From: Lepidodermella squamata | Lineage: Eukaryota; Animalia; Gastrotricha | Length of the DNA: 64,000 bases | Assembly (NCBI GenBank): GCA_047495785.1 | Contig: JBLDXI010000055.1 | Coordinates: 930,001-994,000, forward strand | Direction of reading: 5' to 3' | Shown here: positions 1 through 64,000 of the stretch, piece by piece | Position numbering within the stretch: the first letter of the stretch is position 1 | Layout of the letters: each line of letters opens with the position of its first letter | The notes under the pieces: model-generated | Told to the model about the DNA's origin: nothing | Databases searched by the model: none | The model's input: only the letters and a program-made list of their open reading frames with translations | Program-made: the position numbers and the translations under genes

Positions 1-130
1 AACTTCGGACGACGCGAGCAACGCGAGAACAATAGGGCGCGCCGAAGTATCCGAAGTGCGAGAACAATAGACTTCGGACCGCCGTGCTTCGGACAGGCCG
101 TACGAAGCGTCCGAATCCGAAGAGCCGAAA
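1..130. repeat. Cluster of short direct and inverted repeats, possibly DNA-transposon subterminal repeats
   Basis: GCGAGAACAATAG at 23-35 and 58-70; CTTCGGAC three times and inverted CCGAAG/GTCCGAA copies; lies just 3' of a MADF gene. Confidence 0.45.
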
Positions 131-226
131 TTACACGCAATACAAAGCCAGTCACTCATTTTAATTACCGCAATATACGTTTTAATTATCGCAAACAAAA
201 CAAACAAAAAGCGCCTTAAAACATGT

Positions 227-1340
227 TTATTTCAGCTTGTGCCTAATAACATCAAGAATATCGAAGGTTAGCAAAGAAATTTCAGAGGGAGAAAGAGTCG
301 AATGTTCAATCACAGATAAAACAGTTGAAAAATGTTCGTTGATAATGCGGCGCCGTTCGCTAACGGCCGGCTGTTCAGTCGCGACAAGAGTCTGCATAAT
401 GGCCGCGATGTTGGGATCGACGCCGTTGTCGCTGTTGCTGCCCGCCTTCCGCTTCCTCGAACCGGCCGGTGTCGGAGTTGAAGCGGCCGAAGCGGGTGTT
501 GAGCCGGAAGTTGATACTTGAGTTGCTTGACTTTCGAGGAAGGGTAGATCGTCATCGGGCGCGGGTGTGCTTGCACCGGAACTCGGCACGGACGCAGCCG
601 AATCAGGCCTTGCACGCGGATCACCGGGTAAGTTCGACTTGGTGCTGTAAAAAAATAAGAAAAAAATTATTAAAACAAAATTATCAAAACAAAATTATCA
701 AAATTATCAAATTAACACACCTTGTTTTGTAAATGATTGTGTCAGCCAAGAAGGTCATTGCCAAGTAATACGGAAACCCGCCCGACTTCGATTCGTCGGG
801 GTTGGCGGCGGAACCGCTGGCCGTGCGCGTCTTGTGAGCTTTCGAGAACCGGTCGCGTAGATCGTTCCAAATGTCGCAGACGTCTTTGGCGGTGTACGGT
901 CGCGACGGCTCCTTCGAAGTGGCCGGCATCCAGGGCAGACGAACAGCCAGCTCATTCCACAGCTTCGACCTGTGAACGCTGTCCTTGTAGAGAGCGTCCT
1001 TCGTGTTCCAGAGCGGCGGGTGGTATTTATCGAAATTGATGATGTCGATATTGACGGCGTGCTTGTGTTCGGGTAGACTCAGCACCGGCGACGAAATAGT
1101 CGAATGGCTGGCCTCGGCTTGCTTGGCAGGGTGGTACGACAGCGACTGGCTCGACTGTGGATAAGACGGCTGGCTCGGCTGTGAGTAGGGCGGCTGACTG
1201 CTCGAAATTTGCGAAAAAACCGGCTGGGTGTTCGGAATCGGCGAATAAACAGGCTGGCTGTCATCGAACTGACCCGAGACTTGCTCCGCTTGGCTTGAGC
1301 TACGAATCGGCGGGTAATAGTGCAGCATATTTTGTTGCAT
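227..1340 (-). CDS. MADF (Myb/SANT-like) DNA-binding protein, 2 exons (1340-721, 644-227); possibly Harbinger/PIF ORF1-derived
   Basis: MADF motifs HPPLWN..YKD..LWNELA..WNDLRDRF..FPYYLAMTFL; GT-AG intron 720-645 joins the two track ORFs in frame; RKRK NLS and helical BESS-like C-terminus. Confidence 0.8.
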
Positions 1341-1370
1341 TTTGAAAAATGATGATGAACAACTGAGAGA
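1316..1370 (+). repeat. 55-bp exact direct repeat, left copy
   Basis: AATAGTGCAGCATATTTTGTTGCATTTTGAAAAATGATGATGAACAACTGAGAGA, identical at 2505-2559. Confidence 0.95.
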
Positions 1371-2504
1371 GAAACTTTGCTTTATTAGATCTAGTTAGAA
1401 AATAAACACCATCAGCCCTCAGGCTAAGTATGATGTACCGAGTTGCAAGTAGACCTATTACATCTAACAGATTTTTATAATTTTCAACACACAGCTTTCA
1501 TGCAATAAATGAAAAGCTGCTCACACTTAACCACATGAAATGTTTATGATTTACAATGAACGTTCAGTTTAACCATTAACTCCGCAACAACCTTACTTAC
1601 TTCAGCTACCTGCTGCCCCGGGCCACCGCCTAAGCGCGTCGCCACCCGGGGCCCAACAGCTGCCAGCATCGACGACCTCTGCTGTCAGCAACCATTAACT
1701 TCCACTTCAGCCCGCCGAAGGTCGGCGCGCTGGGCAATCCCTCCAACTTGCAGTATGCCCGCCGCCACAGTTGCAGCAGCGAACAACCCGCATGCAGAAC
1801 TTGACGTTGTGATCACGGCCGCACCTTAGACATCGTTCTTCGTTCAGACAGTCCCGCGCCAGGTGGCCAAATTGCTGGCATCGGTAACATTGGACAACGT
1901 CAGGGGGCTTAAGAACAAAGGGACGAAAGCGTAACAAGAACGGCTTCATAGCGAAACCGTCCTTAAGACATCGTTCAGCCAGGTCGAAATCGTTCAGTTC
2001 AAGGAGCAACTGCTTGCCCCGCAGCTCGATAACCTTCATCAGCTTGTCGCCAAATGCTTTCTTCAATTGATTCTCAGAAACAGCGTCGCAGTCGAAATTT
2101 CTCAATACAATCCGGTGTTTCTTCTTTATCGGCTCGAGGACTTGAACCCCATCCATCTTAGCCATCGTCTTCAAATTTTCTGCTCCTTCGCTAGAGTCCA
2201 GGCGAATTTGCAGACCAGTTGCTGTCTGTCTACAGCTCTTGATGTTAGCTTCAGGTACGGCCGATACGATCCGCGACCACAGAACTTTCTTGTCGCACTC
2301 GGGCTTCACATTAACAATAACGGTTGAATCATTTGATCGCTTAATCGGGGCTGGTTTCTTAGACGGATTCGGATTCGCTTTAATTTCCGGCGCGGTCTCG
2401 GTTGACTTGTTCTCCATTCGCCGCTGGGTCTGAGTACCCATATCGCCAGTCGGTGGTTTTTCGATGCCAAAACCAGGGTTGTTCAGAATCAATTCGTTGC
2501 CACG
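1371..2504 (-). mobile_element. gag/ORF1-only non-LTR-retrotransposon-like insertion (1134 bp)
   Basis: Bounded by the 55-bp direct repeats; carries a triple CCHC knuckle ORF, a ~335-bp 3' UTR and AATAAA about 10 nt before the 3' junction; no RT coding. Confidence 0.7.
1707..2492 (-). CDS. Gag-like nucleic-acid-binding protein (LINE ORF1 type, 3 zinc knuckles)
   Basis: QCYRCQQFGHLARDC, RCLRCGRDHNVKFC, CCNCGGGHTASWRDCP, the spacing typical of Jockey/I/R1-group ORF1. Track start is TTG, so probably 5'-truncated. Confidence 0.8.
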   Translation of the reverse strand: MILNNPGFGIEKPPTGDMGTQTQRRMENKSTETAPEIKANPNPSKKPAPIKRSNDSTVIVNVKPECDKKVLWSRIVSAVPEANIKSCRQTATGLQIRLDSSEGAENLKTMAKMDGVQVLEPIKKKHRIVLRNFDCDAVSENQLKKAFGDKLMKVIELRGKQLLLELNDFDLAERCLKDGFAMKPFLLRFRPFVLKPPDVVQCYRCQQFGHLARDCLNEERCLRCGRDHNVKFCMRVVRCCNCGGGHTASWRDCPARRPSAG

Positions 2505-2559
2505 AATAGTGCAGCATATTTTGTTGCATTTTGAAAAATGATGATGAACAACTGAGAGA
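2505..2559 (+). repeat. 55-bp exact direct repeat, right copy
   Basis: Identical to 1316-1370. Confidence 0.95.
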
Positions 2560-2758
2560 TGAAAATTGATGAATTAAATTGATGAGATGAAGCTGAAACT
2601 AACCACCTTAAATACCGAACAAATGGCGCCAAAGCGCACCCAGGGCAGCACGTTACCCACGTGCCGGACCTCGCGCCCCTGGATGCTCCAATGAAGAGCG
2701 TAATCAGCGTACCGCCGTCAAAAGGCGCCGCAAAGCAAGCGGCCGGCGACACTGAAGA

Positions 2759-3433
2759 TTAAGCCGCGCAACACACGCGAACCTGAGACCAGTCAGCACC
2801 TACATCTTTGGCTCGGCCGAAAACAGGCCTCACAATAGGTTTACCACGATGGAACAGGTCACTCAGCATGACTCTTGTGACGAAAACAGTGTCTGTATCA
2901 AGAAAGCCGACGTAATCGGAATCGGTAAAATTTTCGGCCCAAAACTTGAGCCATTGCGATTTGTACCAGCCAGGTTTCTTAGTATCGAATCTGATAGAGG
3001 GCGGTGGGGTTTTTCTGAAATCGACTTGTAGTCCGAACCTGCTGTAAGATTCGGCGGTGACGTTGGCTATGAAAAAATCCGATTTCGCGTCCTCTTGGTC
3101 GGTTAAAATAGTGAGATTTAGATGCTGCCTCGGCCAGAAAAGTGATATGGAAGGTAGAAGCCAGCTCAACAATTCATCTTGGCTACACATATCCGAGCTA
3201 GATGGCAACATAAGTTGTAACCGTGGCCAAGGATGATGGCACTTTTCTGGTATGTTTCGATTAATGGCAAAGAAATGAGATGGGCCGAATAGAAACGCGA
3301 GATCAGGATTGATGAGTTTGAAGTGATAGATTAGACCAGATATTAAGACAAGAAAAAACGCAGGCAGCGCTATCCATCTTCGATGATGCATTTTTCCTTG
3401 AGCGAGATTGTGCGGTTTATCTGAATTGTCCAT
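2759..3433 (-). CDS. Type II membrane GT-A-like (DxD) putative glycosyltransferase, probably C-terminally truncated
   Basis: N-terminal TM (WIALPAFFLVLISGLIY); YVGFLDTDTVF DxD motif followed by DLF..GKP; ORF ends soon after, with no convincing next exon. Confidence 0.55.
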   Translation of the reverse strand: MDNSDKPHNLAQGKMHHRRWIALPAFFLVLISGLIYHFKLINPDLAFLFGPSHFFAINRNIPEKCHHPWPRLQLMLPSSSDMCSQDELLSWLLPSISLFWPRQHLNLTILTDQEDAKSDFFIANVTAESYSRFGLQVDFRKTPPPSIRFDTKKPGWYKSQWLKFWAENFTDSDYVGFLDTDTVFVTRVMLSDLFHRGKPIVRPVFGRAKDVGADWSQVRVCCAA

Positions 3434-3986
3434 TTTAGTGTTAAATGTAGCGACCGCACGAATAAGACTATAGGCGTGTTCTTGCCAATGCCGACACTTG
3501 AATCACTTTGTGCCGAAATCGATTTCCATTTTTGATATTTAATTCATTAATTTGCACCGATTTCTCGATTGCAGCAGATATTTGGATATGGCGTCATTCC
3601 GCGATTTCCGAGTTTTTTCAGCTTTGATTCTTTATTGTTTGAGAAAGGTAATGAAAATTGCGTGTAACGACTGACTTTAGTTCTCCAAAAGAACAATATA
3701 GGAACAATGTCAAACTCATCCTCTTGTCTTTATCTAGCCGTGAGCTCGCGCAAAGCGGAGACTATTTACGAATATAAATATTTGTTTGGATTATTTTAGA
3801 CGGTTTCGCTCTTTGTTGCCCCTCATTCATCACGTCTGAGATAGACTCAGCCATCATGATGAATAACTTCCATTAAACAAACATGAATTGCCCTTTTCTT
3901 TAAAATAGAGATTTTATTTGGCACACTCTATTATATTTTATTTACGTAGCACTTTTCGGCTGCGCGAATTCGAAACATAACGCGGC

Positions 3987-4563
3987 TTGGATCAAAAAGG
4001 AAGAGGCGCGGCCCAGTTCAACTGCGTGCCCAAAACAAACAACAGGATATTTCGGAGAAATGGGTTAAGCGTGGCTGAATGGATCATGGCTATCAAAATG
4101 TCTTCAGACACGGCTACGGTTAGAGGGTACCAGGTGTCAGTCATAGGACATAGGACGGAAACCAGTGTCGTCGATGCGGCGCTGACATTGAATCTCTTGC
4201 TCACGTCCTTGGCGCCTGCCCCTGCTGGTAACATCGGCACATAATAAAATCCGTCAGAAAATCCCTACAGAACCTCGCGGATATAACGTAACTGAAGAAG
4301 GGCATAATGTGGCCAACAACGGCTCTTCACGACGATTCGGCATCCTAGCTATTAGGAAAGGTAGCGGAACCGGTATAGTAATCGACCCTAAAATCCAATG
4401 CGAATCATCAATTGATCAATTCGAACTGGTTAATAAAGAGAAGCGCACACTCTACGAGGCATGCAGCGACTTCATTTGCGAGGCTTACAATTTAGACTCA
4501 ATCGAAGTGCAAGGTCTCTACATTGGTTCCCGGGGTTCATCTCATAAGGCAATGTTAATGTAA
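3987..4563 (+). mobile_element. Degenerate 3' fragment of an RLE-type non-LTR retrotransposon
   Basis: Across frameshifts: GLSVAEWIMAIKM, CCHC knuckle CRRCGADIESLAHVLGAC (4166-4219), RHNKIR, then RRFGILAI..GIVIDP..EKRTLY resembling a PD-(D/E)xK endonuclease. Confidence 0.7.
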
Positions 4564-4853
4564 ATATCCGTAACACGTGCACAGACCACCAGTAAATCGG
4601 TTTCTCTCTTTAATATAGTGCTCTTATTAGGTACTACTACTTAATTTTTATTTTATTCGATACTCAAGATTCATTCAAGATTTTTTGAGATTTTTTATAG
4701 ATCGCTCGAATCAATTATTGGCGCGTGGCTTACTATTTGTTCCACGATAAAAAATCCCTTAACAGCTGCATTTATTCAGTTAAATTTTCTTTAATTTATT
4801 TTCCTTAATAATTTGCCCAATTTTTCTAATAGTTGGAGACTTTAATTTGAGAC

Positions 4854-6158
4854 ATGCGCATCGCTGTAATTGGCGCTGGACCAGCCGGCCTTGTTACGCT
4901 GCACACAATCCAGAAACGCCTCGTCGGAAAGCTGCCGAATCTTGAAGTCATCTGCTTCGAAGGGGCGGACCAAGTCGGTGGTGAATGGATACTACGCTGT
5001 GATAAACCTGTAACAGCTAGCGATGGATTCCCAATCGAAAACAGTATGTGGCGAGGTCTGCAATCAAACACGTTCAAGCTGGCGATGGAAATCCACCCTG
5101 ATTTTCCATGGTCCGAAGAATCACTGAAAACCAATCACTTCGCCTATCAATATGAATATCTTGAGTATCTTCAAAATTTCGCTAAACATTTCGAATTAAC
5201 CAAATTTATTCGATTTTCAACGCTGGTTTACAATGTCAAACACCGCGAGTCCGAGAACAATTACCAGCTTGACTTGAAGAACTTGAAATCCGGCGAAAAA
5301 ACTTCGGAAGACTTTGACTACGTGATTTTCTGCGGCGGTCAACATCGCAAGGCCAATATCCCAAACGATATTGATGTTCAGAAGTTCACAGGGAAGGCTC
5401 TTCACTACCGAGATGTGAATTTCGGAGATTTGGTGGGAAAACGAGTTGTTGTCTACGGCACATCGTTCGCAGCTTTCGACTTGGTTGCTTCTGTTGGCAA
5501 AGGAATCGAAGTGCTGTACCTGAGCTGGCATCGCCACAAGCCTTTCTGGTATCGCGAAGAGCTTGCCCCGGCCATTCAGCTCAAACCAGCTATTTCCAAA
5601 GCTGTGGACGATACTGTTTACTTCGGCGATGGAACTTCGGTCAAAGCTGATTACATAATCTATGCAACTGGCTATAAGCAAATGCATCCCTTGTCGCCTG
5701 AACTCGACCTTGATTTCAACAAAATGAACCCTGTTTTGTTCCCGCTTTTCAAACACGTGGTGCATCCCTATCATCCCAAGCTGCTTTTTCTCGGCAAAAT
5801 TCCCCTGGTTCTTATTCGGCAACTTCGACCTCAAGCCGAACTTTGCTGCGCCATAATATCAGGCGAGGCTAAGTTACCATCGACTCAGGACATGCTGGCC
5901 GATATTGAAGCATTTCAAACGAAATGGCTAGCGGAAATCGCCAAGCTAAATGACATTGACGTGACCGTCAATTTTCCGGTTTTGGAGTTGGAAGTGCAAT
6001 TGATGCATGAAGTTGCTGAACTTGCGAAATGTGAACCTATACCCGATTATATGCCTCACCTCTACTATTGCCTGTTGAAGCTTGTTCGCAGTGACGTCAT
6101 GAACTTTCGAAAATACAAGGTCACTAGCGATTTCTCGGGATTCAAAATTAACGAGTGA
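4854..6158 (+). CDS. Flavin-containing monooxygenase, intronless, divergent
   Basis: VIGAGPAG FAD motif, FE..VGGEW, FTGKALHY FMO motif, IIYATGY; second Rossmann motif degenerate (VYGTSFAA). Confidence 0.9.
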   Translation: MRIAVIGAGPAGLVTLHTIQKRLVGKLPNLEVICFEGADQVGGEWILRCDKPVTASDGFPIENSMWRGLQSNTFKLAMEIHPDFPWSEESLKTNHFAYQYEYLEYLQNFAKHFELTKFIRFSTLVYNVKHRESENNYQLDLKNLKSGEKTSEDFDYVIFCGGQHRKANIPNDIDVQKFTGKALHYRDVNFGDLVGKRVVVYGTSFAAFDLVASVGKGIEVLYLSWHRHKPFWYREELAPAIQLKPAISKAVDDTVYFGDGTSVKADYIIYATGYKQMHPLSPELDLDFNKMNPVLFPLFKHVVHPYHPKLLFLGKIPLVLIRQLRPQAELCCAIISGEAKLPSTQDMLADIEAFQTKWLAEIAKLNDIDVTVNFPVLELEVQLMHEVAELAKCEPIPDYMPHLYYCLLKLVRSDVMNFRKYKVTSDFSGFKINE

Positions 6159-6213
6159 TTATTTGAGAGAAATAAAAGATGAGAACTGGACATGGAAGAC
6201 TTTTTATTTTCGC

Positions 6214-9200
6214 TCAGACAACAACTCCACTACGCCTAAAAATGTCCAATATTTTCATAACATCATCAGGCTTCGCATTCGGGCTGGGATTTTTCGCCAA
6301 TTCAACTGCGCTCCATCGCTTACTCGGGCTCAAACCAGTTGGGTTGGCGTTGAACTGGTTGATCAAAATATCAACAACTTTGTACCGGCCGCAATAGGCA
6401 GCGGCCATCAGCGGCGTTGCATCGTCCTTCATGATCAAATCAACTTTTGCCCCAAAAGCTGCGGCTAGGAGTTGTACAACTTGCGAATGGCCTCTGACAG
6501 CAGCTATGTACAGTGCTGTATAGCCATCAACCTTCTCAGTCAAATTAGGCTGTGTCATCCATGGAGTCGGTGAAAAGCCTGGCTGCATTGACGCGGTAGT
6601 GATATAAGGGCTTGGCTGAATGCCGGGTGGGTAATACGGATGACGGGATGTTGGTGGCGTCAAAGTTGACATCAAGTTCGACGAAGCTAAGCCTTGAACT
6701 ATATTGGCAGTGCTAAAAGCTTCATTTCTAAGGAAATTTCCGAAACTTGGTAAACCCACGCCATGGGACTTCATAACATGTGGTTTATGATTGATTAAGG
6801 GTGAAATGCTGTCGTCTTTCGTGACGGCGTCAACGTTCGCTGGAAAAGTTCCAGCTAACACCTGTACGACCTCTAAATGGCCGTTGTCAGCAGCTGCCAT
6901 TAGGGCTGTCGTGCCATTTTCAAGCTCTGCCTCGTGACACGCGTGGAAATCTCCGGCTAACACTCTCACAATTTCTGCATGACCGTTTTTTGCGGCTAAA
7001 AACAACGGGGTCATTCCATTTTTGTCCAGAGCTTCGACTAGGGCTGGGTTCAATTGAGCAAGCCGCCTGACCTCTGAGACATTCCCACGGGATGCTGCCA
7101 TATGAAGCTCATTTCCATTAGATACTGTGACTGAAATTTGATTAGCGCCTTGTGATTTGTATATTCTAGCCGTAACCATGCCGTTTTCGAAGATTTCATA
7201 CGAGCCATTCTCATCCTTTCCTTCTCCCACCTTGACCGAGGGTGGTGGACCATTTATTCCTCCGGTTGATGAAGGGTTGAAGATGACAGCAGATTTGTAA
7301 GGAACTGCAGGCAGCTGCTCTGCAACCATCACTGGCTGAGGAACGATTGGAGCTTCTTTTACGCTAACGTTAACCGCCATATTTGAAGTACTTGGCCTGA
7401 ACACAACCGCTGAATTCGCAGGGCTTGACTTAACCTCAGCAGCCACAGCTTGCGAAACCAAACGGGTTCCATCTTTCCACTTCTTCACAGCTTTATACAT
7501 CCCTAACGAGACACTTTTGAACAGATGATCAATGTCTTCATCATCCAACTCCGCCGGATCATCAATGTCATTCTCTGCAGGTATAGAAGAGACATTAGAA
7601 ACAATTAGAAAATGAGCCATATTTTAACTGACCGTCGAGAATTTTCCAAATTTTCAAGTTCATCTCACTATTTGCCGAAATTCCCAGGCGACTTGATGGT
7701 TCCTGTTTTAAAATTGTGCACTCTTGACTTAAAATTTGCAAAATTATATAGAAATTACCTTATTAGGAATTGTTTGAGGAATAAAAGCTGATTGCGATTC
7801 TCTAGTAAGTTTGGTCACCACTTCTGAAATCAAAATTACAGAGGTTCTGTCGAGGTCGTGACCAACCGGTCGGGCTTACCTTCCGTTCGAGATCCAGTAA
7901 CTTCAGCACTTTGCGGTCGTTGAACTCTTGTTGCTACGTTAGTAAAGGACACCGTAACATTTGCCGGATTAGATGAGACTAGCTTAGCCCCAGCTTCGCC
8001 CCGAACTTCGAGGACAGGTCGGAACAATTCGCTTGATAATGACTGTGACATTATTGACTGCTCCGACTCGCGCTTATCAAAATCGATGCGGACGAAATTG
8101 TTCTCAACAAGGTCTGTAATCGTCGGTCTTTCGGCGGCATTCTTCACCAGCATAGACATCACGAAATCTCTGCACTCGGCTGAATATCCGCGATTTTCAT
8201 GGAAAGGCAATGGGTCTTTGCTAAAATGAATAATATCCATATATCGGATCTATTCATCAGGTATATTATCAAATCTTACGTAATGATAGCAATGGCTACT
8301 ATGGGACCATCTCCTTGGAACTTAAAATTACAAAAAATATTTTGAGTAATGATGAAATCATGGGGAGGGTTTTCTTACTGGGCGCGTGAAGTTTGCCATC
8401 TCGTAGAGAGTAACTCCGAGGGACCAAATATCGCATGCTTTAGTGTAGGTCTTTCCCTCGCAAACTTCCGGTGAAGCATATGGGAAGGTTGCAACGTTCG
8501 TGACAGAGCTGCTGGTTGAAACCCTATTTCACAAAATATTAGATCAAATATAAATATTTTGTAAGAAAACTATATTATACCCGTCAATATCCTTTGCCAA
8601 TCCGAAATCACCCAGTTTCAAATGACGATGGTCACTTGTTAGGAAAATGTTTTTCGGTTTTATATCACGGTGAACATAACCGCCGTCATGCAAGTATTTG
8701 ACGGCAGAAACTAGTTGACGAGTCCATCGCTGTAAATCCGGCTCTGGAATTGGGCTTACGGCAATGTGGTAAATGTATTGTTCGAGATCGCCTCCGTCAC
8801 AGAACTCAAGCACAAGGTAATAAATATCACAGCCTTGCTTGAGAAAATCATCCCCATGGTATCTCTCTGAAACCGAATAAATGTTTAGAAATTTAGATTA
8901 AATCAACAAGTAAGTACCTTCGAATGCGCCAAATACTCGCACAATATTCGGATGATCAAAATCCTTCATCTTAGAGTGCTTAAAAATAACCGAAAATTAA
9001 ATCAGGATTATTAAAATGGGTCATGGCTTTGATGTTATACCTCTTGACGGCACATCTCGACGATTTTATCAGCAAATTTTTGAGTGTGGCTGTGATCTCC
9101 ATGGCTTGTTATTGTACGGCGAATGGCTGTTAGATTGACTTCCTTCATGACATAATCTGCATAGTCGTGGTTTCTTCGGCAGTGATAAGCGGCGCCAAAC

Positions 9201-9256
9201 CCGCCAGAACCAAGTACTCGAATCACGTTAAACTCTGATTTTGACTCGAATTTCAT
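6214..9256 (-). CDS. NEK-like Ser/Thr kinase with C-terminal ankyrin repeats (multi-exon)
   Basis: LGSGGFG, YVMKEV, HRDIKPKNIFL, KLGDFGLAK, PYASPE, DIWSLG; short GT-AG-bounded exons (e.g. 7823-7759) link to the last exon with TPLFLAA/TALMAAA/TALYIAA/TPLMAAA ankyrin repeats. Confidence 0.8.
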
Positions 9257-10063
9257 AGCGGCTTTTTTCGGTGAAATAACTTTTATATAGGATGCACAAA
9301 GCGGTTTGTTGGACAGCACACAAAAACAAGATAATATATATGGACACCCTCTGTTTGCAGGGGTTGAAGATAAAGGAGATATTAGGAAAAGCTATTACTG
9401 ATTACTGATAAAAAGATTAGTTAATTGTAGCACTAAATTCGGACACGGCGTACTCTTGATATACTTGAAGATATCTATTTATCGGGGGAGCTGTGCCTAT
9501 CTTTGTCCAGTTGTTGCTGTAATGTTACCGGATCAGTTGTGAACATCTGAAAGTTATTGCAGCGGCAAGTGTGCCAATTTATCGACGGCAAAACTTCGAG
9601 CGGACGTAACTGAATAAAATACTGAATAACGCCAATTTCATTTGCATTTTATGAGACTGATCAGTAATTCTCTTTTCGAAAAGAGAATTATTCGAATGAA
9701 TTGGACTCCTGTCCCTGATAAAGCATTGTTGCCTGTTTGAATCATTCATCTATTACTGCCCGGTCAGACAGGTGTAATAAACCGGAAAAGTTCCATATTC
9801 ATTTTTTTCTGTTTCAGTTTTTTCGTTGCTAGACGATTTGGATTTTATGAGACCAGTCGCCGGCGGTTTTTTGCGTTCGTAGACGCTTTGAGAAACATGT
9901 GCAACTGTGTGCAAATAACGAGCCACGTGGTGTTTTTCTCAGCCTCTTACACAGCGCTTACAAAGCCTGTTGCCACAACGCGTTTAAAAACTGGCTGGGT
10001 AGCAGTCGAATTCTAGTTTGATTGATTTTTGCTTATTTTTCTAGGTGAAAATTACCTTATGAA

Positions 10064-12398
10064 ATGAGTTACATTCTTCAGCGTTGGAAACTCGGCGGTC
10101 GTGATGGTGATGCATTGACTGCCATTCAAGCGCCCGATCTAAAAGACGAGGCTCGGCGATTGGGGCTGAAAGTCGGTGGACAAAAAGGTGGGCTGTTTTC
10201 TTTCTGTAACTAGAATTTACGAATTATTCGATTTTTTATAAGGTGAGCTCATGTGGCGAATCGACGAGAAATATGCAGAACTTTACGGCCGGTCTGGAAC
10301 ACCTCCGCCTGCTTCACCAGCCACTATTTCAAATTTATCTGAGAACGAAGATGTAAGAACGTTTCCGCTGTTTTCAGAGAGGTGACCTGTGACCTACTTT
10401 TCATAAAATTACAGCCTGCGCCGAAGGAGAAAATTCCTGGGCTGGGCACGATGCCCCATTCGCTGATAAAAAAGAAGCCACCAAAGCGGTCTGAAATTTA
10501 CGAAAAACAGCTACGGAAACGCATGGCTTGGTACCTATCCGGAAAAGCTATCGCCCCAGAGGACGATTCTGAAAATCGCAAGTCTGGCCAAGGGAAAACA
10601 AAAGCTACGAGCTTTGTCTACCATCAAGAAATAACTGAAATTGATCCGAAGATTTTGATTGAGGACTCGGATTTCGAGGTTAAAATTCCGTTGGATGAAG
10701 CTATGGGGAAGGCGCTCGTCGCTTTGGCAACTGAAGCTCCAATCGGAAGAGGAACTGAAACCGTAATGGACAAGGCTATTCGCGACGCTTGGCAGATTTC
10801 TGGCGAAAAGGTAAGTCTACCTTAATCTAAAGGCGTTTTTAACTTAAATTTCGGCAGGTGTTTTTTGGCAATGAATCTTGGACAAAGCTGTTTACAAATT
10901 CAAAGTCCTCGCCGTTGCTTGAATCTATCAGAAAAACCCTAGCGCCCCGGGTTGGCACGATTTCAGCGAAATTTTACAAGCTCTTGGTGTATGGCGAGGG
11001 TTCATTCTTCAAAGCTCATCGCGACACCCAGCGCGACCCGCATCACTTCGGGTCAATCGTCGTTTTCCTGCCTAGCATCTACTCGGGAGGCGAACTCATC
11101 GTCCAGCATGGTCCAGATAAGAAAAAGTTTGACTACGGCCTACCAACTGGCAGCTCTTCGTCCAAGTGAGCTCAAAATTAAGATGAGTTCAAATTAAATT
11201 GTTTTGTATTTTTTTATGATTTTTAGATGCCACGCCGTCGTTTTTTTCACGGATTGCCTTCACGAAGTATTGCCGGTCAAATCTGGCTACCGATTGACAC
11301 TCACCTATCAGCTTTTCTACGAAGGAAACACAGCCCCGGAAGTGCCGATCACACCCGACTTCGTTGCCGATCGTATCGCTCACAATTTGGACAAACTGCG
11401 GCGGCTGAATCACTGGAAGGGCAAGAACGCTGGCTGGTTGCTCGAGCATCGATACGCCCTTGCTTCATTGAAGCCTAGCCTCCTGAAAGGCGCCGATCGA
11501 GATGTTTACGACGCAATTATGACTTCGGGTCGTTACCAGGTCGAGCTTATTCCTGTTGAAGTTGATGCTTCGGGCCTAGGATGGGATGACAGCGCGTTTC
11601 ACACAGCTGAAGGCTACTATGGCCAGTTTCTCAACGAGAAAAGCGACTGGGGGATTTTCTTTGTGGTAAGCTATTTCATCGAAAATTCCGCAACTCTACT
11701 TTGATTGAATACATTTTCAGATCACTCGTTTAGCTGGCAAGCAGCTTGAAAAAGATCTGAAAGCGGCTGAGAAAGCTAACAAGGGCAAACGAGGAGTTGG
11801 GAAATTGTCGAAGAAACGAAAACGAGGATTCGGAGGTTTCGGAAGGGGTTTCGGCGGCTACAGCAGCTACAAATACTACGACCCGGAGGAGAGCGATGAA
11901 CAGCGAGTCGAAAAGCACGCCAAAAATCCTAATCTCCTGACGATTTTCACCTATTTCCCCGAGGGCTACAAAGAAACTGCTGGCGATACAATTTTTCTCA
12001 ACGATTTCGGCAAGGTGACAGTGGGAGATGTTGTCAGTTCGAAGGCTCACGCGACTGGCAATACTGGCACTGATTTTGAACTTCAGTACACTAAGGCGGC
12101 GTTTCTTATCACTCCAAAAGACGGGAGTAAACAGCCAGCTTCTGCTGGGTTATTTTCGCCGAAACAACCGGCAAAATCAGCCACCCCGAAGCCTGCCGCT
12201 GCGTCGAGCAAACCTTCAACGAGTGGGACCGCTCCGTCAAGTGCGGTCGAGGCTAAGACCCCGCGAGCAATGCTAGCCCAGCCGGCGATTTCCAGCTTTT
12301 TCGCTAAATCTATCCAGTTGCAAAATCAGCGAAAACGCCCTGCTGATGAAGATGTGATCGATTTGGAGGCTGGCTCAAGTTCGACTAGTGATGATTAA
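10064..12398 (+). CDS. SAP-domain 2OG-Fe(II) dioxygenase with PIP-box/NLS/SIM tail, 6 exons, ~684 aa
   Basis: Exons 10064-10187, 10243-10352, 10415-10810, 10858-11165, 11227-11665, 11721-12398 join in frame at GT-AG; DLKDEARRLGLKVGGQKGELMWRI (SAP); KLLVYGEGSFFKAHRD...HEVLPVKSGYRLTLTY (HxD..H..R). Confidence 0.85.
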
Positions 12399-12731
12399 GG
12401 TCCAGGTGATTCGAAGATTTATAAAAAATAACTGACATTGCTTTTCCTATATATATCTGAGATGTTTTCATATTACTTTTGGCTACTCCAAACTATACTC
12501 TTAATACTGCTTGCTCACCTTTTGTTGCTCATTAACCGGAATATCGAAATAAATAATATCGGAATTGTGATCTTTGAAATAATTGTTTTACCTCGAAATA
12601 TTCCGAATTCGAACTTGTTTATCTAGTGGCTGGTTGGAAAAGTTTGGCAGAAGTACCGAAAATGCTTTATTATTTTATTCAGAAGAAAAGATATTTTATT
12701 GGGTTCGAGTCAAAGTTGAATGAAAAATCAG

Positions 12732-13819
12732 TTAATGCTTGGTTTCAGGCATTTTGATTTCGTCTTTTTTACCGCTTTCCAGCCATTGCGTGAATGTCAT
12801 CATTTTCGGGTTAAGCTTCCGGGACACATCAACGCTTCGAATAGCCGCCAAATCCTCGGCACAATCGTTGAAAAACTGGAACATATTAGCAAGCTCGACA
12901 GCGCCCTTGAATGGCAACTTGCGATAGTCGTCGTAGCTGATCTGGCGAAATCGAATTTCTCGCCCGAGCGAATACGCAATTTTAGCGGTCATTTCCTTCA
13001 TGGACAAAAACTCGCCGCAAATCGCCACTCGCTTGTTGATGTACTCATCAGGGCGTTGAAAAATGTCGAGTGCACATCGGCCAATGTCATCAGACGCAAT
13101 GCCGGGAATTCGGGTGTCTGGCTCGATCGGCAGAGCGATTTCAAGCTTGCCGTCATCGCCGATTTTCGGCGCCAGCAGCTGCAGAAAGTTGTCCCAGAAG
13201 AATGCGGTTAGCATATAGGTGGTTGGAACGTTGTACTCTTCAAAGAAATGATCAGCCTCGCCTTTTGCGTCGCACTGTGGTACCTTGTAACGCTCGCCGG
13301 CGCCGAGTGACGGCATTGCTAAGCTGGTCAAAATCGGCAATCGGCGCCGGGAATCTTCGAACGTCGACCAAATAGCATGTTTAACCCCGGCCAAGCTAGA
13401 AAATTGATAGTTTCAGCCACATTTTGAGGAAATTTAAGATCTAACCTAGCTGCCCTGGCCATATTCTCAACCTGTCGAAGTTCATCGTCAGGATCCATGC
13501 GTTCCCAGAAGAATGAGACGCAAAACACGCCGTAGACGCCATCGAAAGCTTTCACCAAGGAGTCGAACACACGAACGTCACCGTGAACAACTTCAACACC
13601 TCGCTGCCGCAATTGATCGGCTTTTTCCGACGACTCGTCACGCGTTATTGCACGCACGGTGAAACCATTGCGGTCACCGCTTTCTAAAATTGCATTCACC
13701 AAGCTGCCACCTTTGCGAAAACCGAAAATGAAAATGTTTGAGATTAGATGAATAATGAAAATTGTACCTTGATGGCCAGTGGCTCCAACCACAGCCAATA
13801 CTTTAGTGCTACCAATCAT
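12732..13819 (-). CDS. NmrA/HSCARG-family protein, copy 1 (3 exons)
   Basis: VVGATGHQG Rossmann motif, RAITRD, WSTFEDSR, ANMFQF; introns 13767-13711 and 13445-13396. Confidence 0.9.
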
Positions 13820-13987
13820 TGTCAAATCAACGCGAAATGTTGAAAATTGATTTGTTCTCAAGCAAGTAGGAATGAGTTTCGTTGAGTTCTTAGAAGGACA
13901 CGGGGTTCGTGTAAGATCTTTGTTGCGAATAACAGCGAATTATTCTCTGGGTTATGTTACGTGTTTGAAATGACTCATCAACAGACA

Positions 13988-14059
13988 AGCAGAGTGGCGC
14001 AGTGGAAGCGCGCTGGGCCCATAACCCAGAGGTCTGTAGATCGAAACTACGCTCTGCTA
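13988..14059 (+). tRNA. tRNA-iMet (CAT), initiator
   Basis: AGCAGAG/CTCTGCT acceptor stem with A1-U72, GGG/CCC anticodon stem around CAT, GATCGAAAC T-loop of eukaryotic initiator tRNA; T-run terminator follows. Confidence 0.97.
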
Positions 14060-14161
14060 TAAATGTCCAACTTTTTTTATTTCGAATAGCTCACCGCACA
14101 GCGATAGAATGTTGTCCAAGTCAAGCTTTTCCCTAATTTTCACTTAAATTTGTTTTGTTAA

Positions 14162-15861
14162 GATAAGAGGGTCCCAGAAGAATGGTCAACGGCTATAATT
14201 ACCCCAATTTATAAAAATAAAGGTGAGAAATCAAAATGCCAAAATTACAGAGGCATCAGCCTCTTAAGTGTTGTAGGAAAACTCTATGCCATTATTCTCG
14301 AAAGAAAATTGAGACTATTAATTGGGTCAAAAATTTCTAAACTGCAATTTGGTTTCCAACCCCTCAAGGGCACCAGAGACTGCATTTACGTTCTCCGACA
14401 AATTATTGAGAAAATTATATTCTTTAAGAAGGAACTCCACCTAGTCTTCATCGATCTCGAAAAAGCCTATGATCTGGTGGACAGGGAAAAAGTATGGGCC
14501 GCCCTCCAAAATATGGGTGTAGAACCCAGCTTAATTGAAGCTATTCAAAGTTTATATAAAGTAAATAAAGTTGCTGTTAGAGTCGATTCTGAGCTCTCAG
14601 ATTTCTTCTATGTTACCAGGGGACTAAGACAGGGTTGCCCGTTGTCTCCTTTGCTATTCATAGCGACCTTCAACAAAATTTGCGAAAAAATATCTGCTGA
14701 AAAATTAGGCTTTCCTATTAGCGAGACCGCAAACAGCGAGACCGCTATGAGCGCGACTGATTTCCTAAATTTACTAGCGTTTGCGGACGACGGAACACTT
14801 TTAGGCATGAACCACGACGAAATTGCACGACTACTTCACATTTTCGATTTGGCTTGCACCGAATTGGGTCTGAAAATTAACGCGGCAAAAACTCAATATA
14901 TGATTATTTCTAGAGACGAGTCAGCTACTCAAAATTACGAATTGGAATTGAACGGGAAAAAACTTGAAAAAGTGACCAAATTTAAATATTTAGGGAGTAT
15001 TATTACTAGTGACGGCAAAATCGATGAGGAACTAAACTACAGAATTTCTAAGGCAGGCAGTGTTTTCGGCGCCATGAACAAATTCATGTGCAACAAAAGT
15101 CAGGTTTCCATAGCCACAAAACTTAAAGTACTGACATGTGTTATAATACCTACCATCATTTACGCCTGCGAATCGTGGAACATATCGATAGCCCAAGAAA
15201 ATAGACTAAACACTATAGAATATCGATGGCTTCGATCTATAGTAGGTGTCCACCTAATGGACTATATTCCAAATATAGACATTCGACTTGCGTTATGCGA
15301 AGGTCTCATTGAAGTGAGCCGCATAGTTGAAAAACAAAGGCTAAGATATCTAGGTCACATAATTAGGTCACGTGACTATGACGCAGAAGGACTAATACAC
15401 AAAATATATATTTGGACGCCTCCGCTTGGGTGGTTTGCACCCAGAGGTAGACCTCGAACCAGATGGATCAACGGAGTGCATAGAAGCCTTATTAAAGTAG
15501 GTCTTACTAAGGAAATTCGCCGGAAAAAGAAAACCAATAAGGAAAATAAGGTCAAGGATAAGAAAAATAAAACCACCAAGAAACGAGAAAATAGAAAAAA
15601 TCCCGGCGAAAAGGATTTTGAGATCAAAATTATTCCCGATGTCCAACTAGCGGAATCGGTTTCTTTCGAAAAAGATGAATGGCGCATGGTTGTAAACTCG
15701 ATTGAAAATTACGAATTCTATACAAAAAGCAGAATCCTCGACTGTGGGGGTGGGTGAGGATCATTCTTCGCCTGCCTTCGCCCTCTTCAAAACCGGAAAC
15801 GGTACACGACGCTCAGTCTCGAAGAGGCAAAATAAAACTATTATTATTATTATTATTATTA
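14162..15861 (+). mobile_element. 5'-truncated RTE-like LINE with (ATT)n tail and 12-bp TSD
   Basis: Open frame from RVPEEWSTAIITPIYKNKG..NYRGISLL through QFGF, FIDLEKAYD, GLRQGCPLSP, FADD, FKYLGS, RGRPRTRW; TSD TTGTTTTGTTAA at 14150-14161 and 15862-15873. Confidence 0.93.
14309..15757 (+). CDS. LINE reverse transcriptase (partial; endonuclease missing)
   Basis: RT motifs with FADD catalytic box; frame extends upstream to about 14163. Confidence 0.9.
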   Translation: MRLLIGSKISKLQFGFQPLKGTRDCIYVLRQIIEKIIFFKKELHLVFIDLEKAYDLVDREKVWAALQNMGVEPSLIEAIQSLYKVNKVAVRVDSELSDFFYVTRGLRQGCPLSPLLFIATFNKICEKISAEKLGFPISETANSETAMSATDFLNLLAFADDGTLLGMNHDEIARLLHIFDLACTELGLKINAAKTQYMIISRDESATQNYELELNGKKLEKVTKFKYLGSIITSDGKIDEELNYRISKAGSVFGAMNKFMCNKSQVSIATKLKVLTCVIIPTIIYACESWNISIAQENRLNTIEYRWLRSIVGVHLMDYIPNIDIRLALCEGLIEVSRIVEKQRLRYLGHIIRSRDYDAEGLIHKIYIWTPPLGWFAPRGRPRTRWINGVHRSLIKVGLTKEIRRKKKTNKENKVKDKKNKTTKKRENRKNPGEKDFEIKIIPDVQLAESVSFEKDEWRMVVNSIENYEFYTKSRILDCGGG

Positions 15862-16297
15862 TTGTTTTGTTAAAAAAATTAAATTAAAGGAAAATGTCAG
15901 AAAAATCACCGCACTATCGAATTCGATGTTGGAATAACTCGGTGATTTTAGCAGTAGGAGCTTCATAAACGCAAAATCAGCCCCTGTTCATCCTCCTCTC
16001 ACAATTGCAATTTTTTTAAAAATTACAAAATTTACGAGAAAATTCTAGGAACATGTATCGCAGGTGGAAAACATTGTCCACATCAGTGGGATTCAAGGTT
16101 TCAAGGCCGAATCTTCTGCCAAATCAGCTTTTTTCGTCTATCTGGATTTCCCACGATCTGATAATTCGAAACTTCTGAAATGGTTATCTATTAATAAATA
16201 CACATCTTTATTATTAAGAAAAATGATGGGGCGTGTCTTCTGCTTTACATTTATTATTTATTATTAATGACGCGATATTTTAGCGAAAAAATTGTCA

Positions 16298-16369
16298 AGG
16301 CCCAGGCGGGAATTGAACCCGCGATCTTCTGTTTACGAGACAGACGCTCTACCACTAAGCTACTGAGCC
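16298..16369 (-). tRNA. tRNA-Thr (CGT), copy 1
   Basis: Minus strand GGCTCAG..TAGCTTAGTGGTAGAGC..TCTGT-CTCGTAA-ACAGA..GGTTCAATTCC..CTGGGCCT, followed by TTTTT. Confidence 0.96.
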
Positions 16370-16484
16370 AAGCTGGCGGAGAAATTTAAACCGTAATTCA
16401 AAAATCATTGAATTCCAGGCTCTATTTTTTGGAAAATTCCAGGTTAACGTATTTAGAATTAACCGCAGGCCGAAGATTGCCAGC

Positions 16485-17809
16485 TCAAACGTCAGCTTTC
16501 AGGTCGGCTTCATCAATCTCGAGAAGGGCCTGAGTCGCGACGTTGCTTTTACCCAACTCCGAAATTTTCTTCATCGAAGCCGAATGAGTGGTAAAGGCTG
16601 ATAGGGTCGAGCAAATGTTGGCCGATCGAACTGTTCGCGCCACAAGCTGCCGCTGTTGTCGCCACGCTGAATCCTCCTCATCGGCCAGTTCATCGTCTTC
16701 CGCGTCGTCCTCAGCTATGACATACGTATCCTTCGTTGTCGTATCGCCGTAATAGTAAGAATCGGCGATAGTTCGCGTTTTCGAAACACCACTCCGCCCA
16801 GTTATTTCCGTCCGGAAAAATATTACGCAGGATAACGCGTAAATATGCAGGCCACTGCGAAATGTCCAAAACGTGACTACAGCCGCCCAAAATAGCTGGA
16901 ACCACGCATACGCCGACAATGCTGCCATGTCTTTGAACTTGACCAAGCAATAAAGCAATAGCCAGTGATAGCAGAAATCGACAGCGATGTACATAGCCAT
17001 TATGATTATCCAGATTATCAATACACGATGGCTACGAAGGTAAATTCCGAGGAATAGCAGAAAAGTTGCCAGGGTGATAGCGCCGTTCCAACCTAACATG
17101 AATAGTGCTGGCTGTTGAAGACGAGCGGCTTCGTCTGGAGAAAATAGAGGCGCCAGCATAGTCTCATTATTACTCGGGGTCGAACTGTCGAAATCATCAG
17201 GCGTTGTTTGGCCCAGGAGATACATCGAAGGGCCTAATATCGACAGGGCATGAGGCTTGTGAACATTTGCAGCTGGCTTCGCTGTTGTTGTTGTTGTCGA
17301 TAAAAGTTTGAAATCGATGATTTTACCAATAAGTGACGATTGGTTAGCCTGGTGGTTTGCTGAGAAGTGAACATTGATCGTGGGAATATTTTGGCCGTGC
17401 TTGTGGGAATGATGAGTTTGGCGCACGACTCGAAGAATTTTCGAATAAGCGCCATCTTCATCTTCCCAAGCGTCGAGATCGATTTCATCCTCGGGATGCG
17501 CCTCGCCCTCGCCGTGCCGTTCGACAGCCATGGCTGCCCATTGCTCGGCTAGCTTCTGTTGTTGGGCGCGAATCATCGCGTCTCGGCGATACAGGAAGGC
17601 CATGCGTGACGAGCGGGGCGAGCTGTAAAATTCGCCCATGTAGTAAATAGCTAAACACTGCAAGACATGAACGCTGGTTGACACGATAACGTGAATGCCC
17701 GACGCCATCGAACCATCTCGCAGGGTGTCTAAATAAAAAACATGAGGTTTGAATGAATCTCTGCGACAAAATTACCCCAAAAGCAGCACCAGTTATTGCT
17801 TATGCTCAT
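16485..17809 (-). CDS. Multi-pass membrane protein (LAPTM/DUF4728-like), 2 exons
   Basis: Exon 17809-17776 plus a 47-bp intron gives MSISNNWCCFWDTLRDGSMASG; about four hydrophobic segments with a long first loop. Confidence 0.7.
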
Positions 17810-17974
17810 TGTATGATTTTGAATTTATTGCGCTATATTTTTGAGGAGAAACGGGTTCGAACAGCCATCATGGCTGTACCGTAACATGATACTACCCATG
17901 GTAATCCATGCCGAAAGTCATTACCACGCGGGAATAAATGAAATTCGAGCTGAGTTGATCTGAAAAAATTGCCA

Positions 17975-18046
17975 AGGCCCAGGCGGGAATTGAACCCGCG
18001 ATCTTCTGTTTACGAGACAGACGCTCTACCACTAAGCTACTGAGCC
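17975..18046 (-). tRNA. tRNA-Thr (CGT), copy 2
   Basis: Identical 72 nt to 16298-16369. Confidence 0.96.
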
Positions 18047-18137
18047 GAGCTGAAAAATCAACATTAAATTTGAAAAAATCCATCTTAAAATTTTCATATT
18101 TCTACATCGTCAGAATTTTGAAAAATAAAAAATCGGG

Positions 18138-19976
18138 ATGTTTTTCTTTGCAATTTTATTGATTTTTATTATTGCACCGGTTTTCGCCGAAGATGAGAAT
18201 CTATCAAATTTGTTAGGATTCGGCTTTATTCCTCTGAATGGTTCAAAGCCGAATGATATATCTTCATTCGAAATTTCCTTGGACCCGGCGAATGGCAGGT
18301 TGGAAATCTCGACAATCCTATTGAGATTCGACACAGCTGCTACATTCAACATAAAGGTAGATATTGCTCTTCGCCACCTGTTCAGTGCGCCATCACCTAT
18401 CGCCGAGGGTTCGATATCATGGTTGACTCGACCCGAATCGCCTTCCTTGCCAACATTTGCGATAAATGGCAGCTCTGAATTTATATCCCACGCATTCCAC
18501 AATTGTAATGTATCGCCAAATTTATCAAGTTTGGAAATGCCTATTCCAGAGGGTGAATGGAAATCTGCCGGCGGAAATTCAAGAAAAGTCCTGCTTCTCA
18601 AACTGCCAACGCGAAAATATTCGACCGACATGAACGGAGAACCTTACACAATAGCGATGTCATTGATTGTCGGCGAAGAAGGAGTTGAGATGCAGCAATT
18701 TATCCCAGAGATTGGAGGATGCCATATATTTTCCAACTTGCAAATGGCGTCCAGTCAAATAATAGTTGCCCCGCTCAAACTGACCATCAAAACTATTGGA
18801 AATCTGAAAGCTAATAGCCAATTGATTGCCTTTGAAGATGACTCCAAAAAGTTAGCGAAAATGCTCGAGGGAAAGTCTAATACTAAAGAGGCGTGGAATA
18901 AATTTGTTCAATTTCTCGAAGCAGAAGGTTGTCCTCGACTTGAGAACTGCAAGCCCTATTTGTTATCGGCTCACCCTGATTATCGGCGATTTCACGAATT
19001 CGGCTGCCGGATGCCCTTAGATCAAAATAAAGCAAATGAGCATGCATGGTGGCAGTGTGGTATGGGTTCCAGGGATTCCTACGGCAATTTGCGCCGTCGA
19101 ATATCGGTGAATCCAGAATTGACCGATCACACTCGACTCGCCTGCTACAACTTCGAAGATTTACGGCGACTTCGGTTGAATCCTATTGTTACATGGCAAT
19201 GGTTTGATGAATTAAATCAGGCTTTTCAAACGATTTCCGGCGGTCCAGATGAACCGGGAGAGTTGAACGAATTTGACTCGAATGAATTGCTGATACCATC
19301 TTCCTGGAAGACCGACACGCTTTATCGATGTCTCGACCGAAATTCAAAGCCAGTCGTGGAGTACTACTTTGAAAATCCGAATAATTACCTGAGTGGGGTC
19401 CAATGTGAGTTAATGGATGCTGAAATAGTTAATGAATCAATCCGGCTTTGGTTCGGGGAAGAAAACTCAATGCGATTCTTGTGCTCTGGTTCATCTTCGG
19501 CGCTTGTTGTAGACAGCATTTCGACAAGCTTCATAGACGAGTATGACGGCTTTCCGGAATTTATATCTGAAAGCAATCTCATTACAGAAGAGGCTAAATA
19601 CTCGGAAGCAGAAAATGCAACGGTGATAGCAAGCCGTCGGTCTGAATCTGAGGATTATACAGTGAAAGCTACCATTCGAATAATGGGAAACTGTGAAGCG
19701 ACGACACACGAATGCCGCGATGTTCCCGAATACCACCAAACGAAACTTCAAATTATTCTCAATGTTGATAATGGAGCGAAGGTGGTAGCAAGGCAATATT
19801 ACGTTCATTGCTACCGGCGCGGGTTGATTGGCCGATCAGAATTGGCTGCAGTTAGATTCTGGAAAATGGCGCAAGAGTACTACGGCGATGCTTATAATTA
19901 CGCTATTGAATTCTATAACAAATATCTAGGTCAAACGGACGAACAGCCAGACGAAGAGGCACAATCTCCAGAATGA
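18138..19976 (+). CDS. Uncharacterised secreted Cys-containing protein, intronless; paralogue of 61601-63493
   Basis: Signal peptide MFFFAILLIFIIAPVFA; 612-aa ORF; shared motifs EFGCR/WWQCG/YGNLRRR/YRC/VVEYY. Confidence 0.8.
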   Translation: MFFFAILLIFIIAPVFAEDENLSNLLGFGFIPLNGSKPNDISSFEISLDPANGRLEISTILLRFDTAATFNIKVDIALRHLFSAPSPIAEGSISWLTRPESPSLPTFAINGSSEFISHAFHNCNVSPNLSSLEMPIPEGEWKSAGGNSRKVLLLKLPTRKYSTDMNGEPYTIAMSLIVGEEGVEMQQFIPEIGGCHIFSNLQMASSQIIVAPLKLTIKTIGNLKANSQLIAFEDDSKKLAKMLEGKSNTKEAWNKFVQFLEAEGCPRLENCKPYLLSAHPDYRRFHEFGCRMPLDQNKANEHAWWQCGMGSRDSYGNLRRRISVNPELTDHTRLACYNFEDLRRLRLNPIVTWQWFDELNQAFQTISGGPDEPGELNEFDSNELLIPSSWKTDTLYRCLDRNSKPVVEYYFENPNNYLSGVQCELMDAEIVNESIRLWFGEENSMRFLCSGSSSALVVDSISTSFIDEYDGFPEFISESNLITEEAKYSEAENATVIASRRSESEDYTVKATIRIMGNCEATTHECRDVPEYHQTKLQIILNVDNGAKVVARQYYVHCYRRGLIGRSELAAVRFWKMAQEYYGDAYNYAIEFYNKYLGQTDEQPDEEAQSPE

Positions 19977-20199
19977 CCTGTTTTTCACCTGTTTTTGAAC
20001 TAAAAAAACTGCCAAATAATAAAACATGTTGATTTCAGTTGCATATTAATTTATTGCTGAAAATTGAATACCTCTAAGAGTCATTTCAAAAATTCATGCA
20101 AAATCGTATCATCATTATTTGAAGAGAAGAATATCCAAGAAAAAATTATCTTTGAGACAAAAGCGAAGCAGATTAGACGAAAGTGTTGCGGTAAAGATG

Positions 20200-21211
20200 T
20201 TAACCGCGAATCGGGATGAGATCTTTGTACTTGTTAAGCCAAGCGTCAAAGGTCAGCAAGTCGGGGCAAAGCTTGCGAGCCGTGTTCGGGCAGCGGATTT
20301 TCAGAACAGACTCTTCACACTTGGCGTAGTACAGCCACATGTTGGCAACGTCCTTGACGCCGGGGAAGCCGAATTTTCGGTAATCTTCAACGCTGATGTC
20401 GCGGTAACGAATGGTCTTGTTGAGGGCTCGGGACATTTTCTCCGCCATTTGGTTCACCGTCAATGCCTCGCTCATGATTCCGACTCGTTTGTTGGCGTAC
20501 TCGTTCTGATTCTTGAAGATGCTCAACGCGCACCTGCCAACATCTTCAGCCGACATGCCGCCGATTCGCTTCGAGCCCATGGGCAGCGCGATTTCGTAGT
20601 TACCATCCGACGACTTCTTAGGCTCCATGCCGAGATCGATGAAGTTCTCCCAGTAGAACGGCGTGATGAAGTAGGTGGTTGGGATGCCGGTTTCAGAAAA
20701 GAAACGATCAGCCTCGGCCTTGATATCGAATGGTGTCACCTTGTACTTGCCCGCAAGAATTGGGACATCGGGGTAACCCTTCAAAGCTTCACGAGTGTCT
20801 TCCAGGGTCGACCAGACAATGAACTTAATCCCAGCTTTTCTAAAATAATAAAATTGAATTTTTAACTCGATTTTCGGAGTCAAAGCTGATTTACTTGGCA
20901 GCGTTCGCCATGCTTCGAGCTTGTCTAAGCTCCTCGTCCGGGTTCATGTGGTGCCAATAGAACGTGACGGCGAACATGGCGTAGCATCCTCGGATCGCCT
21001 CGGTTAACCTATCTTCGTCGACCACATCGACTTCGCGCACTTCGATGCCGCTGGTTTTCAGCCATTGAGCGTTCATAGAACTGGTGTCTCTCGCGATAGC
21101 TCGAACCGCAAATTCGCAGTTATCGCCCTCTTCCATGATAGCGCGGACCAACCCAACGCCCTGGTGCCCAGTGCCACCAATGACAGCGATCAGCTTCTTG
21201 TCGCTCGGCAT
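20200..21211 (-). CDS. NmrA/HSCARG-family protein, copy 2 (2 exons)
   Basis: IAVIGGTGHQG, WSTLEDTR, FYWENF, FGFPG; intron 20894-20840. Confidence 0.92.
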
Positions 21212-21409
21212 TTTAATCCAGAAAAATAATGAAAAATTCTATTTAGAGGAGCAAGATGTTATATGAATCGAAATTTTTAGATTTATATATTGGGGCAATT
21301 ATTAGCGAATTAATCTAGTGACGCAGCTGAAACAGCATTTGAGAGCTTACTGTAAGTAATAAATGACGAAATAGCTCTTTCGAAAAATCAGTCGGTTGAA
21401 AAGACAGCT

Positions 21410-21730
21410 TTATTGCCAATCTAGAGTAGAAATTCCTAAATTCGGCCGCTACAGCCTAACTTCGGCCTGGTGACTTCAGGGGTGGCGACGGGAAGAGACG
21501 TAGGCTTTCGACGTCCTTACGCAGAGGCAGAACATTTCGAACGGCGTTGTCAGTATAGCGACTTTCAGTGGTGGCCAGGAAGGTGGAGATACTAGGCACA
21601 GCGCTGCCAAGGGTAGAAATTCGGACACGGTCGTCCAGTAGAACAGCTCAAAGGCAGGTATTTTGAAGCATTTCCAGTCTTGGCGGCAGAGACGAACGCA
21701 AAACAGCCTCGAAGGTCGCAATCGCAGATC
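21410..21730 (-). mobile_element. Possible decayed LINE 3' remnant
   Basis: One minus frame reads RLEMLQNTCL*AVL..RISTL..PSISTFL..RY, reminiscent of the post-RT region of LINEs, with AATAAA near 21410; weak. Confidence 0.3.
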
Positions 21731-24578
21731 GCAGATATAGGATGAGGTGGCCGAAATGAGGACACCCGGCTCCCTAATTCTATCCTAATTCCGGCCAGCT
21801 GTATAGGTGACTACAAAATTAGCCATAAAAATAAAGGTAAAATCGTCCGGACTTGCGGAAACCAGCATTCGATAGCCCAACAACTACTCTATAGTTGTGT
21901 ATTAACCGAATATTTTCTGAAATTTCACCTGTCTTGCAAAGTAGGAAAAACTCAGAAAGGGCGGGATGCTCTACCTATTACAACCTCTCCCGGGCAGTGA
22001 TTTTGAGAATAATAGATGAGTGATAGATGAGTTCATTCCAACGATTCTTTTCCGTCCCATAAACGGTACCCAAAAAAACCAATTAGTAGAATTCAAGGCG
22101 GGATGCTTTAGATATTTTCATTATTCGTTCACTTTTTCTCAACTGGAGTAGGTACGTTTTATGTTCCAGTTTTGGTGACAATATAATGAAGGCGCACGTT
22201 CCCTCCTATTCCGCGCCCTATATCAAGCAACTCGCGATTTCTTAACAGATGTTGTCAATAATGGGCAAAAAAGGGGGTCATGAGACACATGAGCCTCACT
22301 CTTTTGTCCTGACTTGTCGTTACAGTTTGAGCTAAAAAAAGACTCGCGTACATGTTTTTAAGAAGAAGCCCGCCAACGCTTATAACAATCATAAACGTAC
22401 TAAATCATTCTCGATAACGCACTCAAAAAAAAAATAACAGGCCGCGATGTCGTTTTTTGCCCAGTAGACACTCATTGACCCACTAAATTATATCTACGCT
22501 CTTTCTTATTTCAAGGCGCCTGTATTGCCTGTATATTGCCTGTAAAACATTATTTTGTAGCGGCGGGCGGCTTAGGTGTTGTTACAAAACTGCTGGGTAT
22601 TAAGGGAATCGATTATTTCAAAATAATTCTTCCAACGAATTTAATAGCTCCGAAGCAGAGCTAGCGAAAGGTGCCACTAAAACATAGCAACGGTTGTCAA
22701 GGGCTGTTTGCTATTTCGTTTTCAAGTAAAACAGTATTGAAATCTTATAAAAAGGATCAGAGCCTACCATTTATTTCGCTCCTGCCTAATAATTCTAGGA
22801 TAATACCGCATAACCGCAGAATATGGAATTTCGCCCTATAATAGCTTACCGAACCATTATTATTATCATAATATTCCAATGGAGAACTCCCATGTACAGC
22901 TTATCTTTCGTTTTCGCTCCCTAGAAAATTAGAAAAAATTTCGAAAATCTTTAGCTTGCAAACGCTCGAATGTAAATAGGACAAGGGAAGATCATCGCGG
23001 GTGTTTTCGCGCTATTTTTCCACCATCGCCTAGTGCTGCTGAGCCAGTACACGAACGCGAAAACACGCGACCTTGCTCGTGCCTTATTGCACAGAGGACC
23101 GATGTCATTAAACACGTCATCGTGAGAATAACATAAAAAGTGGATTAATTCAGGTACTGGAAAAAACTTACTGACACCACACCAACAGAAGCCTTATCCA
23201 GCAACAATAATTATCCAAGAATATTCAAAAGCATCCTCAAAGTTTAGCCTATTAAGCTGAGATATCATTGGTAATTTATTACGCATGTATTCAAAAACCC
23301 CGTTGTTTCCTTAAAAAGTATACTGGACTGTTGTATTATGCCTAAAGTAACCTGTCATAACGTTAGCGTTGTTGAATAGCTCGGATTTAGCTTGTTTACG
23401 TCAGCTTATATGGTGGCAAGTATAATATCAGTTGACCAGTACCAAGTGACAAATGCGGTTTCGGTTTCTTCCGGACTTTCCAGCAAAGCGCAAAAAGAGT
23501 GTTGACTTGAAAAGAAACGAAAGAACGCCTTATTTACTTCACCCACCTAAAAACTGGCCTGAAAATGCGTAACTGGCGATCCTACTATAAGCTGTAAGGG
23601 CGTTCGAGTTGCGAAAACAGGACACATTTTCATAAATTATAAGCTAAATCTAATCGCGTGATTTATAACCACGGCGAAATTCAGCGAAGCTGACACGCGA
23701 GCCGTAAAAAAATATTGTGGCGTATTCAATTTTGTTTTTTCGCCCTTTGCGCCAGAGTTTTATGACGCGCGAAAACAACCAATTTACGTTCTTGAACTTG
23801 TAAACGACCACTGTTCAAAAATGCCGACAAAATAAGCCAATTTACGTTTACGTAACGAAATAAGATCGATGGAACCATCAACGTGGATCATTTCAACTGT
23901 CTGCTTGCTGATATCTTCAGCTATAAAATATCTATACAACATCAGGAAAATTTCGAAATTAATCGATGACTTGAACCGACATGAGGCTTAAATATATCTT
24001 GGAGTAATCCGGTGAAAATGTTAGCGATACGACGCGGGCTTTTCGTTTGAAAGAATATATTGAAATTACCGCTGAAACAATGCTAAAATTAGTTGCATAT
24101 TTTTCTATTTTTTTCGGCTAGTTGTTAGGTTGCTAGTTTTGTTACACTTAGGTTACTTATGCCTTGGGCATAACCCTAAGTTGTACTATAGGACGCGCCG
24201 CGGCTCGCAGAAAATCAGAAAAATGTGAATTGTCAAATAAGGTGCAAAGTCCAACTTTCTGAGGCTTGCGTGAATATTCACACCCTTTGGCTGACTTTGG
24301 CGTCCATTAGTGCGTCTCATTGCTTTGGGAGATATTGTTGGGCGCCAGACCATAGGGGATGACACTCGTGCCAGCATAAAAAGCACGCGACAGTGTGGAT
24401 GAAATTTTTTTCATTATCATCTCTGGTGCAAAGGATCCGCAAGCGAAGAGCCAGTTTTCAGCAAAAAGAGCGCTAAGATCTATATTTTGTTTCCATTTTA
24501 TTAATATCGAAAAACAACAGTCATGGAAGCGACCTGATTTAACCATGAAAAATCAACGGTAATTGATGGTTTTAGAGT

Positions 24579-27215
24579 TCAAGTTCTGATAGTTTTACGT
24601 TGGGCTTTAGCCATCATTTCCCGATAGTAGGCTCTCAATCGGTCTTTCTCTTTTTGCCAAGCCAAGTTGTCATCTTTCGACTGAAGAATACTTGCAGTAT
24701 CGTGATACGTCGGCATCTGTACATATTTTAAAGTAAGTAAATCGCACGTTTCAGAGAAATCAAACCTGGCTAGCAGTTAGACACTTTGCATCGCGCTCTA
24801 GGCCTTTGTTGTAGACAGCTTTGTTAACCATGACAACTTGGCAGTTGCCATTGCTGACAAAGAATATGTCAGGTTGTTTATTGACACCTAATGCTTTGGC
24901 TTGAATTCCGGTTTCTAAACTATCCTTCAACCACGGCTGAAGAGCATCAGTTACAGCAGTTTCCATGCCCTGGCAAAAAAGAGTCGATAAATTTGTCCGA
25001 AATTAGGTCAAATCGTAGGAAACTCACAAAGACAGCACCTGGCTCTGCTCTTCCTATCCTAGCAACAGTTACATTTCTCTCTCCACTGTCAGGAGTCGGG
25101 TGTGATTCGACGAAAACCAGCGGATCGTCGTCAGGCTGAATGGCCGGATAACTAATCGGCGGTATGGTTGTCGCCTCTTGAACTTTGGGATCAGTTGAAA
25201 ACGGCGTATTGCGCTGATAACGCCTCGGCACCGCCGTCAAAGCTCTGTTTCGAGGCGTTTTATCCCATGCCTCCGGCAACAGAAGCATGAACCCACTCGT
25301 ATCCGGCTCGTTATCCTGGCAGTGCTTATTCATCTTCCGCCACTCGTTTTCGGCCGGGTGTAACAGTGACAGTGTCTTCATATGCGTTTTGAACGGATCG
25401 CTGAGTTCACGCTCTTGTTTCCGGTGAGCTGACTCTTGACAAACGCCGTAAATATCTGCTGAACCCTTTTGAACAACACAGAAATATTTTGTTTTCTCCT
25501 TCGCAAGCGAGTGGCTGTCGATCATATCGGAGGCTGTCAAATTTGAGACTGCGAAATCGGAAGCTTTAGGGTCATTTTCGGCACGTTGCGGCTCTTTGCT
25601 TGCTATTATAGCGCCAGTTTGAAATGTCTGAACTTGCCACGATCTCTCGTCTGTTTTCAAATTGTCGAATTTAAAGTGTTTCAGCGTTTTGTGATCGGTG
25701 AAAGTTTGTTCAACGTCTTCAATACGGCATCGACCTAAAATAATTAAAATATAATTTTTACAGAAATTATTTTACAATTCCCAACCTTCAAGTCGATCTT
25801 TTGCTTCCAGGTAATCCTGTCTATTGATGTACAGTACCTCTGTATTGTCTTCATGCGTTACAACAGTAGCATTTCGCCGCAAATTGAGCACAACTTCGTC
25901 TTCACCGTAAATTTGCCCAATCGTAACCGATTTTTGTTCCGTTTCGCCCTCGCTCATTTTCGGCCGCAGAACTAAACTGCCCCATAGTACAATGTACCAA
26001 CCCTCAGATCTACGGCCGTATCGCGATAACACGCGGTTCTTTTCGTAAGAATCAAAAACTGCGATAGATGCGATTTCTTTTTGAAGTTGCAACGGGAAAC
26101 GGCGGAAAGACTGGAGTGTTTTAAGACATCGGACGATTTCGAGAATTTCCTCCGGCGATCGCTGGCCGACTTGCTTCATCAAAGACTGACGAGCAGCGGG
26201 TGTTAGGCACATAATGGCTGATTTTCTATCGACTCGATAATCGTTTTTGTTGAATCGCAGTTCAACGTAGGAGGATGAATCAACGGAATTGCTATCAACG
26301 GGCATTAACGTGACGAATTCGCAGCGGTCTTGAGCTTCGAGCTCTTTTTGAAACTTGCTCGAATCGGCCAGCAGCTGCTCGGACATTAAAAACCAATCTT
26401 CCTGTTTGACTTGAGCTGCAATCTCCCTGAAAAAACAGAGGAAAAGTCTATTAGGAAAATTCCGATAAATTAACGAGGTCAAAGCAAAAATAAATTAAAT
26501 TCACACGCTTTATACCAATGGCTTTCATTTGCTGTTACTCAGCATATCAAACAACTTGACAACAACAATAAAAACAAGCAATAAAACTCAATTAATCACT
26601 CAAAACTAAGTTCAAGCAACATGAATAACCCAAATCGATATCTTACTCTTCAACTGATTTTTTAACAATGCTAACAATATGGTTGTTATATGTGAAAGTT
26701 GAATGAAATCTCAAAGAAAAAAACCGAAATCTTTACCTCTTCCACATTTTGCACCAGTAGATAAGGTGACCGATAGCCCACGCCTTGCGCCGAAACATGT
26801 AGTACATGACTCGAGAGCGTTGCCGTTGAACATTGATGCCATGCCGTCGGTGAAATTCAGCCAGCGCGCTTTGTTGTTGCGCAACTGAAGATCGGCGGTG
26901 ATTAGATATTTGCCGCGTCAAACGCTGCTTCATCATTTCTCGAACCCGCGAACCTTCCTGGGTGACTTGAACCGGCGTAGGCGCCCTACTGCTGTTCGGT
27001 ACACTAAACGACCCGGCGGTTGACGGTCGCCGTCCATATGATAAATTGCTGTTAGTTCTAGTCAGCGGTAATTGCTGCTGGCCGGAGTTGGTTCTCGTTA
27101 AGGGCGATTGCTGTGACTGGGGGGTGTTCTCCACGATAACACCCAGGGCGCCGCTGTTCGTCCGGCCCAGTGGGGCACGAGGCGTTATGCTGTTAGATCT
27201 TGACAGCGGGATCAT
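24579..27215 (-). CDS. Cyclic-nucleotide-binding-domain protein (CNBD2-like), multi-exon
   Basis: WYIVLWGSL..GQIYGE..RRNATVVT..EVLYI cNMP fold; second split domain (RAEPGAVF|GME..VSNGNCQVVMV); GT-AG junctions; stop at 24579-24581. Confidence 0.75.
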
Positions 27216-27930
27216 TTTTTTCCGTTTGGGTGAAATTAATCAGGACGAAATTTGACGTCGCTTCATGATGACGAGTCTGCGAAATTAGATCTGCATTAAA
27301 AGCCACCACCTCCTCTCGCGCGAGATCAGAAAAAAAATAATCGCGATGATGATAGCACGGTGACAACAGCTCTCAAAGTGCGGCCGCCGGTATCTATAAT
27401 TTATGGCGAGAGAATCTCAATCGCCGCCCATGTTTCAATAATAGTACTAGTAATAGCAGCATGAGTGTGTTGTGTCTATGGGTTATTTATTTACCTGGAT
27501 GAAATATGAATGCACGTGCGTAATTATGCGCTGATTTCTCAATACATCCGCGCTTTTTTTAATGCTGTGCGTGCGTCAAGTTGCTTGGCAGCGAAATAAC
27601 ACTCGGCAGCATTTCGCTCGCCCGATAAAGCAGTATAGCTCGTGACGTTTTAAAAGCGATCCCGCTGCTATCGATATAGCAGGCGTGTTATAATTGGCTC
27701 CTTTTTGCGACATTTTTTCAATTCAAATGAAAAGAGAGTGCGCGAAACCACCGAAACCCTCCGGGGAGCTTTTCAAGACGAGCTAAGCTATTTTGACGCT
27801 CGTAAACAAAAAGATGTGCGTCATCATCAAAACACAGACAATTTACACCTGATAGAGAAATAAATTTAGCCCAGGTCAATTTTATTATTGCCAAGTCCAT
27901 TTACAGCCACGCATAGTTAATAATGAAATT

Positions 27931-28985
27931 TCAGGCGTGCTTGACCGGGACCGGAACAGTTGTGAGTTGTGAAAAGCCGAAGTGGGTGCCATATGCATGC
28001 TTGGCTGCGCTCATAGCCGCCTCATCTGGTGCCATTCTTGGAAGAGCAGCCTCGACGTAAAGCAGGCCTTCGCCAGTTAAAAATGACTTGAGTTCAATCT
28101 TGGCCAGGTCAATCTTCAAATCTGAAAATCACGCAAGGAATTAGCTACAAATTTCTATTGAAATTCTCTTGAAAAATATTATCAATAAAAATAAATAATT
28201 TCGGAATTTTTATGATATAAAATTACCATCAGGCAGGAAGAATTTGCGGTTGTAATGGCGCTTGACGTAGTGCTCCTGGGAAAGTTGACAGAATATTGAT
28301 AAACCCGATCAACCCAAGCCTAGCACTAATTTATTACCTTAGTGTCTTTGACCTCGTGCTCGGCTTCGACTTGAATGCACCGCTCTTTGGTGTTCAACGT
28401 GACTTTGATCTCTTCAGGCTTGAACGTGCGAAGGTCGAAGCAACAGTTCAGCCAACGATTTCCGTTAACATCGATGCGAATCGGGTTCTATAAATGAAAA
28501 ATCACAGAATCTCAGAATTGACCTTCTAGCAATTTTGCGAATTTAAAGTTAACATATTCTTAACTCACCAAAAACGAGTAGTGCTCAAGCAGGCTCGTTG
28601 GGCGGGATGGGAAGGCGCAGAGTTCGGTCGAGTATGGCTTGCCACCGTAATGATGATGTTCGGCAATGGCAGCTGGGTGTTTCATCGACGGCAATGCCGG
28701 CTCAAAGTGGTGGTGGTGGGAACGGTCGTAGCTGGACCAGGCGACGGGTGTGTTGAAAACAGTCGATGAAATAGCATGGCCAAATGGCGTCATTCCTGGT
28801 GTTGGCGGCCACGTATTAATCGGCGCTGGCCAATGCGATGGCGTCATTGGCGTATGGAAAGGAGCGTTCCACGTCGTCGGCGTGCTAGGAGCGACCCACA
28901 TTGGCGTAGCAAAACTGGTAGGAAATTGCGGCCCAAAACTAGCGGTGCCGATTGGCAGGTTCTTCATGTAGCTCGAAGGGTCCAT
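27931..28985 (-). CDS. Small heat-shock protein (alpha-crystallin domain), copy 1, 4 exons
   Basis: FDLRTFKPEEIKVTL..HYVKRHYNRKFFLP..LKSFLTGEGLLYVEAALP, C-terminal VPV; Pro/Thr/Trp-rich N-terminus. Confidence 0.85.
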
Positions 28986-29671
28986 GTTAGAAAAGCGTTA
29001 TTGAGTGAAAACGTGAATTCTCAGAATTTGAAACTATGTGAGAATTATTGGAAATAATTTGAATTTAGAGGCCGCACATGTTGCACATCAATCAAGCTCA
29101 AAAGATGAACAATCGCGTGCGTGTCAATAATAAAGCGCGTGTGCGATTGAATTTGACGAAAAATCCAAAAAATTTTGCTGTTGAAAATCTTGGCTTCAAA
29201 GACTCGGGAACAGAAGGTAGGATGCTATTATTGGAAATTGACGGAAAAACTTAATTTTGCCAACTGCTCGACTGGAACTTATGAGCCTTTGGATTGACAG
29301 AAAATTCGTTTACTATAAAGGCATGAATTCAATAAATTCTCTAAATACCAGACTCAAGTGAGGTACTGCCAGGGTGATGGTTTGGAAATCCCGCAGTGAT
29401 TGCTATTCAGTAAATTTACGATCACATCGGCGGTGACATCGATAGTTATCTCGAACTTCTTCATTTTAGGATGTGAAGATTACTGCTGTCGCTATTTTTA
29501 TAATCCGCGAATTTTTCCAGGGTCATCAAAATATCTATAAAGCATAGATGTACTAAATGATTAGCGTCAATATATCAGTTTTAAATCGCCTTGCAGAGGT
29601 CAGCGCCGCCCACCTTTAATTTCGAACGCTCAGCATTTAGGGCCCAGTCGACGCGCAGTCTGTTCTATCGC

Positions 29672-29704
29672 AGCTAGGACTGGAGCTAGGACTGGAGCTA
29701 GGAC
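29672..29704 (+). repeat. 12-bp tandem repeat (AGCTAGGACTGG) x2.75
   Basis: Direct reading. Confidence 0.85.
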
Positions 29705-29879
29705 CGCAGATCTTGTAGCCGAACCTAGCTGCGTCCAGACGCCAACCATAGCTTTCATTTGGCCCATAGTAACCTCCATCAGCCGGGTGAGAAATACGTT
29801 CACCAGGCCCGCCGTTTTACCATGGTAAACGAATGAATGATTTTAAATTAATTTCTGATATTAAATTAATATTTTTCAA

Positions 29880-30131
29880 GTGTTACATTTGACCGAATTA
29901 TGCTCAACCGAGGTGACAGTATTACGCTGTATGATGGCTACGACAATCTCGAATCATCATGGGGAATTATCAAACAATTCTCCAACGAGCGTGTGGATAC
30001 CTCTTCGAAATCGAAATCGAAATACTGCGCGTCCGGCCGCTATATATGTTCATCCTGTTCCAGTCGGATGCTGATTATGAAGACTATGGTTTTGAGCTGT
30101 ACACAAGCTATGATTACGTCAACCGGGGCTG
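29880..30131 (+). pseudogene. Frameshifted CUB-domain exon relic
   Basis: After an acceptor-like TTTTTCAAG: VTFDRIML..DSITLYDG..ASGRY, then in a shifted frame MFILFQSDADYEDYGFELY, matching the CUB consensus. Confidence 0.6.
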
Positions 30132-30711
30132 AACAGGCCAGCACTAGCATGCCCAAAGCCGATTTTATCAACATCCGAGGTGGATCCTCTATATTGTGGA
30201 TCCTCTATGAGCCGCGATAAGGTTATGGCTTGTAGTTAATCAAACTGCTTGCAGTGGGAATAAATAAATAGCCGCTGATAAGTGCTCATCAATTTAATGA
30301 GGAGTTTGAAGATATTGAAGAGTTCCATTGGCGAAAGAATGCTTGATTTTTTTGTGGCCACCCTGTGGCTAATTGAGGGGTGATGGAGGGAAACCCTGTA
30401 ACGTTGCACGGCATCCCCGAATAAAAATATTTGAAAAATTGGGTTTGATTAAAGTTCATTTTCCATATTTGGCATTCGAAGTCGAAGCTCGTGCTTTACA
30501 ACTTTTAAACGCATGGCCAATGGCCAATTGTACAAGCAATTGTAGCTATTACAAAGCATTTTTTGCTGACACGCACCGGTAATTGTTATGATCGAGCACG
30601 CGATCACGCGCTGGCCATTGTCACAGCGTATTTAAACGCTTGTGATTTTTGTACCGTTATATTCATTTCTTCGTTTTTCAATCGTCATATTAAATTATCG
30701 CTAGTTTCGAA

Positions 30712-31822
30712 ATGCCTGCTAAGAAGATTATTGCCATTGTCGGAGCCACTGGCTCTCAGGGCGGCGCCCTTCTCCGCGCCATCGTCAACGAGGGCGAAAA
30801 ATCCGAATTCGCTGTTCGCGCTATCACCCGCGATCCCAAGTCGGACAAGGTTTGCAACTTATTTTTTATTGTTTTAATGCTAATGTTATGCTTTATAATT
30901 CAGAGCCAAGCGCTGAAGAAGCTCGGCGTTGAAGTCGTTGAAGGCGATGCTAACAACGAAGAGTCGCTCGTCAAGGCGTTCGAGGGCTGCTACGGCGCCT
31001 ACTGCGTCACCTTCTTCTGGGACCACTTCAGCCCTGAAAAGGAGATGGAATCGGCTCGTGCTATGGCTAACGCTGCCAAGTAAGAACCTTAACACAAAGC
31101 CACAAAAAATCGCAACAATTTCTTTAAAAACCCAACTCAATTTTAAAATTCGTAATTTTAAGCATGATTTTTCCAATCTGTTTTTCAGAAAAACCGGTCT
31201 GAAGCACGTCGTCTGGTCGACCCTTGAAGACACCCGCAAATTCGTCCCGATCGGCACGACCATGCCGACGCTGATGGGCAAGTACAACGTGCCGCACTTC
31301 GACGCCAAGGGCGAGTGCGACCAGTACTTCGCCGAGCTGCCGGCCACCTACCTGTTGACCTCGTTCTACTGGGAGAACTTCATCTACTTCGGCTGCGGAC
31401 CTAAGAAGGGCACCGATGGCAAGCTGCACTTGAGCCTCCCGCTCGGCAAGAAGCCTATGTCTGGCATCGCTGTCGACGACATCGGCAAGTGCGCCCTCGG
31501 CATTTTCAAGCACCCCGAGTCGACCATTGGCAAGCGCATCGGCGTTGCCGGCGAGCACCTGACCGGCGCCCAGATGGCGGAGAAGCTGGGCAAGGCCCTC
31601 GAAAAGGAAGTCACCTACGACGAGGTCTCTTGGGATGCCTACCGCAAGTTCGGATTCCCTGGCGCCGATGAAATGGGCAACATGTTCCAGTTCTACCACG
31701 ACTGCGATAAGGAATTCATGGCCGCTCGCAACATCGACGAAGTTCGCAAGTACAACCCGGAGCTGATGAACCTCGACCAGTGGCTCGAGAAGAAGAAGAG
31801 CTACATTCCCATCGATGCTTAA
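30712..31822 (+). CDS. NmrA/HSCARG-family protein, copy 3 (3 exons, strong codon bias)
   Basis: Exons 30712-30849, 30904-31079, 31189-31822; VGATGSQG, WSTLEDTR, VPHFDAKGE, GNMFQF. Confidence 0.95.
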
Positions 31823-31939
31823 ACTCGATAAAAACAGTAATTTGAAGTCTTGATCAAACTGAATGATAAAATGAAGCTTTAACGGAATAAAGCCGACCGC
31901 ATTGTGTAATTTTCTTATTTTTGTCGTCTCTTTTTTTCG

Positions 31940-31958
31940 GGGTCAAATTTCTGGGTCA
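31940..31958 (+). promoter_or_regulatory. Putative nuclear-receptor DR7 element GGGTCA-n7-GGGTCA
   Basis: About 125 bp upstream of the CBR ATG; same layout at 46748-46766 upstream of the paralogue. Confidence 0.5.
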
Positions 31959-32083
31959 ACTCACAAAATTGAAGCTCACAGCCAAATAATTCATGGTAAC
32001 ACGCGCCAAGATCTCAAGATGGCGCTATTCTAAGTTTTCTCGTAGCAATTTTGAATTAGGAAAAGTTTGCAAATCGCTTTTTA

Positions 32084-32914
32084 ATGACTAGTCGAGTGGC
32101 TTTAGTAACTGGCTCTAATAAGGGCCTGTGATTTGCACTGGTTAAAAAGTTGTGCGAACGAAAACCTGAATGGACTGTTTATTTAACGGCGAGAGACAAA
32201 AGCCGAGGCGAAGCAGCCGTCGAAAAGCTTCAATCACTCGGCCTCAAGCCACGGCTTCAAGTTTTAGATGTCGAATCAGCGGCCAGCATTCAACGCCTGC
32301 GAGATTACCTCAAGTCTGAACATGGAGGTCTGGATGTTCTCGTTAACAATGCCGGCATCTCCTTCCCGCCTGACACCAAAGTTCCTTTTAGTGAACAAGC
32401 TCGCATCACTTGCAATACGAACTATTTCGCTGCCATAGCTGTTTGCAAGGCGCTGTTCCCAATTCTTCGAGACCACGCTAGAGTCGTGAATGTCTCGAGT
32501 AAAATAGGTCATCAAACGTTCGCGAAATTATCTCCCAAGCTGCAAAATGCGTTCAGAGCGTGCACAACCGTCGAAGAAGTCGACAAATTGATGTCGGATT
32601 TCGTGGCTTTGGCTGGCGAGGGTAAGCATGAGGAAGCTGGCTGGGTTTATTCAGGCTATGGAACTTCAAAAATTGGCGTGACTGTGGCGACTTATATTCA
32701 ACAGCGAATGTTCGACAGCGATAAATCAAGGAAGGATGTTGTAGTAAATGCTTGTTGCCCCGGTTGGTGTCGAACGGATTCGACTGGCAATAAAGGCGTG
32801 AAGACGGCCGACGAGGGCGCTGAGACTATGTTCGACCTAGCAACATTGCCGGCCAACATCGAGCAGCCCCGGGGTCGATTTATTAATCAGAAAAAAATTG
32901 AAGATCTGTTCTGA
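32084..32914 (+). pseudogene. CBR1-like carbonyl reductase with in-frame TGA at codon 16
   Basis: MTSRVALVTGSNKGL*FAL; TGA 32129-32131 replaces the last Gly of TGxxxGxG; rest of frame intact (NNAG, YGTSK, CCPGW). Confidence 0.85.
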
Positions 32915-33012
32915 TTTTCCACACTCATGACTTGGAAATAAAAAACAAGACTGAATAGCAAATGGTTTTTTATTGAAAGCTAAAATCGGCAATTTTCAGC
33001 TGAAAATGACGC

Positions 33013-33697
33013 TCAGCGACTTTGGCGTTTCGCACCCCAGTATGATGGCATGTATTTGCGAGGGTGAACAACTTCGGGCGTCGCGCTGATCGATGAATCA
33101 TAATCGTCTTGATACCTGGGCGGCGAAATCGGCGACATGCTTTCTTCATAAGGTCGCTTCTTGGCCCTGAATAAAACATCAGAAATAATTATTTAGCAAG
33201 AATTTCAAGACATTGTCAGCTTACATTGATTTTTTGTTGACAACAGTTACAGCTCGCTTGACGCGGTTGAGGTAACGGTTACGGCGCGGCCGCTTCGAGT
33301 TTGGCTGGCGGATCATGCCAGGAATGCGATAATAGGCGGCGATGCGTTGACGAGCGATAATCTTGGCACGTCGTTCGCCGAGAGGGCCAGTTTCGCGACC
33401 AACGTGACCCGACTCTTCTTCATCGCTTGACGTGTCGGTGTAGGTTTCGTGGCCGAACTCGTCGTAGTGATGTTGGCGGTGGCTGTCAGACAAGCCGCTA
33501 TCACTGTCGCTCGACGAACCAACAACCTTGACGGCTTCACTGATGCCATCGACAAGCTTCGGAACATTGAACTCGAGGTTCTTCACGCGACGAATGTCGG
33601 GGTTATTAGCGACAGCACGAGAGCGAGAACGGGTCATCTAAACGCACGATAAATAGATAGCAATACGAAACCTGTGAGGTCAAAGCTGAATTACCAT
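33013..33697 (-). CDS. Uncharacterised basic/acidic low-complexity protein
   Basis: Main exon 33637-33225 splices (GTAAGC..TTCAG) in frame to MAKKRPYEE..KRQSR*; possible ATG-only first exon at 33697-33695. Confidence 0.55.
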
Positions 33698-33963
33698 TTT
33701 TGCAGCTGAAATTCGAGGACGAGTTTGTCGTTAAAAAGTGGTTACCGCGAAAGCAAAAACGTTTAAAATGAGCGATTTGCAATAAAAACAAGTTTTTAAC
33801 GCAAATTTTAAGTTGGATATTTTATTTTCTCAAAATTAATACGAAATTTACAGTTTTCTATCATTATGAATGTTACAAACGGAGAGTTTAAAGCAAAAGC
33901 AAGTTTGATATCGTGATCAGTCCACTTCTTACTCCGCTTCAGTATCATAGTGATTGCTCAGAT

Positions 33964-34934
33964 CTAGAACCAAACGAAATCTTTATCGCTAACAGGCAGC
34001 GCAGGTGTCGTCAGATCAGGGCCACGGTAGAGTGGTACGATTTTATTCGGGTTGATCTGGTGCATGCTGAGGAAAGATCCAACCACAACTTGATCCATAT
34101 CCAGCGCGTAGGCCACGCCAGGAAGCTGTGCGATTTTCTTCATCCATCTGAAGATATTTGGGTAGTCCTTCTCATCACGCAGCGACTTCAAATTGACCTT
34201 GCAAAGTGTCTCATAAATAGCCGGAATGCGGACAATCCACGGGAAAATCAGAAGGTCAATGGCAGTCAGAGCATCGCCAGCAATGAACTGGTGCTTGCCG
34301 AGTAAATCGTTCAAACTATCGAGCGTCTTGAAAAACGATTTCACGGCATCTTCGTACTCTTCCTGTGTCTTGGCGAACCCAGCGCGATATGACTTCATCG
34401 CCATGTCGCCCATCAGCCATGGCAGAAGCTCTTTCTCAATCTTGTCGGCAACATTGCCGGGGTAGAGGTCGATTTGCTTGCCGCCAATAACGCCGTTAAA
34501 CGCCGTGTTGAACATGCGGACAATATCGGCTGATTCATTGTTAACAATTTGCTTCGTCTTTGTGTCAAAGAGAACTGGTACAGAAACAGCGCCATCATAG
34601 CCGGGCTTGCTTAGATGGTAGATCTCTTTCAGGAACTTGGCATTTATGACAGGATCAACGCCTAGTTTCGCATCAAAGGCCCATCCATTATCAGGATCTC
34701 GGGCGGAGCTCAAAACAATGACTTTGACTACTCCGTCAAGTTTCTTAACAGCCCGAGCGAGCAAGGTTCGGTGGGCCTGGGCAACAATAAAGATTTGCAC
34801 GCAAAATTAAGGCAAGAAAAACTATAGCTTACGAATGGGCAGACAAGAGCGACGTACAAGATGTAACGATCCGCTTCAGGCTTGAAGGTTGGATGATCGT
34901 TTGAGATGAATTCACGGAATTGTCCAGCTGCCAT
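33964..34934 (-). CDS. Glutathionyl-hydroquinone reductase (Xi-class GST, YqjG/ECM4-like), copy 1
   Basis: RYILYVALVCPF|AHR (intron 34832-34777), SVPVLFD, IVNNESADI, YRAGFAKTQEEY, YPNI, INPNKIVP. Confidence 0.92.
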
Positions 34935-35984
34935 ACTTGCAAATTTATTGAGAGAAAATTTCTACACAAATGAAAAAGCATTGCATGTGCAGCACTTTTA
35001 TATGTGTAAATTTGACCTACTTGTGCTGAATAGAAATTTGACCGACATGTGGACGTGTTTTTTTTGCATCACGTGAGGCTCAGCAATAATAAAAAAAATC
35101 AATACCACACACACGTGTATGAAATATATAGTGTTTGCGGTTTGCGGTTACATCATTCTATTACATTATTGAGCACTTTTCCAAAACCATGCGGCATACC
35201 GTACAGCTGTACCATTTTGCCCGCGCCCAACGCTTTCCAGATAAAATAAAAAAATCAGTAACAGCAGGTATAGTAGCACCACCAGAAAGCCCTACACCTG
35301 TGCTTAATTTAGCCGTAAAGAGTTTTTTAATTCGACAAGGGTGATTGTATAAAAGCTTTTTCGTGATCTCATCGTAGCAATTCATAAGCCTAAGGATTCA
35401 ACGAGACTTTTCTACCAGCCATTTTTTTCCCGAAATTCATTTAAAATTACGTAATTATTACAGCTTCATCAATACACGCGATCTGACGCACCCGGTAGTG
35501 CAGGGTCGGGCAGACATTTTTCTAAAGACGCAATTCCTATTATCGTGATTTTCATAATTAGGAATCGTATGGCCAATCAGTTTCTTGAACTTCCCCGACA
35601 TCATGCGCCTCATTTTTAATGACAGAAGCACGCGATGCTAATTTGAAATAAATCCAAAGTTCAATTGCGATAAAAATGTGAATCGAAAAAATGTTAAGCT
35701 AAGCTGGAAACTTAACAAAAAATCGATTTTCGAAATACAGTCGGTTCTACAACCTGGTTAGTGTTCGAACATGTCAAGCTTGGTCAAAAGAAATACTTAG
35801 ATCAAAAATGACTGATTTTCCAAATAATTTATTACGAGCTCAAATTATAACTCAGGCATGCAAGCAGGAAAATTTAAATATTCTCTGCAAGCATTGAAGA
35901 ACGTCTTGCTATAAATATTAGCACGATCAAAAAATACACGAATTTACTTCTGGTCAATATAACATGAAGGGTCAATACAGGTGC

Positions 35985-37901
35985 TCATTTATTTTTGGCC
36001 TCATTTGCACCGGGTTTAGGCCCATATAGCTCGCTTATGTGAGTTTTCAACGGTCTGCGGATGCGCTCGCCAAGAGTGGCAATGGCGTGGCGAGCCCCAG
36101 ACCACGTGTGCGGACCGAATACACGATAGTAGTAAGGGACAACATGGCCGAAATAGTAATGATAAGCTAACCTTTGAAAAAGCAGAAAAATGCAGCTCAG
36201 TTTAGTAAAATCGGTCTAAAATCACTTCCAATCCCCGGTTAGCATCATCCACGTCAAGGAAGGAATGCATCCTATCTCAGCAGCGATTTCGTCCATGTAA
36301 GCAACGCCATCAACCTAAAGAGGTGTCATTTTTAAATATGCCGATTACTTGAAAATACCTGAATAGTGTGGCGCTGTGAAGCTACATATCGCTCCGAAAT
36401 TGATTTCTTTCGTTGATTTATCTCCTTCCATCGATTCTCTACAGATGGTAGGTCCGAATCTCCACAGAATACTCTAACCTATTAAATTCAAGTTATCCAA
36501 AGTGGAGGAATTTAATTAATATTTACTGCCCAGCGAGACTGCAATTCGCTTATTGGCATGATTGCCCCAATAGGTTGAATACAGCCAATAATAGCTAGAG
36601 TTGGATGCTTCAAATAGGGCGGGAATACCAATTTATAAAGATCGATTTGATTAGCCTCGACTTTGACGACACTTTGAGGCAAAAACGCGAATCCGAAAAT
36701 GTAACCAGTGCCCAGAATGACCGCATCCAAGTCCTTGATTTCGGTGCCATCGACAAATTCAACGGAATTGGGACCAAAGCACTTGATGTCCGGCTGAACT
36801 TTTATCAAGCCACTCAAGACTCGGTTTGGAAAATCGTCGTTCACCTGATTTTTAACATAATAAATGATTAAGTAGTTGCATAATGTCTCGTCATACCAAG
36901 ATGTGTTGCGCAGAGGGTCCATACTTGGGGCGAAGGCCCAAGAGGTCGTGATCAACTTTGATGATCAACTTTTCGGCACACAAATCACTAACCCACCAGG
37001 GAAATAGATTTAGCAAATTTGCTGTGAATCTATTCATAGCGGAATCGAGAGGCATTCCCTGGGAGGAAATAATCTTTGGAAATTAAATTAACTAGGGACA
37101 AAATAAGCGAACATTAGGAAGCGAACGAGGAAAACACCAGGTTCCCCTACGTGTACTGATATGCAAAGATTTTGCAAAGCGGCACAGCTCGACAGCAACG
37201 TCGCCGCCAGAGTTCCCAATCCCAACAACCAGAACGTTCTTATCGACAAACTGGTCACCCTTCTTGTAGTCGTGGGTGTGAAGGACGATTCCTTCAGGAC
37301 AAAATTAAACGTGGAAGATTAATTCTAGGAAAATATTCTTGCCTTCAAACTTGTCAAGGCCAGGCAGCTTTGGGACATTTGGCTGAGCATGATGGCCAGT
37401 GCATACTAGAACGCCATCGAAAATTTCTTTCTTGTCTACATTTTTTTCGTTGCGATAACTGACTTCCCAACGACCTGTTGAAGTATTGGTTTGAATAAAT
37501 TCAGGCTTATAGTAAATGTACACACCGGTAGATTCGTAATCGCTAGCGTAATCAACTTTCGAGACCGATGTTTTAAACTGAATATGTTTAATGAGTCCAA
37601 AATGATCCGCATATTTTCGGAAGTATTGCAGAATCATATCGTGACGCATGAAGTTTGGGTAATCGTCGGGAATAGGAAAATCGCTGTACGCCATAACTTC
37701 TTTGCTGGTGTTGATTACCGTGCTCTTAGCAACACTGCCTTTAGCTGTGATCTCATCAGTATACCGCCACAGTCCGCCGATGTCGTTTGTACCTTCAAAG
37801 CAAGTGACATCAGCGCCTGCCTCCAGGCACGATTTGATAGCAGCTAAGCCAGAAGCTCCCGCTCCGATAACGCAGAATCGCTTCTTGTTCTCCGAAGGCA
37901 T
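35985..37901 (-). CDS. Dimethylaniline monooxygenase (FMO5-like), multi-exon
   Basis: VIGAGASG, GGLWRY, INTSKE..YSDFP, CTGHH, FEG..LHTHDYK, VVGIGNS, STRRGTW, GTGY, GAIMPISELQSRW, RHTIQ, GPHTWSGAR. Confidence 0.92.
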
Positions 37902-38693
37902 CTAACTGTAAGATAATCTACGGCAACAGATAAAAGAGGGCTTTACAAATTAGAGTTATCAAATACGGCAATTGGCAAGTATTATTAATTGGAAGTTGGA
38001 AGGAACAGTGATACTTGCGTGGAACTTTGAAGCCTTGTCAAATGTTGAACAGTCAGTCGCCATCAGATCCTATCGAAGCTTTGACTAATTTGCTTATTGT
38101 TTTTTAAAGCTCTTTTTCAAAGGGCTCTTTACAATCGTTTTACAGCATAAGATTTTTCATTGGAGCAAATATCAAGCAGCAGGCATCTACTGCTTCTACT
38201 CCAAGCTATCAAGCGCAGCGACCTGGAAAAAAGCAATCCAGGAGAAACTACTATGAATGTAAACAAAAAAACAGCAAATAACACGACACGATAAAGCCGC
38301 AGGTGTATGCGTATTGATGAAAAAACAGCTCTAATAGCGGAGCATATTATAATATTAGCTGCGTTTTCCGCAACTATCGCGGCGCATTATAAGGTAACTA
38401 TTTTTTTCAACCGAAGCCGTCAAATTTCACTTGAAAAAACAGCGAATTAACCTCGAAATGAAGTTTCATGTGTTACACTAACTTCTGTGATTGTTGTGGC
38501 CGTGTTAATTGATGCCGTTCGATATTATTATTTGCACTAATAAATGAACAGTGCATACCGAGAGGGCTTTGAAGCCAGGGCCATTGCGCATTATATTTAT
38601 AAGAACCGATGATAAGATCTTAAACAGGCAACAGATATCATGAGCAGGAAAAAACGGCAATTGTCTGCGTTTATTTTGCAAAATCGATCAGAT

Positions 38694-38865
38694 TAGAGCC
38701 AAACGAAATCTTTATCGTTCAAAGGTAGCGCAGGTGCCGTCAGATAGGGGCCACGTACGAGTTTATTCGGGTTGATCTGGTGCATGCCGAGGAAAGATCC
38801 AACCACAACTTGATCCATATGCTTTGCGAATTGACTTTGCGAAGCGGCTCATAAATAGCTGGAAA
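38694..38865 (-). pseudogene. Internally deleted 3' fragment of a GHR gene
   Basis: Near-identical to the last ~140 nt of GHR copy 1 plus a piece of the PAIYEP..KVN region; its 3' flank (38561-38670) matches the flank of copy 2 (39165-39270). Confidence 0.85.
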
Positions 38866-39294
38866 ACAGGGTCTGATCTCTATGCGAAATACCGTCGGAA
38901 TGATGTCTGAACCTTTTGCCAAAATTTAGGTCCAGCAGCTGGCTATAAAGTGGCATTGAGGACAATTTACGTAGGGCTTGGAGAAACGTTGTTATAGTAT
39001 ATATTTTTATTGTTGAATCCACAAACCAACGACACTTGAATACTTATTTAGATTAATATATGGTTAAGTGAATCAGGTTAGACAGCTCTAAAGCTATTTA
39101 GTAATGATATTAAAATAGTATTATGATTATTAAAATGATCGGGTGGTTTTCATGTGACTACTAAGAGGGCTTGAAGCCAGGGCTATTGAACATTAATTAT
39201 ATAAGAACAGAAGTACCAGATTGTGCACAGACAGCAGATATACAAAGAAAAAAGGGTAGTTTGTCCGCGTTTGTATCATGACGATTGTTCAATT

Positions 39295-40268
39295 CTAGAA
39301 CCAAGCGAAATCTTTATCGCTCAAAGGTAGCGCAGGTGTCGTCAGGTCAGGGCCGCGGTAAAGTGGTACAAGTTTATTTGGGTTCAGCTGATGCATGCCG
39401 ATGAATGTTGCAGCCACAACTTGATCCATATCCAGTGCGTAAGCAAAGCCCGGAAGCTGTGCAATTTTCTTCATCCATTTGTAGATATTCGGATAGTCCT
39501 TCTCATCACGCAGCGACTTCAAATTGACCTTACAAAGCGGCTCATAAATAGCCGGAATGCGGACAATCCACGGGAACACCAGAAGGTCAATAGCTGTCAG
39601 AACATCGCCGGCTATGAACTGTTGCTTGCCAAGCAAATCGTTCAGACGATCAAGTGAACCAAAGAACAATTTCACGGCATCTTCGTATTCCTGCTGAGTC
39701 TTAGCCAAACCGGCCCGAAATGACTTCATCGCCATGTCATTCATCAGCCATGGCAGCAGCTCTTTCTCGATCTTGTCGGAAACATTGATGGGATACAGAT
39801 CGATTTGCTTGCCGCCAATAACTCCATTGAACGCCGTGTTGAACATGCGAACAATGTCGGCCGACTCATTGTTAACAATTCGCTTCGTCTTAGTGTCGAA
39901 CAAGACTGGGACCGAAATAGGTCCACTGTAGTCGGGCTTGCTTAGAAGATATATCTCTTTCAAGAACTTGGCATTGATGACTGGATCAACGCCTAGTTTC
40001 GCATCAAAAGCCCATCCATTCTCATGGCATCGAGGAGCTGAACTCAACAGAACGACTTTAACAACCCCTTCTAGTTTTTTGACAGTCCAAGCGAGCAAAG
40101 TTCGGTGGGCCTAAAAATACATAATGCAGGCTGTGGATATGACAAGACATTTGTATAGCTTACGAATGGGCAGACCGTAGCGGCGTATAAGATGTAACGA
40201 TCCGCTTCAGGCTTGAAGGTCGGATGTTCGTTTGAGATGAAGTCACGGAATTGTCCAGCAGCTGCCAT
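39295..40268 (-). CDS. Glutathionyl-hydroquinone reductase, copy 2
   Basis: VCPF|AHR with the same intron position; IVNNESADI; SFRAG in place of SYRAG. Confidence 0.92.
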
Positions 40269-41248
40269 TATTGCAAAAGATTCGAGAGAAATATTCGATT
40301 ATATGAATAAAAAACTGCATGCGCAGTACGCTTTAAATAGGCAAATTTGACCTCTGCGGCAAAAAAATATGGCCAACCCGCAAGACATTTATGCGTAGTA
40401 CACACAGTAATAACAGCATAATCAATACATCACTCACGTGTGTGGAGAATAACATAGAGTGGTTGTTACATTCAGGATTCAGGGCAATTAAATATGAGAC
40501 ACTGCATACATTTCTATCTTTTAGTGTTATCAGCACGAGTTTATCTGTTCGCTGAAGATCCCCTCGGGGAGGTCAAGAAAATTCTCGCCTGTATTTCATA
40601 GCCATCGTCCATTGCCATACCATCAACTGTTGTATCTCAGCTAACTCAATTTTTTCATTGGAGTTATTGAAAAATTATTTTTATCGGGGTTTTTCAATCC
40701 CGTCGAAACACCTCTAGATTGGGTAATCAAAGGCGCTCCATCCAAGGAACCTGGCATTGGCTCACGCGGAGTCAAAAAGCATCAACAATTAATATTTTGG
40801 GCATTGGCGTCAATATCAACGGAAAAATCGTTTGTATAATTAACGTGAATTAACGATTAACCATTGCCCAGAGTTTACCACATAAATTCATCAAGCTGAA
40901 GGCTGACAATAACTACTATAGCGTAAGACCTTGAAATATCCCAATTCAAAATTTCGGCTCCAAATTCCTGATTACAAATGAGATCACGTTGTAATGCACC
41001 CGAGTTTATTAGGATTTAGTCCTTCCGATTGGCAAACATACCCATAAATGGGCCAAAATAGCATAGAGTTCTTCGTTACGTCCGTCGCAAAATACAGTTT
41101 GGTTTAAATATATGACAAGAAAGTTTGAAACTATGGCGATATTTTTAAGCATTCATTAGAACGTAATTGCGATATCGTTAAAAGACAACAGACAAACGAA
41201 GAAAAATAGCAACTGTCAAATTTTATATTATCATGGCAATGTTCGATT

Positions 41249-42222
41249 TTAGAACCAAGCGAAATCTTTATCGCTCAAAGGTAGCGCAGGTGTCTTCAAG
41301 TCAGGGCCCCGGTAGAGTGCAACGATTTTATGCGGGTTGATCGCTTGCATGCCAAAGTATGTTCCAACCATAATTTGATCCATATCCATCGCGATGTCAA
41401 CGCCAGGAAGTTGCGCAATTTTCTTGGTCCAGGTAAAAATATTCGGATAGTCCTTTTCATCACGCAGCGACTTCAAATTTAGCTTGAAAAGCGGCTCGTA
41501 AAGAAACGGAACGCGGACAAGCCACGGAAATACCATGAGGTCGATTGCAGTCAGAACATTACCAGCTATGAACTGCTGCTTTCCAAGCAAATCGTTCAAG
41601 CGATCGAGCGAGCTGAAGAACATTTTAGCATTAGTTTCGTATTCTTCCTGGGTCTTGGCGAAACCAGCCGCATATGTCCTCATCACCATGTCATCCATCA
41701 ACGGCGGCAACAGTTCTTTTTCGATCTTGTCAGCATTGGCAATATTAGGAGGATAGAGGTTGATTTGCTTGCCTCCAATAAGACCATTGAAAGCCGTGTT
41801 GAATATGCGAACAATGTCGGCCGACTCGTTGTTAACAACCAGCTTCGTCTTAGAGTCGAACAGGGCTGGGAGCGAAGCAGGACCAGTGTAGTTAGGGTTG
41901 CCTAACAGGTAGATATCTTTCAAGAATTTAGCATTGATGACCGGATCGACGCCGACTTTAGCATCGAAACCCCATCCGTTTTCAGGGTCTCGGAGAGAAC
42001 TCAAAATAACGACCTTAACGACCTTCTCGAGTTTTTTGACAGCCCTAGCCAGCAAGGTTCGGTGAGCCTATAGAAATAGAGTTGCCGGCTATGAATGACA
42101 AAAAGTAAATAGCTTACGAATGGGCTGACAAGAGCGACGTACAAGACGTAACGATCCGCTTCAGGCTTGAAGGTCGGATGGTCGTCAGAAATAAATTCGC
42201 GAAATTGTGCCACAGCCGCCAT
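41249..42222 (-). CDS. Glutathionyl-hydroquinone reductase-like, copy 3 (catalytic Cys>Ser)
   Basis: LVSPF|AHR; AGC at 42126-42124; frame otherwise intact. Confidence 0.92.
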
Positions 42223-42925
42223 TTTTTACTAATAATTCGAAAGAAAAATTCTATTTGAATGTAAAAAACTGCACGCGCAGCTTTGCTTTATATGTGCGAT
42301 TTTGACCGACATGTGCTGAAAGTAAATACAAACGGCGCTAGATATAAGTCTTTTTTGCGTGTCCGAAACTAGATCTCACCACTCTAATAATAATAAAATC
42401 AATACCGCATACACGTGTTTGCGGTTGACGCACTCAGACATTTTTTCAATGTTATCCTGAACCGCGGCTGTATTATTGTATAGGGACGTCAGTGGCGCCG
42501 TTTTACTTCTTCAACGACTAGCGACTTTTTACGTAGAACTCATCTCAAAGAGGCGTTGTGAAATTCTTTAAGCATGGCCGGCTGGTGGCGCTGCAATAGA
42601 AGAAAACCGGCATAGATATTACGCTAAACCGCGAGTCAGGCACGCATCGCGTTACATCAACTTATATTAGCTAATTTCGTTCAAAGTTTATCACTTTCTA
42701 TTCTAATTTTTTATTTTGAACAAGCCGATTTTAATCATTTGTCTTTATTTAGGGTGGAAACGCGAAATAAGACTGATAACCAAGCTTAACAGTTCAGTTT
42801 AAAGTGAGATATTTAAACGGCGAACATAATTATCTAAATTAAATAGAAATGTCAATCTTCAAGCACAATTATTGATTATCATAGTCATTTTCCTCATTCC
42901 CAATCAGAGATGAAATCCGCGATCT

Positions 42926-43971
42926 TTACATCCATGCATAATCGCTGTCGCTATGTGGAATAGCCGGAGTCAAAAGGTTAGGACCTCGGTAGATTGGCGC
43001 CATTCTCGACGGATTTACCGCACGCATATTATTGGCCATGCCGATCACAATGTCATCCATCTTCAGCGTTTCAGCAACACCGGGAACTTGCGCTACCCGT
43101 CGCAACCAGTTGAAAATATTCGGATAGTCCACGTTGTTTCGCAGCGATTTCAAGTTGACTTTGCACAAATATTCGAAGCAAGCAGGAATTCGTAAAATGT
43201 TGGGGAAGATGTTCAGGTCAGCTTCACTAAACACATCTCCAGCCAGGAATTTACGCTTCGAAAGCAGCTCATCGAGTTGATCAAGAGCTGCGAAAATCTC
43301 CCACGATATTTTATCAAACTCTTCTTGAGATTTTGCATTGTTGATGAAGTAGACCTTCATCGCGACATCGTTTACCAACCATTTGAGTCTCTTCTCACCT
43401 TCGGCAGCCAATTCAGGTGGGCTCAGATTGATTTGCTTCCCCTCAACAACACCATGGAAGGCGGTGTTGAGCATGTGAACAATTGCAGCCGAATCGTTGT
43501 TGACAATGGTGTTGGTCTTGGTGTCGAAAAGCACAGGAACTGAATAAGCACCGGTGTATTCCGGCTTGAATTTGTTGTAGATCTCCTTCAAGAACTTGGC
43601 ATTCATGACTGGGTCGACGCCGTACTTGGGATCGAATTGATAGCCATTGTCAGGATCGCGAAATGGACTCATAACAACGAGTTGAATGTATTTCTCCAAT
43701 TTCTTCACGGCTCTGACTATTATTGCTCGGTGGGCCTGAATAAAATTGAGCCGATTAACCCCTGAATCAAGGTTTGAAATTTAAAACTCACGTATGGGCA
43801 AACATAAGGGCCGTAGATGATGTAGCGACCAGCCTCAGGCTTGTAAATCGGATGGTCTTTCGAGATGACTTCGAGGAAAGGATCGGTCGTCATTTTATAC
43901 TTGCTTGACAGAAAACTTTTTGAGTAAGCAACTAGAGGCGAAAATATTCTGCGTTGAAAACTTGTCAGCAT
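42926..43971 (-). CDS. Glutathionyl-hydroquinone reductase, copy 4 (two in-frame ATGs: 43971, 43893)
   Basis: YVCPY|AHR, SVPVLFD, IVNNDS, YPNI, VNPSR. Confidence 0.9.
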
Positions 43972-44427
43972 ATATGGCGGAATCTATAGGTTTTGCGCCG
44001 GCTTATATACAGTTTGCCGCTAATGCAAACACGTGTTTTTTTTGGCCTTGTGTACACACTCAGACCACAGACTGGCTATGTAGTATTGGCTTAGATAAAA
44101 TGCGTACAAATACTACGCCGTTTAGCCTTATTTGTGGGATGAAAAAAAATTCGCGTGTTTTTGACTCACTTATGTGCTGCCCATAAGCGTGCGAGTACAG
44201 CCTATAGAAATTTATTGATCGAAGCTTTTTTTCAATGAATACGCCTGTCCATAGCGTGTTATAAGGGTCAAATTTATTTGACAAATAGTGCAAAAATCAG
44301 CAAATTTCACCGTATTTCAGTATTTTAATTTTTGAAGACGGCATCAATTTCCAATTTCTTGGCGATATTAGCGCTTATCATCGGCGTATTTGTTAGTAGA
44401 TATTACATTTTCCATTCATCTGTCGAT

Positions 44428-45644
44428 ATGTCTGCAAAGAAAGTTATTTCGATTATTGGAGCGACCGGCAAGCAGGGTGGAGCTCTGCTTCGTGCAATTC
44501 TGAACGAGGGCGCTTCGAGTGAATTTATTCCTCGAGCTATCACCCGTGACTCATCATCCGAAAAAGTAGGCAGCTTGATTTTTCCGACCCACTTTGCCAG
44601 ACATCAGCTGAGATTTTTCGAGAAAAATTGATAAAACGCTAGTGTTAGCCTAAAATCGTGGACAAATGTTGGCTTGATAAATCCTTATCGGGCTTTTTGC
44701 CTTATATTTCTGAGCCAACTGGTCACCTTTTCCTTATATTGTTATCAAACTATTAGCCTTTGTAATTACTTTTGTTTCAACTTAAAGGCACAAGAATTGA
44801 AGAAACTCGGTGCTGAATTGGCCCAAGCTGATGCCAATGACATTCCTGCCCTGACAAATGCCATCAAGGGCTCTTATGGCGTCTTCGTTGTATCCATGCT
44901 CGACTTCGGAGACACTGAAAAGGAGATTGCCCAGGCGAAGAACATGGCCGAGGCTGTTAGGTAATAAGGGAAAATCACAATTACCCACAGTTTTAATAAT
45001 AATTAATTCTCTAAAGGAATGCCGGGGTCAAGCACGTGATCTGGTCAACGCTCGAGGACACTCGCAAGCAGTTTCCTTTGGAAAGCACCCATTTGCCGAC
45101 GATCCAAGGCCGATTCAAGGTCCCCCATATGGACTCGAAGGGGGAATCTGACGCCTTTTTCGCTGACCTGCCAACTACCTATTTGCTGACCTCATTCTTC
45201 TGGGACAACCTCCGTCCTAACGGTTTTGTCCGTAAATACCCCGACGGCAAGCTTTACATCACCCTGCCGGGTTTTGATGACAAGAAAATGCCTGGAATTT
45301 CGACGGAAGACATCGGCAAATGTGCTTTGACTATTTTCAAACGCCCTGAACTTATCAACAAGCGCATCGCCATAGCCAGCGATCACGTGAGCAAAGCTGA
45401 CATGGCGGCGATTTACAAGAAGGTTCTCAACGTCGACGTCTTTCCTGGCAGCGTTACCTTTGACGAATTCCGCCATCAGGGTTTCAAAGGCGCCGATGAT
45501 CTTGGCAGCATGTTCCAATACTTCCACGATTCGCCCGATTTTCGTCAAGTGCGCAGTGTTGAAGAGACGAAAAAACTGAACCCGGAACTGCTGTCCTTTG
45601 AACAATGGGTCGTCAAAAACAAGGACACCTTCAAGTTCACCTGA
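44428..45644 (+). CDS. NmrA/HSCARG-family protein, copy 4 (3 exons)
   Basis: Exons 44428-44565, 44788-44960, 45017-45644; IGATGKQG, WSTLEDTR. Confidence 0.92.
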
Positions 45645-45787
45645 ATGGAAAACACTTTCGATTCCAATTAACTACAACTGAACTATGTTGTGTATAACAA
45701 CTGCAATCTTTGATAAATTTATCAGAAATTAAAATTGAATTTTGCTTGCAAATTAATGTTTTTATATAATAGACATTTTTTTGAATA

Positions 45788-46609
45788 ATGACTCGGGTAG
45801 CTGTCGTCACTGGTTCGAACAAGGGCCTAGGGTTGTCAACTGTTAAACAATTGTGCCAGCAAAACCCAAGCTGGATTGTCTACCTCACATCGCGCGACAA
45901 GCAACGCGGCGAAGAAGCTGTAAATCAGCTCAAATCTCTTGGCCTCAATCCTCGTTTCCATGAATTGGATGTTCAATCTGTAGAAAGCATTCGGGCTCTT
46001 CGTGATCACCTTAAAGCTGAGCATGGCGGTCTCGACGTGCTGGTTAACAATGCTGGTCTGGCTTTCCTGAAAGACTCACCCGAACCGTTGTCTGAACAAA
46101 TTCGGGTGACCCTGGCAACTAATTATTACGGTGCTCTTTCCGTTTTCACCGAATTAGCACCGATTTTGCGAGACCATGCTCGTGTGGTAAATGTTTCAAG
46201 CCGACTGGGTCACACGATCTACGGAAAGTTGTCACCCCAACTTCAGGAGGAGTTCAAGAAATGTAAAACTATCGAAGAGCTGAACAAACTCATCAACGAT
46301 TTCGAGGTTCAGCAGGAAAAGCACGAAGCTTCTGCCTCGGTATTCGGCAATTACGGAATGTCGAAAATCGGCCTAACGGTTGCTTCGGCCATCCAACAAC
46401 GGCAACTGGACGCTGATAAGTCGCGTAAAGGCCTGATTGTCAACGCGTGCTGCCCTGGTTTCTGCAAAACGGATTTGAATAAAAATTCAGGAACTCGTTC
46501 TGCTGATGAGGGAGCTGAGACCATTGTCTACCTGGCGACTCTGCCGGAGAACAGCACCGAACCACGTGGTCGATTTGTCAATGAGAAAGTTGTTAATGAC
46601 CTGTTTTAA
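45788..46609 (+). CDS. CBR1: Carbonyl reductase [NADPH] 1-like, intact
   Basis: TGSNKGLG, LVNNAG, VVNVSS, YGMSK, NACCPG; intronless. Symbol denotes family, not proven orthology. Confidence 0.92.
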   Translation: MTRVAVVTGSNKGLGLSTVKQLCQQNPSWIVYLTSRDKQRGEEAVNQLKSLGLNPRFHELDVQSVESIRALRDHLKAEHGGLDVLVNNAGLAFLKDSPEPLSEQIRVTLATNYYGALSVFTELAPILRDHARVVNVSSRLGHTIYGKLSPQLQEEFKKCKTIEELNKLINDFEVQQEKHEASASVFGNYGMSKIGLTVASAIQQRQLDADKSRKGLIVNACCPGFCKTDLNKNSGTRSADEGAETIVYLATLPENSTEPRGRFVNEKVVNDLF

Positions 46610-46747
46610 TTAAATGCGGTGCAAAAATTGCTTTATCATTTCCACGATTATAACTCACGATTCATTCATAAATTAAATGAGTAAAAACCACAATGATGCA
46701 CGGATTTTTGGCCTAGTTTTTTTTATTAGCACGAGCGATGTTTTTAT

Positions 46748-46766
46748 GGGTTAACTTTCTAGGTCA
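46748..46766 (+). promoter_or_regulatory. Putative DR7 element GGGTTA-n7-AGGTCA
   Basis: About 80 bp upstream of ATG 46843; spacer ACTTTCT versus AATTTCT in the paralogue promoter. Confidence 0.5.
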
Positions 46767-46842
46767 AACGAGTTTTCAACAGCAGCAATAGGGCAGCTTC
46801 AGTTTAATAATTTTTCCTTTCAAACTGTCAAAGTGAATTTAA

Positions 46843-47676
46843 ATGGCCGCTCGAGTTGCCGTAGTCACAGGGGCTAACAGAGGACTGGGCTTTTCTCTAG
46901 TCAAACAGCTCTGCCAGCAGAAGCCAAACTGGACCGTTTACCTCACAGCCAGAGATAAAGGTCGAGGCGAGGCAGCCGTGGCCCAACTTCAGTCGTCAGG
47001 CTTGAAACCGCGATTTTACCAACTCGATGTTGAATCGCCTCAAAGCATTCAAACCCTTGGTAATTACCTTAAATCTGAACACGGCGGCCTTGATGTCCTT
47101 GTCAACAATGCTGGAATAGCATTTCCTTTCGGGTCCAAGTTTTCTTTCGGTGAGGAAGCTCGTCGAATTTGCGCGACGAATTACTTTGCAGCCACTGCGG
47201 TGAGCAAGGCACTGTTCCCTCTTCTTCGCGATCATGCCCGGGTCGTTTATGTTTCAAGTCGCATCGGCCACACAGCTTTTTCGAAGCTATCTCCTCAGTT
47301 GAAGGAGGCGTTCAAGAGCTGCAAAACTGTCGAAGAGTTGGACAAATTAATTGCAGAGTTTGTGAGGCTGGCCGGCGAAGGTAAGCATGAAGCTGCTGGT
47401 TGGGTGAAAGCTGATGGCCTGGGAATTTCTAAAGCTGGACTCACCGTCGCGACGTACATTCAGCAGCGGCTTTTGGATGCAGATAAGTCGAAAAAGGACA
47501 GGATTGTCAACGCCTGTTGCCCTGGTTGGTGCAAAACTGACATGACTGGAAACAAGGGAACGAAAACGGCTGACCAGGGTGCTGATGTTATGCTTTACCT
47601 GGCAACGCTGCCTGATAACTGCGACCAGCCCCGTGGCCGCTTTGTAAATGAGCGCAAGATCAATGACATGTTTTGA
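46843..47676 (+). CDS. Carbonyl reductase 1-like lacking the catalytic Tyr
   Basis: TGANRGLG, NNAG, CCPGW intact, but YxxxK reads LGISK. Confidence 0.9.
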   Translation: MAARVAVVTGANRGLGFSLVKQLCQQKPNWTVYLTARDKGRGEAAVAQLQSSGLKPRFYQLDVESPQSIQTLGNYLKSEHGGLDVLVNNAGIAFPFGSKFSFGEEARRICATNYFAATAVSKALFPLLRDHARVVYVSSRIGHTAFSKLSPQLKEAFKSCKTVEELDKLIAEFVRLAGEGKHEAAGWVKADGLGISKAGLTVATYIQQRLLDADKSKKDRIVNACCPGWCKTDMTGNKGTKTADQGADVMLYLATLPDNCDQPRGRFVNERKINDMF

Positions 47677-47889
47677 AAATTTCCTAATAAAAATGAGTTG
47701 AATCATCAGTTGAATAATTTCCAGAGCGCCGTTTGAATTCATAAATAAATCTCGAAAATCATAAATCTCAAGAATTTTGCCATTTTACTTAAAAAAAAAT
47801 CACCGGGTAAAATGTTCATGGTTTGGCAATATATTTCACAACAGGTTCATGATTTCTAGATTAAACCAAATTCACGGACTTTGGATGCC

Positions 47890-48881
47890 CTACTCGAACC
47901 AGCTGAAGTCTTTCTCTGTCAAAGGTAGAGCAGGAAAATTGAAGTTTGGACCTTGGTACAGACGTGGTACGATTCTTGACGGCTTTAATGGATTCTTAGC
48001 CGATTTTCCAATGTAGTAGCCTTCTTGTATCACTTTTGCATCAACTAATGCTGCCGAACCGGGAATCTGATAGATTTTCCGAATCCACTTAGAAATGTTG
48101 GGATAATCAACGCTGTGACGGAACGATTTCAAGTTAAGGTTGTAGTAGTGTTCGAAAACAACTGGCAATCGGTAAATCCATGGATAGACGTTGATATCGG
48201 CAGCAGTTAAAACATTTCCAGTAATAAATGTCTGGTCTTGGAGAATGGCTTCAAGTCGATCCAGGGCTTCGAACAGATTCCTACAGTGATAGTCGTAATC
48301 AGTTTGCAATTTAGCCTCGCCGGCTGAATAGATGGCATTGATGATTTTCTCGCCAATCCATGGCATCCAATTATTATTGATATCATCCGTGACGTTAGCC
48401 GGATATAAATCGATTATTTTTCCACTGAGAAGCCCATTGAAAGCTGAGTTGAATGTGTAAACGATGTCGGCTGATTCATTGCTGACAATGGTCCGAGTCT
48501 TGGAATCGAAAAGCATCGGAACGGTGACTTTTCCCTTGTAATCAGGGTCGCTCAATATATAGAGCTCTTTCAAACTCTTTGCGTTCATGATGGAATCAAT
48601 GCCGTATTTAGGGTTGAATGACCAACCGAGAATTGGATCGTACGAAGAGTCAACAATTACGACTTGGACGAAATCGTCGAGCTTCTTCAAGAGTCTCGCC
48701 AATAGAGTTCTATGTGCCTACAAGGTTGAGTTGAATTTGAATAAAAAATTATTTCAAGCAGTTTTGGTGCTAAACTCACGAATGGGCATACGACGGCTAC
48801 GTAAAGGATGTACCTGTTCGCTTCTGGTTTGTAAACTGGATGGTCCACAGAGATGACCTCTCGAAAAGAGTTTGGAGACAT
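47890..48881 (-). CDS. Glutathionyl-hydroquinone reductase, copy 5
   Basis: VVCPF|AHR, VTVPMLFD, IVSNESADI, INAIYSAG, EGYY. Confidence 0.92.
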
Positions 48882-50366
48882 TGCGACCCCTTAATTCTAA
48901 AAATTGATCCGCTGTAGTACAGGGTAGTGTGGTACCAATTTAATTATTGTCTCTTCTCAAAATCAAGCTGTGCAATTCAGTTCTGGTTTTGTCTTTTGAC
49001 ACTATTCCATGAACATTTATTTATACTATCTCGCGTTATTTATACTAACTCTTTCCTCTTTGTATCTCCAAGAAACACAATTTAACGATGATAAAGATGG
49101 GCGTATCGCAACTTTGCCTCTTACTGTTTTTCCGTGCAGCTGCCAATATGATATAACCTCATCCACGAGAGAAGTATAATAAAAAAAGAGGGGGTTATAT
49201 AATTGTGAACTTAATCGAAACAACTCTAAAATACTTTAGATATCAGCGGGGCAAGATTTGTAATCTATTTGTTCGCGCGTATTACGCCTGATTCCTGATT
49301 CGTCTGGAAATCGAATTCAAGAGCCAGATAATTTGGAACCTCTCTTCTAGCTGCGTTTTATGTTCGAAGTTGAATCCATTTTAATTGCTTTTTAGCTTCC
49401 GACGCCGTCTTCTGTTCATTAGCGACAGTCGGATCTGCGATGTAGGGAACCCTATCGAAGGCATATCGAAGGCTCATTTGATTTGATAAACTTCGAATTG
49501 TAGTAGTCAAATCGGCTTGTCACGCGTAACTGCCTAAAATTCCCACAGGCTCCATCGATCATCGATCTAAACCCTATTAGGATCCTGCCTTCTCCGACAC
49601 GCGCTCTGCTTGGAATTTTACCACCATGACTTGTCCACAGGGTGTGTACAGGGTGAATCCACAGTGAATTTCATGCCCGTTCGCTTTTTATTATTTTTTC
49701 ATTTCAAAATGCTGAGAAAAAATGCTAAGCTATGCCAAATGCCAAGTTAAAATCGATTAAAATGTTGATGATTATGACAACTTGTTCACTCTCTTTCTTG
49801 AATTCTTGTGTTACTTTGGAGAAGGGTCAACAAAAGATGACGAATTAAAACTATTTTATAACTTCAATAATGCATCGATCGTGATATTTTCGACCTTGGG
49901 TTCTCCCTTTACTGCCTCAAATGAAAAGTATTTATATATAAGCCCAGGACCATTATGTAGAAGCCCGGGCTTTTATTGCTTATTTTTTAAAAAACGCTAA
50001 AACTTCGAAAAAGTATATCCGAGGCTTTTAATAAGGTTAAAACGGTACTTGGCGTATTATTATATGAAACCTTAGCGCCTCAGACAAGGTCAGCAGACAC
50101 TGATGCAGATGTACTGCGTATTGATCGTCTGCTATGTCGAACAGTTCCACCGTCATATTAATAGCGATTACTATTTTTTGCTGCGATGGCGGCGTAAAAA
50201 CACGTGTGTGTTTGCATAGGGTGATATAGAATAAGTATGTATGCCGGCAAAAACACAAAAAATTGACCCGCTTGCATGGCTATATAATACACGCAGTACT
50301 GTGCGGTTTTTTTCATATCACGGTAGATTTAAATAGAACCTTACTCATTTTCTCCGGCTATTGATA

Positions 50367-51421
50367 ATGTCTGCTGCCAAGAAAATTATTTCGGTCATCG
50401 GTGCCACTGGCCAGCAAGGTGGTGGTCTTCTGCGAGCTATCACGAGCGAGGGTGCTAATGGGCAATTCATCGCCAGAGCTCTAACCCGTGACGTCAATTC
50501 GAAAAAGGTTCGTAATCCTCAATTATTTTTATTTTAGTGATTGATTGATTTGTTTAATCATCAGGCGCAAGAGTTGAAGAGCCTTGGTGCCGAAGTTGTC
50601 CAAGCTGATGTCACCAATGAAGCCGGTCTGGTCGAGGCTATCAAGGGCTCGTATGGCTTGTTCTGCGTCACCGCGCTCGAGGCGAATGACCCATCGAAAG
50701 AAACTGAGCAAGCCAAAGTCATGGCTTCGGCTGCTAAGTAAGTTTTGCCTATACAAAATAATTCTGTTCTTAATCTAAAATTTTCATATTAACCAGGAAA
50801 GCCGGTATCAAACACGTTGTCTGGTCGACACTTGAGGACACTCGGAAACAAATTCCTCTCGAAAGTACCAGCATGCCGACCCTATTCGGGAAGTACAAGG
50901 TTCCCCATTTCGATGCTAAAGGTGAAGCTGACAAGTACTTTGCCGATTTGCCGACTACTTACTATTTGGTACCGTATTTCTGGGAAAATATCATCAGCGG
51001 CGGCCCGCGCAAGGGTCCCGATGGCAAGTTGTACCTGACCATTCCGATGGGTGATAAGCACATGCCGGGTATTGGCACTGAAGATATCGGGAAGTGCGCG
51101 TTTGGCATTTTCAAGCACCCTGAACTGATTGGAAAGCGCGTCGGCGTCGCTGGCGAGCATTTAACCATCGCGCAAATGGCTGAGAAATTGTCGAAAGCTC
51201 TGGGCAAAGAAATCCATTACCACAAAGTTTCTTTTGACGACTTCAGGAAATTCCCGTTTCACGGAGCTGAAGAATTCGGCAACATGTTCCAGTTCTACCA
51301 CGACACCGAGCCAACCTTCCGCGCGGCTCGAAGCGTTGAAGAGGGTCGCAAGTTGAACCCTGAAATCAAGAATTTCGATCAGTGGCTGGCTAAAAACGGC
51401 AGCAAGATTGTTATCGAATAA
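50367..51421 (+). CDS. NmrA/HSCARG-family protein, copy 5 (3 exons)
   Basis: Exons 50367-50507, 50565-50737, 50797-51421; TATA at 50281. Confidence 0.92.
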
Positions 51422-51967
51422 CAACTCTTATCTCTTACATACGACTCATTGCAATCAAGCACAAGTAATATGACAGCATGACTTTTGATTTCTGTGTTGT
51501 CTCCATATAGAATTGTGTGTCCAATAAAATAAATCATGATTATTGGCATTTTTCGATATTGATCTGCATTTTTACTCAAGTAAAACCGAGAACGAGCTGG
51601 CGCATTTTGATACCTCCTGGAATCCTAATTTGATCGAAAACTGCGCCAAATTATTACCCTGTTAGAAGTCAAAATCTTCATACTGGGTTTTCGTGAATCA
51701 CTTTCCAGCAAAGCATATAGGGAAATTCTAGTTTTTATCTAGTACGCTCTCGTTTTGTCCATTTTTTTGCGGTTACAGACACATCGCCAATGAAAATCGA
51801 TATCACGTGAACCGAAGCAAAAAACCCAACTTTTTTGCCCCACTCTGCAGAGCGTATATAGTACGCGCGGACGGCATGAAAGCCGGCATTGCTTGTTTAC
51901 GCTTGTGCTTATTTCTTAGTTTTATCATTCATTTTACGAGACCGGGAACGGTGTCCATTATCCAAGT

Positions 51968-53022
51968 ATGTCAGTTTCCAAGAAGGTTATCTCAATCGTT
52001 GGTGCCACTGGGCAGCAAGGCGGCGCCCTGATGCGAGCTATCATCAGCGAGGGCGCCAATGGACAATTCGTCGCCAGGGCCCTGACTCGAGATGTAACTT
52101 CCAAAAAGGTATATTGATAGCGTATTATTGTTTTAAGTGATTATACATACCTATGCCATTTTTACAGGCTGTGGAACTCAAAAACCAAGGCGTTGAAGTT
52201 GTACAGGCCGATATTAATAAGGAGGACGATTTAACTCAAGCTATCAAGGGTTCTTATGGCCTATATTGCGTCAGCACGTTGGATCTTCACGAGCCTGCCA
52301 ACGAGACCGAGCAAGCTCGGATCATGGCTTCAGCTGCCAAGTTTGTGTTAATCATTCCTGTAAAATCGCATCTATAAAATTAGTTCATTAGAGCTGCTGG
52401 TATTAAGCATGTCATCTGGTCAACGCTCGAAGATACTCGAAAGTTAATCCCACTGGAGAGCACAAGCATGCCGACTTTATTTGGCAAGTATAAAGTCCCT
52501 CATCTCGACGCGAAAGCTGATGGTGATAAATTTTTCGCCGATTTGCCCGCAACTTACTTGATGACGCCCTTCTTCTGGGAAAACTTCCTAATCAAGGAAA
52601 TGGCTCCAAAAAAGCTGCTGTTTGGGAAGTATATGATCGGACTACCGATGGGGCAGAAGGCTATGGCTGGAATCTCTACAGCTGACATCGGAAAATGTGC
52701 GTTGGGCATTTTCAAGCGTGAAGACTTAATCGGCAAACGAATCGGCATCGCCGGCGAGCATCTGCCGCTATCCGAAATGGCTGAAAAAATGACAAGAGCT
52801 CTTGGAAAGCACATAATCTATGTTCCGATTCCCTTCTTTTTGTTTCGAAGATTTCCGTTTCCCGGCGCCGTTGAATTCTCCAATATGTTTCAGTTCTTTC
52901 ACGATTGCGAGCAACAATTTCTAGCGGCGAGGAGTGTTGAACAATCTCGCAGTATCAACCCAGAGTTGAAAAATTTTGATCAATGGTTGGAGGAATTTAA
53001 GAATAAAATTCCGCTGGCTTGA
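51968..53022 (+). CDS. NmrA/HSCARG-family protein, copy 6 (3 exons)
   Basis: MSVSKKVISIVGATGQQG; same two intron positions as copies 3-5. Confidence 0.92.
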
Positions 53023-53182
53023 AGCTAACCTCTATATGACTGGCTGAATTATTGTATCGAACTTTGATTACGAAGAATAAAAGATCAGTTGGAAACTTGA
53101 TATGTTAAAAATCTTTATTATAATTCATAATTTTTTTGTAAAATAAATTTATTTTACTAAAAAATGTCGCAAAGATTGATAT

Positions 53183-53386
53183 TCATTGTCTTTGAATGGG
53201 TTTCACTGGCTTCGCATCGGGTGAGAACATGATCTTCCCAATTCGGGCCATTTTTTCTTCGTAATCCAGAGGTCTTGAGCAGAGTTCGCTCAGGTTAGCT
53301 TGGGTGTAGGTCAGCTTCACCTTGATCTTCGGCTTATTGTCGACGGGATATTTCTGTCGATTAGTCCAGAAAGGTTTTTGCGGCAT
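53183..53386 (-). CDS. Small basic hypothetical protein (67 aa)
   Basis: ATG-initiated ORF, higher GC than its AT-rich flanks; no recognised domain. Confidence 0.4.
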   Translation of the reverse strand: MPQKPFWTNRQKYPVDNKPKIKVKLTYTQANLSELCSRPLDYEEKMARIGKIMFSPDAKPVKPIQRQ

Positions 53387-53668
53387 ATTTACAAAGTTTA
53401 TAGCTTTGCCTTATTTTTTTGAGGTTTGAAAAAAAATAAAGCGCACCAGAATATACGAGTGGATGCTGAAAAGGAAATCGATCCAAACATAGGAAGTGAT
53501 GGGCGTGTGCGGTTTTGGCTGTCAGCTATAAATTCAAAAGTCGACTTCGCTCATTAAATTCTGAGTTTTATTGCTACACTTAATGCGGGCAAAATTTGAA
53601 TTCAATGCATGACAGTGTTCAGCTGGGTGATTTAATAGTAAATAGTTCGATGATGATTAGGAATAACT

Positions 53669-54713
53669 TCAAGCTGCAATTTTGATTTTATCCTTGTTCT
53701 TAGACAGCCACTGGTCGAAGTTCATCAGTTCGGGGTTTAGCTTAGCAGCGACCTCGACGCTTCGCGAAGCTCGAAAAGCGACGTCACAGTCGTGGTAGAA
53801 CTGAAACATGTTGCCGAGGTCTTCAGCACCGGGGAAGGGCATTTTCCGAAAATCGTCAAACGGCACCGGCACATAGGTAATCACACGTCCCATAGCCTTC
53901 GACATTTTCTCCGCCATTTGCAGCAGAGTCAAATGATCGCCAGCAACACCGATCCGTTTTCCGATTAAATCTTGACGCTTGAAAATGCCCAGCGCACATT
54001 TCCCGATGTCAGTTGTAGAAATTCCGGGCATAATCTTCCGTCCCATCGGCACTGCTAAGAGCAGCTTGCCATCGGGGCCTTTTCTCGGGCCGAATCCGGC
54101 GCTGAGGAAATTCTCCCAGAAAAATGAAGTCATGTAGTAAGTGGTTGGGAGACTTTCAAAGTATTTATCCCCATCAGCCTTCGCATCGAAATGAGGCACC
54201 TTGTACTTGCCAAACAACGTCGGCATGCTCTTGCTCTCGAGCGGGACCTGTTTACGGGTATCGTCCAAGGTTGACCACACGACATGCTTGATTCCCGCAG
54301 ATCTGTGAATTTAAAAAATTATTTAAATTTGGACGTTATAAATTAGCTAACTTGGCAGCTGCTGCCATGATGCGGCATTGCTCGGTTTCTTGCGACGGGT
54401 CACCGTGACTCAAAGTTGTGATGCAGAACAAGCCATGCGAGCCTTTAATAGCCGCAGCCAAGTCCTTCTCGTTGTTCACATCGGCCTTCACAACCTCGGC
54501 GCCGTGCTTCTTCAACTCCTTTGACTATTTCCAAAATTTAATAAAATTCAGGGAAAATCATTGATCAATCATTACCTTTTTCGAAGTATCATCTCGTGTC
54601 AGAGCTCGAGCAACGAATTGGCTGTTGCTGCCCTCTTTGCCGATAGCTCGTAGTAGAGCTCCGCCCTGTTGGCCAGTGGCTCCGATGATCGAAATGACCT
54701 TTTTGCTCGCCAT
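53669..54713 (-). CDS. NmrA/HSCARG-family protein, copy 7 (3 exons)
   Basis: MASKKVISIIGATGQQG, WSTLDDTR, VPHFDAK, GNMFQF; same two introns. Confidence 0.92.
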
Positions 54714-56400
54714 TTTAATTACTGCTGTTTATAAATACTACTTAACACATCGTTGAAAATTCAATGGCACATGAAACAAATCGCGTGCTTTGATAAGATG
54801 AATGAAACATTGGGAAATGTGGAAAAATAGCACGAGCATTTTGTTAAAACTAATGCGCACAAGCTGTTGTAAAAGATTCATTCAAAATGAGTGAATTGCT
54901 GTCTCTCTTGCGGTTAACTAAAAGAATTTGCATATCACCCGAGAATAGATGAAGAAACCCGACATCATGCTCGGAAACATTTGGAACAAGCAATTGTAGA
55001 GCTCAGAGTATTACATATTTTTTAGAGATGCTAGAATCCGAAATATAATTACGCGTATTTTCTGCTTCCATCCTGCTGAATGAGCAGTCCTATACGAGGC
55101 CGCTGATACTAGGCCTGCATTCCTATATATATTAGGATTTTTTTCATTACAGCAGTGGCAACGCCATTATTATGATATGCGGAGCATACTCAAGCTTATT
55201 ATACGGTTTTACTATAATAATAAGACCGTTGAATAGGGTTGCCAGATATAACTGGGTGTTGTTTATGCGATAAAAAAAAGCCTGGGATTTTTGCACGCAA
55301 TAATGGAGAATACAAGAGGGGAAAGTCCGAAGGACAAGTTCCAGATTTTTTCCGATTAATGCTATTCTTCTATCAGCGATTCTATGTAATTAGCTGAGGA
55401 AATAATGAAAAGAAATGTTGGCAAGCTGATTTCTGTGACCAGAAATCGCATATGGTGTTTTTCGGCCGAATTTCGGGAAATTTGTATGGCAATTCGAATG
55501 TTGTAGGGCATGAAAGAATACAAATTTTGCGAACTCTACCTAATGTGCATGAGTAGAAAAACAGCCTAATTATATGGAACATCCACCTAATTAGAGCGAA
55601 TATTCAGTAATCTTTAATCATAAAACCTCCCAGGGAAAATGATTGAAAAATAATGATAAAAAATCCCCGAATTCATGGATTTGTATAAATGGATTTATTA
55701 TCAAGAATAGCCTTATGAGAGTCTGGGTTCACCCTATTTTGATTTTCCTTTATTAATGTACCCTTTCCTCTTTCGTATCAGTTGCCGCAGTCTATCATCC
55801 AATATATGTCGTTCTCTTCGCGGTGGCCTGAGAACTTCACTGGTCTACAACTTGTCCTCAATGTTGTTCTTTATAGCCACTAAAGTACTAGTTTTGAACA
55901 GTGGCTAAACTTATACATTATTCAAATCAATGATATGGATTTCCGATCTTTACAGCAGTTGTAGAAAAAGATACACGTGCTTTTATTATCGCCGGTGATG
56001 ACAAAGTTACAATTTGCCTTCGGGAAAAGCGCAAATATTGAAACCGCATGTGAAGATTTTATTTGAGAGACATTTCGAGTTTACTTTCAGAGTGGCGAAG
56101 CATTTTTTTACGATCCACGCTGCGATTATTTGCTGTTAAACTCGTATCCACACAGACGTTGAGTTGCGTATAATTAATCAATACCTACAGAGGTGCAGAG
56201 TAACATCTCGCCTTTCTCCTGCGAATTAGTGGCTCTGATGAAAACGTTAGACGTTCTAAATCTTTCCTAAGCTTGAGATGGATTAATTTACGCAACACGA
56301 GACGAATTTCTTGAGCTTTTCGCAAAATTCTCGCCTAATCTGTACACAAAATTATAACGGAATTTCAGTTCGCATTCGATTTTTTTGCCAACATTTTTAG

Positions 56401-57401
56401 ATGTCGAAAAAAGTTATAGCAGTCGTCGGCGCGACTGGGGCTCAAGGTGGCGGCTTGATTCGAGCTATTATGAGCGAGGGTGACCAAAGCGAATTCACAG
56501 CTAGAGCCATCACTCGAGACCCTGAATCTGTTGCGGCTAGAAAGCTAGCTGATTTGGGCGTCGAAGTCGTCAGAGGCGACATTAACGACGAAACGGCTTT
56601 TGCTTCGGCTATTCAGGGCGTTTACGGACTGTTTTGTGTCACCCTATCGGGTTATGAAGACTACTCTCCAGAGCAAGAAATCTGCCAGGCTAAAGTCATG
56701 TCAGCCGCTGCTAGGTATATTAATTCTTATATTCTTTTATTTTAATTTAAAAAATTAATTTTCAACTCAGAAATGCTGGCATAAAGCATGTGATTTGGTC
56801 GACTATGGAGGACACTCGTCTGAAAATTCCGCTTGAAAGTAACGTTATGCCAACATTGAACGAGCGCTTCAAGGTGCCTCATTTCGACTCGAAAGGTGAG
56901 TCTGATCAATTTTTCGCCGACCTGCCAACAACCTATTTGCTGACTTCGTTCTTCTGGGAGAACTTCATCGACCTGCAAATGGGCCCGAAGAAGTATTCAG
57001 GCCAGCTTTATCTGCCACTGCCGATCGGGAAGAAGCGCCTGGCGGGCATTTCCTCGGCTGATATCGGAAAATGCGCGCTTGGCATTTTCAAGCAGCCTGA
57101 GGATTACATCGGCAGACGCGTCGGAATAGCTGGCGAAATTTTGACTCTCGCGGAGTTGTCTCATAAAATGACGGACTCACTCGGCAAATCAGTCGTACCT
57201 TACGAAATGTCGTTCAAAGAATATCGCAAATTGCAATTCGAGGGCGCCGATGATTTTGCGAACATGTTTCAATTTCTCCACGATTTTGAGGAGGACTACT
57301 GCGGCGCGCGGAGCGTTGAGGAATCGCGAAAATTGAACCCTGACCTCATGAATTTCGATCAATGGATGGAGAAGAACAAAGACCGCATCCCGTTGAAGTG
57401 A
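56401..57401 (+). CDS. NmrA/HSCARG-family protein, copy 8 (2 exons)
   Basis: VVGATGAQG; intron 56716-56770; WSTMEDTR. Confidence 0.92.
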
Positions 57402-57669
57402 CAATAAGAAAATTCCAAGGCTATTTATAATAATATTTTCCCATGATGTTTCACGTTGTGTTCCATGTTAAGACGATAACATTAAAAATTGATGGAGATA
57501 TGGCGCGTGCGTCCATTTTCAGAGCGAAATTCGCGCGCCAAAAAAGGTTGACAGCGTGACGCAACAGTTCCGGTGTGGCTTAAATAGCGCAAGGGTCTCA
57601 CAGAAAAATATCATCATTAGCATCCAGCTTAATTCATTTTATTATCACTAAATTCATTCAAAATTTAAC

Positions 57670-58502
57670 ATGGCTTCGAACATGTCCTTCAACATGATGC
57701 CTGGTCATCTCAATGCCACGATGGTTCCCTCTGGCCATCATCACCATCACCCGCACAACACCCAGGGTGTCTGGAACAAGGCCCCCTTCGGATTCGGCGA
57801 ATCGACCGCTATGGCTCCCTTCGTCAACCCTGGTAAAATTTCAGGCAATCTTTTTTTATTAAGTTAATTTGATGAATGTTTTTAGCGACTGGTATGGACA
57901 TTTCGCGCGCTATGGCTAACCCGATGGGCTTCATGGACCAGATGAGCCGTGCCATGTCCAACCCGGCTGATCTTGAGCGCAATTTCCGCGGCATCGAACA
58001 CGCCATGCAGCGCCAGATGATGGGCATGGAGCGCGAGATGGAGCGCATGCTGAAGAACGCGGACCGCAGCTACACCTCTGACCTGGTTCACCACCCGTCG
58101 CGCCCGGCCAGCGTCATGGAGCACTACTCGCTGACGAACCCGATCCGCATCGACAACGAGGGCAACCGCTGGTTGAACGTCTACTTCGACATGCGCACGT
58201 TCAAGCCGGAGGAGATCACCGTGGCGCTGAACTCGAAGGAGCGCTCGATCACCGTCGAGGCTAACCACGAGGTCAAGGACTCGAAGGACCACTACATCAA
58301 GCGCCACTACGCCCGCAAGTTCTTCCTGCCGGAGAACATCAACGCTGATCTGTCCAAGGTCGAGCTCAAGTCGTGCCTCACCAACGACGGCCTGCTCTGC
58401 GTCGAGTCGGCCCTGCCCAAGATCACCCCTGAGGAGGCCGCCAAGATGTCGCTGACCACCCCGCACACCTTCTCCGTCCCGATCGCCGTCAAGCACATCT
58501 AA
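57670..58502 (+). CDS. Small heat-shock protein, copy 2 (2 exons, strong codon bias)
   Basis: FDMRTFKPEEITV..HYARKFFLP..LTNDGLLCVE..VPIAV; intron about 57833-57885. Confidence 0.9.
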
Positions 58503-58752
58503 ATCTCCAAAAAAACTCTGAGAACTTTTCATTTCGATGATTTATCGTTGAAATTTGATTCGAATTTGATCCGAATAAACTGATTGGGTATTAGGATTTT
58601 TGAAGGTTTTTTCACTTGATTTATTGGCAGGTTTTATTATCACGTCAATCAGCAACAAATTAGAGGTAATTAATTATTAAGAGGTAACAGATCAGGTTTT
58701 AGGATAAAACTTCAAAGATAGCAGTCATTTCAATGCGTGGAAATTCGTCTTT

Positions 58753-59871
58753 TCACTGGTCTTTCGATGATAAATTGTCGATATCCTTCGGTTTGTCCTT
58801 GGGGAAAGTGCATCCCAAGTGCTGAATGCTGATCGAAGACGTTGTGAAAGCGCACTTGATGCACTCTTCAATCGATTTGCCGCGAGATAACTGCGCCAAA
58901 TAGCCGCCAACAAACGCATCACCCGAGCCGTTTCGATCGACGAACCGGTCAGATTCAAGTTTCGGAATCTCGAACGTCTTCACGTCGTCATTGATCGCTA
59001 CAACAACAGGCTGGTCGCTGTGGGTGCATACGACGATTCGTTTCGAGTCAGGCCGCGATTTCGGCAATTTAGCCACAGCTTTTGCGATCGATTTCGTATC
59101 GCCATTAATTCCGAGCGCCTTTCCGAACGCGTCGAATTCCTCGTTATTGCCAAACAGGACGTCGACAAACGGCAATACATCTAGTAGCTTTTGTTTATGA
59201 TCAGTCGCGATGTAGGGCGCGGATAAACACATAGCGAGTCGCTTATCTTGACTGCCTGCAACATGCTTGCCGACTTTGATAGCCGCATCGACGTTTGAAG
59301 GCAAGAAAAATCCCTATTCAAGCGGTTAGGAAAATTGTAAAGATTTTCGTAAAATTGTACCTCAATGTAGATAATTTTAGCCTTCTCCACGTAAGACCAA
59401 TTCTCGGTGAGATGATCGATCGAAAACTTTGACGCTCCACCCAGACTAGCGACTAGCGCCCGGTTCTGGTTGTGATCACCCGAAACCAGCACCAAGCAGC
59501 ACCCGGTTGGGTCGTCAACTGTTTCGTAGACGCCGTTGATACCCGATTGGTGAGCTTTTTCTTGTAGAATACTGCCAACCCGATCACTGCAAATCGCGCC
59601 CAAATAGGTAACAGTTCCAGCTGGTTTCGGCAGCAGCCATTCAATAGTTCGCGCGACGTTCTGGCTTCCGCCGCCTGGCACGTGACCGGAGGCGTGGTAA
59701 CGCTTTTCGAGTTCTTCATGCAATGCGTTGAACTTTTGAACGTCAAGGATGGTGGCGTCATTGACCTTCAGTTGATGCTCGTCGAGAAACGCAGTATCGA
59801 CGAAATAAGTCACGTCTAACAGAGCATTGCCGATGCAAAGCACCTCGCCTGAACCTTTTGATGGATCGCTC
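58753..59871 (-). CDS. ADK: Adenosine kinase (first exon not located)
   Basis: IGNALLD, PGGGSQNVAR, PTGCC, NRALVASLG, YIE|GFFL (intron 59360-59314), DVLFGN, DRNGSGDAFVGG PfkB signature. Confidence 0.88.
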
Positions 59872-60503
59872 CTGAAATGGGATAAAATAGGATGTAGGTA
59901 CAATTTGAAGCTCAATAAAGTTACATTTTTCTTGAAAAATCTTGAAGAATTATCCGAGGATATAAGTCTTAAAAGCTGAAAAAATTGTAACGAAAATAGG
60001 ACAGACTGCGGTCGAGAACCGTAAAAGTATGTGTCTGAATCGAGGTTGTCAGCCAAGCGTGACGAGCGGCCTTATTCAGCGGAATGGATAATGTCTTTTC
60101 AGCGATACAGGCAAACCTCCGCCGTAAATAATCAAAAGATGTTGTGGTTTTTACATCTCAATTGGTAAACTGAAAAATGAGATCGGGATGCTGTATTCAC
60201 TGTCTGCTTCAAAGATAGCCGCACATTTTGACCAGTGCGACGAATGCCTCTCGGTCAGCAGTCAAGTGCAGCCTCAACGACGTGCCAGAGGAGCTTATAA
60301 TAGGCCTAATTAGATCTAATGAGCATTAACCGCTTTTAGGCGACATCGCGTGATCTGCCTCTCGGAGGCCATACATATAGGATCGGCAGTTAAAAAAACA
60401 GGAAAAATGAGGGTTCATCGCGAAAATAACACGACCATTTTTTCTTTATGCCATTTTATTCACAGAATGAAATTGGATTTTGGCGACACATCAGATAAAT
60501 TGT

Positions 60504-61314
60504 TTAAAGAACCTTGACTGGAACGCTGTAGACGTCAACGGGGCGATGCGCCATTGCTTTAGCAGTCGACGGGCTGCTAGCTTCCTCGACAGTGAGCTGA
60601 AACAAATTAGACGCAATTTATTTGAAAAAAATCTATCAGAAAAATTTGTTCATCTACCTTTGGCAGGGCAGCTTCGACGCACAGAAGGCCTTCGTTAGTC
60701 AGGCAAGATTTGAGTTCGACTTTGCTCAGATCCATTTTAAGGTCCTCTGGGAAGTAGACTTTGCGAGAGTACGATCGTTTGATGTAGTGCTCCTTCGAGT
60801 CCTTGATCTCGTGAGCAGCTTCGACATTCAGCGAGCGCTCTTTCGTGTTCAGGGTGACGTTGATCTCCTCTGGCTTGTACGAGCGCAGGTCGAAGTAGCA
60901 GTTGAGCCAGCGGTTGCCCTGATCGTCGAAGCGGACAGGATTCATGAGCGAGTAGTGCTCAAGCAGACTGCCAGGCCGGCTTGGCTGCAGGTTCAGCTCG
61001 GACGAGAAGGAGTGGCGATGGCCGTGGTGAAGCAGCTGGTTCATGTTGTGCTTGGCATTCCACATTTCCCGCTCGATCGGCGAAAGTCCAAGGACAGTTC
61101 CATGGTAATTAGCCAAAGGCATGTTGGTTGGCATTTGCTCGTAAGCCCATGGCGCGACAGTGTCGTAGGCGCGAGGGTTGAAGTGCATCGAATTGTGGGT
61201 GGGCGGCATGGCGGTCTCCCATGGGTGAAACCACGAGCTTGAAGCCGCATGCGGATGGAAATAAGGTGATTTATTCATCGTTTCCTGGTGAAAGGGGCTG
61301 CTGGAGGTGGACAT
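60504..61314 (-). CDS. Small heat-shock protein, copy 3 (2 exons)
   Basis: Alpha-crystallin domain; intron after LPK; last exon LTVEEA..YSVPVKVL*. Confidence 0.88.
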
Positions 61315-61600
61315 TGATGAGCTTCAGATTTTGTTAATTTTCTCGAGTGAAATAAATTGTGCGTCGCGAACAATTTTGAATTCCGCGCGAGCGTGCGTGT
61401 TGCGCAATGAAGCGGAAACGCGTGTAGAAAAAAAGTCGCGCGATTAACAAAACCACGTGCGTCGCATCTTTTCGCACTCGACTTTCCCAACAATTTCCCG
61501 ACAATTTCGATGAATTGGAAATATGAGAGTTGACATATCCAGAAGAAACATATAACATTTATGAAAATTCGCGTTTATTGTAGGTCACGAGGTAGCTTTT

Positions 61601-63493
61601 TCATTGTTGGAATTCGCCAGAAATAAAAATAGGCAATAATAGAAAATAAATCCACGCAGAGCTGAATCGATTAGCTTGGCTGACGTAAACCTCCAAAGCG
61701 ACCACTTCAACTTGTCTGTCAAACAACATATTAACTCGTAAATAAGCCCCGGTGCCAATTTCAGGTCCGTTTGTGTTTGGATAATTCCCTAAATTGACCG
61801 TTAAATGAGCTTCAATCCAAGAATGTCTGCCTTTGACTTCATCGAAAACCACTGTAACATGAGCTTGTATGCCAATATTTTGCAGCATGCTTGTTGGGTA
61901 GGTAAAGTTGGCATATGCCTTGGGCAACTCGGTAACTTCCGAACTCAGCATGCAAATTACTTTGAAAGACTTTACCTCGGAAAACTGGATGTGTATCGAG
62001 CCATTTAATCGCGGGAATGTCGCCGATTTAAACAAGAAACAATCTGTAACGTAACGCAGCGGATCGTCCAAATAGTACTCGACTACGACTGATTCCGCCG
62101 GCGCGATGCATCTAAAAGCCGTGTAAGTCCACTCGCGACCTCGAACGCCGTTTGTATATATCCAGACAACATCTTTTCCCGGGTTCAACAATTCGAGCCA
62201 ATCAAGATCATTTTCCAGCAAAGCTTGCGGATCGTCTTTGTTAACTTCCCTCGTAGATTCTATCTCTGTCTTCAGCGCATCTATCGATTCATATTGATCA
62301 TTTTTGAAAATTTCCCAGATAACTTCGTCCTCTGGCCTTTTCCCATCCGAATCGACGCAGTTGAGCTGAATAGGGACTCGATCAGGAAATGCCAGCCTTC
62401 TTCTGTGGTTCCCGTACGTAACCGCTCCTTCTGCGATAGTTCCAAGCGAGCCACAGCGCCACCATTCCAGTTCTTTAAAATCGATTTCATTCAAAGTGTA
62501 CCGGCAACCATATTCACTAGCTACCCGGTCTTCATTCTCCGTAAGAAACACCGGATAACAGTTGACAGCTCGGCAATTCGTATTATTCAACTCAGCCGAT
62601 ACGTCGAGTGATAGTTCTTTGCTAGGTTTGCGTTCAAACAATTTCTCAGCGACTTGATCGATTTTTTCCTCGAAGAGAATGACCTCGCTGTATTGAAATT
62701 CACCCTGCTTTTCAATGGTAAGTTTGCCGGGCTTGATATCGTAAGGATTATGCATATCTTTCGCCATCAATGGGTAACTCTTACAGTCTGGATCTTTCGG
62801 CGCGAAGACATGCATTTTAACTGAGGCAACCTCTGGGCTTTCGCTCATTGATCGAACCTGTAAATCCGCCTTGCTTGCCAATGTTTCTGCCTCACTTTGG
62901 ACCGACTTCCTTTCAGTCAAAATACTGAACAGCATTATTGTTACAGCGTTTGGTTTGTAAATTGTCCAAGATGCAGGATGTTCATCGTAACCAGTCTTCA
63001 AAGTCTCAGGTGCAACTGTAGTTTGTGGAGTTGTCGTCGTTACGGGGGCCTTTGTTGCTGTCGGAACATCATAACCCAAAGGATCCCTATTCTTCGTCTT
63101 AGCGCAGTTGCCGCCAAAGCGTTGCATAAACGCAGCCGCGCCATCTGCGGCAAATTTCGGCATGAAGTTATCGTTGCTATGGATCTTCCAGTTGATGAAG
63201 CCAGTAAATTTCTCAATGCTTAAGCCGACTTGCTTATTGGTGGATCCCATATTAGGAACGCTAACCGTCAGATTGATTTCAAATGATGCGTCTGAGCCAT
63301 CTTTCGCCGCAAATGCAAATAGAATTGTCGATATCTTGAAATCAGCCTGATCCGGCAGATTTATTTCGAATTTCTTGGTATCATTGGCATCTTTGAACAG
63401 TACATGACCAAGTCCAAGTTGGCGAATTCCATTACTAGTCAGAACCAATTCGAACTGCAGGTAAACAAAAGCAAGAGCAATGACGATTGACAT
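61601..63493 (-). CDS. Uncharacterised secreted or membrane-anchored protein, intronless; paralogue of 18138-19976
   Basis: Signal peptide, Thr-rich stretch, EYGCR/WWRCG/YGNHRRR/FRC/VVEYY, hydrophobic C-terminus (WIYFLLLPIFI). Confidence 0.8.
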   Translation of the reverse strand: MSIVIALAFVYLQFELVLTSNGIRQLGLGHVLFKDANDTKKFEINLPDQADFKISTILFAFAAKDGSDASFEINLTVSVPNMGSTNKQVGLSIEKFTGFINWKIHSNDNFMPKFAADGAAAFMQRFGGNCAKTKNRDPLGYDVPTATKAPVTTTTPQTTVAPETLKTGYDEHPASWTIYKPNAVTIMLFSILTERKSVQSEAETLASKADLQVRSMSESPEVASVKMHVFAPKDPDCKSYPLMAKDMHNPYDIKPGKLTIEKQGEFQYSEVILFEEKIDQVAEKLFERKPSKELSLDVSAELNNTNCRAVNCYPVFLTENEDRVASEYGCRYTLNEIDFKELEWWRCGSLGTIAEGAVTYGNHRRRLAFPDRVPIQLNCVDSDGKRPEDEVIWEIFKNDQYESIDALKTEIESTREVNKDDPQALLENDLDWLELLNPGKDVVWIYTNGVRGREWTYTAFRCIAPAESVVVEYYLDDPLRYVTDCFLFKSATFPRLNGSIHIQFSEVKSFKVICMLSSEVTELPKAYANFTYPTSMLQNIGIQAHVTVVFDEVKGRHSWIEAHLTVNLGNYPNTNGPEIGTGAYLRVNMLFDRQVEVVALEVYVSQANRFSSAWIYFLLLPIFISGEFQQ

Positions 63494-63791
63494 TTCAATT
63501 TGAACGTAAACAAATTCAATATTTTTTTCGTTAAAATTAGCGTATTATATTTGAGGTGGAATTTTTACTACAAGAATTCTTTCAATTTCTGTTTACCCAG
63601 CAATTATCGATTACTGACAATTAAAAGGAGTTGAACACATTTCAGTTATTTTATTTTTTAATAAACATGACCTTGAAAACTCGTGATACAATCCAAAATG
63701 AAGCGAGAAAGTGAGAAAATCAAACGCGAGAAAAAAAAACCAGCTGTTTTGAAATCTCAGGTGCGAAATCTGTTGACGATTCGTATTTTCT

Positions 63792-64000
63792 TCAGACAGT
63801 TTTGACATTAATTGGATAAACTTGAGATGCGCCGCCGGTGGTTGAGACACTTTTACCAGACGATTGAGATCGAACCTCTTCCAAGCTCAGCTTTGATAAA
63901 AAAATTACAGTAAAAGCAATTTATGAAGTTGGTGATTTCTTACAAACCTTTGGCAAAACAGCTTCAACGCAAAGCAATCCTTCATTGGTAAGGCACGACT
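63792..64000 (-). CDS. Small heat-shock protein, copy 4 (3' part only; cut by window edge)
   Basis: Not in the ORF track: SCLTNEGLLCVEAVLPK, GT-AG intron at the same site as copy 3, then LSLEEVRS..YPINVKTV*. Confidence 0.85.

Follow-up and report, generated by a model that had tools for sequence, protein, structure and literature searches.

Positions 10064-12398 of the window (the whole stretch of 64,000 nucleotides analysed) contain, on the forward strand, a six-exon gene with an intact reading frame. Its coding sequence of 2055 nt corresponds to 685 codons, including the stop; the five introns, 47-62 nt long, all have GT-AG borders and are in frame. Exon 1 (10064-10187, aa 1-41, ending in DLKDEARRLGLKVGGQK) carries the start codon, the first ATG downstream of a stop, and the first half of a SAP-like motif, up to the GT donor at 10188; exon 2 (10243-10352) adds SAP helix 2 (ELMWRIDEKY) and a Pro/Ser linker. 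A basic linker (KKKPPKR, RKR), with NLS-like clusters at aa 97 and aa 112, fills the first part of exon 3 (10415-10810), and is followed by the onset of the oxygenase domain (aa ~143, about 10607), homology to the oxygenase family setting in at residues 143-167 of the model. Exon 4 (10858-11165) encodes the first half of the double-stranded beta-helix, while exon 5 (11227-11665) encodes the second half of the catalytic fold and the onset of a C-terminal domain. Exon 6 (11721-12398), a single uninterrupted ORF, includes a variable loop, the end of the C-terminal domain, a disordered tail and the stop codon. The two SAP exons, missed by the ORF track, had been proposed by the first-pass annotation, and the six-exon gene is found where it had been placed.

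A diverged allele differs from the window coding sequence by 26 synonymous and 9 non-synonymous changes, with a divergence of about 5%. Its indels fit the exon model: those of 3 nt lie in exon 6, one of 2 nt in intron 5. The synonymous excess reaches into the tail, where the two Arg codons of a basic cluster, RKRP, show synonymous changes only. The gene is intact and under purifying selection. Since the exon 6 ORF is uninterrupted, and its aa 538-595 match the TGNxG...Y..A module of the oxygenase family, the tail shares its exon with conserved sequence. Only two sequencing runs contain the locus, and only one of them, X1, is possibly RNA: its exon cover is patchy (depth 0.4-11), with no intron-spanning joints, those present being opposite-strand and artefactual.

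The oxygenase family includes 711 cluster representatives at E<=1e-3, with a best identity of 48%, from bacteria, fungi and protists. These matches, chiefly fungal, protist and bacterial, agree with the earlier attribution of this oxygenase type mainly to fungi, oomycetes and bacteria. No near-identical protein was found by a profile search of protein collections, seeded with the window exons, and exon 6 alone, used as query, gave no match; two metagenome scans for orthologues produced nothing, or the distant L009 and L010 only. The window gene lies in a eukaryote-type clade (SH-aLRT 96), where accessory modules are found: SAP in P0012, P0009, P0154 and P0078, BRCT in P0004, and a borderline Macro in P0006. 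For every named member looked up, the annotation reads hypothetical protein or generic 2OG-Fe(II) oxygenase and nothing more specific. The first-pass annotation knew of no described protein with this architecture. For the literature this holds: no paper was found describing it, or joining SAP or a PIP-box to this oxygenase type. It does not hold for the databases, where the unannotated KAL0480360.1 of Acrasis kona (P0012) combines SAP and the same oxygenase. A Mytilus protein, P0013, was rejected as another animal homologue: six repeats match a 37-aa stretch. Assignment to a defence system or to a named bacterial family was also discarded, PADLOC and NCBIfam having returned the generic 2OG domain alone. 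The gene neighbourhoods of the bacterial homologues are variable and feature no conserved partner; some adjoin SbcD, RNase_T or Metallophos nuclease genes.

The SAP-like motif is interrupted by intron 1, and straddles the junction between exons 1 and 2. When compared to the SAP profile (PF02037), exon 1 alone scores 16.6 bits; the joined 45 aa score 21.9 bits (E 1.4e-4) and cover profile positions 8-32 of 37. This score is below the Pfam gathering cut-off of 23.9, and the motif is therefore named SAP-like. The pattern, a helix, a Gly-containing turn and a second helix, can be aligned to the complete SAP domains of the four SAP-bearing homologues and to an orthologue-like gene on an animal contig (L001). 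There, a phase-1 intron (4036-4096) cuts the SAP motif in the same place, and a single ORF continues beyond it into the oxygenase. A SAP-like motif encoded by the first two exons, where a SAP motif was originally suggested, is supported by the alignment and by the shared intron position. A second candidate DNA-binding element is an insertion (11811-11873) composed of KKRKR, NLS-like, and GFGGFGRGFGG, RGG-like. Its sequence KKRKRGFGGFGRG (aa 490-502, from 11811) had been placed in the tail, and is actually located within the variable loop of the conserved C-terminal domain. At this very position, a SAP domain is inserted in the protist homologues P0012 and P0009; the equivalent loop in a homologue model has a pLDDT below 50.

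The tail, where 85% of the residues are disorder-promoting, contains three short motifs, each at the position first reported. The canonical PIP-box QPAISSFF (12279-12302, aa 646-653) fits the consensus QxxPsi-xx-theta-theta, as defined in PMC6881253; its flanks, TPRAMLA and AKSIQLQ, have a net charge of +1 each. The basic cluster RKRP (12330-12341, aa 663-666) is found 9 residues on, and the SIM-like DVIDLE (12351-12368; core aa 671-674 of 684), which continues into the Ser/acidic end AGSSSTSDD (both within 12351-12395), lies at the acidic C-terminus, 17 residues from the PIP-box. The SIM, DEDVIDLEAGSSSTSDD, features a psi-psi-x-psi hydrophobic core and an acidic/Ser flank, a combination which, by criteria set post hoc, occurs in 1.3% of whole-protein and 0.04% of tail shuffles. 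Joining in one protein of SAP-like motif, oxygenase, NLS-like clusters, PIP-box and SIM, as proposed at first, is supported by the gene model along with these motifs.

Part of this tail is shared. A terminal KRK cluster, followed by an acidic (I/V)(I/V)(D/E)(I/L) motif, is found from basidiomycetes to this animal, the KRK cluster preceding the terminal SIM in both fungal and protist homologues. Of 25 clade members, 6 have the NLS+SIM tail, as do 3 basidiomycete proteins; in the other parts of the clade proteins, the background rate is 0.08 per 45 aa. The carriers of a terminal SIM are P0145, P0120 and P0044 (basidiomycetes), P0039, P0026, P0005, P0153, P0015 and P0019; enrichment relative to the other clade has a Fisher p of 0.009, under criteria set post hoc. 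Because SAP or BRCT modules and the terminal NLS+SIM tail recur in the clade, nuclear and SUMO targeting appears to be a family trait, and not a local add-on. The idea of a possibly foreign enzyme, locally fitted with nuclear and replication-fork motifs, is consequently to be divided: nuclear targeting recurs within the clade, while the PIP-box looks lineage-specific, and is so far the only tail element unique to this protein. From these motifs the protein is likely to be nuclear and chromatin-bound, and its SIM is rather more probably functional than not.

The PIP-box itself has about an even chance of being functional. It may instead be a chance short motif, in a nuclear, SUMO-directed oxygenase without any coupling to PCNA or replication: this alternative is unlikely, though it is the one that survives best. 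No homologue examined has a canonical PIP-box, the fungal and protist tails featuring KRK and SIM only; a canonical motif occurs in 2.4% of whole-protein shuffles, and motif searches are known to yield false positives (PMC6881253). Yet the motif lies in a disordered tail, where the rate falls to 0.03% of 90-aa tail shuffles, between positively charged flanks, and precedes the SIM by a distance resembling that of Srs2. Moreover, the diverged allele shows one synonymous change within the PIP-box, which leaves the protein unchanged. Conservation, suggested as a check on the motifs, gives a mixed picture: the SIM is found in homologues and the PIP-box is kept in an allele diverged by about 5%, but distant homologues lack the latter. 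Orthologue tails were recovered neither by the exon 6 search nor by the two metagenome scans. We infer PCNA coupling at the level of motifs.

The catalytic residues follow the order HxD...H...R: H264-R-D266 (11017-11025) is encoded in exon 4, H325 (11261-11263) and R335 (11291-11293) in exon 5. H264, D266, H325 and R335 occupy nearly invariant columns of the family, and correspond to the HxD...H iron triad and to the basic residue for the 2OG C5 carboxylate. Further downstream, the H, Y, L, K and D of LEHRY...LKGADR (aa 385-404, 11441-11500) are also nearly invariant. Both stretches had been noticed as the core of the enzyme, and their family-wide conservation agrees with that role. The last strands of the C-terminal domain, ATGNTGTDFELQYTKAAFLI (11955-12128, aa 538-595), contain the G and N of TGNxG and a Y, invariant or nearly so. 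A real, active 2OG-Fe(II) oxygenase is predicted, with high confidence, from this conservation and from a homologue model.

When searched against PF13640 (2OG-FeII_Oxy_3), exon 4 alone scores 23 bits, with a gathering cut-off of 27, the domain being split by intron 4; close homologues score 30-44 bits. Pfam gave PF13640 alone, with neither an AlkB nor a TET/JBP profile, for the exons at E<=1 and for homologues at E<=0.01. The only sequence match to a solved structure is a marginal one, with a PKHD hydroxylase (E 0.6). The model of P0002, a homologue whose core is about 45% identical, has a pLDDT of 81.8 and a double-stranded beta-helix fold; its closest structural matches are PPHD (Z 13.9), the PHD of Trichoplax (Z 13.7) and PiuC (Z 13.4), while AlkB ranks 20th (Z 10.1). 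For the C-terminal domain, Foldseek gave no match at E<=0.001, and the best VIA score, Z 4.4 (R3H, Smr), is below a meaningful level. An OGFOD1/Tpa1-like architecture with two DSBHs was rejected, the second domain being alpha/beta and devoid of a beta-helix. The overall architecture is that of a prolyl-hydroxylase-like catalytic domain, joined to a family-specific alpha/beta C-terminal domain of ~170 aa. The core is predicted to be closest to prolyl hydroxylases, a fold class which does not in itself fix the substrate.

A protein substrate is slightly favored over a nucleic acid. According to the opposite view, the enzyme would oxidise a nucleic-acid base or lesion, in an AlkB/TET-like role performed on a prolyl-hydroxylase-like scaffold, and would reach forks in the way that ALKBH2 does via APIM. 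The DNA-directed modules (SAP and RGG-like loop here, BRCT and Macro in homologues), the alignment with AlkB and the nuclease genes beside some bacterial homologues fit such a role, for which ALKBH2 and PCNA offer a precedent (PMC6881253). It is nonetheless improbable, somewhat more so than a chance PIP-box: Pfam assigns the core to PF13640, every one of the best structural matches is a protein hydroxylase or PiuC, and the bacterial contexts are inconsistent. The AlkB/TET analogy, drawn at first, is therefore weakened, Pfam and fold both favoring prolyl hydroxylases, although AlkB still aligns.

That the gene model is wrong, with the SAP exons or the tail belonging to another transcript, or with the whole being a decaying foreign insert, is very improbable: the lack of RNA junctions in the patchy X1 and of the protein in the collections searched is outweighed by the five in-frame GT-AG introns, the synonymous excess extending into the tail, the SAP intron kept in L001, and the tail lying in the same exon as the conserved C-terminal module.

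The best explanation, to which we give roughly one chance in two, is a nuclear Fe(II)/2-oxoglutarate oxygenase that would bind DNA by its SAP-like motif and basic/RGG loop, read SUMO-modified PCNA by its tail and hydroxylate a substrate. The N-terminal motif and the loop would recruit the protein to chromatin; the PIP-box, the basic cluster and the SIM would together read SUMO-modified PCNA, as the tandem receptor of Srs2 and PARI does; once docked, and with O2 and 2-oxoglutarate as co-substrates, the enzyme would hydroxylate its target, a replisome or chromatin protein more probably than a nucleic-acid base. Here we infer the nuclear location, the binding of SUMO and PCNA, and the class of substrate. 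A wider scenario may be put forward tentatively, and is rather doubtful: a family of SUMO-directed nuclear hydroxylases, extending from basidiomycetes and amoebae to an animal and recognisable by the terminal NLS+SIM tail and by repeated SAP, BRCT or Macro fusions, may have gained a PIP-box in the animal lineage, becoming a SUMO-PCNA reader for protein hydroxylation at forks.

2OG oxygenases couple oxygen and metabolite levels to signalling. To our knowledge, few of them are replisome-tethered, ALKBH2 being the textbook case. The gene draws attention to an entire uncharacterised family, and the eukaryotic members of this family seem equipped for chromatin and SUMO-dependent recruitment. If the explanation is true, it offers a testable route into protein or DNA hydroxylation at replication or repair sites, and a second, independent case of the tandem PIP+SIM reader principle.

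Among the systems closest to the window protein are its homologues P0012, P0009, P0154, P0078, P0004 and, from basidiomycetes, KAF4617001.1, KAJ8075198.1 and KAJ7744541.1, all labelled "hypothetical protein", which have the same two-domain oxygenase, matching the model at E values of 1e-40 to 1e-72, and bear SAP or BRCT fusions, or the terminal KRK+SIM tail. They differ in the lack of a canonical PIP-box and in the position of SAP, which is found in an internal loop, or at the N-terminus with Cys-rich repeats. PHD/P4H-type oxygenases (PPHD 4iw3, Trichoplax PHD 6f0w, Dictyostelium PhyA 6t8m, PiuC 9qn0) have in common the HxD...H triad, the 2OG Arg and the double-stranded beta-helix; they align with the homologue model at Z 11.7-13.9 over 165-173 residues, with an identity of only 14-18%. 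The family of the window protein features, in addition, an N-terminal strand extension and the C-terminal alpha/beta domain, which has no PDB match.

ALKBH2 belongs to the AlkB family and carries an N-terminal APIM instead of a PIP-box, without SAP or SIM. It resembles the window protein as a 2OG-Fe(II) oxygenase with a short PCNA-binding motif (PMC6881253), and differs in its catalytic domain, AlkB ranking below prolyl hydroxylases in the fold comparison with the homologue model. Targeting modules are combined in a similar way in SDE2, a protein active at forks in which a PIP-box is joined to a SAP domain (PMC5131917), and in PIAS1, with an N-terminal SAP and the SIM core VIDLT (PMC4907222). 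The window SIM, VIDLE followed by Ser and acidic residues, is PIAS-like, its core matching that of PIAS1. A run of Ser and acidic residues also follows VIDLT in PIAS1. SDE2 and PIAS proteins have no oxygenase domain, and their likeness to the window protein is limited to the targeting modules.

For the tail, a close parallel is Srs2, where a PIP-like motif and lysines are followed by a SIM formed by the last five residues (PMC3439891). In Srs2, a helicase, the PIP-like motif is degenerate, while the window protein is an oxygenase with a canonical PIP-box, and there is no homology between them; the likeness to Srs2 and PARI, as read from motifs, consists of a PCNA motif, a basic cluster and a C-terminal SIM, all within about 40 residues (window aa 646-684).

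The oxygenase gene at 10064-12398 (+) has the look of a compact eukaryotic gene, whose six exons (10064-10187, 10243-10352, 10415-10810, 10858-11165, 11227-11665 and 11721-12398) are separated by introns of 55, 62, 47, 61 and 55 nt, all five GT-AG, and join into a coding sequence of 2055 nt (685 codons including the stop). The motifs listed in the first-pass annotation are all present where it placed them: H264-R-D266 (11017-11025), H325 (11261-11263), R335 (11291-11293), LEHRY...LKGADR (aa 385-404), the PIP-box QPAISSFF (aa 646-653, 12279-12302), RKRP (12330-12341) and DVIDLE (12351-12368). The exception is KKRKRGFGGFGRG, which had been assigned to the tail, and is found at aa 490-502, in a variable loop within the conserved C-terminal domain. 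The tail cannot belong to another gene, since exon 6 encodes both the tail and the conserved TGNxG...Y..A module (aa 538-595).

The SAP motif reported in the first two exons does extend across both of them and can be aligned well with complete SAP domains in homologues; the Pfam score, however, rises from 16.6 bits for exon 1 alone to 21.9 bits (E 1.4e-4) for the joined 45-residue stretch, below the cut-off of 23.9, and the motif is therefore termed SAP-like. An orthologue-like gene is present in the metagenome contig L001 (47% identity over aa 151-451), which shares its ENA sample with contig L007, where an animal Cys-loop receptor domain is encoded. In the L001 gene the upstream exon carries the same SAP motif (RELRDEAKRLGFEV...), split at the same point by a 61-nt phase-1 GT-AG intron, and 3' of this intron a single unbroken ORF takes in the second SAP helix and continues into the oxygenase. 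Only two public runs contain the locus. X1, whose identification as RNA is a guess, yields scattered exon pieces at low depth, without intron-spanning joints across the gene. X2 contains a diverged allele or strain: the 35 differences listed in exons 4-6 divide into 26 synonymous and 9 non-synonymous ones (about 6-7 and 4, respectively, in the tail, aa 596-684); the PIP-box features a single, silent change (TTC>TTT), and the indels are two of 3 nt in exon 6 and one of 2 nt in intron 5. Selection, the orthologue-like gene and the shared exon provide strong, if indirect, evidence for one real, expressed protein.

Over 9900-12600, reference-like and 5-7% diverged contigs coexist in X2 for parts of exon 6, at about 72 of 140 depth each, which suggests two haplotypes or homoeologues in the sample. 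Upstream of the gene are an intronless-looking FMO-like monooxygenase ORF (4854-6158, +; 125 bits) and an ankyrin-repeat ORF (6214-7620, -). Downstream, an NmrA-like ORF (12732-13394, -; PF05368, 79 bits) is convergent with it, the two stop codons lying about 330 nt apart, and an ORF of 482 aa encoding a reverse-transcriptase domain (14309-15757, +; RVT_1, 101 bits) is probably a retroelement, 2 kb away. Long ORFs of 407, 612 and 630 aa (16485-17708, -; 18138-19976, +; 61601-63493, -) have no Pfam match at E<=0.001.

When exon 5 was compared by phmmer with 1.84 billion representatives, 711 of them matched at E<=1e-3, the best with an identity of 48%. Homology of the spliced model to this family covers aa 143-453 and 538-595, which gives the family two domains, the second interrupted by a variable loop. 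Members include numerous fungal proteins, protist ones from Acrasis, Acytostelium, MMETSP and EukProt, and bacterial ones about 750-800 aa long (Bradyrhizobium, Mesorhizobium, Flavobacterium and others); those found are named only, for example, "hypothetical protein" or "2OG-Fe(II) oxygenase", and a sequence search of solved structures gave no match. As all nearly invariant family residues are kept, the protein should be catalytically competent. Among five bacterial loci no conserved partner gene was seen; nuclease-type genes (SbcD, RNase_T, Metallophos) lie nearby in three (L003, L004, L006), and the remaining ones lie amid toxin-antitoxin, Abi or transposase genes.

In a quick maximum-likelihood tree built from 94 core domains, the protein falls in a 24-row clade (SH-aLRT 96) with Acrasis, two EukProt rows and eukaryotic-looking metagenomic or Logan rows, apart from a large, mostly bacterial clade. 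Accessory modules were surveyed in this eukaryote-type clade and its fungal relatives. SAP is N-terminal, with Cys-rich repeats, in P0154 and P0078, and inserted in the C-domain loop in P0012 (Acrasis kona KAL0480360.1) and P0009; P0004 carries a BRCT. P0006 (L007:6001-7971), a paralogue-like, catalytically dead protein with a replaced HxD site (..HFKTNGSN..), from the animal-bearing sample that also yielded L001, features a borderline Macro domain fusion (21.5 bits, cut-off 22). Since these modules point one way, the earlier idea that a foreign enzyme was recently given nuclear motifs holds only in part: targeting to DNA and chromatin appears, from domain content, to be a trait of the clade. 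The gene may have come to the animal through transfer, or been inherited vertically with wide loss in other lineages; the family matches showed no further named homologue from an animal, a Mytilus match being rejected as a repeat artefact.

Disorder-promoting residues make up 85% of the last 90. The SIM there is VIDLE, with DED before it and AGSSSTSDD after it; that of PIAS1 is VIDLT (PMC4907222). Many homologues end similarly: a KRK cluster follows a long low-complexity linker and precedes an (I/V)(I/V)(D/E)(I/L) core flanked by acidic residues or Ser, at or near the C-terminus. Basidiomycete tails (Agrocybe, Marasmius, Mycena: ...KRK...VIDLSSDDD, ...KRKFDAVIDLTDSD, ...KKRRMDDSADVIDLCSP) share this design; P0145, P0120, P0044 and P0248 (1050-1260 aa) close with a long Ser/Thr/Ala/Pro-rich linker, KRK and (V/F)IDL(S/T/C), after which acidic residues come in some cases. 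Protist-like examples are P0039 (DVIEISDEED...KKQK), P0026, P0005/P0153/P0015 (ending IIEID) and P0019; in the L001 relative, TVVDLSGDDSD stands at the N-terminus. This recurrence makes the putative NLS+SIM reading much stronger than a motif call on a single sequence. QPAISSFF, as previously annotated, fits the canonical PIP-box definition, and its flanks are net positive, which favours binding (PMC6881253); shuffling produces such a box in 2.4% of cases for the whole protein and in 0.03% for the tail. None of the homologues carries one, and no orthologue tail was recovered by our searches.

Fold comparison was performed on the model of homologue P0002 (pLDDT 81.8). Its first domain is closest to Pseudomonas prolyl hydroxylase PPHD (Z 13.9), followed by Trichoplax PHD (13.7), PiuC (13.4), Dictyostelium PhyA (11.7), OGFOD1/Tpa1 (11.2-11.4) and AlkB (10.1). 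Modelled by itself (pLDDT 71.7), the second domain matches nothing in the PDB (best Z 4.4). The two-domain arrangement is also that of the bacterial 761-aa ESM Atlas cluster (TM 0.71 over 370 residues). A nucleic-acid substrate, for which ALKBH2 and PCNA offer a precedent, is less likely, given this fold ranking and the Pfam placement of the core.

The best reading, drawn from motifs and comparison, has three steps: the family would be SUMO-directed and nuclear; the PIP-box added in this lineage may narrow recruitment to SUMO-PCNA, with the SAP motif and an RGG-like loop supplying further DNA contacts; and the prolyl-hydroxylase-like core would hydroxylate a fork or chromatin protein. Each part is of a known kind: 2OG oxygenase, SAP, PIP-box, SIM, tandem SUMO-PCNA reader. 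A literature search found no paper in which these parts come together on a two-domain oxygenase family that is itself uncharacterised, in line with the first-pass annotation, which knew of no such architecture. The order in the tail, PIP-box (646-653), basic cluster (663-665), SIM (671-674) and acidic end (684), mirrors that of Srs2, in which SUMO-modified PCNA is recognised jointly by a PIP-like motif (1148-1161), lysines 1160-1162 and a SIM made up of the final five residues; in vivo, neither the PCNA nor the SUMO site is enough on its own (PMC3439891).

Follow-up and report, generated by a model that had tools for sequence, protein, structure and literature searches.

The window analysed here, a 64,000-nucleotide stretch of contig C55 of the gastrotrich Lepidodermella squamata, carries eight intact NmrA-like genes, five genes and one fragment of the Xi-class GST (GHR-like) family, three CBR1-like genes, a canonical FMO and small HSP (sHSP) genes. 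Families were assigned using Pfam (NmrA PF05368, GST_N_2/GST_C_2, adh_short, FMO-like and HSP20). The Pfam and PDB matches bear out the family assignments, and the copy numbers also agree with those of the initial annotation, which had read positions 12732 to 57401 as a candidate animal metabolic gene cluster, and the interleaving of unrelated redox families on which that reading was built is genuine.

The NmrA-like genes form the outer ends of this region (12732 and 57401), and all eight are open and consist of two or three exons. N1 (12732–13819, minus strand), N4 (44428–45644, plus), N5 (50367–51421, plus), N6 (51968–53022, plus) and N7 (53669–54713, minus) have three exons, while N2 (20200–21211, minus), a sister of a copy at C55:918 kb, and N8 (56401–57401, plus) have two. 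N3 (30712–31822, plus) is interrupted by introns at 30848–30901 and 31080–31188, with a poly(A) site at 31909. Membership in the NmrA-like family is indicated by full-length matches to PF05368 and by the GATGxQG dinucleotide-binding loop (8/8), both in common with the bacterial 316-aa NmrA/HSCARG proteins, human NMRAL1 and the NmrA-type flavin-free azoreductase; the best PDB match is HSCARG/NMRAL1 (E 1e-21). In contrast to that family, the gastrotrich genes bear introns, number about 40 and keep the bacterial invariant residues to varying degrees. Among 80 near-invariant positions, the eight window copies retain 54–74 and the copies of the larger island described below 48–74, with N3 the most bacterial-like (74/80), and N1 (last exon) and the divergent N4 each at 55/80.

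All five GHR-like genes lie on the minus strand, namely G1 (33964–34934), G2 (39295–40268), G3 (41249–42222), G4 (42926–43893) and G5 (47890–48881), the last a sister of a copy at C55:865 kb; a C-terminal remnant is found at 38696–38848 (minus). They contain the GST N- and C-terminal domains and match the solved GHRs with E-values of 1e-41 to 7e-48, including PcGHR1 (3PPU, 7e-48) and YqjG (4e-46), and their sequence membership among the Xi-class GSTs/GHRs (PcpF, E. coli YqjG, yeast ECM4, PcGHR1) is clear. The active site is altered. The CPWA motif, called ‘strictly conserved’ in GHRs (PMC5063366), reads CPFA in G1, G2 and G5, CPYA in G4 and SPFA in G3, such that Trp is absent in all five copies and the catalytic Cys, substituted by Ser in G3, is kept in four. 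The first two Tyr residues of the three-Tyr triad are mostly kept (4/5 and 3/5, respectively), with Phe replacing the first in G2 and the second in G4 and G5, and the third is present in G5 only; the His adjacent to this third Tyr is lost in all five. Compared with known GHRs, the window genes also lack the ~30-residue N-terminal extension, contain a 3-residue insertion and carry a phase-0 intron that interrupts the active-site motif (34776–34831 in G1, directly after the CPF codons). They belong to an 11-copy family in an animal, the kingdom said to lack GHRs (PMC5063366). A canonical-looking pair is located on contig C42, apart from NmrA and CBR genes; the canonical C42 copy alone reads CPWA, and it keeps all three triad Tyr residues.

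The CBR1-like genes, all on the plus strand, have human CBR1 (1WMA) as best PDB match (E 4e-69) and show 45–56% full-length identity to animal CBR1. C2 (45788–46609) is a single-exon gene with the CBR1-type Gly-rich loop TGxxxGxG, NNAG, Ser and YxxxK, and is the only one of the three in which both the frame and the catalytic tetrad are intact. C1 (32084–32914) contains an in-frame TGA at 32129–32131 (codon 16), inside the TGxxxGxG NADPH loop, and is transcribed; it is probably an expressed pseudogene. Its sister C3 (46843–47676) has an open frame, but its catalytic Tyr is changed to Leu. Apart from these lesions, the genes differ from animal CBR1/CBR3 in being present as three local copies, with a second array on C54.

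The FMO reported inside the NmrA–GHR–CBR range is a canonical multi-exon gene (36030–37901, minus) covering profile positions 1–504, and is one of two in the genome. A short single-exon FMO of the bacterial Tmm/plant GS-OX type (4854–6158, plus) lies outside 12732–57401, in the same island. The small HSPs said to lie inside and alongside the cluster were located at 27934–28985 (minus; HSP20 domain, apparently 2 exons), 57876–58502 (plus), 60607–61314 (minus) and from position 63906 on. The order NmrA(+) CBR(+) ... GHR(-) does occur twice, at 30712–34934 and 44428–48881. In the first layout, a small spliced orphan gene with no Pfam match (33013–33637, minus; intron 33166–33223) is placed between CBR and GHR, and the second contains two CBRs.

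Outside this genome, NmrA and GHR both have bacterial proteins as their best matches. The suggestion that some of the genes are foreign holds at least for NmrA, which is bacterial-type, with ~60% identity to bacterial NmrA/HSCARG, and monophyletic against these proteins; NmrA-like domains were already included among sponge horizontal-transfer candidates (PMC4784904). Bacterial best matches are also what contamination or a chimeric assembly would give, by placing bacterial-type genes beside animal genes. We excluded this extremely improbable explanation on several grounds: the genes have spliceosomal GT..AG introns, which are confirmed by spliced, poly(A)-tailed cDNA contigs and are common in position to all paralogues; on a contig of 2.08 Mb they lie intermingled with genes for CBR1, FMO and alpha-crystallin-type sHSPs; and an independent DNA run shows two haplotypes.

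One member each of NmrA, GHR and CBR is represented by cDNA in the same libraries. The transcripts of N3 and G1 are spliced and polyadenylated (for N3, this is seen in the X3 contig, with identical joints in X2 and X7), and the C1 cDNA is colinear. In both cDNA runs the depth of the N3 contig is ~100x that of C1 and G1, a measure that cannot rank genes.

An extended map places 44 family genes in 168 kb of C55, comprising 17 NmrA, 8 GHR, 3 CBR, 5 FMO, 8 sHSP and 3 secreted orphan genes. The surrounding 170 kb amount to 0.14% of the 121 Mb genome and contain 8/11 GHR genes (with a ninth at C55:762 kb), 17 of the ~40 NmrA genes, 3/6 CBR1-clade genes, 4/13 short FMOs and 1/2 canonical FMOs. Non-homologous enzyme genes lie adjacent here beyond chance, and the stress/redox island is a real, non-random co-location. 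Unrelated genes are present in it as well, encoding a cNMP-binding protein and a PfkB kinase, along with retroelement ORFs. We favour, with slightly more than even confidence, a reading in which the window forms the centre of an old stress/redox gene island of ~170 kb (C55:849–1017 kb) that is specific to this lineage.

The duplicates are ancient, with saturated dS, and constrained (dN/dS 0.14–0.21). We considered a copied three-gene module (NmrA–CBR–GHR) as the source of the repeated layout and rejected it from trees and DNA comparison. In the trees, deep splits separate N3 from N4 and G1 from G5, and only C1 and C3 are sisters. Self-comparison revealed no multi-gene DNA similarity, every match being of single-gene length with 65–82% identity.

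Metabolic gene clusters of plants and fungi, and a few animal biosynthetic ones such as the octocoral terpene clusters, consist of adjacent non-homologous enzyme genes. The island resembles them in having adjacent, non-homologous enzyme genes, some of them foreign, with hints of shared regulation. If it were a true metabolic gene cluster, NmrA, CBR, GHR and FMO would be linked steps in quinone/GS-hydroquinone detoxification or quinone production, with selection keeping their adjacency and co-regulation. Such a cluster is consistent with the non-random grouping of these families' main arrays, with the transcription of NmrA, CBR and GHR in the same libraries, and with their compatible chemistry (GHR, CBR1, NmrA-type azo or quinone reductases); an order that occurs twice, apparently without recent block duplication, could mean selection for adjacency. 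However, the layout has only two instances, and at other places in the genome the families occur separately, with NmrA arrays on C34 and C4, the CBR array on C54 and the GHR pair on C42, such that linkage is not repeated wherever they occur. Inspection of bacterial NmrA homologues for GST or SDR neighbours yielded none, and on a eukaryotic metagenome contig the neighbours of a CBR with 55% identity are housekeeping genes. The quinone/GS-hydroquinone pathway originally proposed is also at odds with the active sites: the Trp of CPWA is missing from every GHR in the window, the third Tyr and its neighbouring His from most and the Cys from one, the canonical copy being on C42, and only one CBR is intact, given the truncation of C1 by its stop and the absence of the catalytic Tyr from C3. 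Judged from their residues, these remodelled or broken sites would point away from enzymes acting in successive steps. Unlike the plant, fungal and octocoral clusters, the island has no defined product or ordered pathway, and contains many-copy arrays in place of one gene per step. We therefore consider a true metabolic cluster distinctly unlikely, and the locus is not yet qualified as an animal metabolic gene cluster.

The island genes have TATA promoters of their own. Next to the TATA box, members of the NmrA, CBR and GHR families inside and outside the island carry a sense-strand word, T(A)GGTCAAATTT, at 80–165 nt before the start codon (up to ~270 nt in a few copies). It is seen as GGTCAAATTTCTGGGTCAAC at 31941–31960 (plus), downstream of the N3 poly(A) site and ahead of the C1 start codon, and GGTCAAATTT lies upstream of N4 (44266), G2 (40343) and G1 (35008 and 35034, together with two CACGTG). 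The window contains five exact copies of GGTCAAATTT versus 0.58 expected at the genome rate. With 1102 sites genome-wide versus 293 for the control, GGTCAAATTT is 3.8x over-represented, and is therefore not private to NmrA/CBR/GHR genes. The shorter GGTCAAA in sense orientation is present in 8 island promoters of the three families (1.6 sites expected) and, off the island, in 9/17 NmrA promoters as well as in the promoters of one CBR gene on C54 and of the C42 GHR. It was found upstream of 0/8 sHSP genes, 0/4 short FMOs and 2/74 control ORFs, the control promoters being crude, in that they were taken ahead of the first ATG of long ORFs, of which many are probably internal exons. A CACGTG E-box at -95 to -215 accounts for 15 sites in 13 genes versus 1.1 expected, including those at -166 in N5 and -164 in N6. 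Since paralogous promoters are not independent, these motif statistics overstate significance; the conservative argument is the exact 10-mer common to three unrelated families.

This common word suggests that NmrA, CBR and GHR are a candidate shared regulon, independent of clustering. Its restriction among the families to exactly these three would suit a metabolic cluster, but it is as frequent in off-island NmrA genes, and any regulon therefore needs no cluster. Alternatively, fast-duplicating families may have expanded neutrally in a duplication-permissive, rearrangement-poor region, with the words belonging to the general promoter grammar of inducible TATA genes of this species and pointing to no regulator or function in common. 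Ancient, single-gene duplicates from which a multi-gene unit cannot be reconstructed fit this explanation, as do the unrelated genes and retroelements of the island and the genome-wide excess of GGTCAAATTT. It accounts less readily for an exact 10–12-mer that three unrelated families carry beside the TATA box at a matching position and orientation; two of these families are of foreign origin and must have acquired their promoters in the host. No sHSP or short-FMO promoter of the island contains the word, which is kept across paralogues with saturated synonymous sites and precedes a sizeable ORF at only about 3/20 random genomic sites. We regard neutral co-location as possible but doubtful.

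In the stress/redox island reading that we prefer, tandem arrays of at least six families, namely NAD(P)H-binding NmrA proteins of bacterial type, divergent Xi GSTs, CBR1-type genes, short and canonical FMOs, sHSPs and secreted orphans, are interleaved. The three redox families would belong to one transcription-factor regulon and form an electrophile, oxidant or xenobiotic battery, whose proteins may work in parallel on diversified substrates and not as consecutive pathway steps. NmrA and CBR2-type copies would carry out NAD(P)H-dependent reduction, and the CPF-type GSTs may catalyze Cys-dependent thiol transfer or deglutathionylation. The interleaving would have arisen from prolonged local duplication of single genes, with rearrangement, in a permissive part of the genome, and was possibly stabilised by shared regulation. 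A further-reaching proposal, in which NmrA and Xi-GST genes taken from bacteria and native CBR1 genes came under one promoter element and were long kept interleaved as a co-induced electrophile/quinone module, would make the locus an animal multi-family cluster and the CPF-type GSTs a new functional Xi subclass; we think this unlikely.

Islands of paralogous stress genes include those linked to anhydrobiosis in Polypedilum vanderplanki, and animals also have detoxification genes in tandem arrays (GST, CYP, UGT). The locus shares with these the dense local expansion, in one region, of stress or detoxification families, some horizontally acquired, but differs in the families involved (NmrA, Xi-GST, CBR, FMO, sHSP), in having ancient and not recent copies and in the specific promoter word common to three of the families.

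The locus documents an expanded animal Xi-class GST family with a remodelled active site (CPF/CPY, third Tyr lost), for which the canonical GHR pair on C42 provides a natural contrast for enzymology. It is of value as a well-defined candidate, and also as a warning that the names of families, taken alone, make a pathway look more coherent than it is. If the word marks a real regulon, the locus would show the domestication of horizontally acquired bacterial enzymes in an animal, in which foreign genes gained introns, TATA promoters and the cis-element of a native reductase family, and then dozens of copies.

The window lies in the central part of contig C55 (2.08 Mb), in an assembly of 121 Mb. 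Its genes were assigned to families by six-frame ORF clustering together with Pfam and PDB sequence searches, and all three agreed on the families named in the initial annotation: eight NmrA-like genes (N1-N8), five Xi-class GST genes of GHR-like type (G1-G5) with an additional C-terminal remnant (38696-38848), and three CBR1-like short-chain reductases (C1-C3). Reading of the three frames gave open models with short GT..AG introns for 8/8 NmrA and 5/5 GST genes. The order NmrA(+) CBR(+) ... GHR(-) does occur twice, at 30712-34934 (N3, 30712-31822(+); C1, 32084-32914(+); G1, 33964-34934(-)) and at 44428-48881 (N4, 44428-45644(+); C2, 45788-46609(+); C3, 46843-47676(+); G5, 47890-48881(-)). Amid the redox families, as originally described, lie a canonical multi-exon FMO (36030-37901(-)), whose profile match spans positions 1-504 and which has just one canonical counterpart elsewhere in the genome, and alpha-crystallin-type small HSPs (sHSPs), present within and next to 12732-57401. 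The arrangement extends past that range, forming an island at C55:849-1017 kb (contig coordinates). Unrelated genes are interspersed in the window at 24947-26482(-), 58753-60056(-) and 6214-7620(-), comprising a cyclic-nucleotide-binding domain gene, a two-exon PfkB-family sugar kinase and an ankyrin-repeat gene. Retroelement remains occur in and beside the island, including an RVT_1 reverse-transcriptase ORF and a zinc-knuckle ORF in the window (14309-15757(+) and 1707-2492(-)) and further reverse-transcriptase fragments at C55:877, 902, 1038 and 1051 kb.

Four public sequencing runs were compared with 30600-35100, two of them cDNA, whose loose ends carried a poly(A) tail in one run and the SMART oligo in the other. 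In cDNA, the N3 introns 30848-30901 and 31080-31188 were removed and the transcript was polyadenylated at 31909; C1 was colinear with the genome; and the G1 intron 34776-34831 was spliced, placed exactly after the CPF codons. Between C1 and G1, cDNA also revealed a small spliced orphan gene (33013-33637(-), intron 33166-33223), whose ORF of ~138 residues had no Pfam match. The run of a close relative (X7) showed the same N3 intron, and run X1 contained two haplotypes over 30600-35100, a few percent apart with small indels in intergenic DNA, so the source organism is markedly heterozygous. Splicing, polyadenylation, the two haplotypes and the intron shared with the relative therefore exclude contamination, and an assembly or contamination artefact as the source of the island is extremely improbable. 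For the NmrA and CBR genes, which lie close together, an operon or trans-splicing arrangement was rejected, since N3 is polyadenylated on its own. The N3 cDNA contig of run X3 starts with a 20-nt leader, GGAGAACGGGGGATATTCAT, that is missing from the genome (5' end at 30666); it is probably an adaptor or chimera rather than a spliced leader.

In their last exon, the NmrA genes share 57-63% identity with bacterial NmrA/HSCARG proteins, which are as near to them as the paralogues are among themselves, and the island NmrA copies form one clade against bacteria. Neighbours of the bacterial NmrA homologues included no GST and no SDR. A sponge study already lists bacterial-type NmrA domains as candidates for transfer (PMC4784904), the only NmrA-like transfer candidates in the literature searched, which linked neither NmrA nor GHR to tardigrades or bdelloids. 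The GHR-like genes reach at most 43% identity to anything outside the genome, with mostly bacterial best matches; all 11 copies form one clade, and the active-site intron is common to all nine modelled copies. The CBRs are unremarkable relatives of animal CBR1; on eukaryotic metagenome contigs, a homologue of 55-56% identity has ARS2, SVIP and ATG7 as neighbours. Synonymous sites are saturated in most paralogue pairs, with dN/dS of 0.14-0.21 in the youngest.

A self-comparison of 254 kb returned only single-gene matches of 65-82% identity, except for two sHSP copies with 96% DNA identity, which lie 132 kb apart in inverted orientation (C55:863541-864327 and C55:995439-996228). As the adjoining GHR genes are merely 65% identical, the pair indicates recent duplication or gene conversion confined to the sHSP. 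In the trees, N3 groups with copies at 896, 900 and 903 kb and N4 with N5-N7, while G1 groups with G2 and G3 and G5 with a copy at 865 kb; among triplet members, only C1 and C3 are sisters. Since N3/N4 and G1/G5 group apart, the two layouts do not go back to any single recognisable duplication of three genes, and duplication of an NmrA-CBR-GHR block is ruled out by the trees and the absence of multi-gene DNA similarity. Co-duplicated FMO-NmrA or sHSP-GHR pairs were likewise unsupported. Two instances are too few to distinguish layouts assembled independently under selection from coincidence within a dense array.

Full-length GHR models were aligned with canonical bacterial and brittle-star sequences. 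GHRs have been characterized by a CPWA motif that is strictly conserved and by a tyrosine triad (PMC5063366), and described as missing from animals (PMC5063366, PMC6345682), against which stands the annotation of a YqjG-like gene in a brittle star. The GHR-like copies on C55 carry CPF or CPY, and G3 (41249-42222) carries SPF, so that its catalytic Cys is absent. Such a Cys-to-Ser change converts reductases of other GST classes to conjugating transferases. The third triad Tyr is missing in 4/5 window copies and the adjacent His in 5/5; the first Tyr is lost in G2 and the second in G4 and G5. None of the window copies has the N-terminal extension. Canonical CPWAHR with the full Tyr triad was confirmed, among modelled copies, only in a gene of a pair on another contig, away from the island (C42:3603473-3612038) and basal to all nine copies on C55.

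The CBRs have diverged as well, and only C2 retains the canonical residues. C1 has an in-frame TGA at codon 16 (32129-32131), within the NADPH-binding Gly-rich loop; among the differences listed for the cDNA contig and the second haplotype, none falls on this codon. With its remaining frame open and transcription persisting, C1 appears to be an expressed pseudogene that was disabled recently. C3 has Leu at the SDR catalytic Tyr (YxxxK) in an otherwise intact frame and may have lost catalysis or been re-purposed. Of 80 positions nearly invariant in bacteria, the NmrA copies retain 54-74, with N3 the most conserved. As judged from these residues, the active-site pattern fits diversified parallel enzymes, not a conserved linear GS-hydroquinone pathway.

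The families were mapped on 190 kb of added flanks. C55:849-1017 kb holds 44 family genes in 168 kb: 17 NmrA, eight GHR-like, three CBR and eight sHSP genes, four short single-exon FMOs and a fragment plus the canonical FMO, and three members of a secreted orphan family. The last (18138-19976(+), 61601-63493(-) and C55:998728-1000425(+)) encode predicted secreted proteins of ~610 residues with a signal peptide, many Cys and N-glycosylation sites, and this family had no Pfam or PDB match; neither database matched the orphan products of 612 and 407 residues. Genome-wide, C55 carries 9/11 GHR-like genes, 17 of ~40 NmrA genes, 3/6 CBR1-clade genes and half of the FMOs, so that chance does not account for the main arrays lying together. 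Neutral co-location of the families is a possible but rather unlikely explanation. Elsewhere the families are separate: large NmrA arrays on contigs C34 and C4 contain no GHR or CBR, a second CBR array on C54 contains no NmrA or GHR, and the basal GHR pair on C42 stands by itself. The initial annotation had proposed a co-regulated multi-family pathway for quinones. The interleaving, the foreign origin of NmrA, expression in cDNA and a plausible shared regulator hold up; the putative single quinone or GS-hydroquinone pathway in a selected cluster is not supported by active sites, phylogeny or linkage. Given the unlinked families on C34, C4, C54 and C42, the loss of CPWA and triad residues in GHR-like copies, the C1 stop and the C3 Leu, a true pathway cluster is improbable.

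Two promoter words recur in the island. The exact 10-mer GGTCAAATTT occurs five times in the window, always in sense and about 75-165 nt before start codons (G1, two copies; G2; C1; N4), against 0.58 expected at the genome-wide rate (1102 sites/121 Mb, scaled to 64 kb); genome-wide it is 3.8 times commoner than its reversed control. The consensus is T(A)GGTCAAATTT, also written T(A)GGTCAAATTT(CTGGGTCAA), often immediately before a TATA box. Among 20 random genomic sites, few preceded an ORF, and the sole Pfam match was a Cid1 poly(A) polymerase fragment. The 7-mer core GGTCAAA occurs in sense in eight island promoters, exactly of NmrA, CBR and GHR genes, versus 1.6 sites expected, figures which, like all these promoter statistics, come with a crude control set and paralogous promoters that are not independent. 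No island sHSP or short-FMO promoter had the core. The other word, CACGTG, precedes start codons by 95-215 nt in 13/44 island genes versus 1.1 sites expected, in four families (GHR, NmrA, short FMO and sHSP; for example at 35070, 35112, 40435, 42412, 44030, 50201 and 51804), and in just 1/17 off-island NmrA promoters. A longer word, GGTCAAATTTCTG(G/A)GT(C/T)CAA, present at 31941-31960 and in two C34 NmrA promoters, looks like a direct repeat of two nuclear-receptor-type half sites, which we offer as an idea only; that the putative factor for the 10-mer is of nuclear-receptor type is likewise a guess.

Taken conservatively, three unrelated families have in common an exact 10-mer whose orientation and position are the same. 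This provides indirect evidence for a common regulator acting in trans. Off the island, the core occurs in 9/17 NmrA promoters, in one C54 CBR promoter and twice upstream of the modelled C42 GHR gene (221 and 361 nt), and because these members also bear the word, the regulon would be independent of the physical cluster. With moderate confidence, the best reading is an ancient island of stress and redox genes in which the three redox families may belong to one common regulon.

Follow-up and report, generated by a model that had tools for sequence, protein, structure and literature searches.

The eight NmrA-family genes found in the window (the whole 64-kb stretch of DNA that was analysed) are best explained by the acquisition of a bacterial gene by the animal lineage and its later duplication, a reading to which we give a probability of about 0.6. 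We infer the transfer itself, and its direction, from sequence comparisons. One gene of a bacterial NmrA/HSCARG subfamily of 316-aa proteins would have been the ancestor of all eight copies, and it was most likely acquired from a bacterium by an ancestor of the animal lineage. The gene would then have gained spliceosomal introns, first the phase-2 intron present in all copies and later the phase-0 intron of copies 3-7, and would have been duplicated repeatedly, with some duplications preceding the divergence from at least one other animal.

The NmrA gene array and its introns

A tblastn search with spliced copy 3 detected eight intact NmrA-family copies in the window, all within 45 kb. Each of them gave an unbroken open reading frame (ORF) of 312-326 aa after removal of GT..AG introns of 49-222 nt. 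The eightfold family named in the original prediction was recovered as eight intact, intron-bearing genes, with the following models.

Copy 1, 12732..13819, minus strand: 326 aa; exons 13819-13768, 13710-13446 and 13395-12732
Copy 2, 20200..21211, minus strand: 318 aa; exons 21211-20895 and 20839-20200; its one intron is the shared phase-2 intron
Copy 3, 30712..31822, plus strand: 315 aa; exons 30712-30849, 30904-31079 and 31189-31822; introns of 54 and 109 nt
Copy 4, 44428..45644, plus strand: 312 aa; exons 44428-44565, 44788-44960 and 45017-45644; introns of 222 and 56 nt
Copy 5, 50367..51421, plus strand: 312 aa; exons 50367-50507, 50565-50737 and 50797-51421
Copy 6, 51968..53022, plus strand: 314 aa; exons 51968-52108, 52168-52340 and 52392-53022
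Copy 7, 53669..54713, minus strand: 314 aa; exons 54713-54576, 54524-54352 and 54302-53669
Copy 8, 56401..57401, plus strand: 314 aa; exons 56401-56714 and 56771-57401; its one intron is the shared phase-2 intron

The copies are 40-71% identical to one another, and copy 2 is the most divergent, with 40-48% identity to the others. The genes and ORFs in their neighbourhood are listed below.

33967-34800, 39298-40098, 41252-42055, 42929-43708 and 47893-48702, all minus strand: five GST genes
32150-32914, 45788-46606 and 46843-47673: three SDR genes, carbonyl-reductase-like
4854-6155 and 37308-37901: two FMO-like ORFs
14309-15754, plus strand: reverse-transcriptase ORF (Pfam RVT_1, 482 aa), between copies 1 and 2
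1710-2492: zinc-knuckle ORF
25775-26482, minus strand: cyclic-nucleotide-binding ORF (Pfam cNMP_binding), between copies 2 and 3
57876..60056: HSP20-like ORF and PfkB kinase gene beside copy 8 (Pfam), the microsynteny anchor with metagenomic scaffold L081

Two HSP20-domain ORFs flank the PfkB kinase gene (window positions 57876-61314), and an ankyrin-repeat ORF detected with Pfam is also among the neighbours of eukaryotic type. The reverse-transcriptase and zinc-knuckle ORFs are remains of retroelements in the array region.

The splicing of copy 3 matches its gene model. A 1121-nt contig of the public RNA-type run X3 spans the three exons and omits the 54-nt and 109-nt introns, the RNA-type contigs of runs X4 and X7 contain the same exon joints, and the introns are covered in the DNA-type run X1. 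Because the contigs show exact removal of the introns, copy 3 is a real, spliced and transcribed gene and not bacterial contamination. For the array as a whole, contamination or an assembly artefact is suggested by the bacterial-like protein sequence and by nothing else; against it stand the GT..AG introns removed in RNA contigs, the base composition, which resembles that of the host genome, and the arrangement within a single 64-kb stretch, where eight diverged copies are interspersed among a retroelement and genes of eukaryotic type. We regard this explanation as having a negligible probability, and the earlier exclusion of contamination on the basis of introns and neighbours is upheld by the RNA contigs and by the eukaryotic type of the flanking genes.

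Codon usage was compared by GC content at third positions (GC3), which is 0.80 in copy 3, 0.51-0.69 in the other seven copies and 0.43-0.53 in nine neighbouring ORFs. The bias of copy 3 towards C- and G-ending codons had been noted before, and these values bear it out. A high expression of copy 3, as had been read from this bias, is plausible and fits the data; the word depth over copy 3 is very high in the RNA-type contigs of run X4, a measure that cannot rank genes.

The positions of the introns record the order of events. A phase-2 intron, located in a Lys/Arg codon after ...AA(K) and after aa 104 of copy 3, occurs in every one of the eight copies as well as in P0254, a relative from a metagenome described below, and predates the duplications. 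A phase-0 intron after ...SDK/SKK (after aa 46 of copy 3) is common to copies 3-7, and copy 1 has a private phase-1 intron inside its GxxGxxG motif, after aa 17. The introns of frog NMRAL1 lie after residues 13 (phase 1), 93 (phase 0), 176 (phase 1) and 240 (phase 0), and none of the four coincides in the alignment with an intron of the window copies. As modest evidence, this mismatch would fit a gain of introns after the acquisition.

Family membership and relatives in bacteria and eukaryotes

All three exons of copy 3 match the Pfam family NmrA (PF05368), at profile positions 2-40, 43-94 and 98-297 of 298 and with scores of 34.7, 35.9 and 74.9 bits (cut-off, 27 bits). Exon 3 of copy 3 had no match in NCBIfam, and matches in the protein atlas were confined to broad NmrA clusters of bacterial, chordate and ascomycete proteins. 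The closest solved structures, searched with exon 3 alone, were those of human HSCARG/NMRAL1 (PDB 2EXX, 3DXF and 2WM3; E 7e-30). The motifs from which a bacterial subfamily had been proposed are present and are best kept in copy 3, namely WSTLEDTR, MPTLxGKYxVPHFDAKGE, FYWENF, GPKKGxDGKL and FPGAxxxGNMFQF. The N-terminal dinucleotide-binding motif GxxGxxG reads GATGxQGG in every copy except copy 2, where it reads GGTGHQGVG.

The region following WSTLEDTR distinguishes the copies from known animal proteins. An insert of 9-13 residues between WSTLEDTR and HFDxKGE (FVPIGTTMPTL in copy 3) occurs in all eight copies and in the bacterial proteins P0121 and P0001, and it is absent from the NMRAL1 proteins of human, frog and P0401, which read FSGLEN where the copies read WSTLED. 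The predicted difference from animal NMRAL1 in the WSTLEDTR-PTL segment was thus found as an insert shared by the copies and bacteria and missing from human and frog NMRAL1.

A word-index collection of 5.8 billion proteins was searched with exon 3 of copy 3, with an exon-3 profile of the eight copies and with P0254, and the best 120 matches were listed for each query. These matches are proteins of 313-317 aa with 59-64% identity over exon 3. Taxon names were attached to about one-tenth of the listed matches, most rows being unnamed, and every named match was bacterial (Bryobacteraceae, NC10/Methylomirabilales, Nitrospiraceae, Gemmatimonadales, Ignavibacteria, Rhodospirillales, Terriglobia, Manganitrophus, Salegentibacter and Zixiibacteriota). 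No named animal homologue occurred among the best 120 matches listed for each of the three queries, which is weak evidence, since the collections consist mostly of prokaryotic metagenomes and most matches are unnamed. Such lists of best matches are no guide to whether other animals have the gene, because slowly evolving bacterial proteins outrank diverged animal orthologues. A single outlier, P0421, scored above the bacterial matches to P0254 and was rejected as a eukaryotic relative, being a bacterial protein encoded in DNA of 69% GC. This protein (L084:236-1486) contains an internal duplication of about 95 residues, from AAKAAGV..HV.WSTLED to ..LPGM, which is either real or an assembly artefact.

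The subfamily is widespread in bacteria. A scan of one genome per species gave 533 confirmed loci in more than 12 phyla, on contigs of up to 5 Mb, including cultured strains of Nibrella and Nitrospira. Over its full length, copy 3 has an identity of 62-65% with the best-matching bacterial proteins (414 bits) and of 43% with frog NMRAL1 (240 bits). Pairwise identities among the sampled bacterial members are 54-100% (median, 70%), and NMRAL1 is 43% identical both to the animal copies and to the bacterial proteins. Together with the position of the copies in the bacterial-subfamily group of the trees, these values agree with the bacterial NmrA/HSCARG type that had been assigned to the array.

When 1.84 billion cluster representatives were searched exhaustively with a profile, 3005 relatives were retrieved, of which 222 had E <= 1e-30. 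Among them, P0254 is nearer to copy 8 than to any bacterium. It is located on a eukaryotic scaffold of 8.5 kb and 39% GC from an ENA metagenome (L081), where it adjoins genes for PfkB and a rhodopsin-type GPCR, and it is longer by 22 residues, which come from a GT..AG intron left unspliced at the exact site of the intron common to the window copies. In tblastn comparisons, gene products of L081 matched the ORFs beside copy 8 with 48% identity for the HSP20-like protein and 56-60% for PfkB. The order NmrA, HSP20-like, PfkB is conserved between window positions 57876-61314 and L081:2372-4798, with PfkB inverted. P0254 is an orthologue of copy 8 from a second animal-like genome, which is fairly distant. 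Given the intron and the neighbours that this orthologue shares with copy 8, the acquisition must date far back, as must some of the expansion.

Other eukaryotic relatives were of several kinds. P0256 and P0260 come from 1-kb contigs of one JGI sample, one of which ends in an AT-rich tail with AATAAA, and both proteins group with copies 1 and 2. P0365 is the NMRAL1 of the frog Leptodactylus fuscus (XP_075140363.1), and P0401, a related NMRAL1, scored 218 bits against human HSCARG. The P0255 cluster, which includes a transcript of Euglena mutabilis, and P0257, which has a basic N-terminal extension, branch elsewhere among bacteria and not beside the animal clade. The scatter of microbial-eukaryote members among bacteria suggests independent and repeated acquisitions of the gene.

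Four bacterial-type proteins from metatranscriptomes (P0255, P0257, P0302 and P0375) have N-terminal extensions of 85-110 residues, which include a Ser/Gln/Tyr repeat, a Lys/Ala-rich basic tail and a possible targeting peptide, and they are scattered over different branches among bacteria. In addition, the 229-aa ORF of P0297 starts with VIFFFFQ|ARSVASAAKK, resembling a polypyrimidine tract and acceptor site that were read through, located where frog NMRAL1 has its intron 2. This start hints at other intron-bearing eukaryotic relatives, which may have a different intron pattern.

Phylogenetic placement and competing origins

Careful maximum-likelihood (ML) trees were computed for 64 rows, with LG+C20+F+G4 by PMSF, and for 51 rows, the latter with the longest branches left out. 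In the 64-row tree, the eight copies form one clade with P0254, P0256 and P0260 (support 93/99), which is sister to a Bryobacteraceae protein (90/91), and the NMRAL1 group, consisting of frog NMRAL1, P0401 and a Cafeteria protein, is set off by a branch with 100/98. In the 51-row tree, support was 99/98 for the animal clade and 97/86 for its grouping with Bryobacteraceae. Within the animal clade of the careful trees, copy 3 branches first, copies 4-7 form a clade (100/97), and copy 8 and P0254 are sisters (100/99). In a quick tree of 137 rows, 114 of which were bacterial, the animal clade (99) fell deep among bacteria, at a spot different from that in the careful trees.

The copies formed one clade in every tree, so they have a single origin and were duplicated afterwards. 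The trees did not resolve the bacterial backbone, which does not follow phyla, and the sister taxon of the animal clade shifts with sampling; the donor lineage cannot be named. That the backbone does not follow phyla suggests that the gene moves among bacteria.

Approximately unbiased (AU) tests were applied to two constrained topologies in both row sets, with the following results.

Named bacteria as one clade excluding the animal genes, 64 rows: lnL lower by 4.9, p-AU 0.425
Named bacteria as one clade excluding the animal genes, 51 rows: lnL lower by 19.7, p-AU 0.213
Animal clade held with NMRAL1, 64 rows: lnL lower by 28.7, p-AU 0.18
Animal clade held with NMRAL1, 51 rows: lnL lower by 19.3, p-AU 0.229

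None of these four tests on 64 and 51 rows was significant, and neither bacterial monophyly nor the union of the animal clade with NMRAL1 was rejected. An AU test on a quick 51-row tree, in which the constrained tree beat a short free search, is superseded by the careful 51-row tree. The proposal of horizontal transfer is therefore borne out in part. The bacterial type of the proteins, their single clade and its separation from NMRAL1 in the best trees speak for it, as does the flagging of genes of this kind in a sponge by a published alien-index screen, but the AU tests reject no alternative (p 0.18-0.43). On whether the copies group with metazoan NMRAL1, the best trees keep the two apart (100/98), although a tree joining them is not rejected (p 0.18-0.23). 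Expansion after the transfer agrees with one clade that was later duplicated; the orthologue of copy 8 and its conserved synteny, however, indicate that the expansion was not purely local or recent.

The AU results also bear on vertical inheritance, according to which an old eukaryotic paralogue of NMRAL1 evolved slowly and was kept here and in a few protists while most animals lost it. The p values of 0.18-0.23 for the animal clade with NMRAL1 and of 0.21-0.43 for monophyletic bacteria are compatible with such a history. The gene is also old in the lineage, having an orthologue with conserved synteny on another animal-like contig, and the 43% identity of NMRAL1 to both groups means that the families are not remote. 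Nevertheless, vertical inheritance needs many independent losses, and it has to account for an identity of copy 3 to bacterial proteins that falls inside the range found between bacteria. Furthermore, the best trees place the animal clade beside one bacterial family (97/86), the eukaryotic members do not cluster together, and no intron is held in common with frog NMRAL1. We consider vertical inheritance unlikely, but to be taken seriously.

The gene might also have reached the animal lineage through an intermediate eukaryotic carrier of the bacterial-type gene, either a protist, an alga or a fungus. Microbial eukaryotes do hold the subfamily, as illustrated by the P0255 cluster with its Euglena mutabilis transcript, and N-terminal extensions of a kind typical for eukaryotic proteins occur in several representatives from metatranscriptomes. 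However, such eukaryotic sequences branch elsewhere among bacteria, and the named sequences nearest to the animal clade come from bacteria, which makes this route distinctly improbable in our judgement.

The place of copy 3 deserves separate consideration, since its basal position in the trees conflicts with the phase-0 intron that it has in common with copies 4-7 only. Either other copies have lost this intron, or the short branch of copy 3 has placed it at the base artefactually. A separate and more recent transfer of copy 3 from a GC-rich bacterium, with its GC3 and short branch as the signs of this event and not of codon selection, would agree with the GC3 of 0.80, with its being the most bacteria-like copy and with its first branch in the animal clade. 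However, both introns of copy 3 recur at identical positions in other copies, the phase-2 intron in all of them and the phase-0 intron in copies 4-7, and the introns of copy 3 are themselves AT-rich. Because of the shared intron positions, copy 3 derives from the same intron-bearing ancestor as the other copies, and a separate transfer is very improbable. A single acquisition from a bacterium followed by duplication remains the preferred reading for all eight genes.

Predicted role, gene neighbourhood and comparison with known systems

The classical catalytic motif of SDR enzymes is YxxxK, in which the Tyr is replaced in NmrA and HSCARG. The copies read HFDxK at the aligned site, where human HSCARG has HFDGK and frog NMRAL1 has HFDSK. 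The Lys of this HxxxK motif is invariant in all eight copies, and the His is replaced in copy 1 (PQCDAKGE) and copy 2 (TPFDIKAE), in which the ancestral activity may have been altered or lost. Copies 1 and 2 are also the fastest-evolving copies. From homology, we infer that the copies are NAD(P)H-binding, atypical SDR-like proteins, and the products most likely act as NADPH-dependent reductases or as redox sensors like HSCARG, which has been described as a sensor of NADPH (PMC8633732).

The arrangement of the array, in which NmrA copies are interleaved with GST, SDR and FMO genes, fits a predicted function in redox metabolism or in the handling of electrophiles and xenobiotics. The clustering suggests a redox or xenobiotic role that is open to biochemical test. 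We also considered whether the NmrA/HSCARG genes and the neighbouring Xi-type GSTs, which are likewise of bacterial or fungal type, represent one acquired bacterial quinone/hydroquinone toolkit that was amplified into a linked cluster with carbonyl reductases and FMOs. A hint of this is a Xi-GST-like gene within 3 kb of the NmrA/HSCARG gene at 2 of 80 bacterial loci, both in Nitrospirota genomes (L034:1508-2269 and L018:2-211), where the GST lies approximately 0.7-3 kb from the NmrA/HSCARG gene and is 31-37% identical to the window GSTs (E 4e-50). Co-transfer with Xi-GST genes as an operon was rejected, as a GST-like neighbour at only these two loci amounts to no general linkage. The idea of a shared toolkit is accordingly a doubtful one; if true, a toolkit taken up by an early animal lineage would have seeded a detoxification cluster by transfer, which is rare in animals.

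Animals have so far yielded few well-documented examples of bacterial genes that are expressed and have expanded, and these bear on the share of transfer in early animal genomes. The strengths of the present case are clean gene models, splicing confirmed by RNA, an intron gain dated before the duplications and a syntenic orthologue, which make it a good phylogenomic test case. The advance is incremental, because prokaryote-derived NmrA-like genes of sponges are already in the literature.

The bacterial NmrA/HSCARG proteins of approximately 316 aa, such as those of Bryobacteraceae (HLH44885.1, P0121) and Salegentibacter chungangensis (P0485), have the same length as the copies and share with them GATGxQGG, WSTLEDTR, MPTLxGKYxVPHFDAKGE, FPGAxxxGNMFQFY and the insert. 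The bacterial genes are intronless and single-copy at the loci examined, whereas each window gene has one or two introns and belongs to a multigene family that has diverged. NMRAL1/HSCARG shares with the copies the Pfam family, the fold class and the motifs GxxGxxG, HFDxKGE, FPGA..NMF.FY and LDQWLE. It differs from them in having no insert after FSGLEN/WSTLED, in a 5-residue deletion near the C-terminus and in its four introns at other positions.

The closest published precedent is the sponge Amphimedon queenslandica, in which NmrA-like is among the commonest Pfam domains of 227 prokaryote-derived genes (Conaco et al. 2016, PMC4784904). The S1 Table of that study lists six PF05368 entries as transfer candidates, with an alien index of at least 45 and a prokaryotic best match. 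This alien index is an indirect pointer to a patchy distribution among animals. Two of the sponge genes, Aqu1.213765 and Aqu1.213766, are in tandem on one contig, have three exons each and are expressed, and they have homologues in the transcriptomes of Haliclona amboinensis and Ephydatia muelleri (Conaco et al. 2016, PMC4784904). Studies of Ephydatia have also described an NmrA-like gene that is induced upon algal infection. The Amphimedon genes and the window copies, compared by description and not by sequence, are alike in being PF05368 genes of an animal, tandem, with three exons, expressed, host-like in composition and prokaryotic in their best matches. The Amphimedon genes were listed only, with no tree or intron analysis, and the window differs from Amphimedon in having eight copies in 45 kb amid GST, SDR and FMO genes. 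The idea of an expansion of a bacterial NmrA-like gene in a sponge-like animal is thus already published at the level of a list, to which the window adds a well-resolved case.
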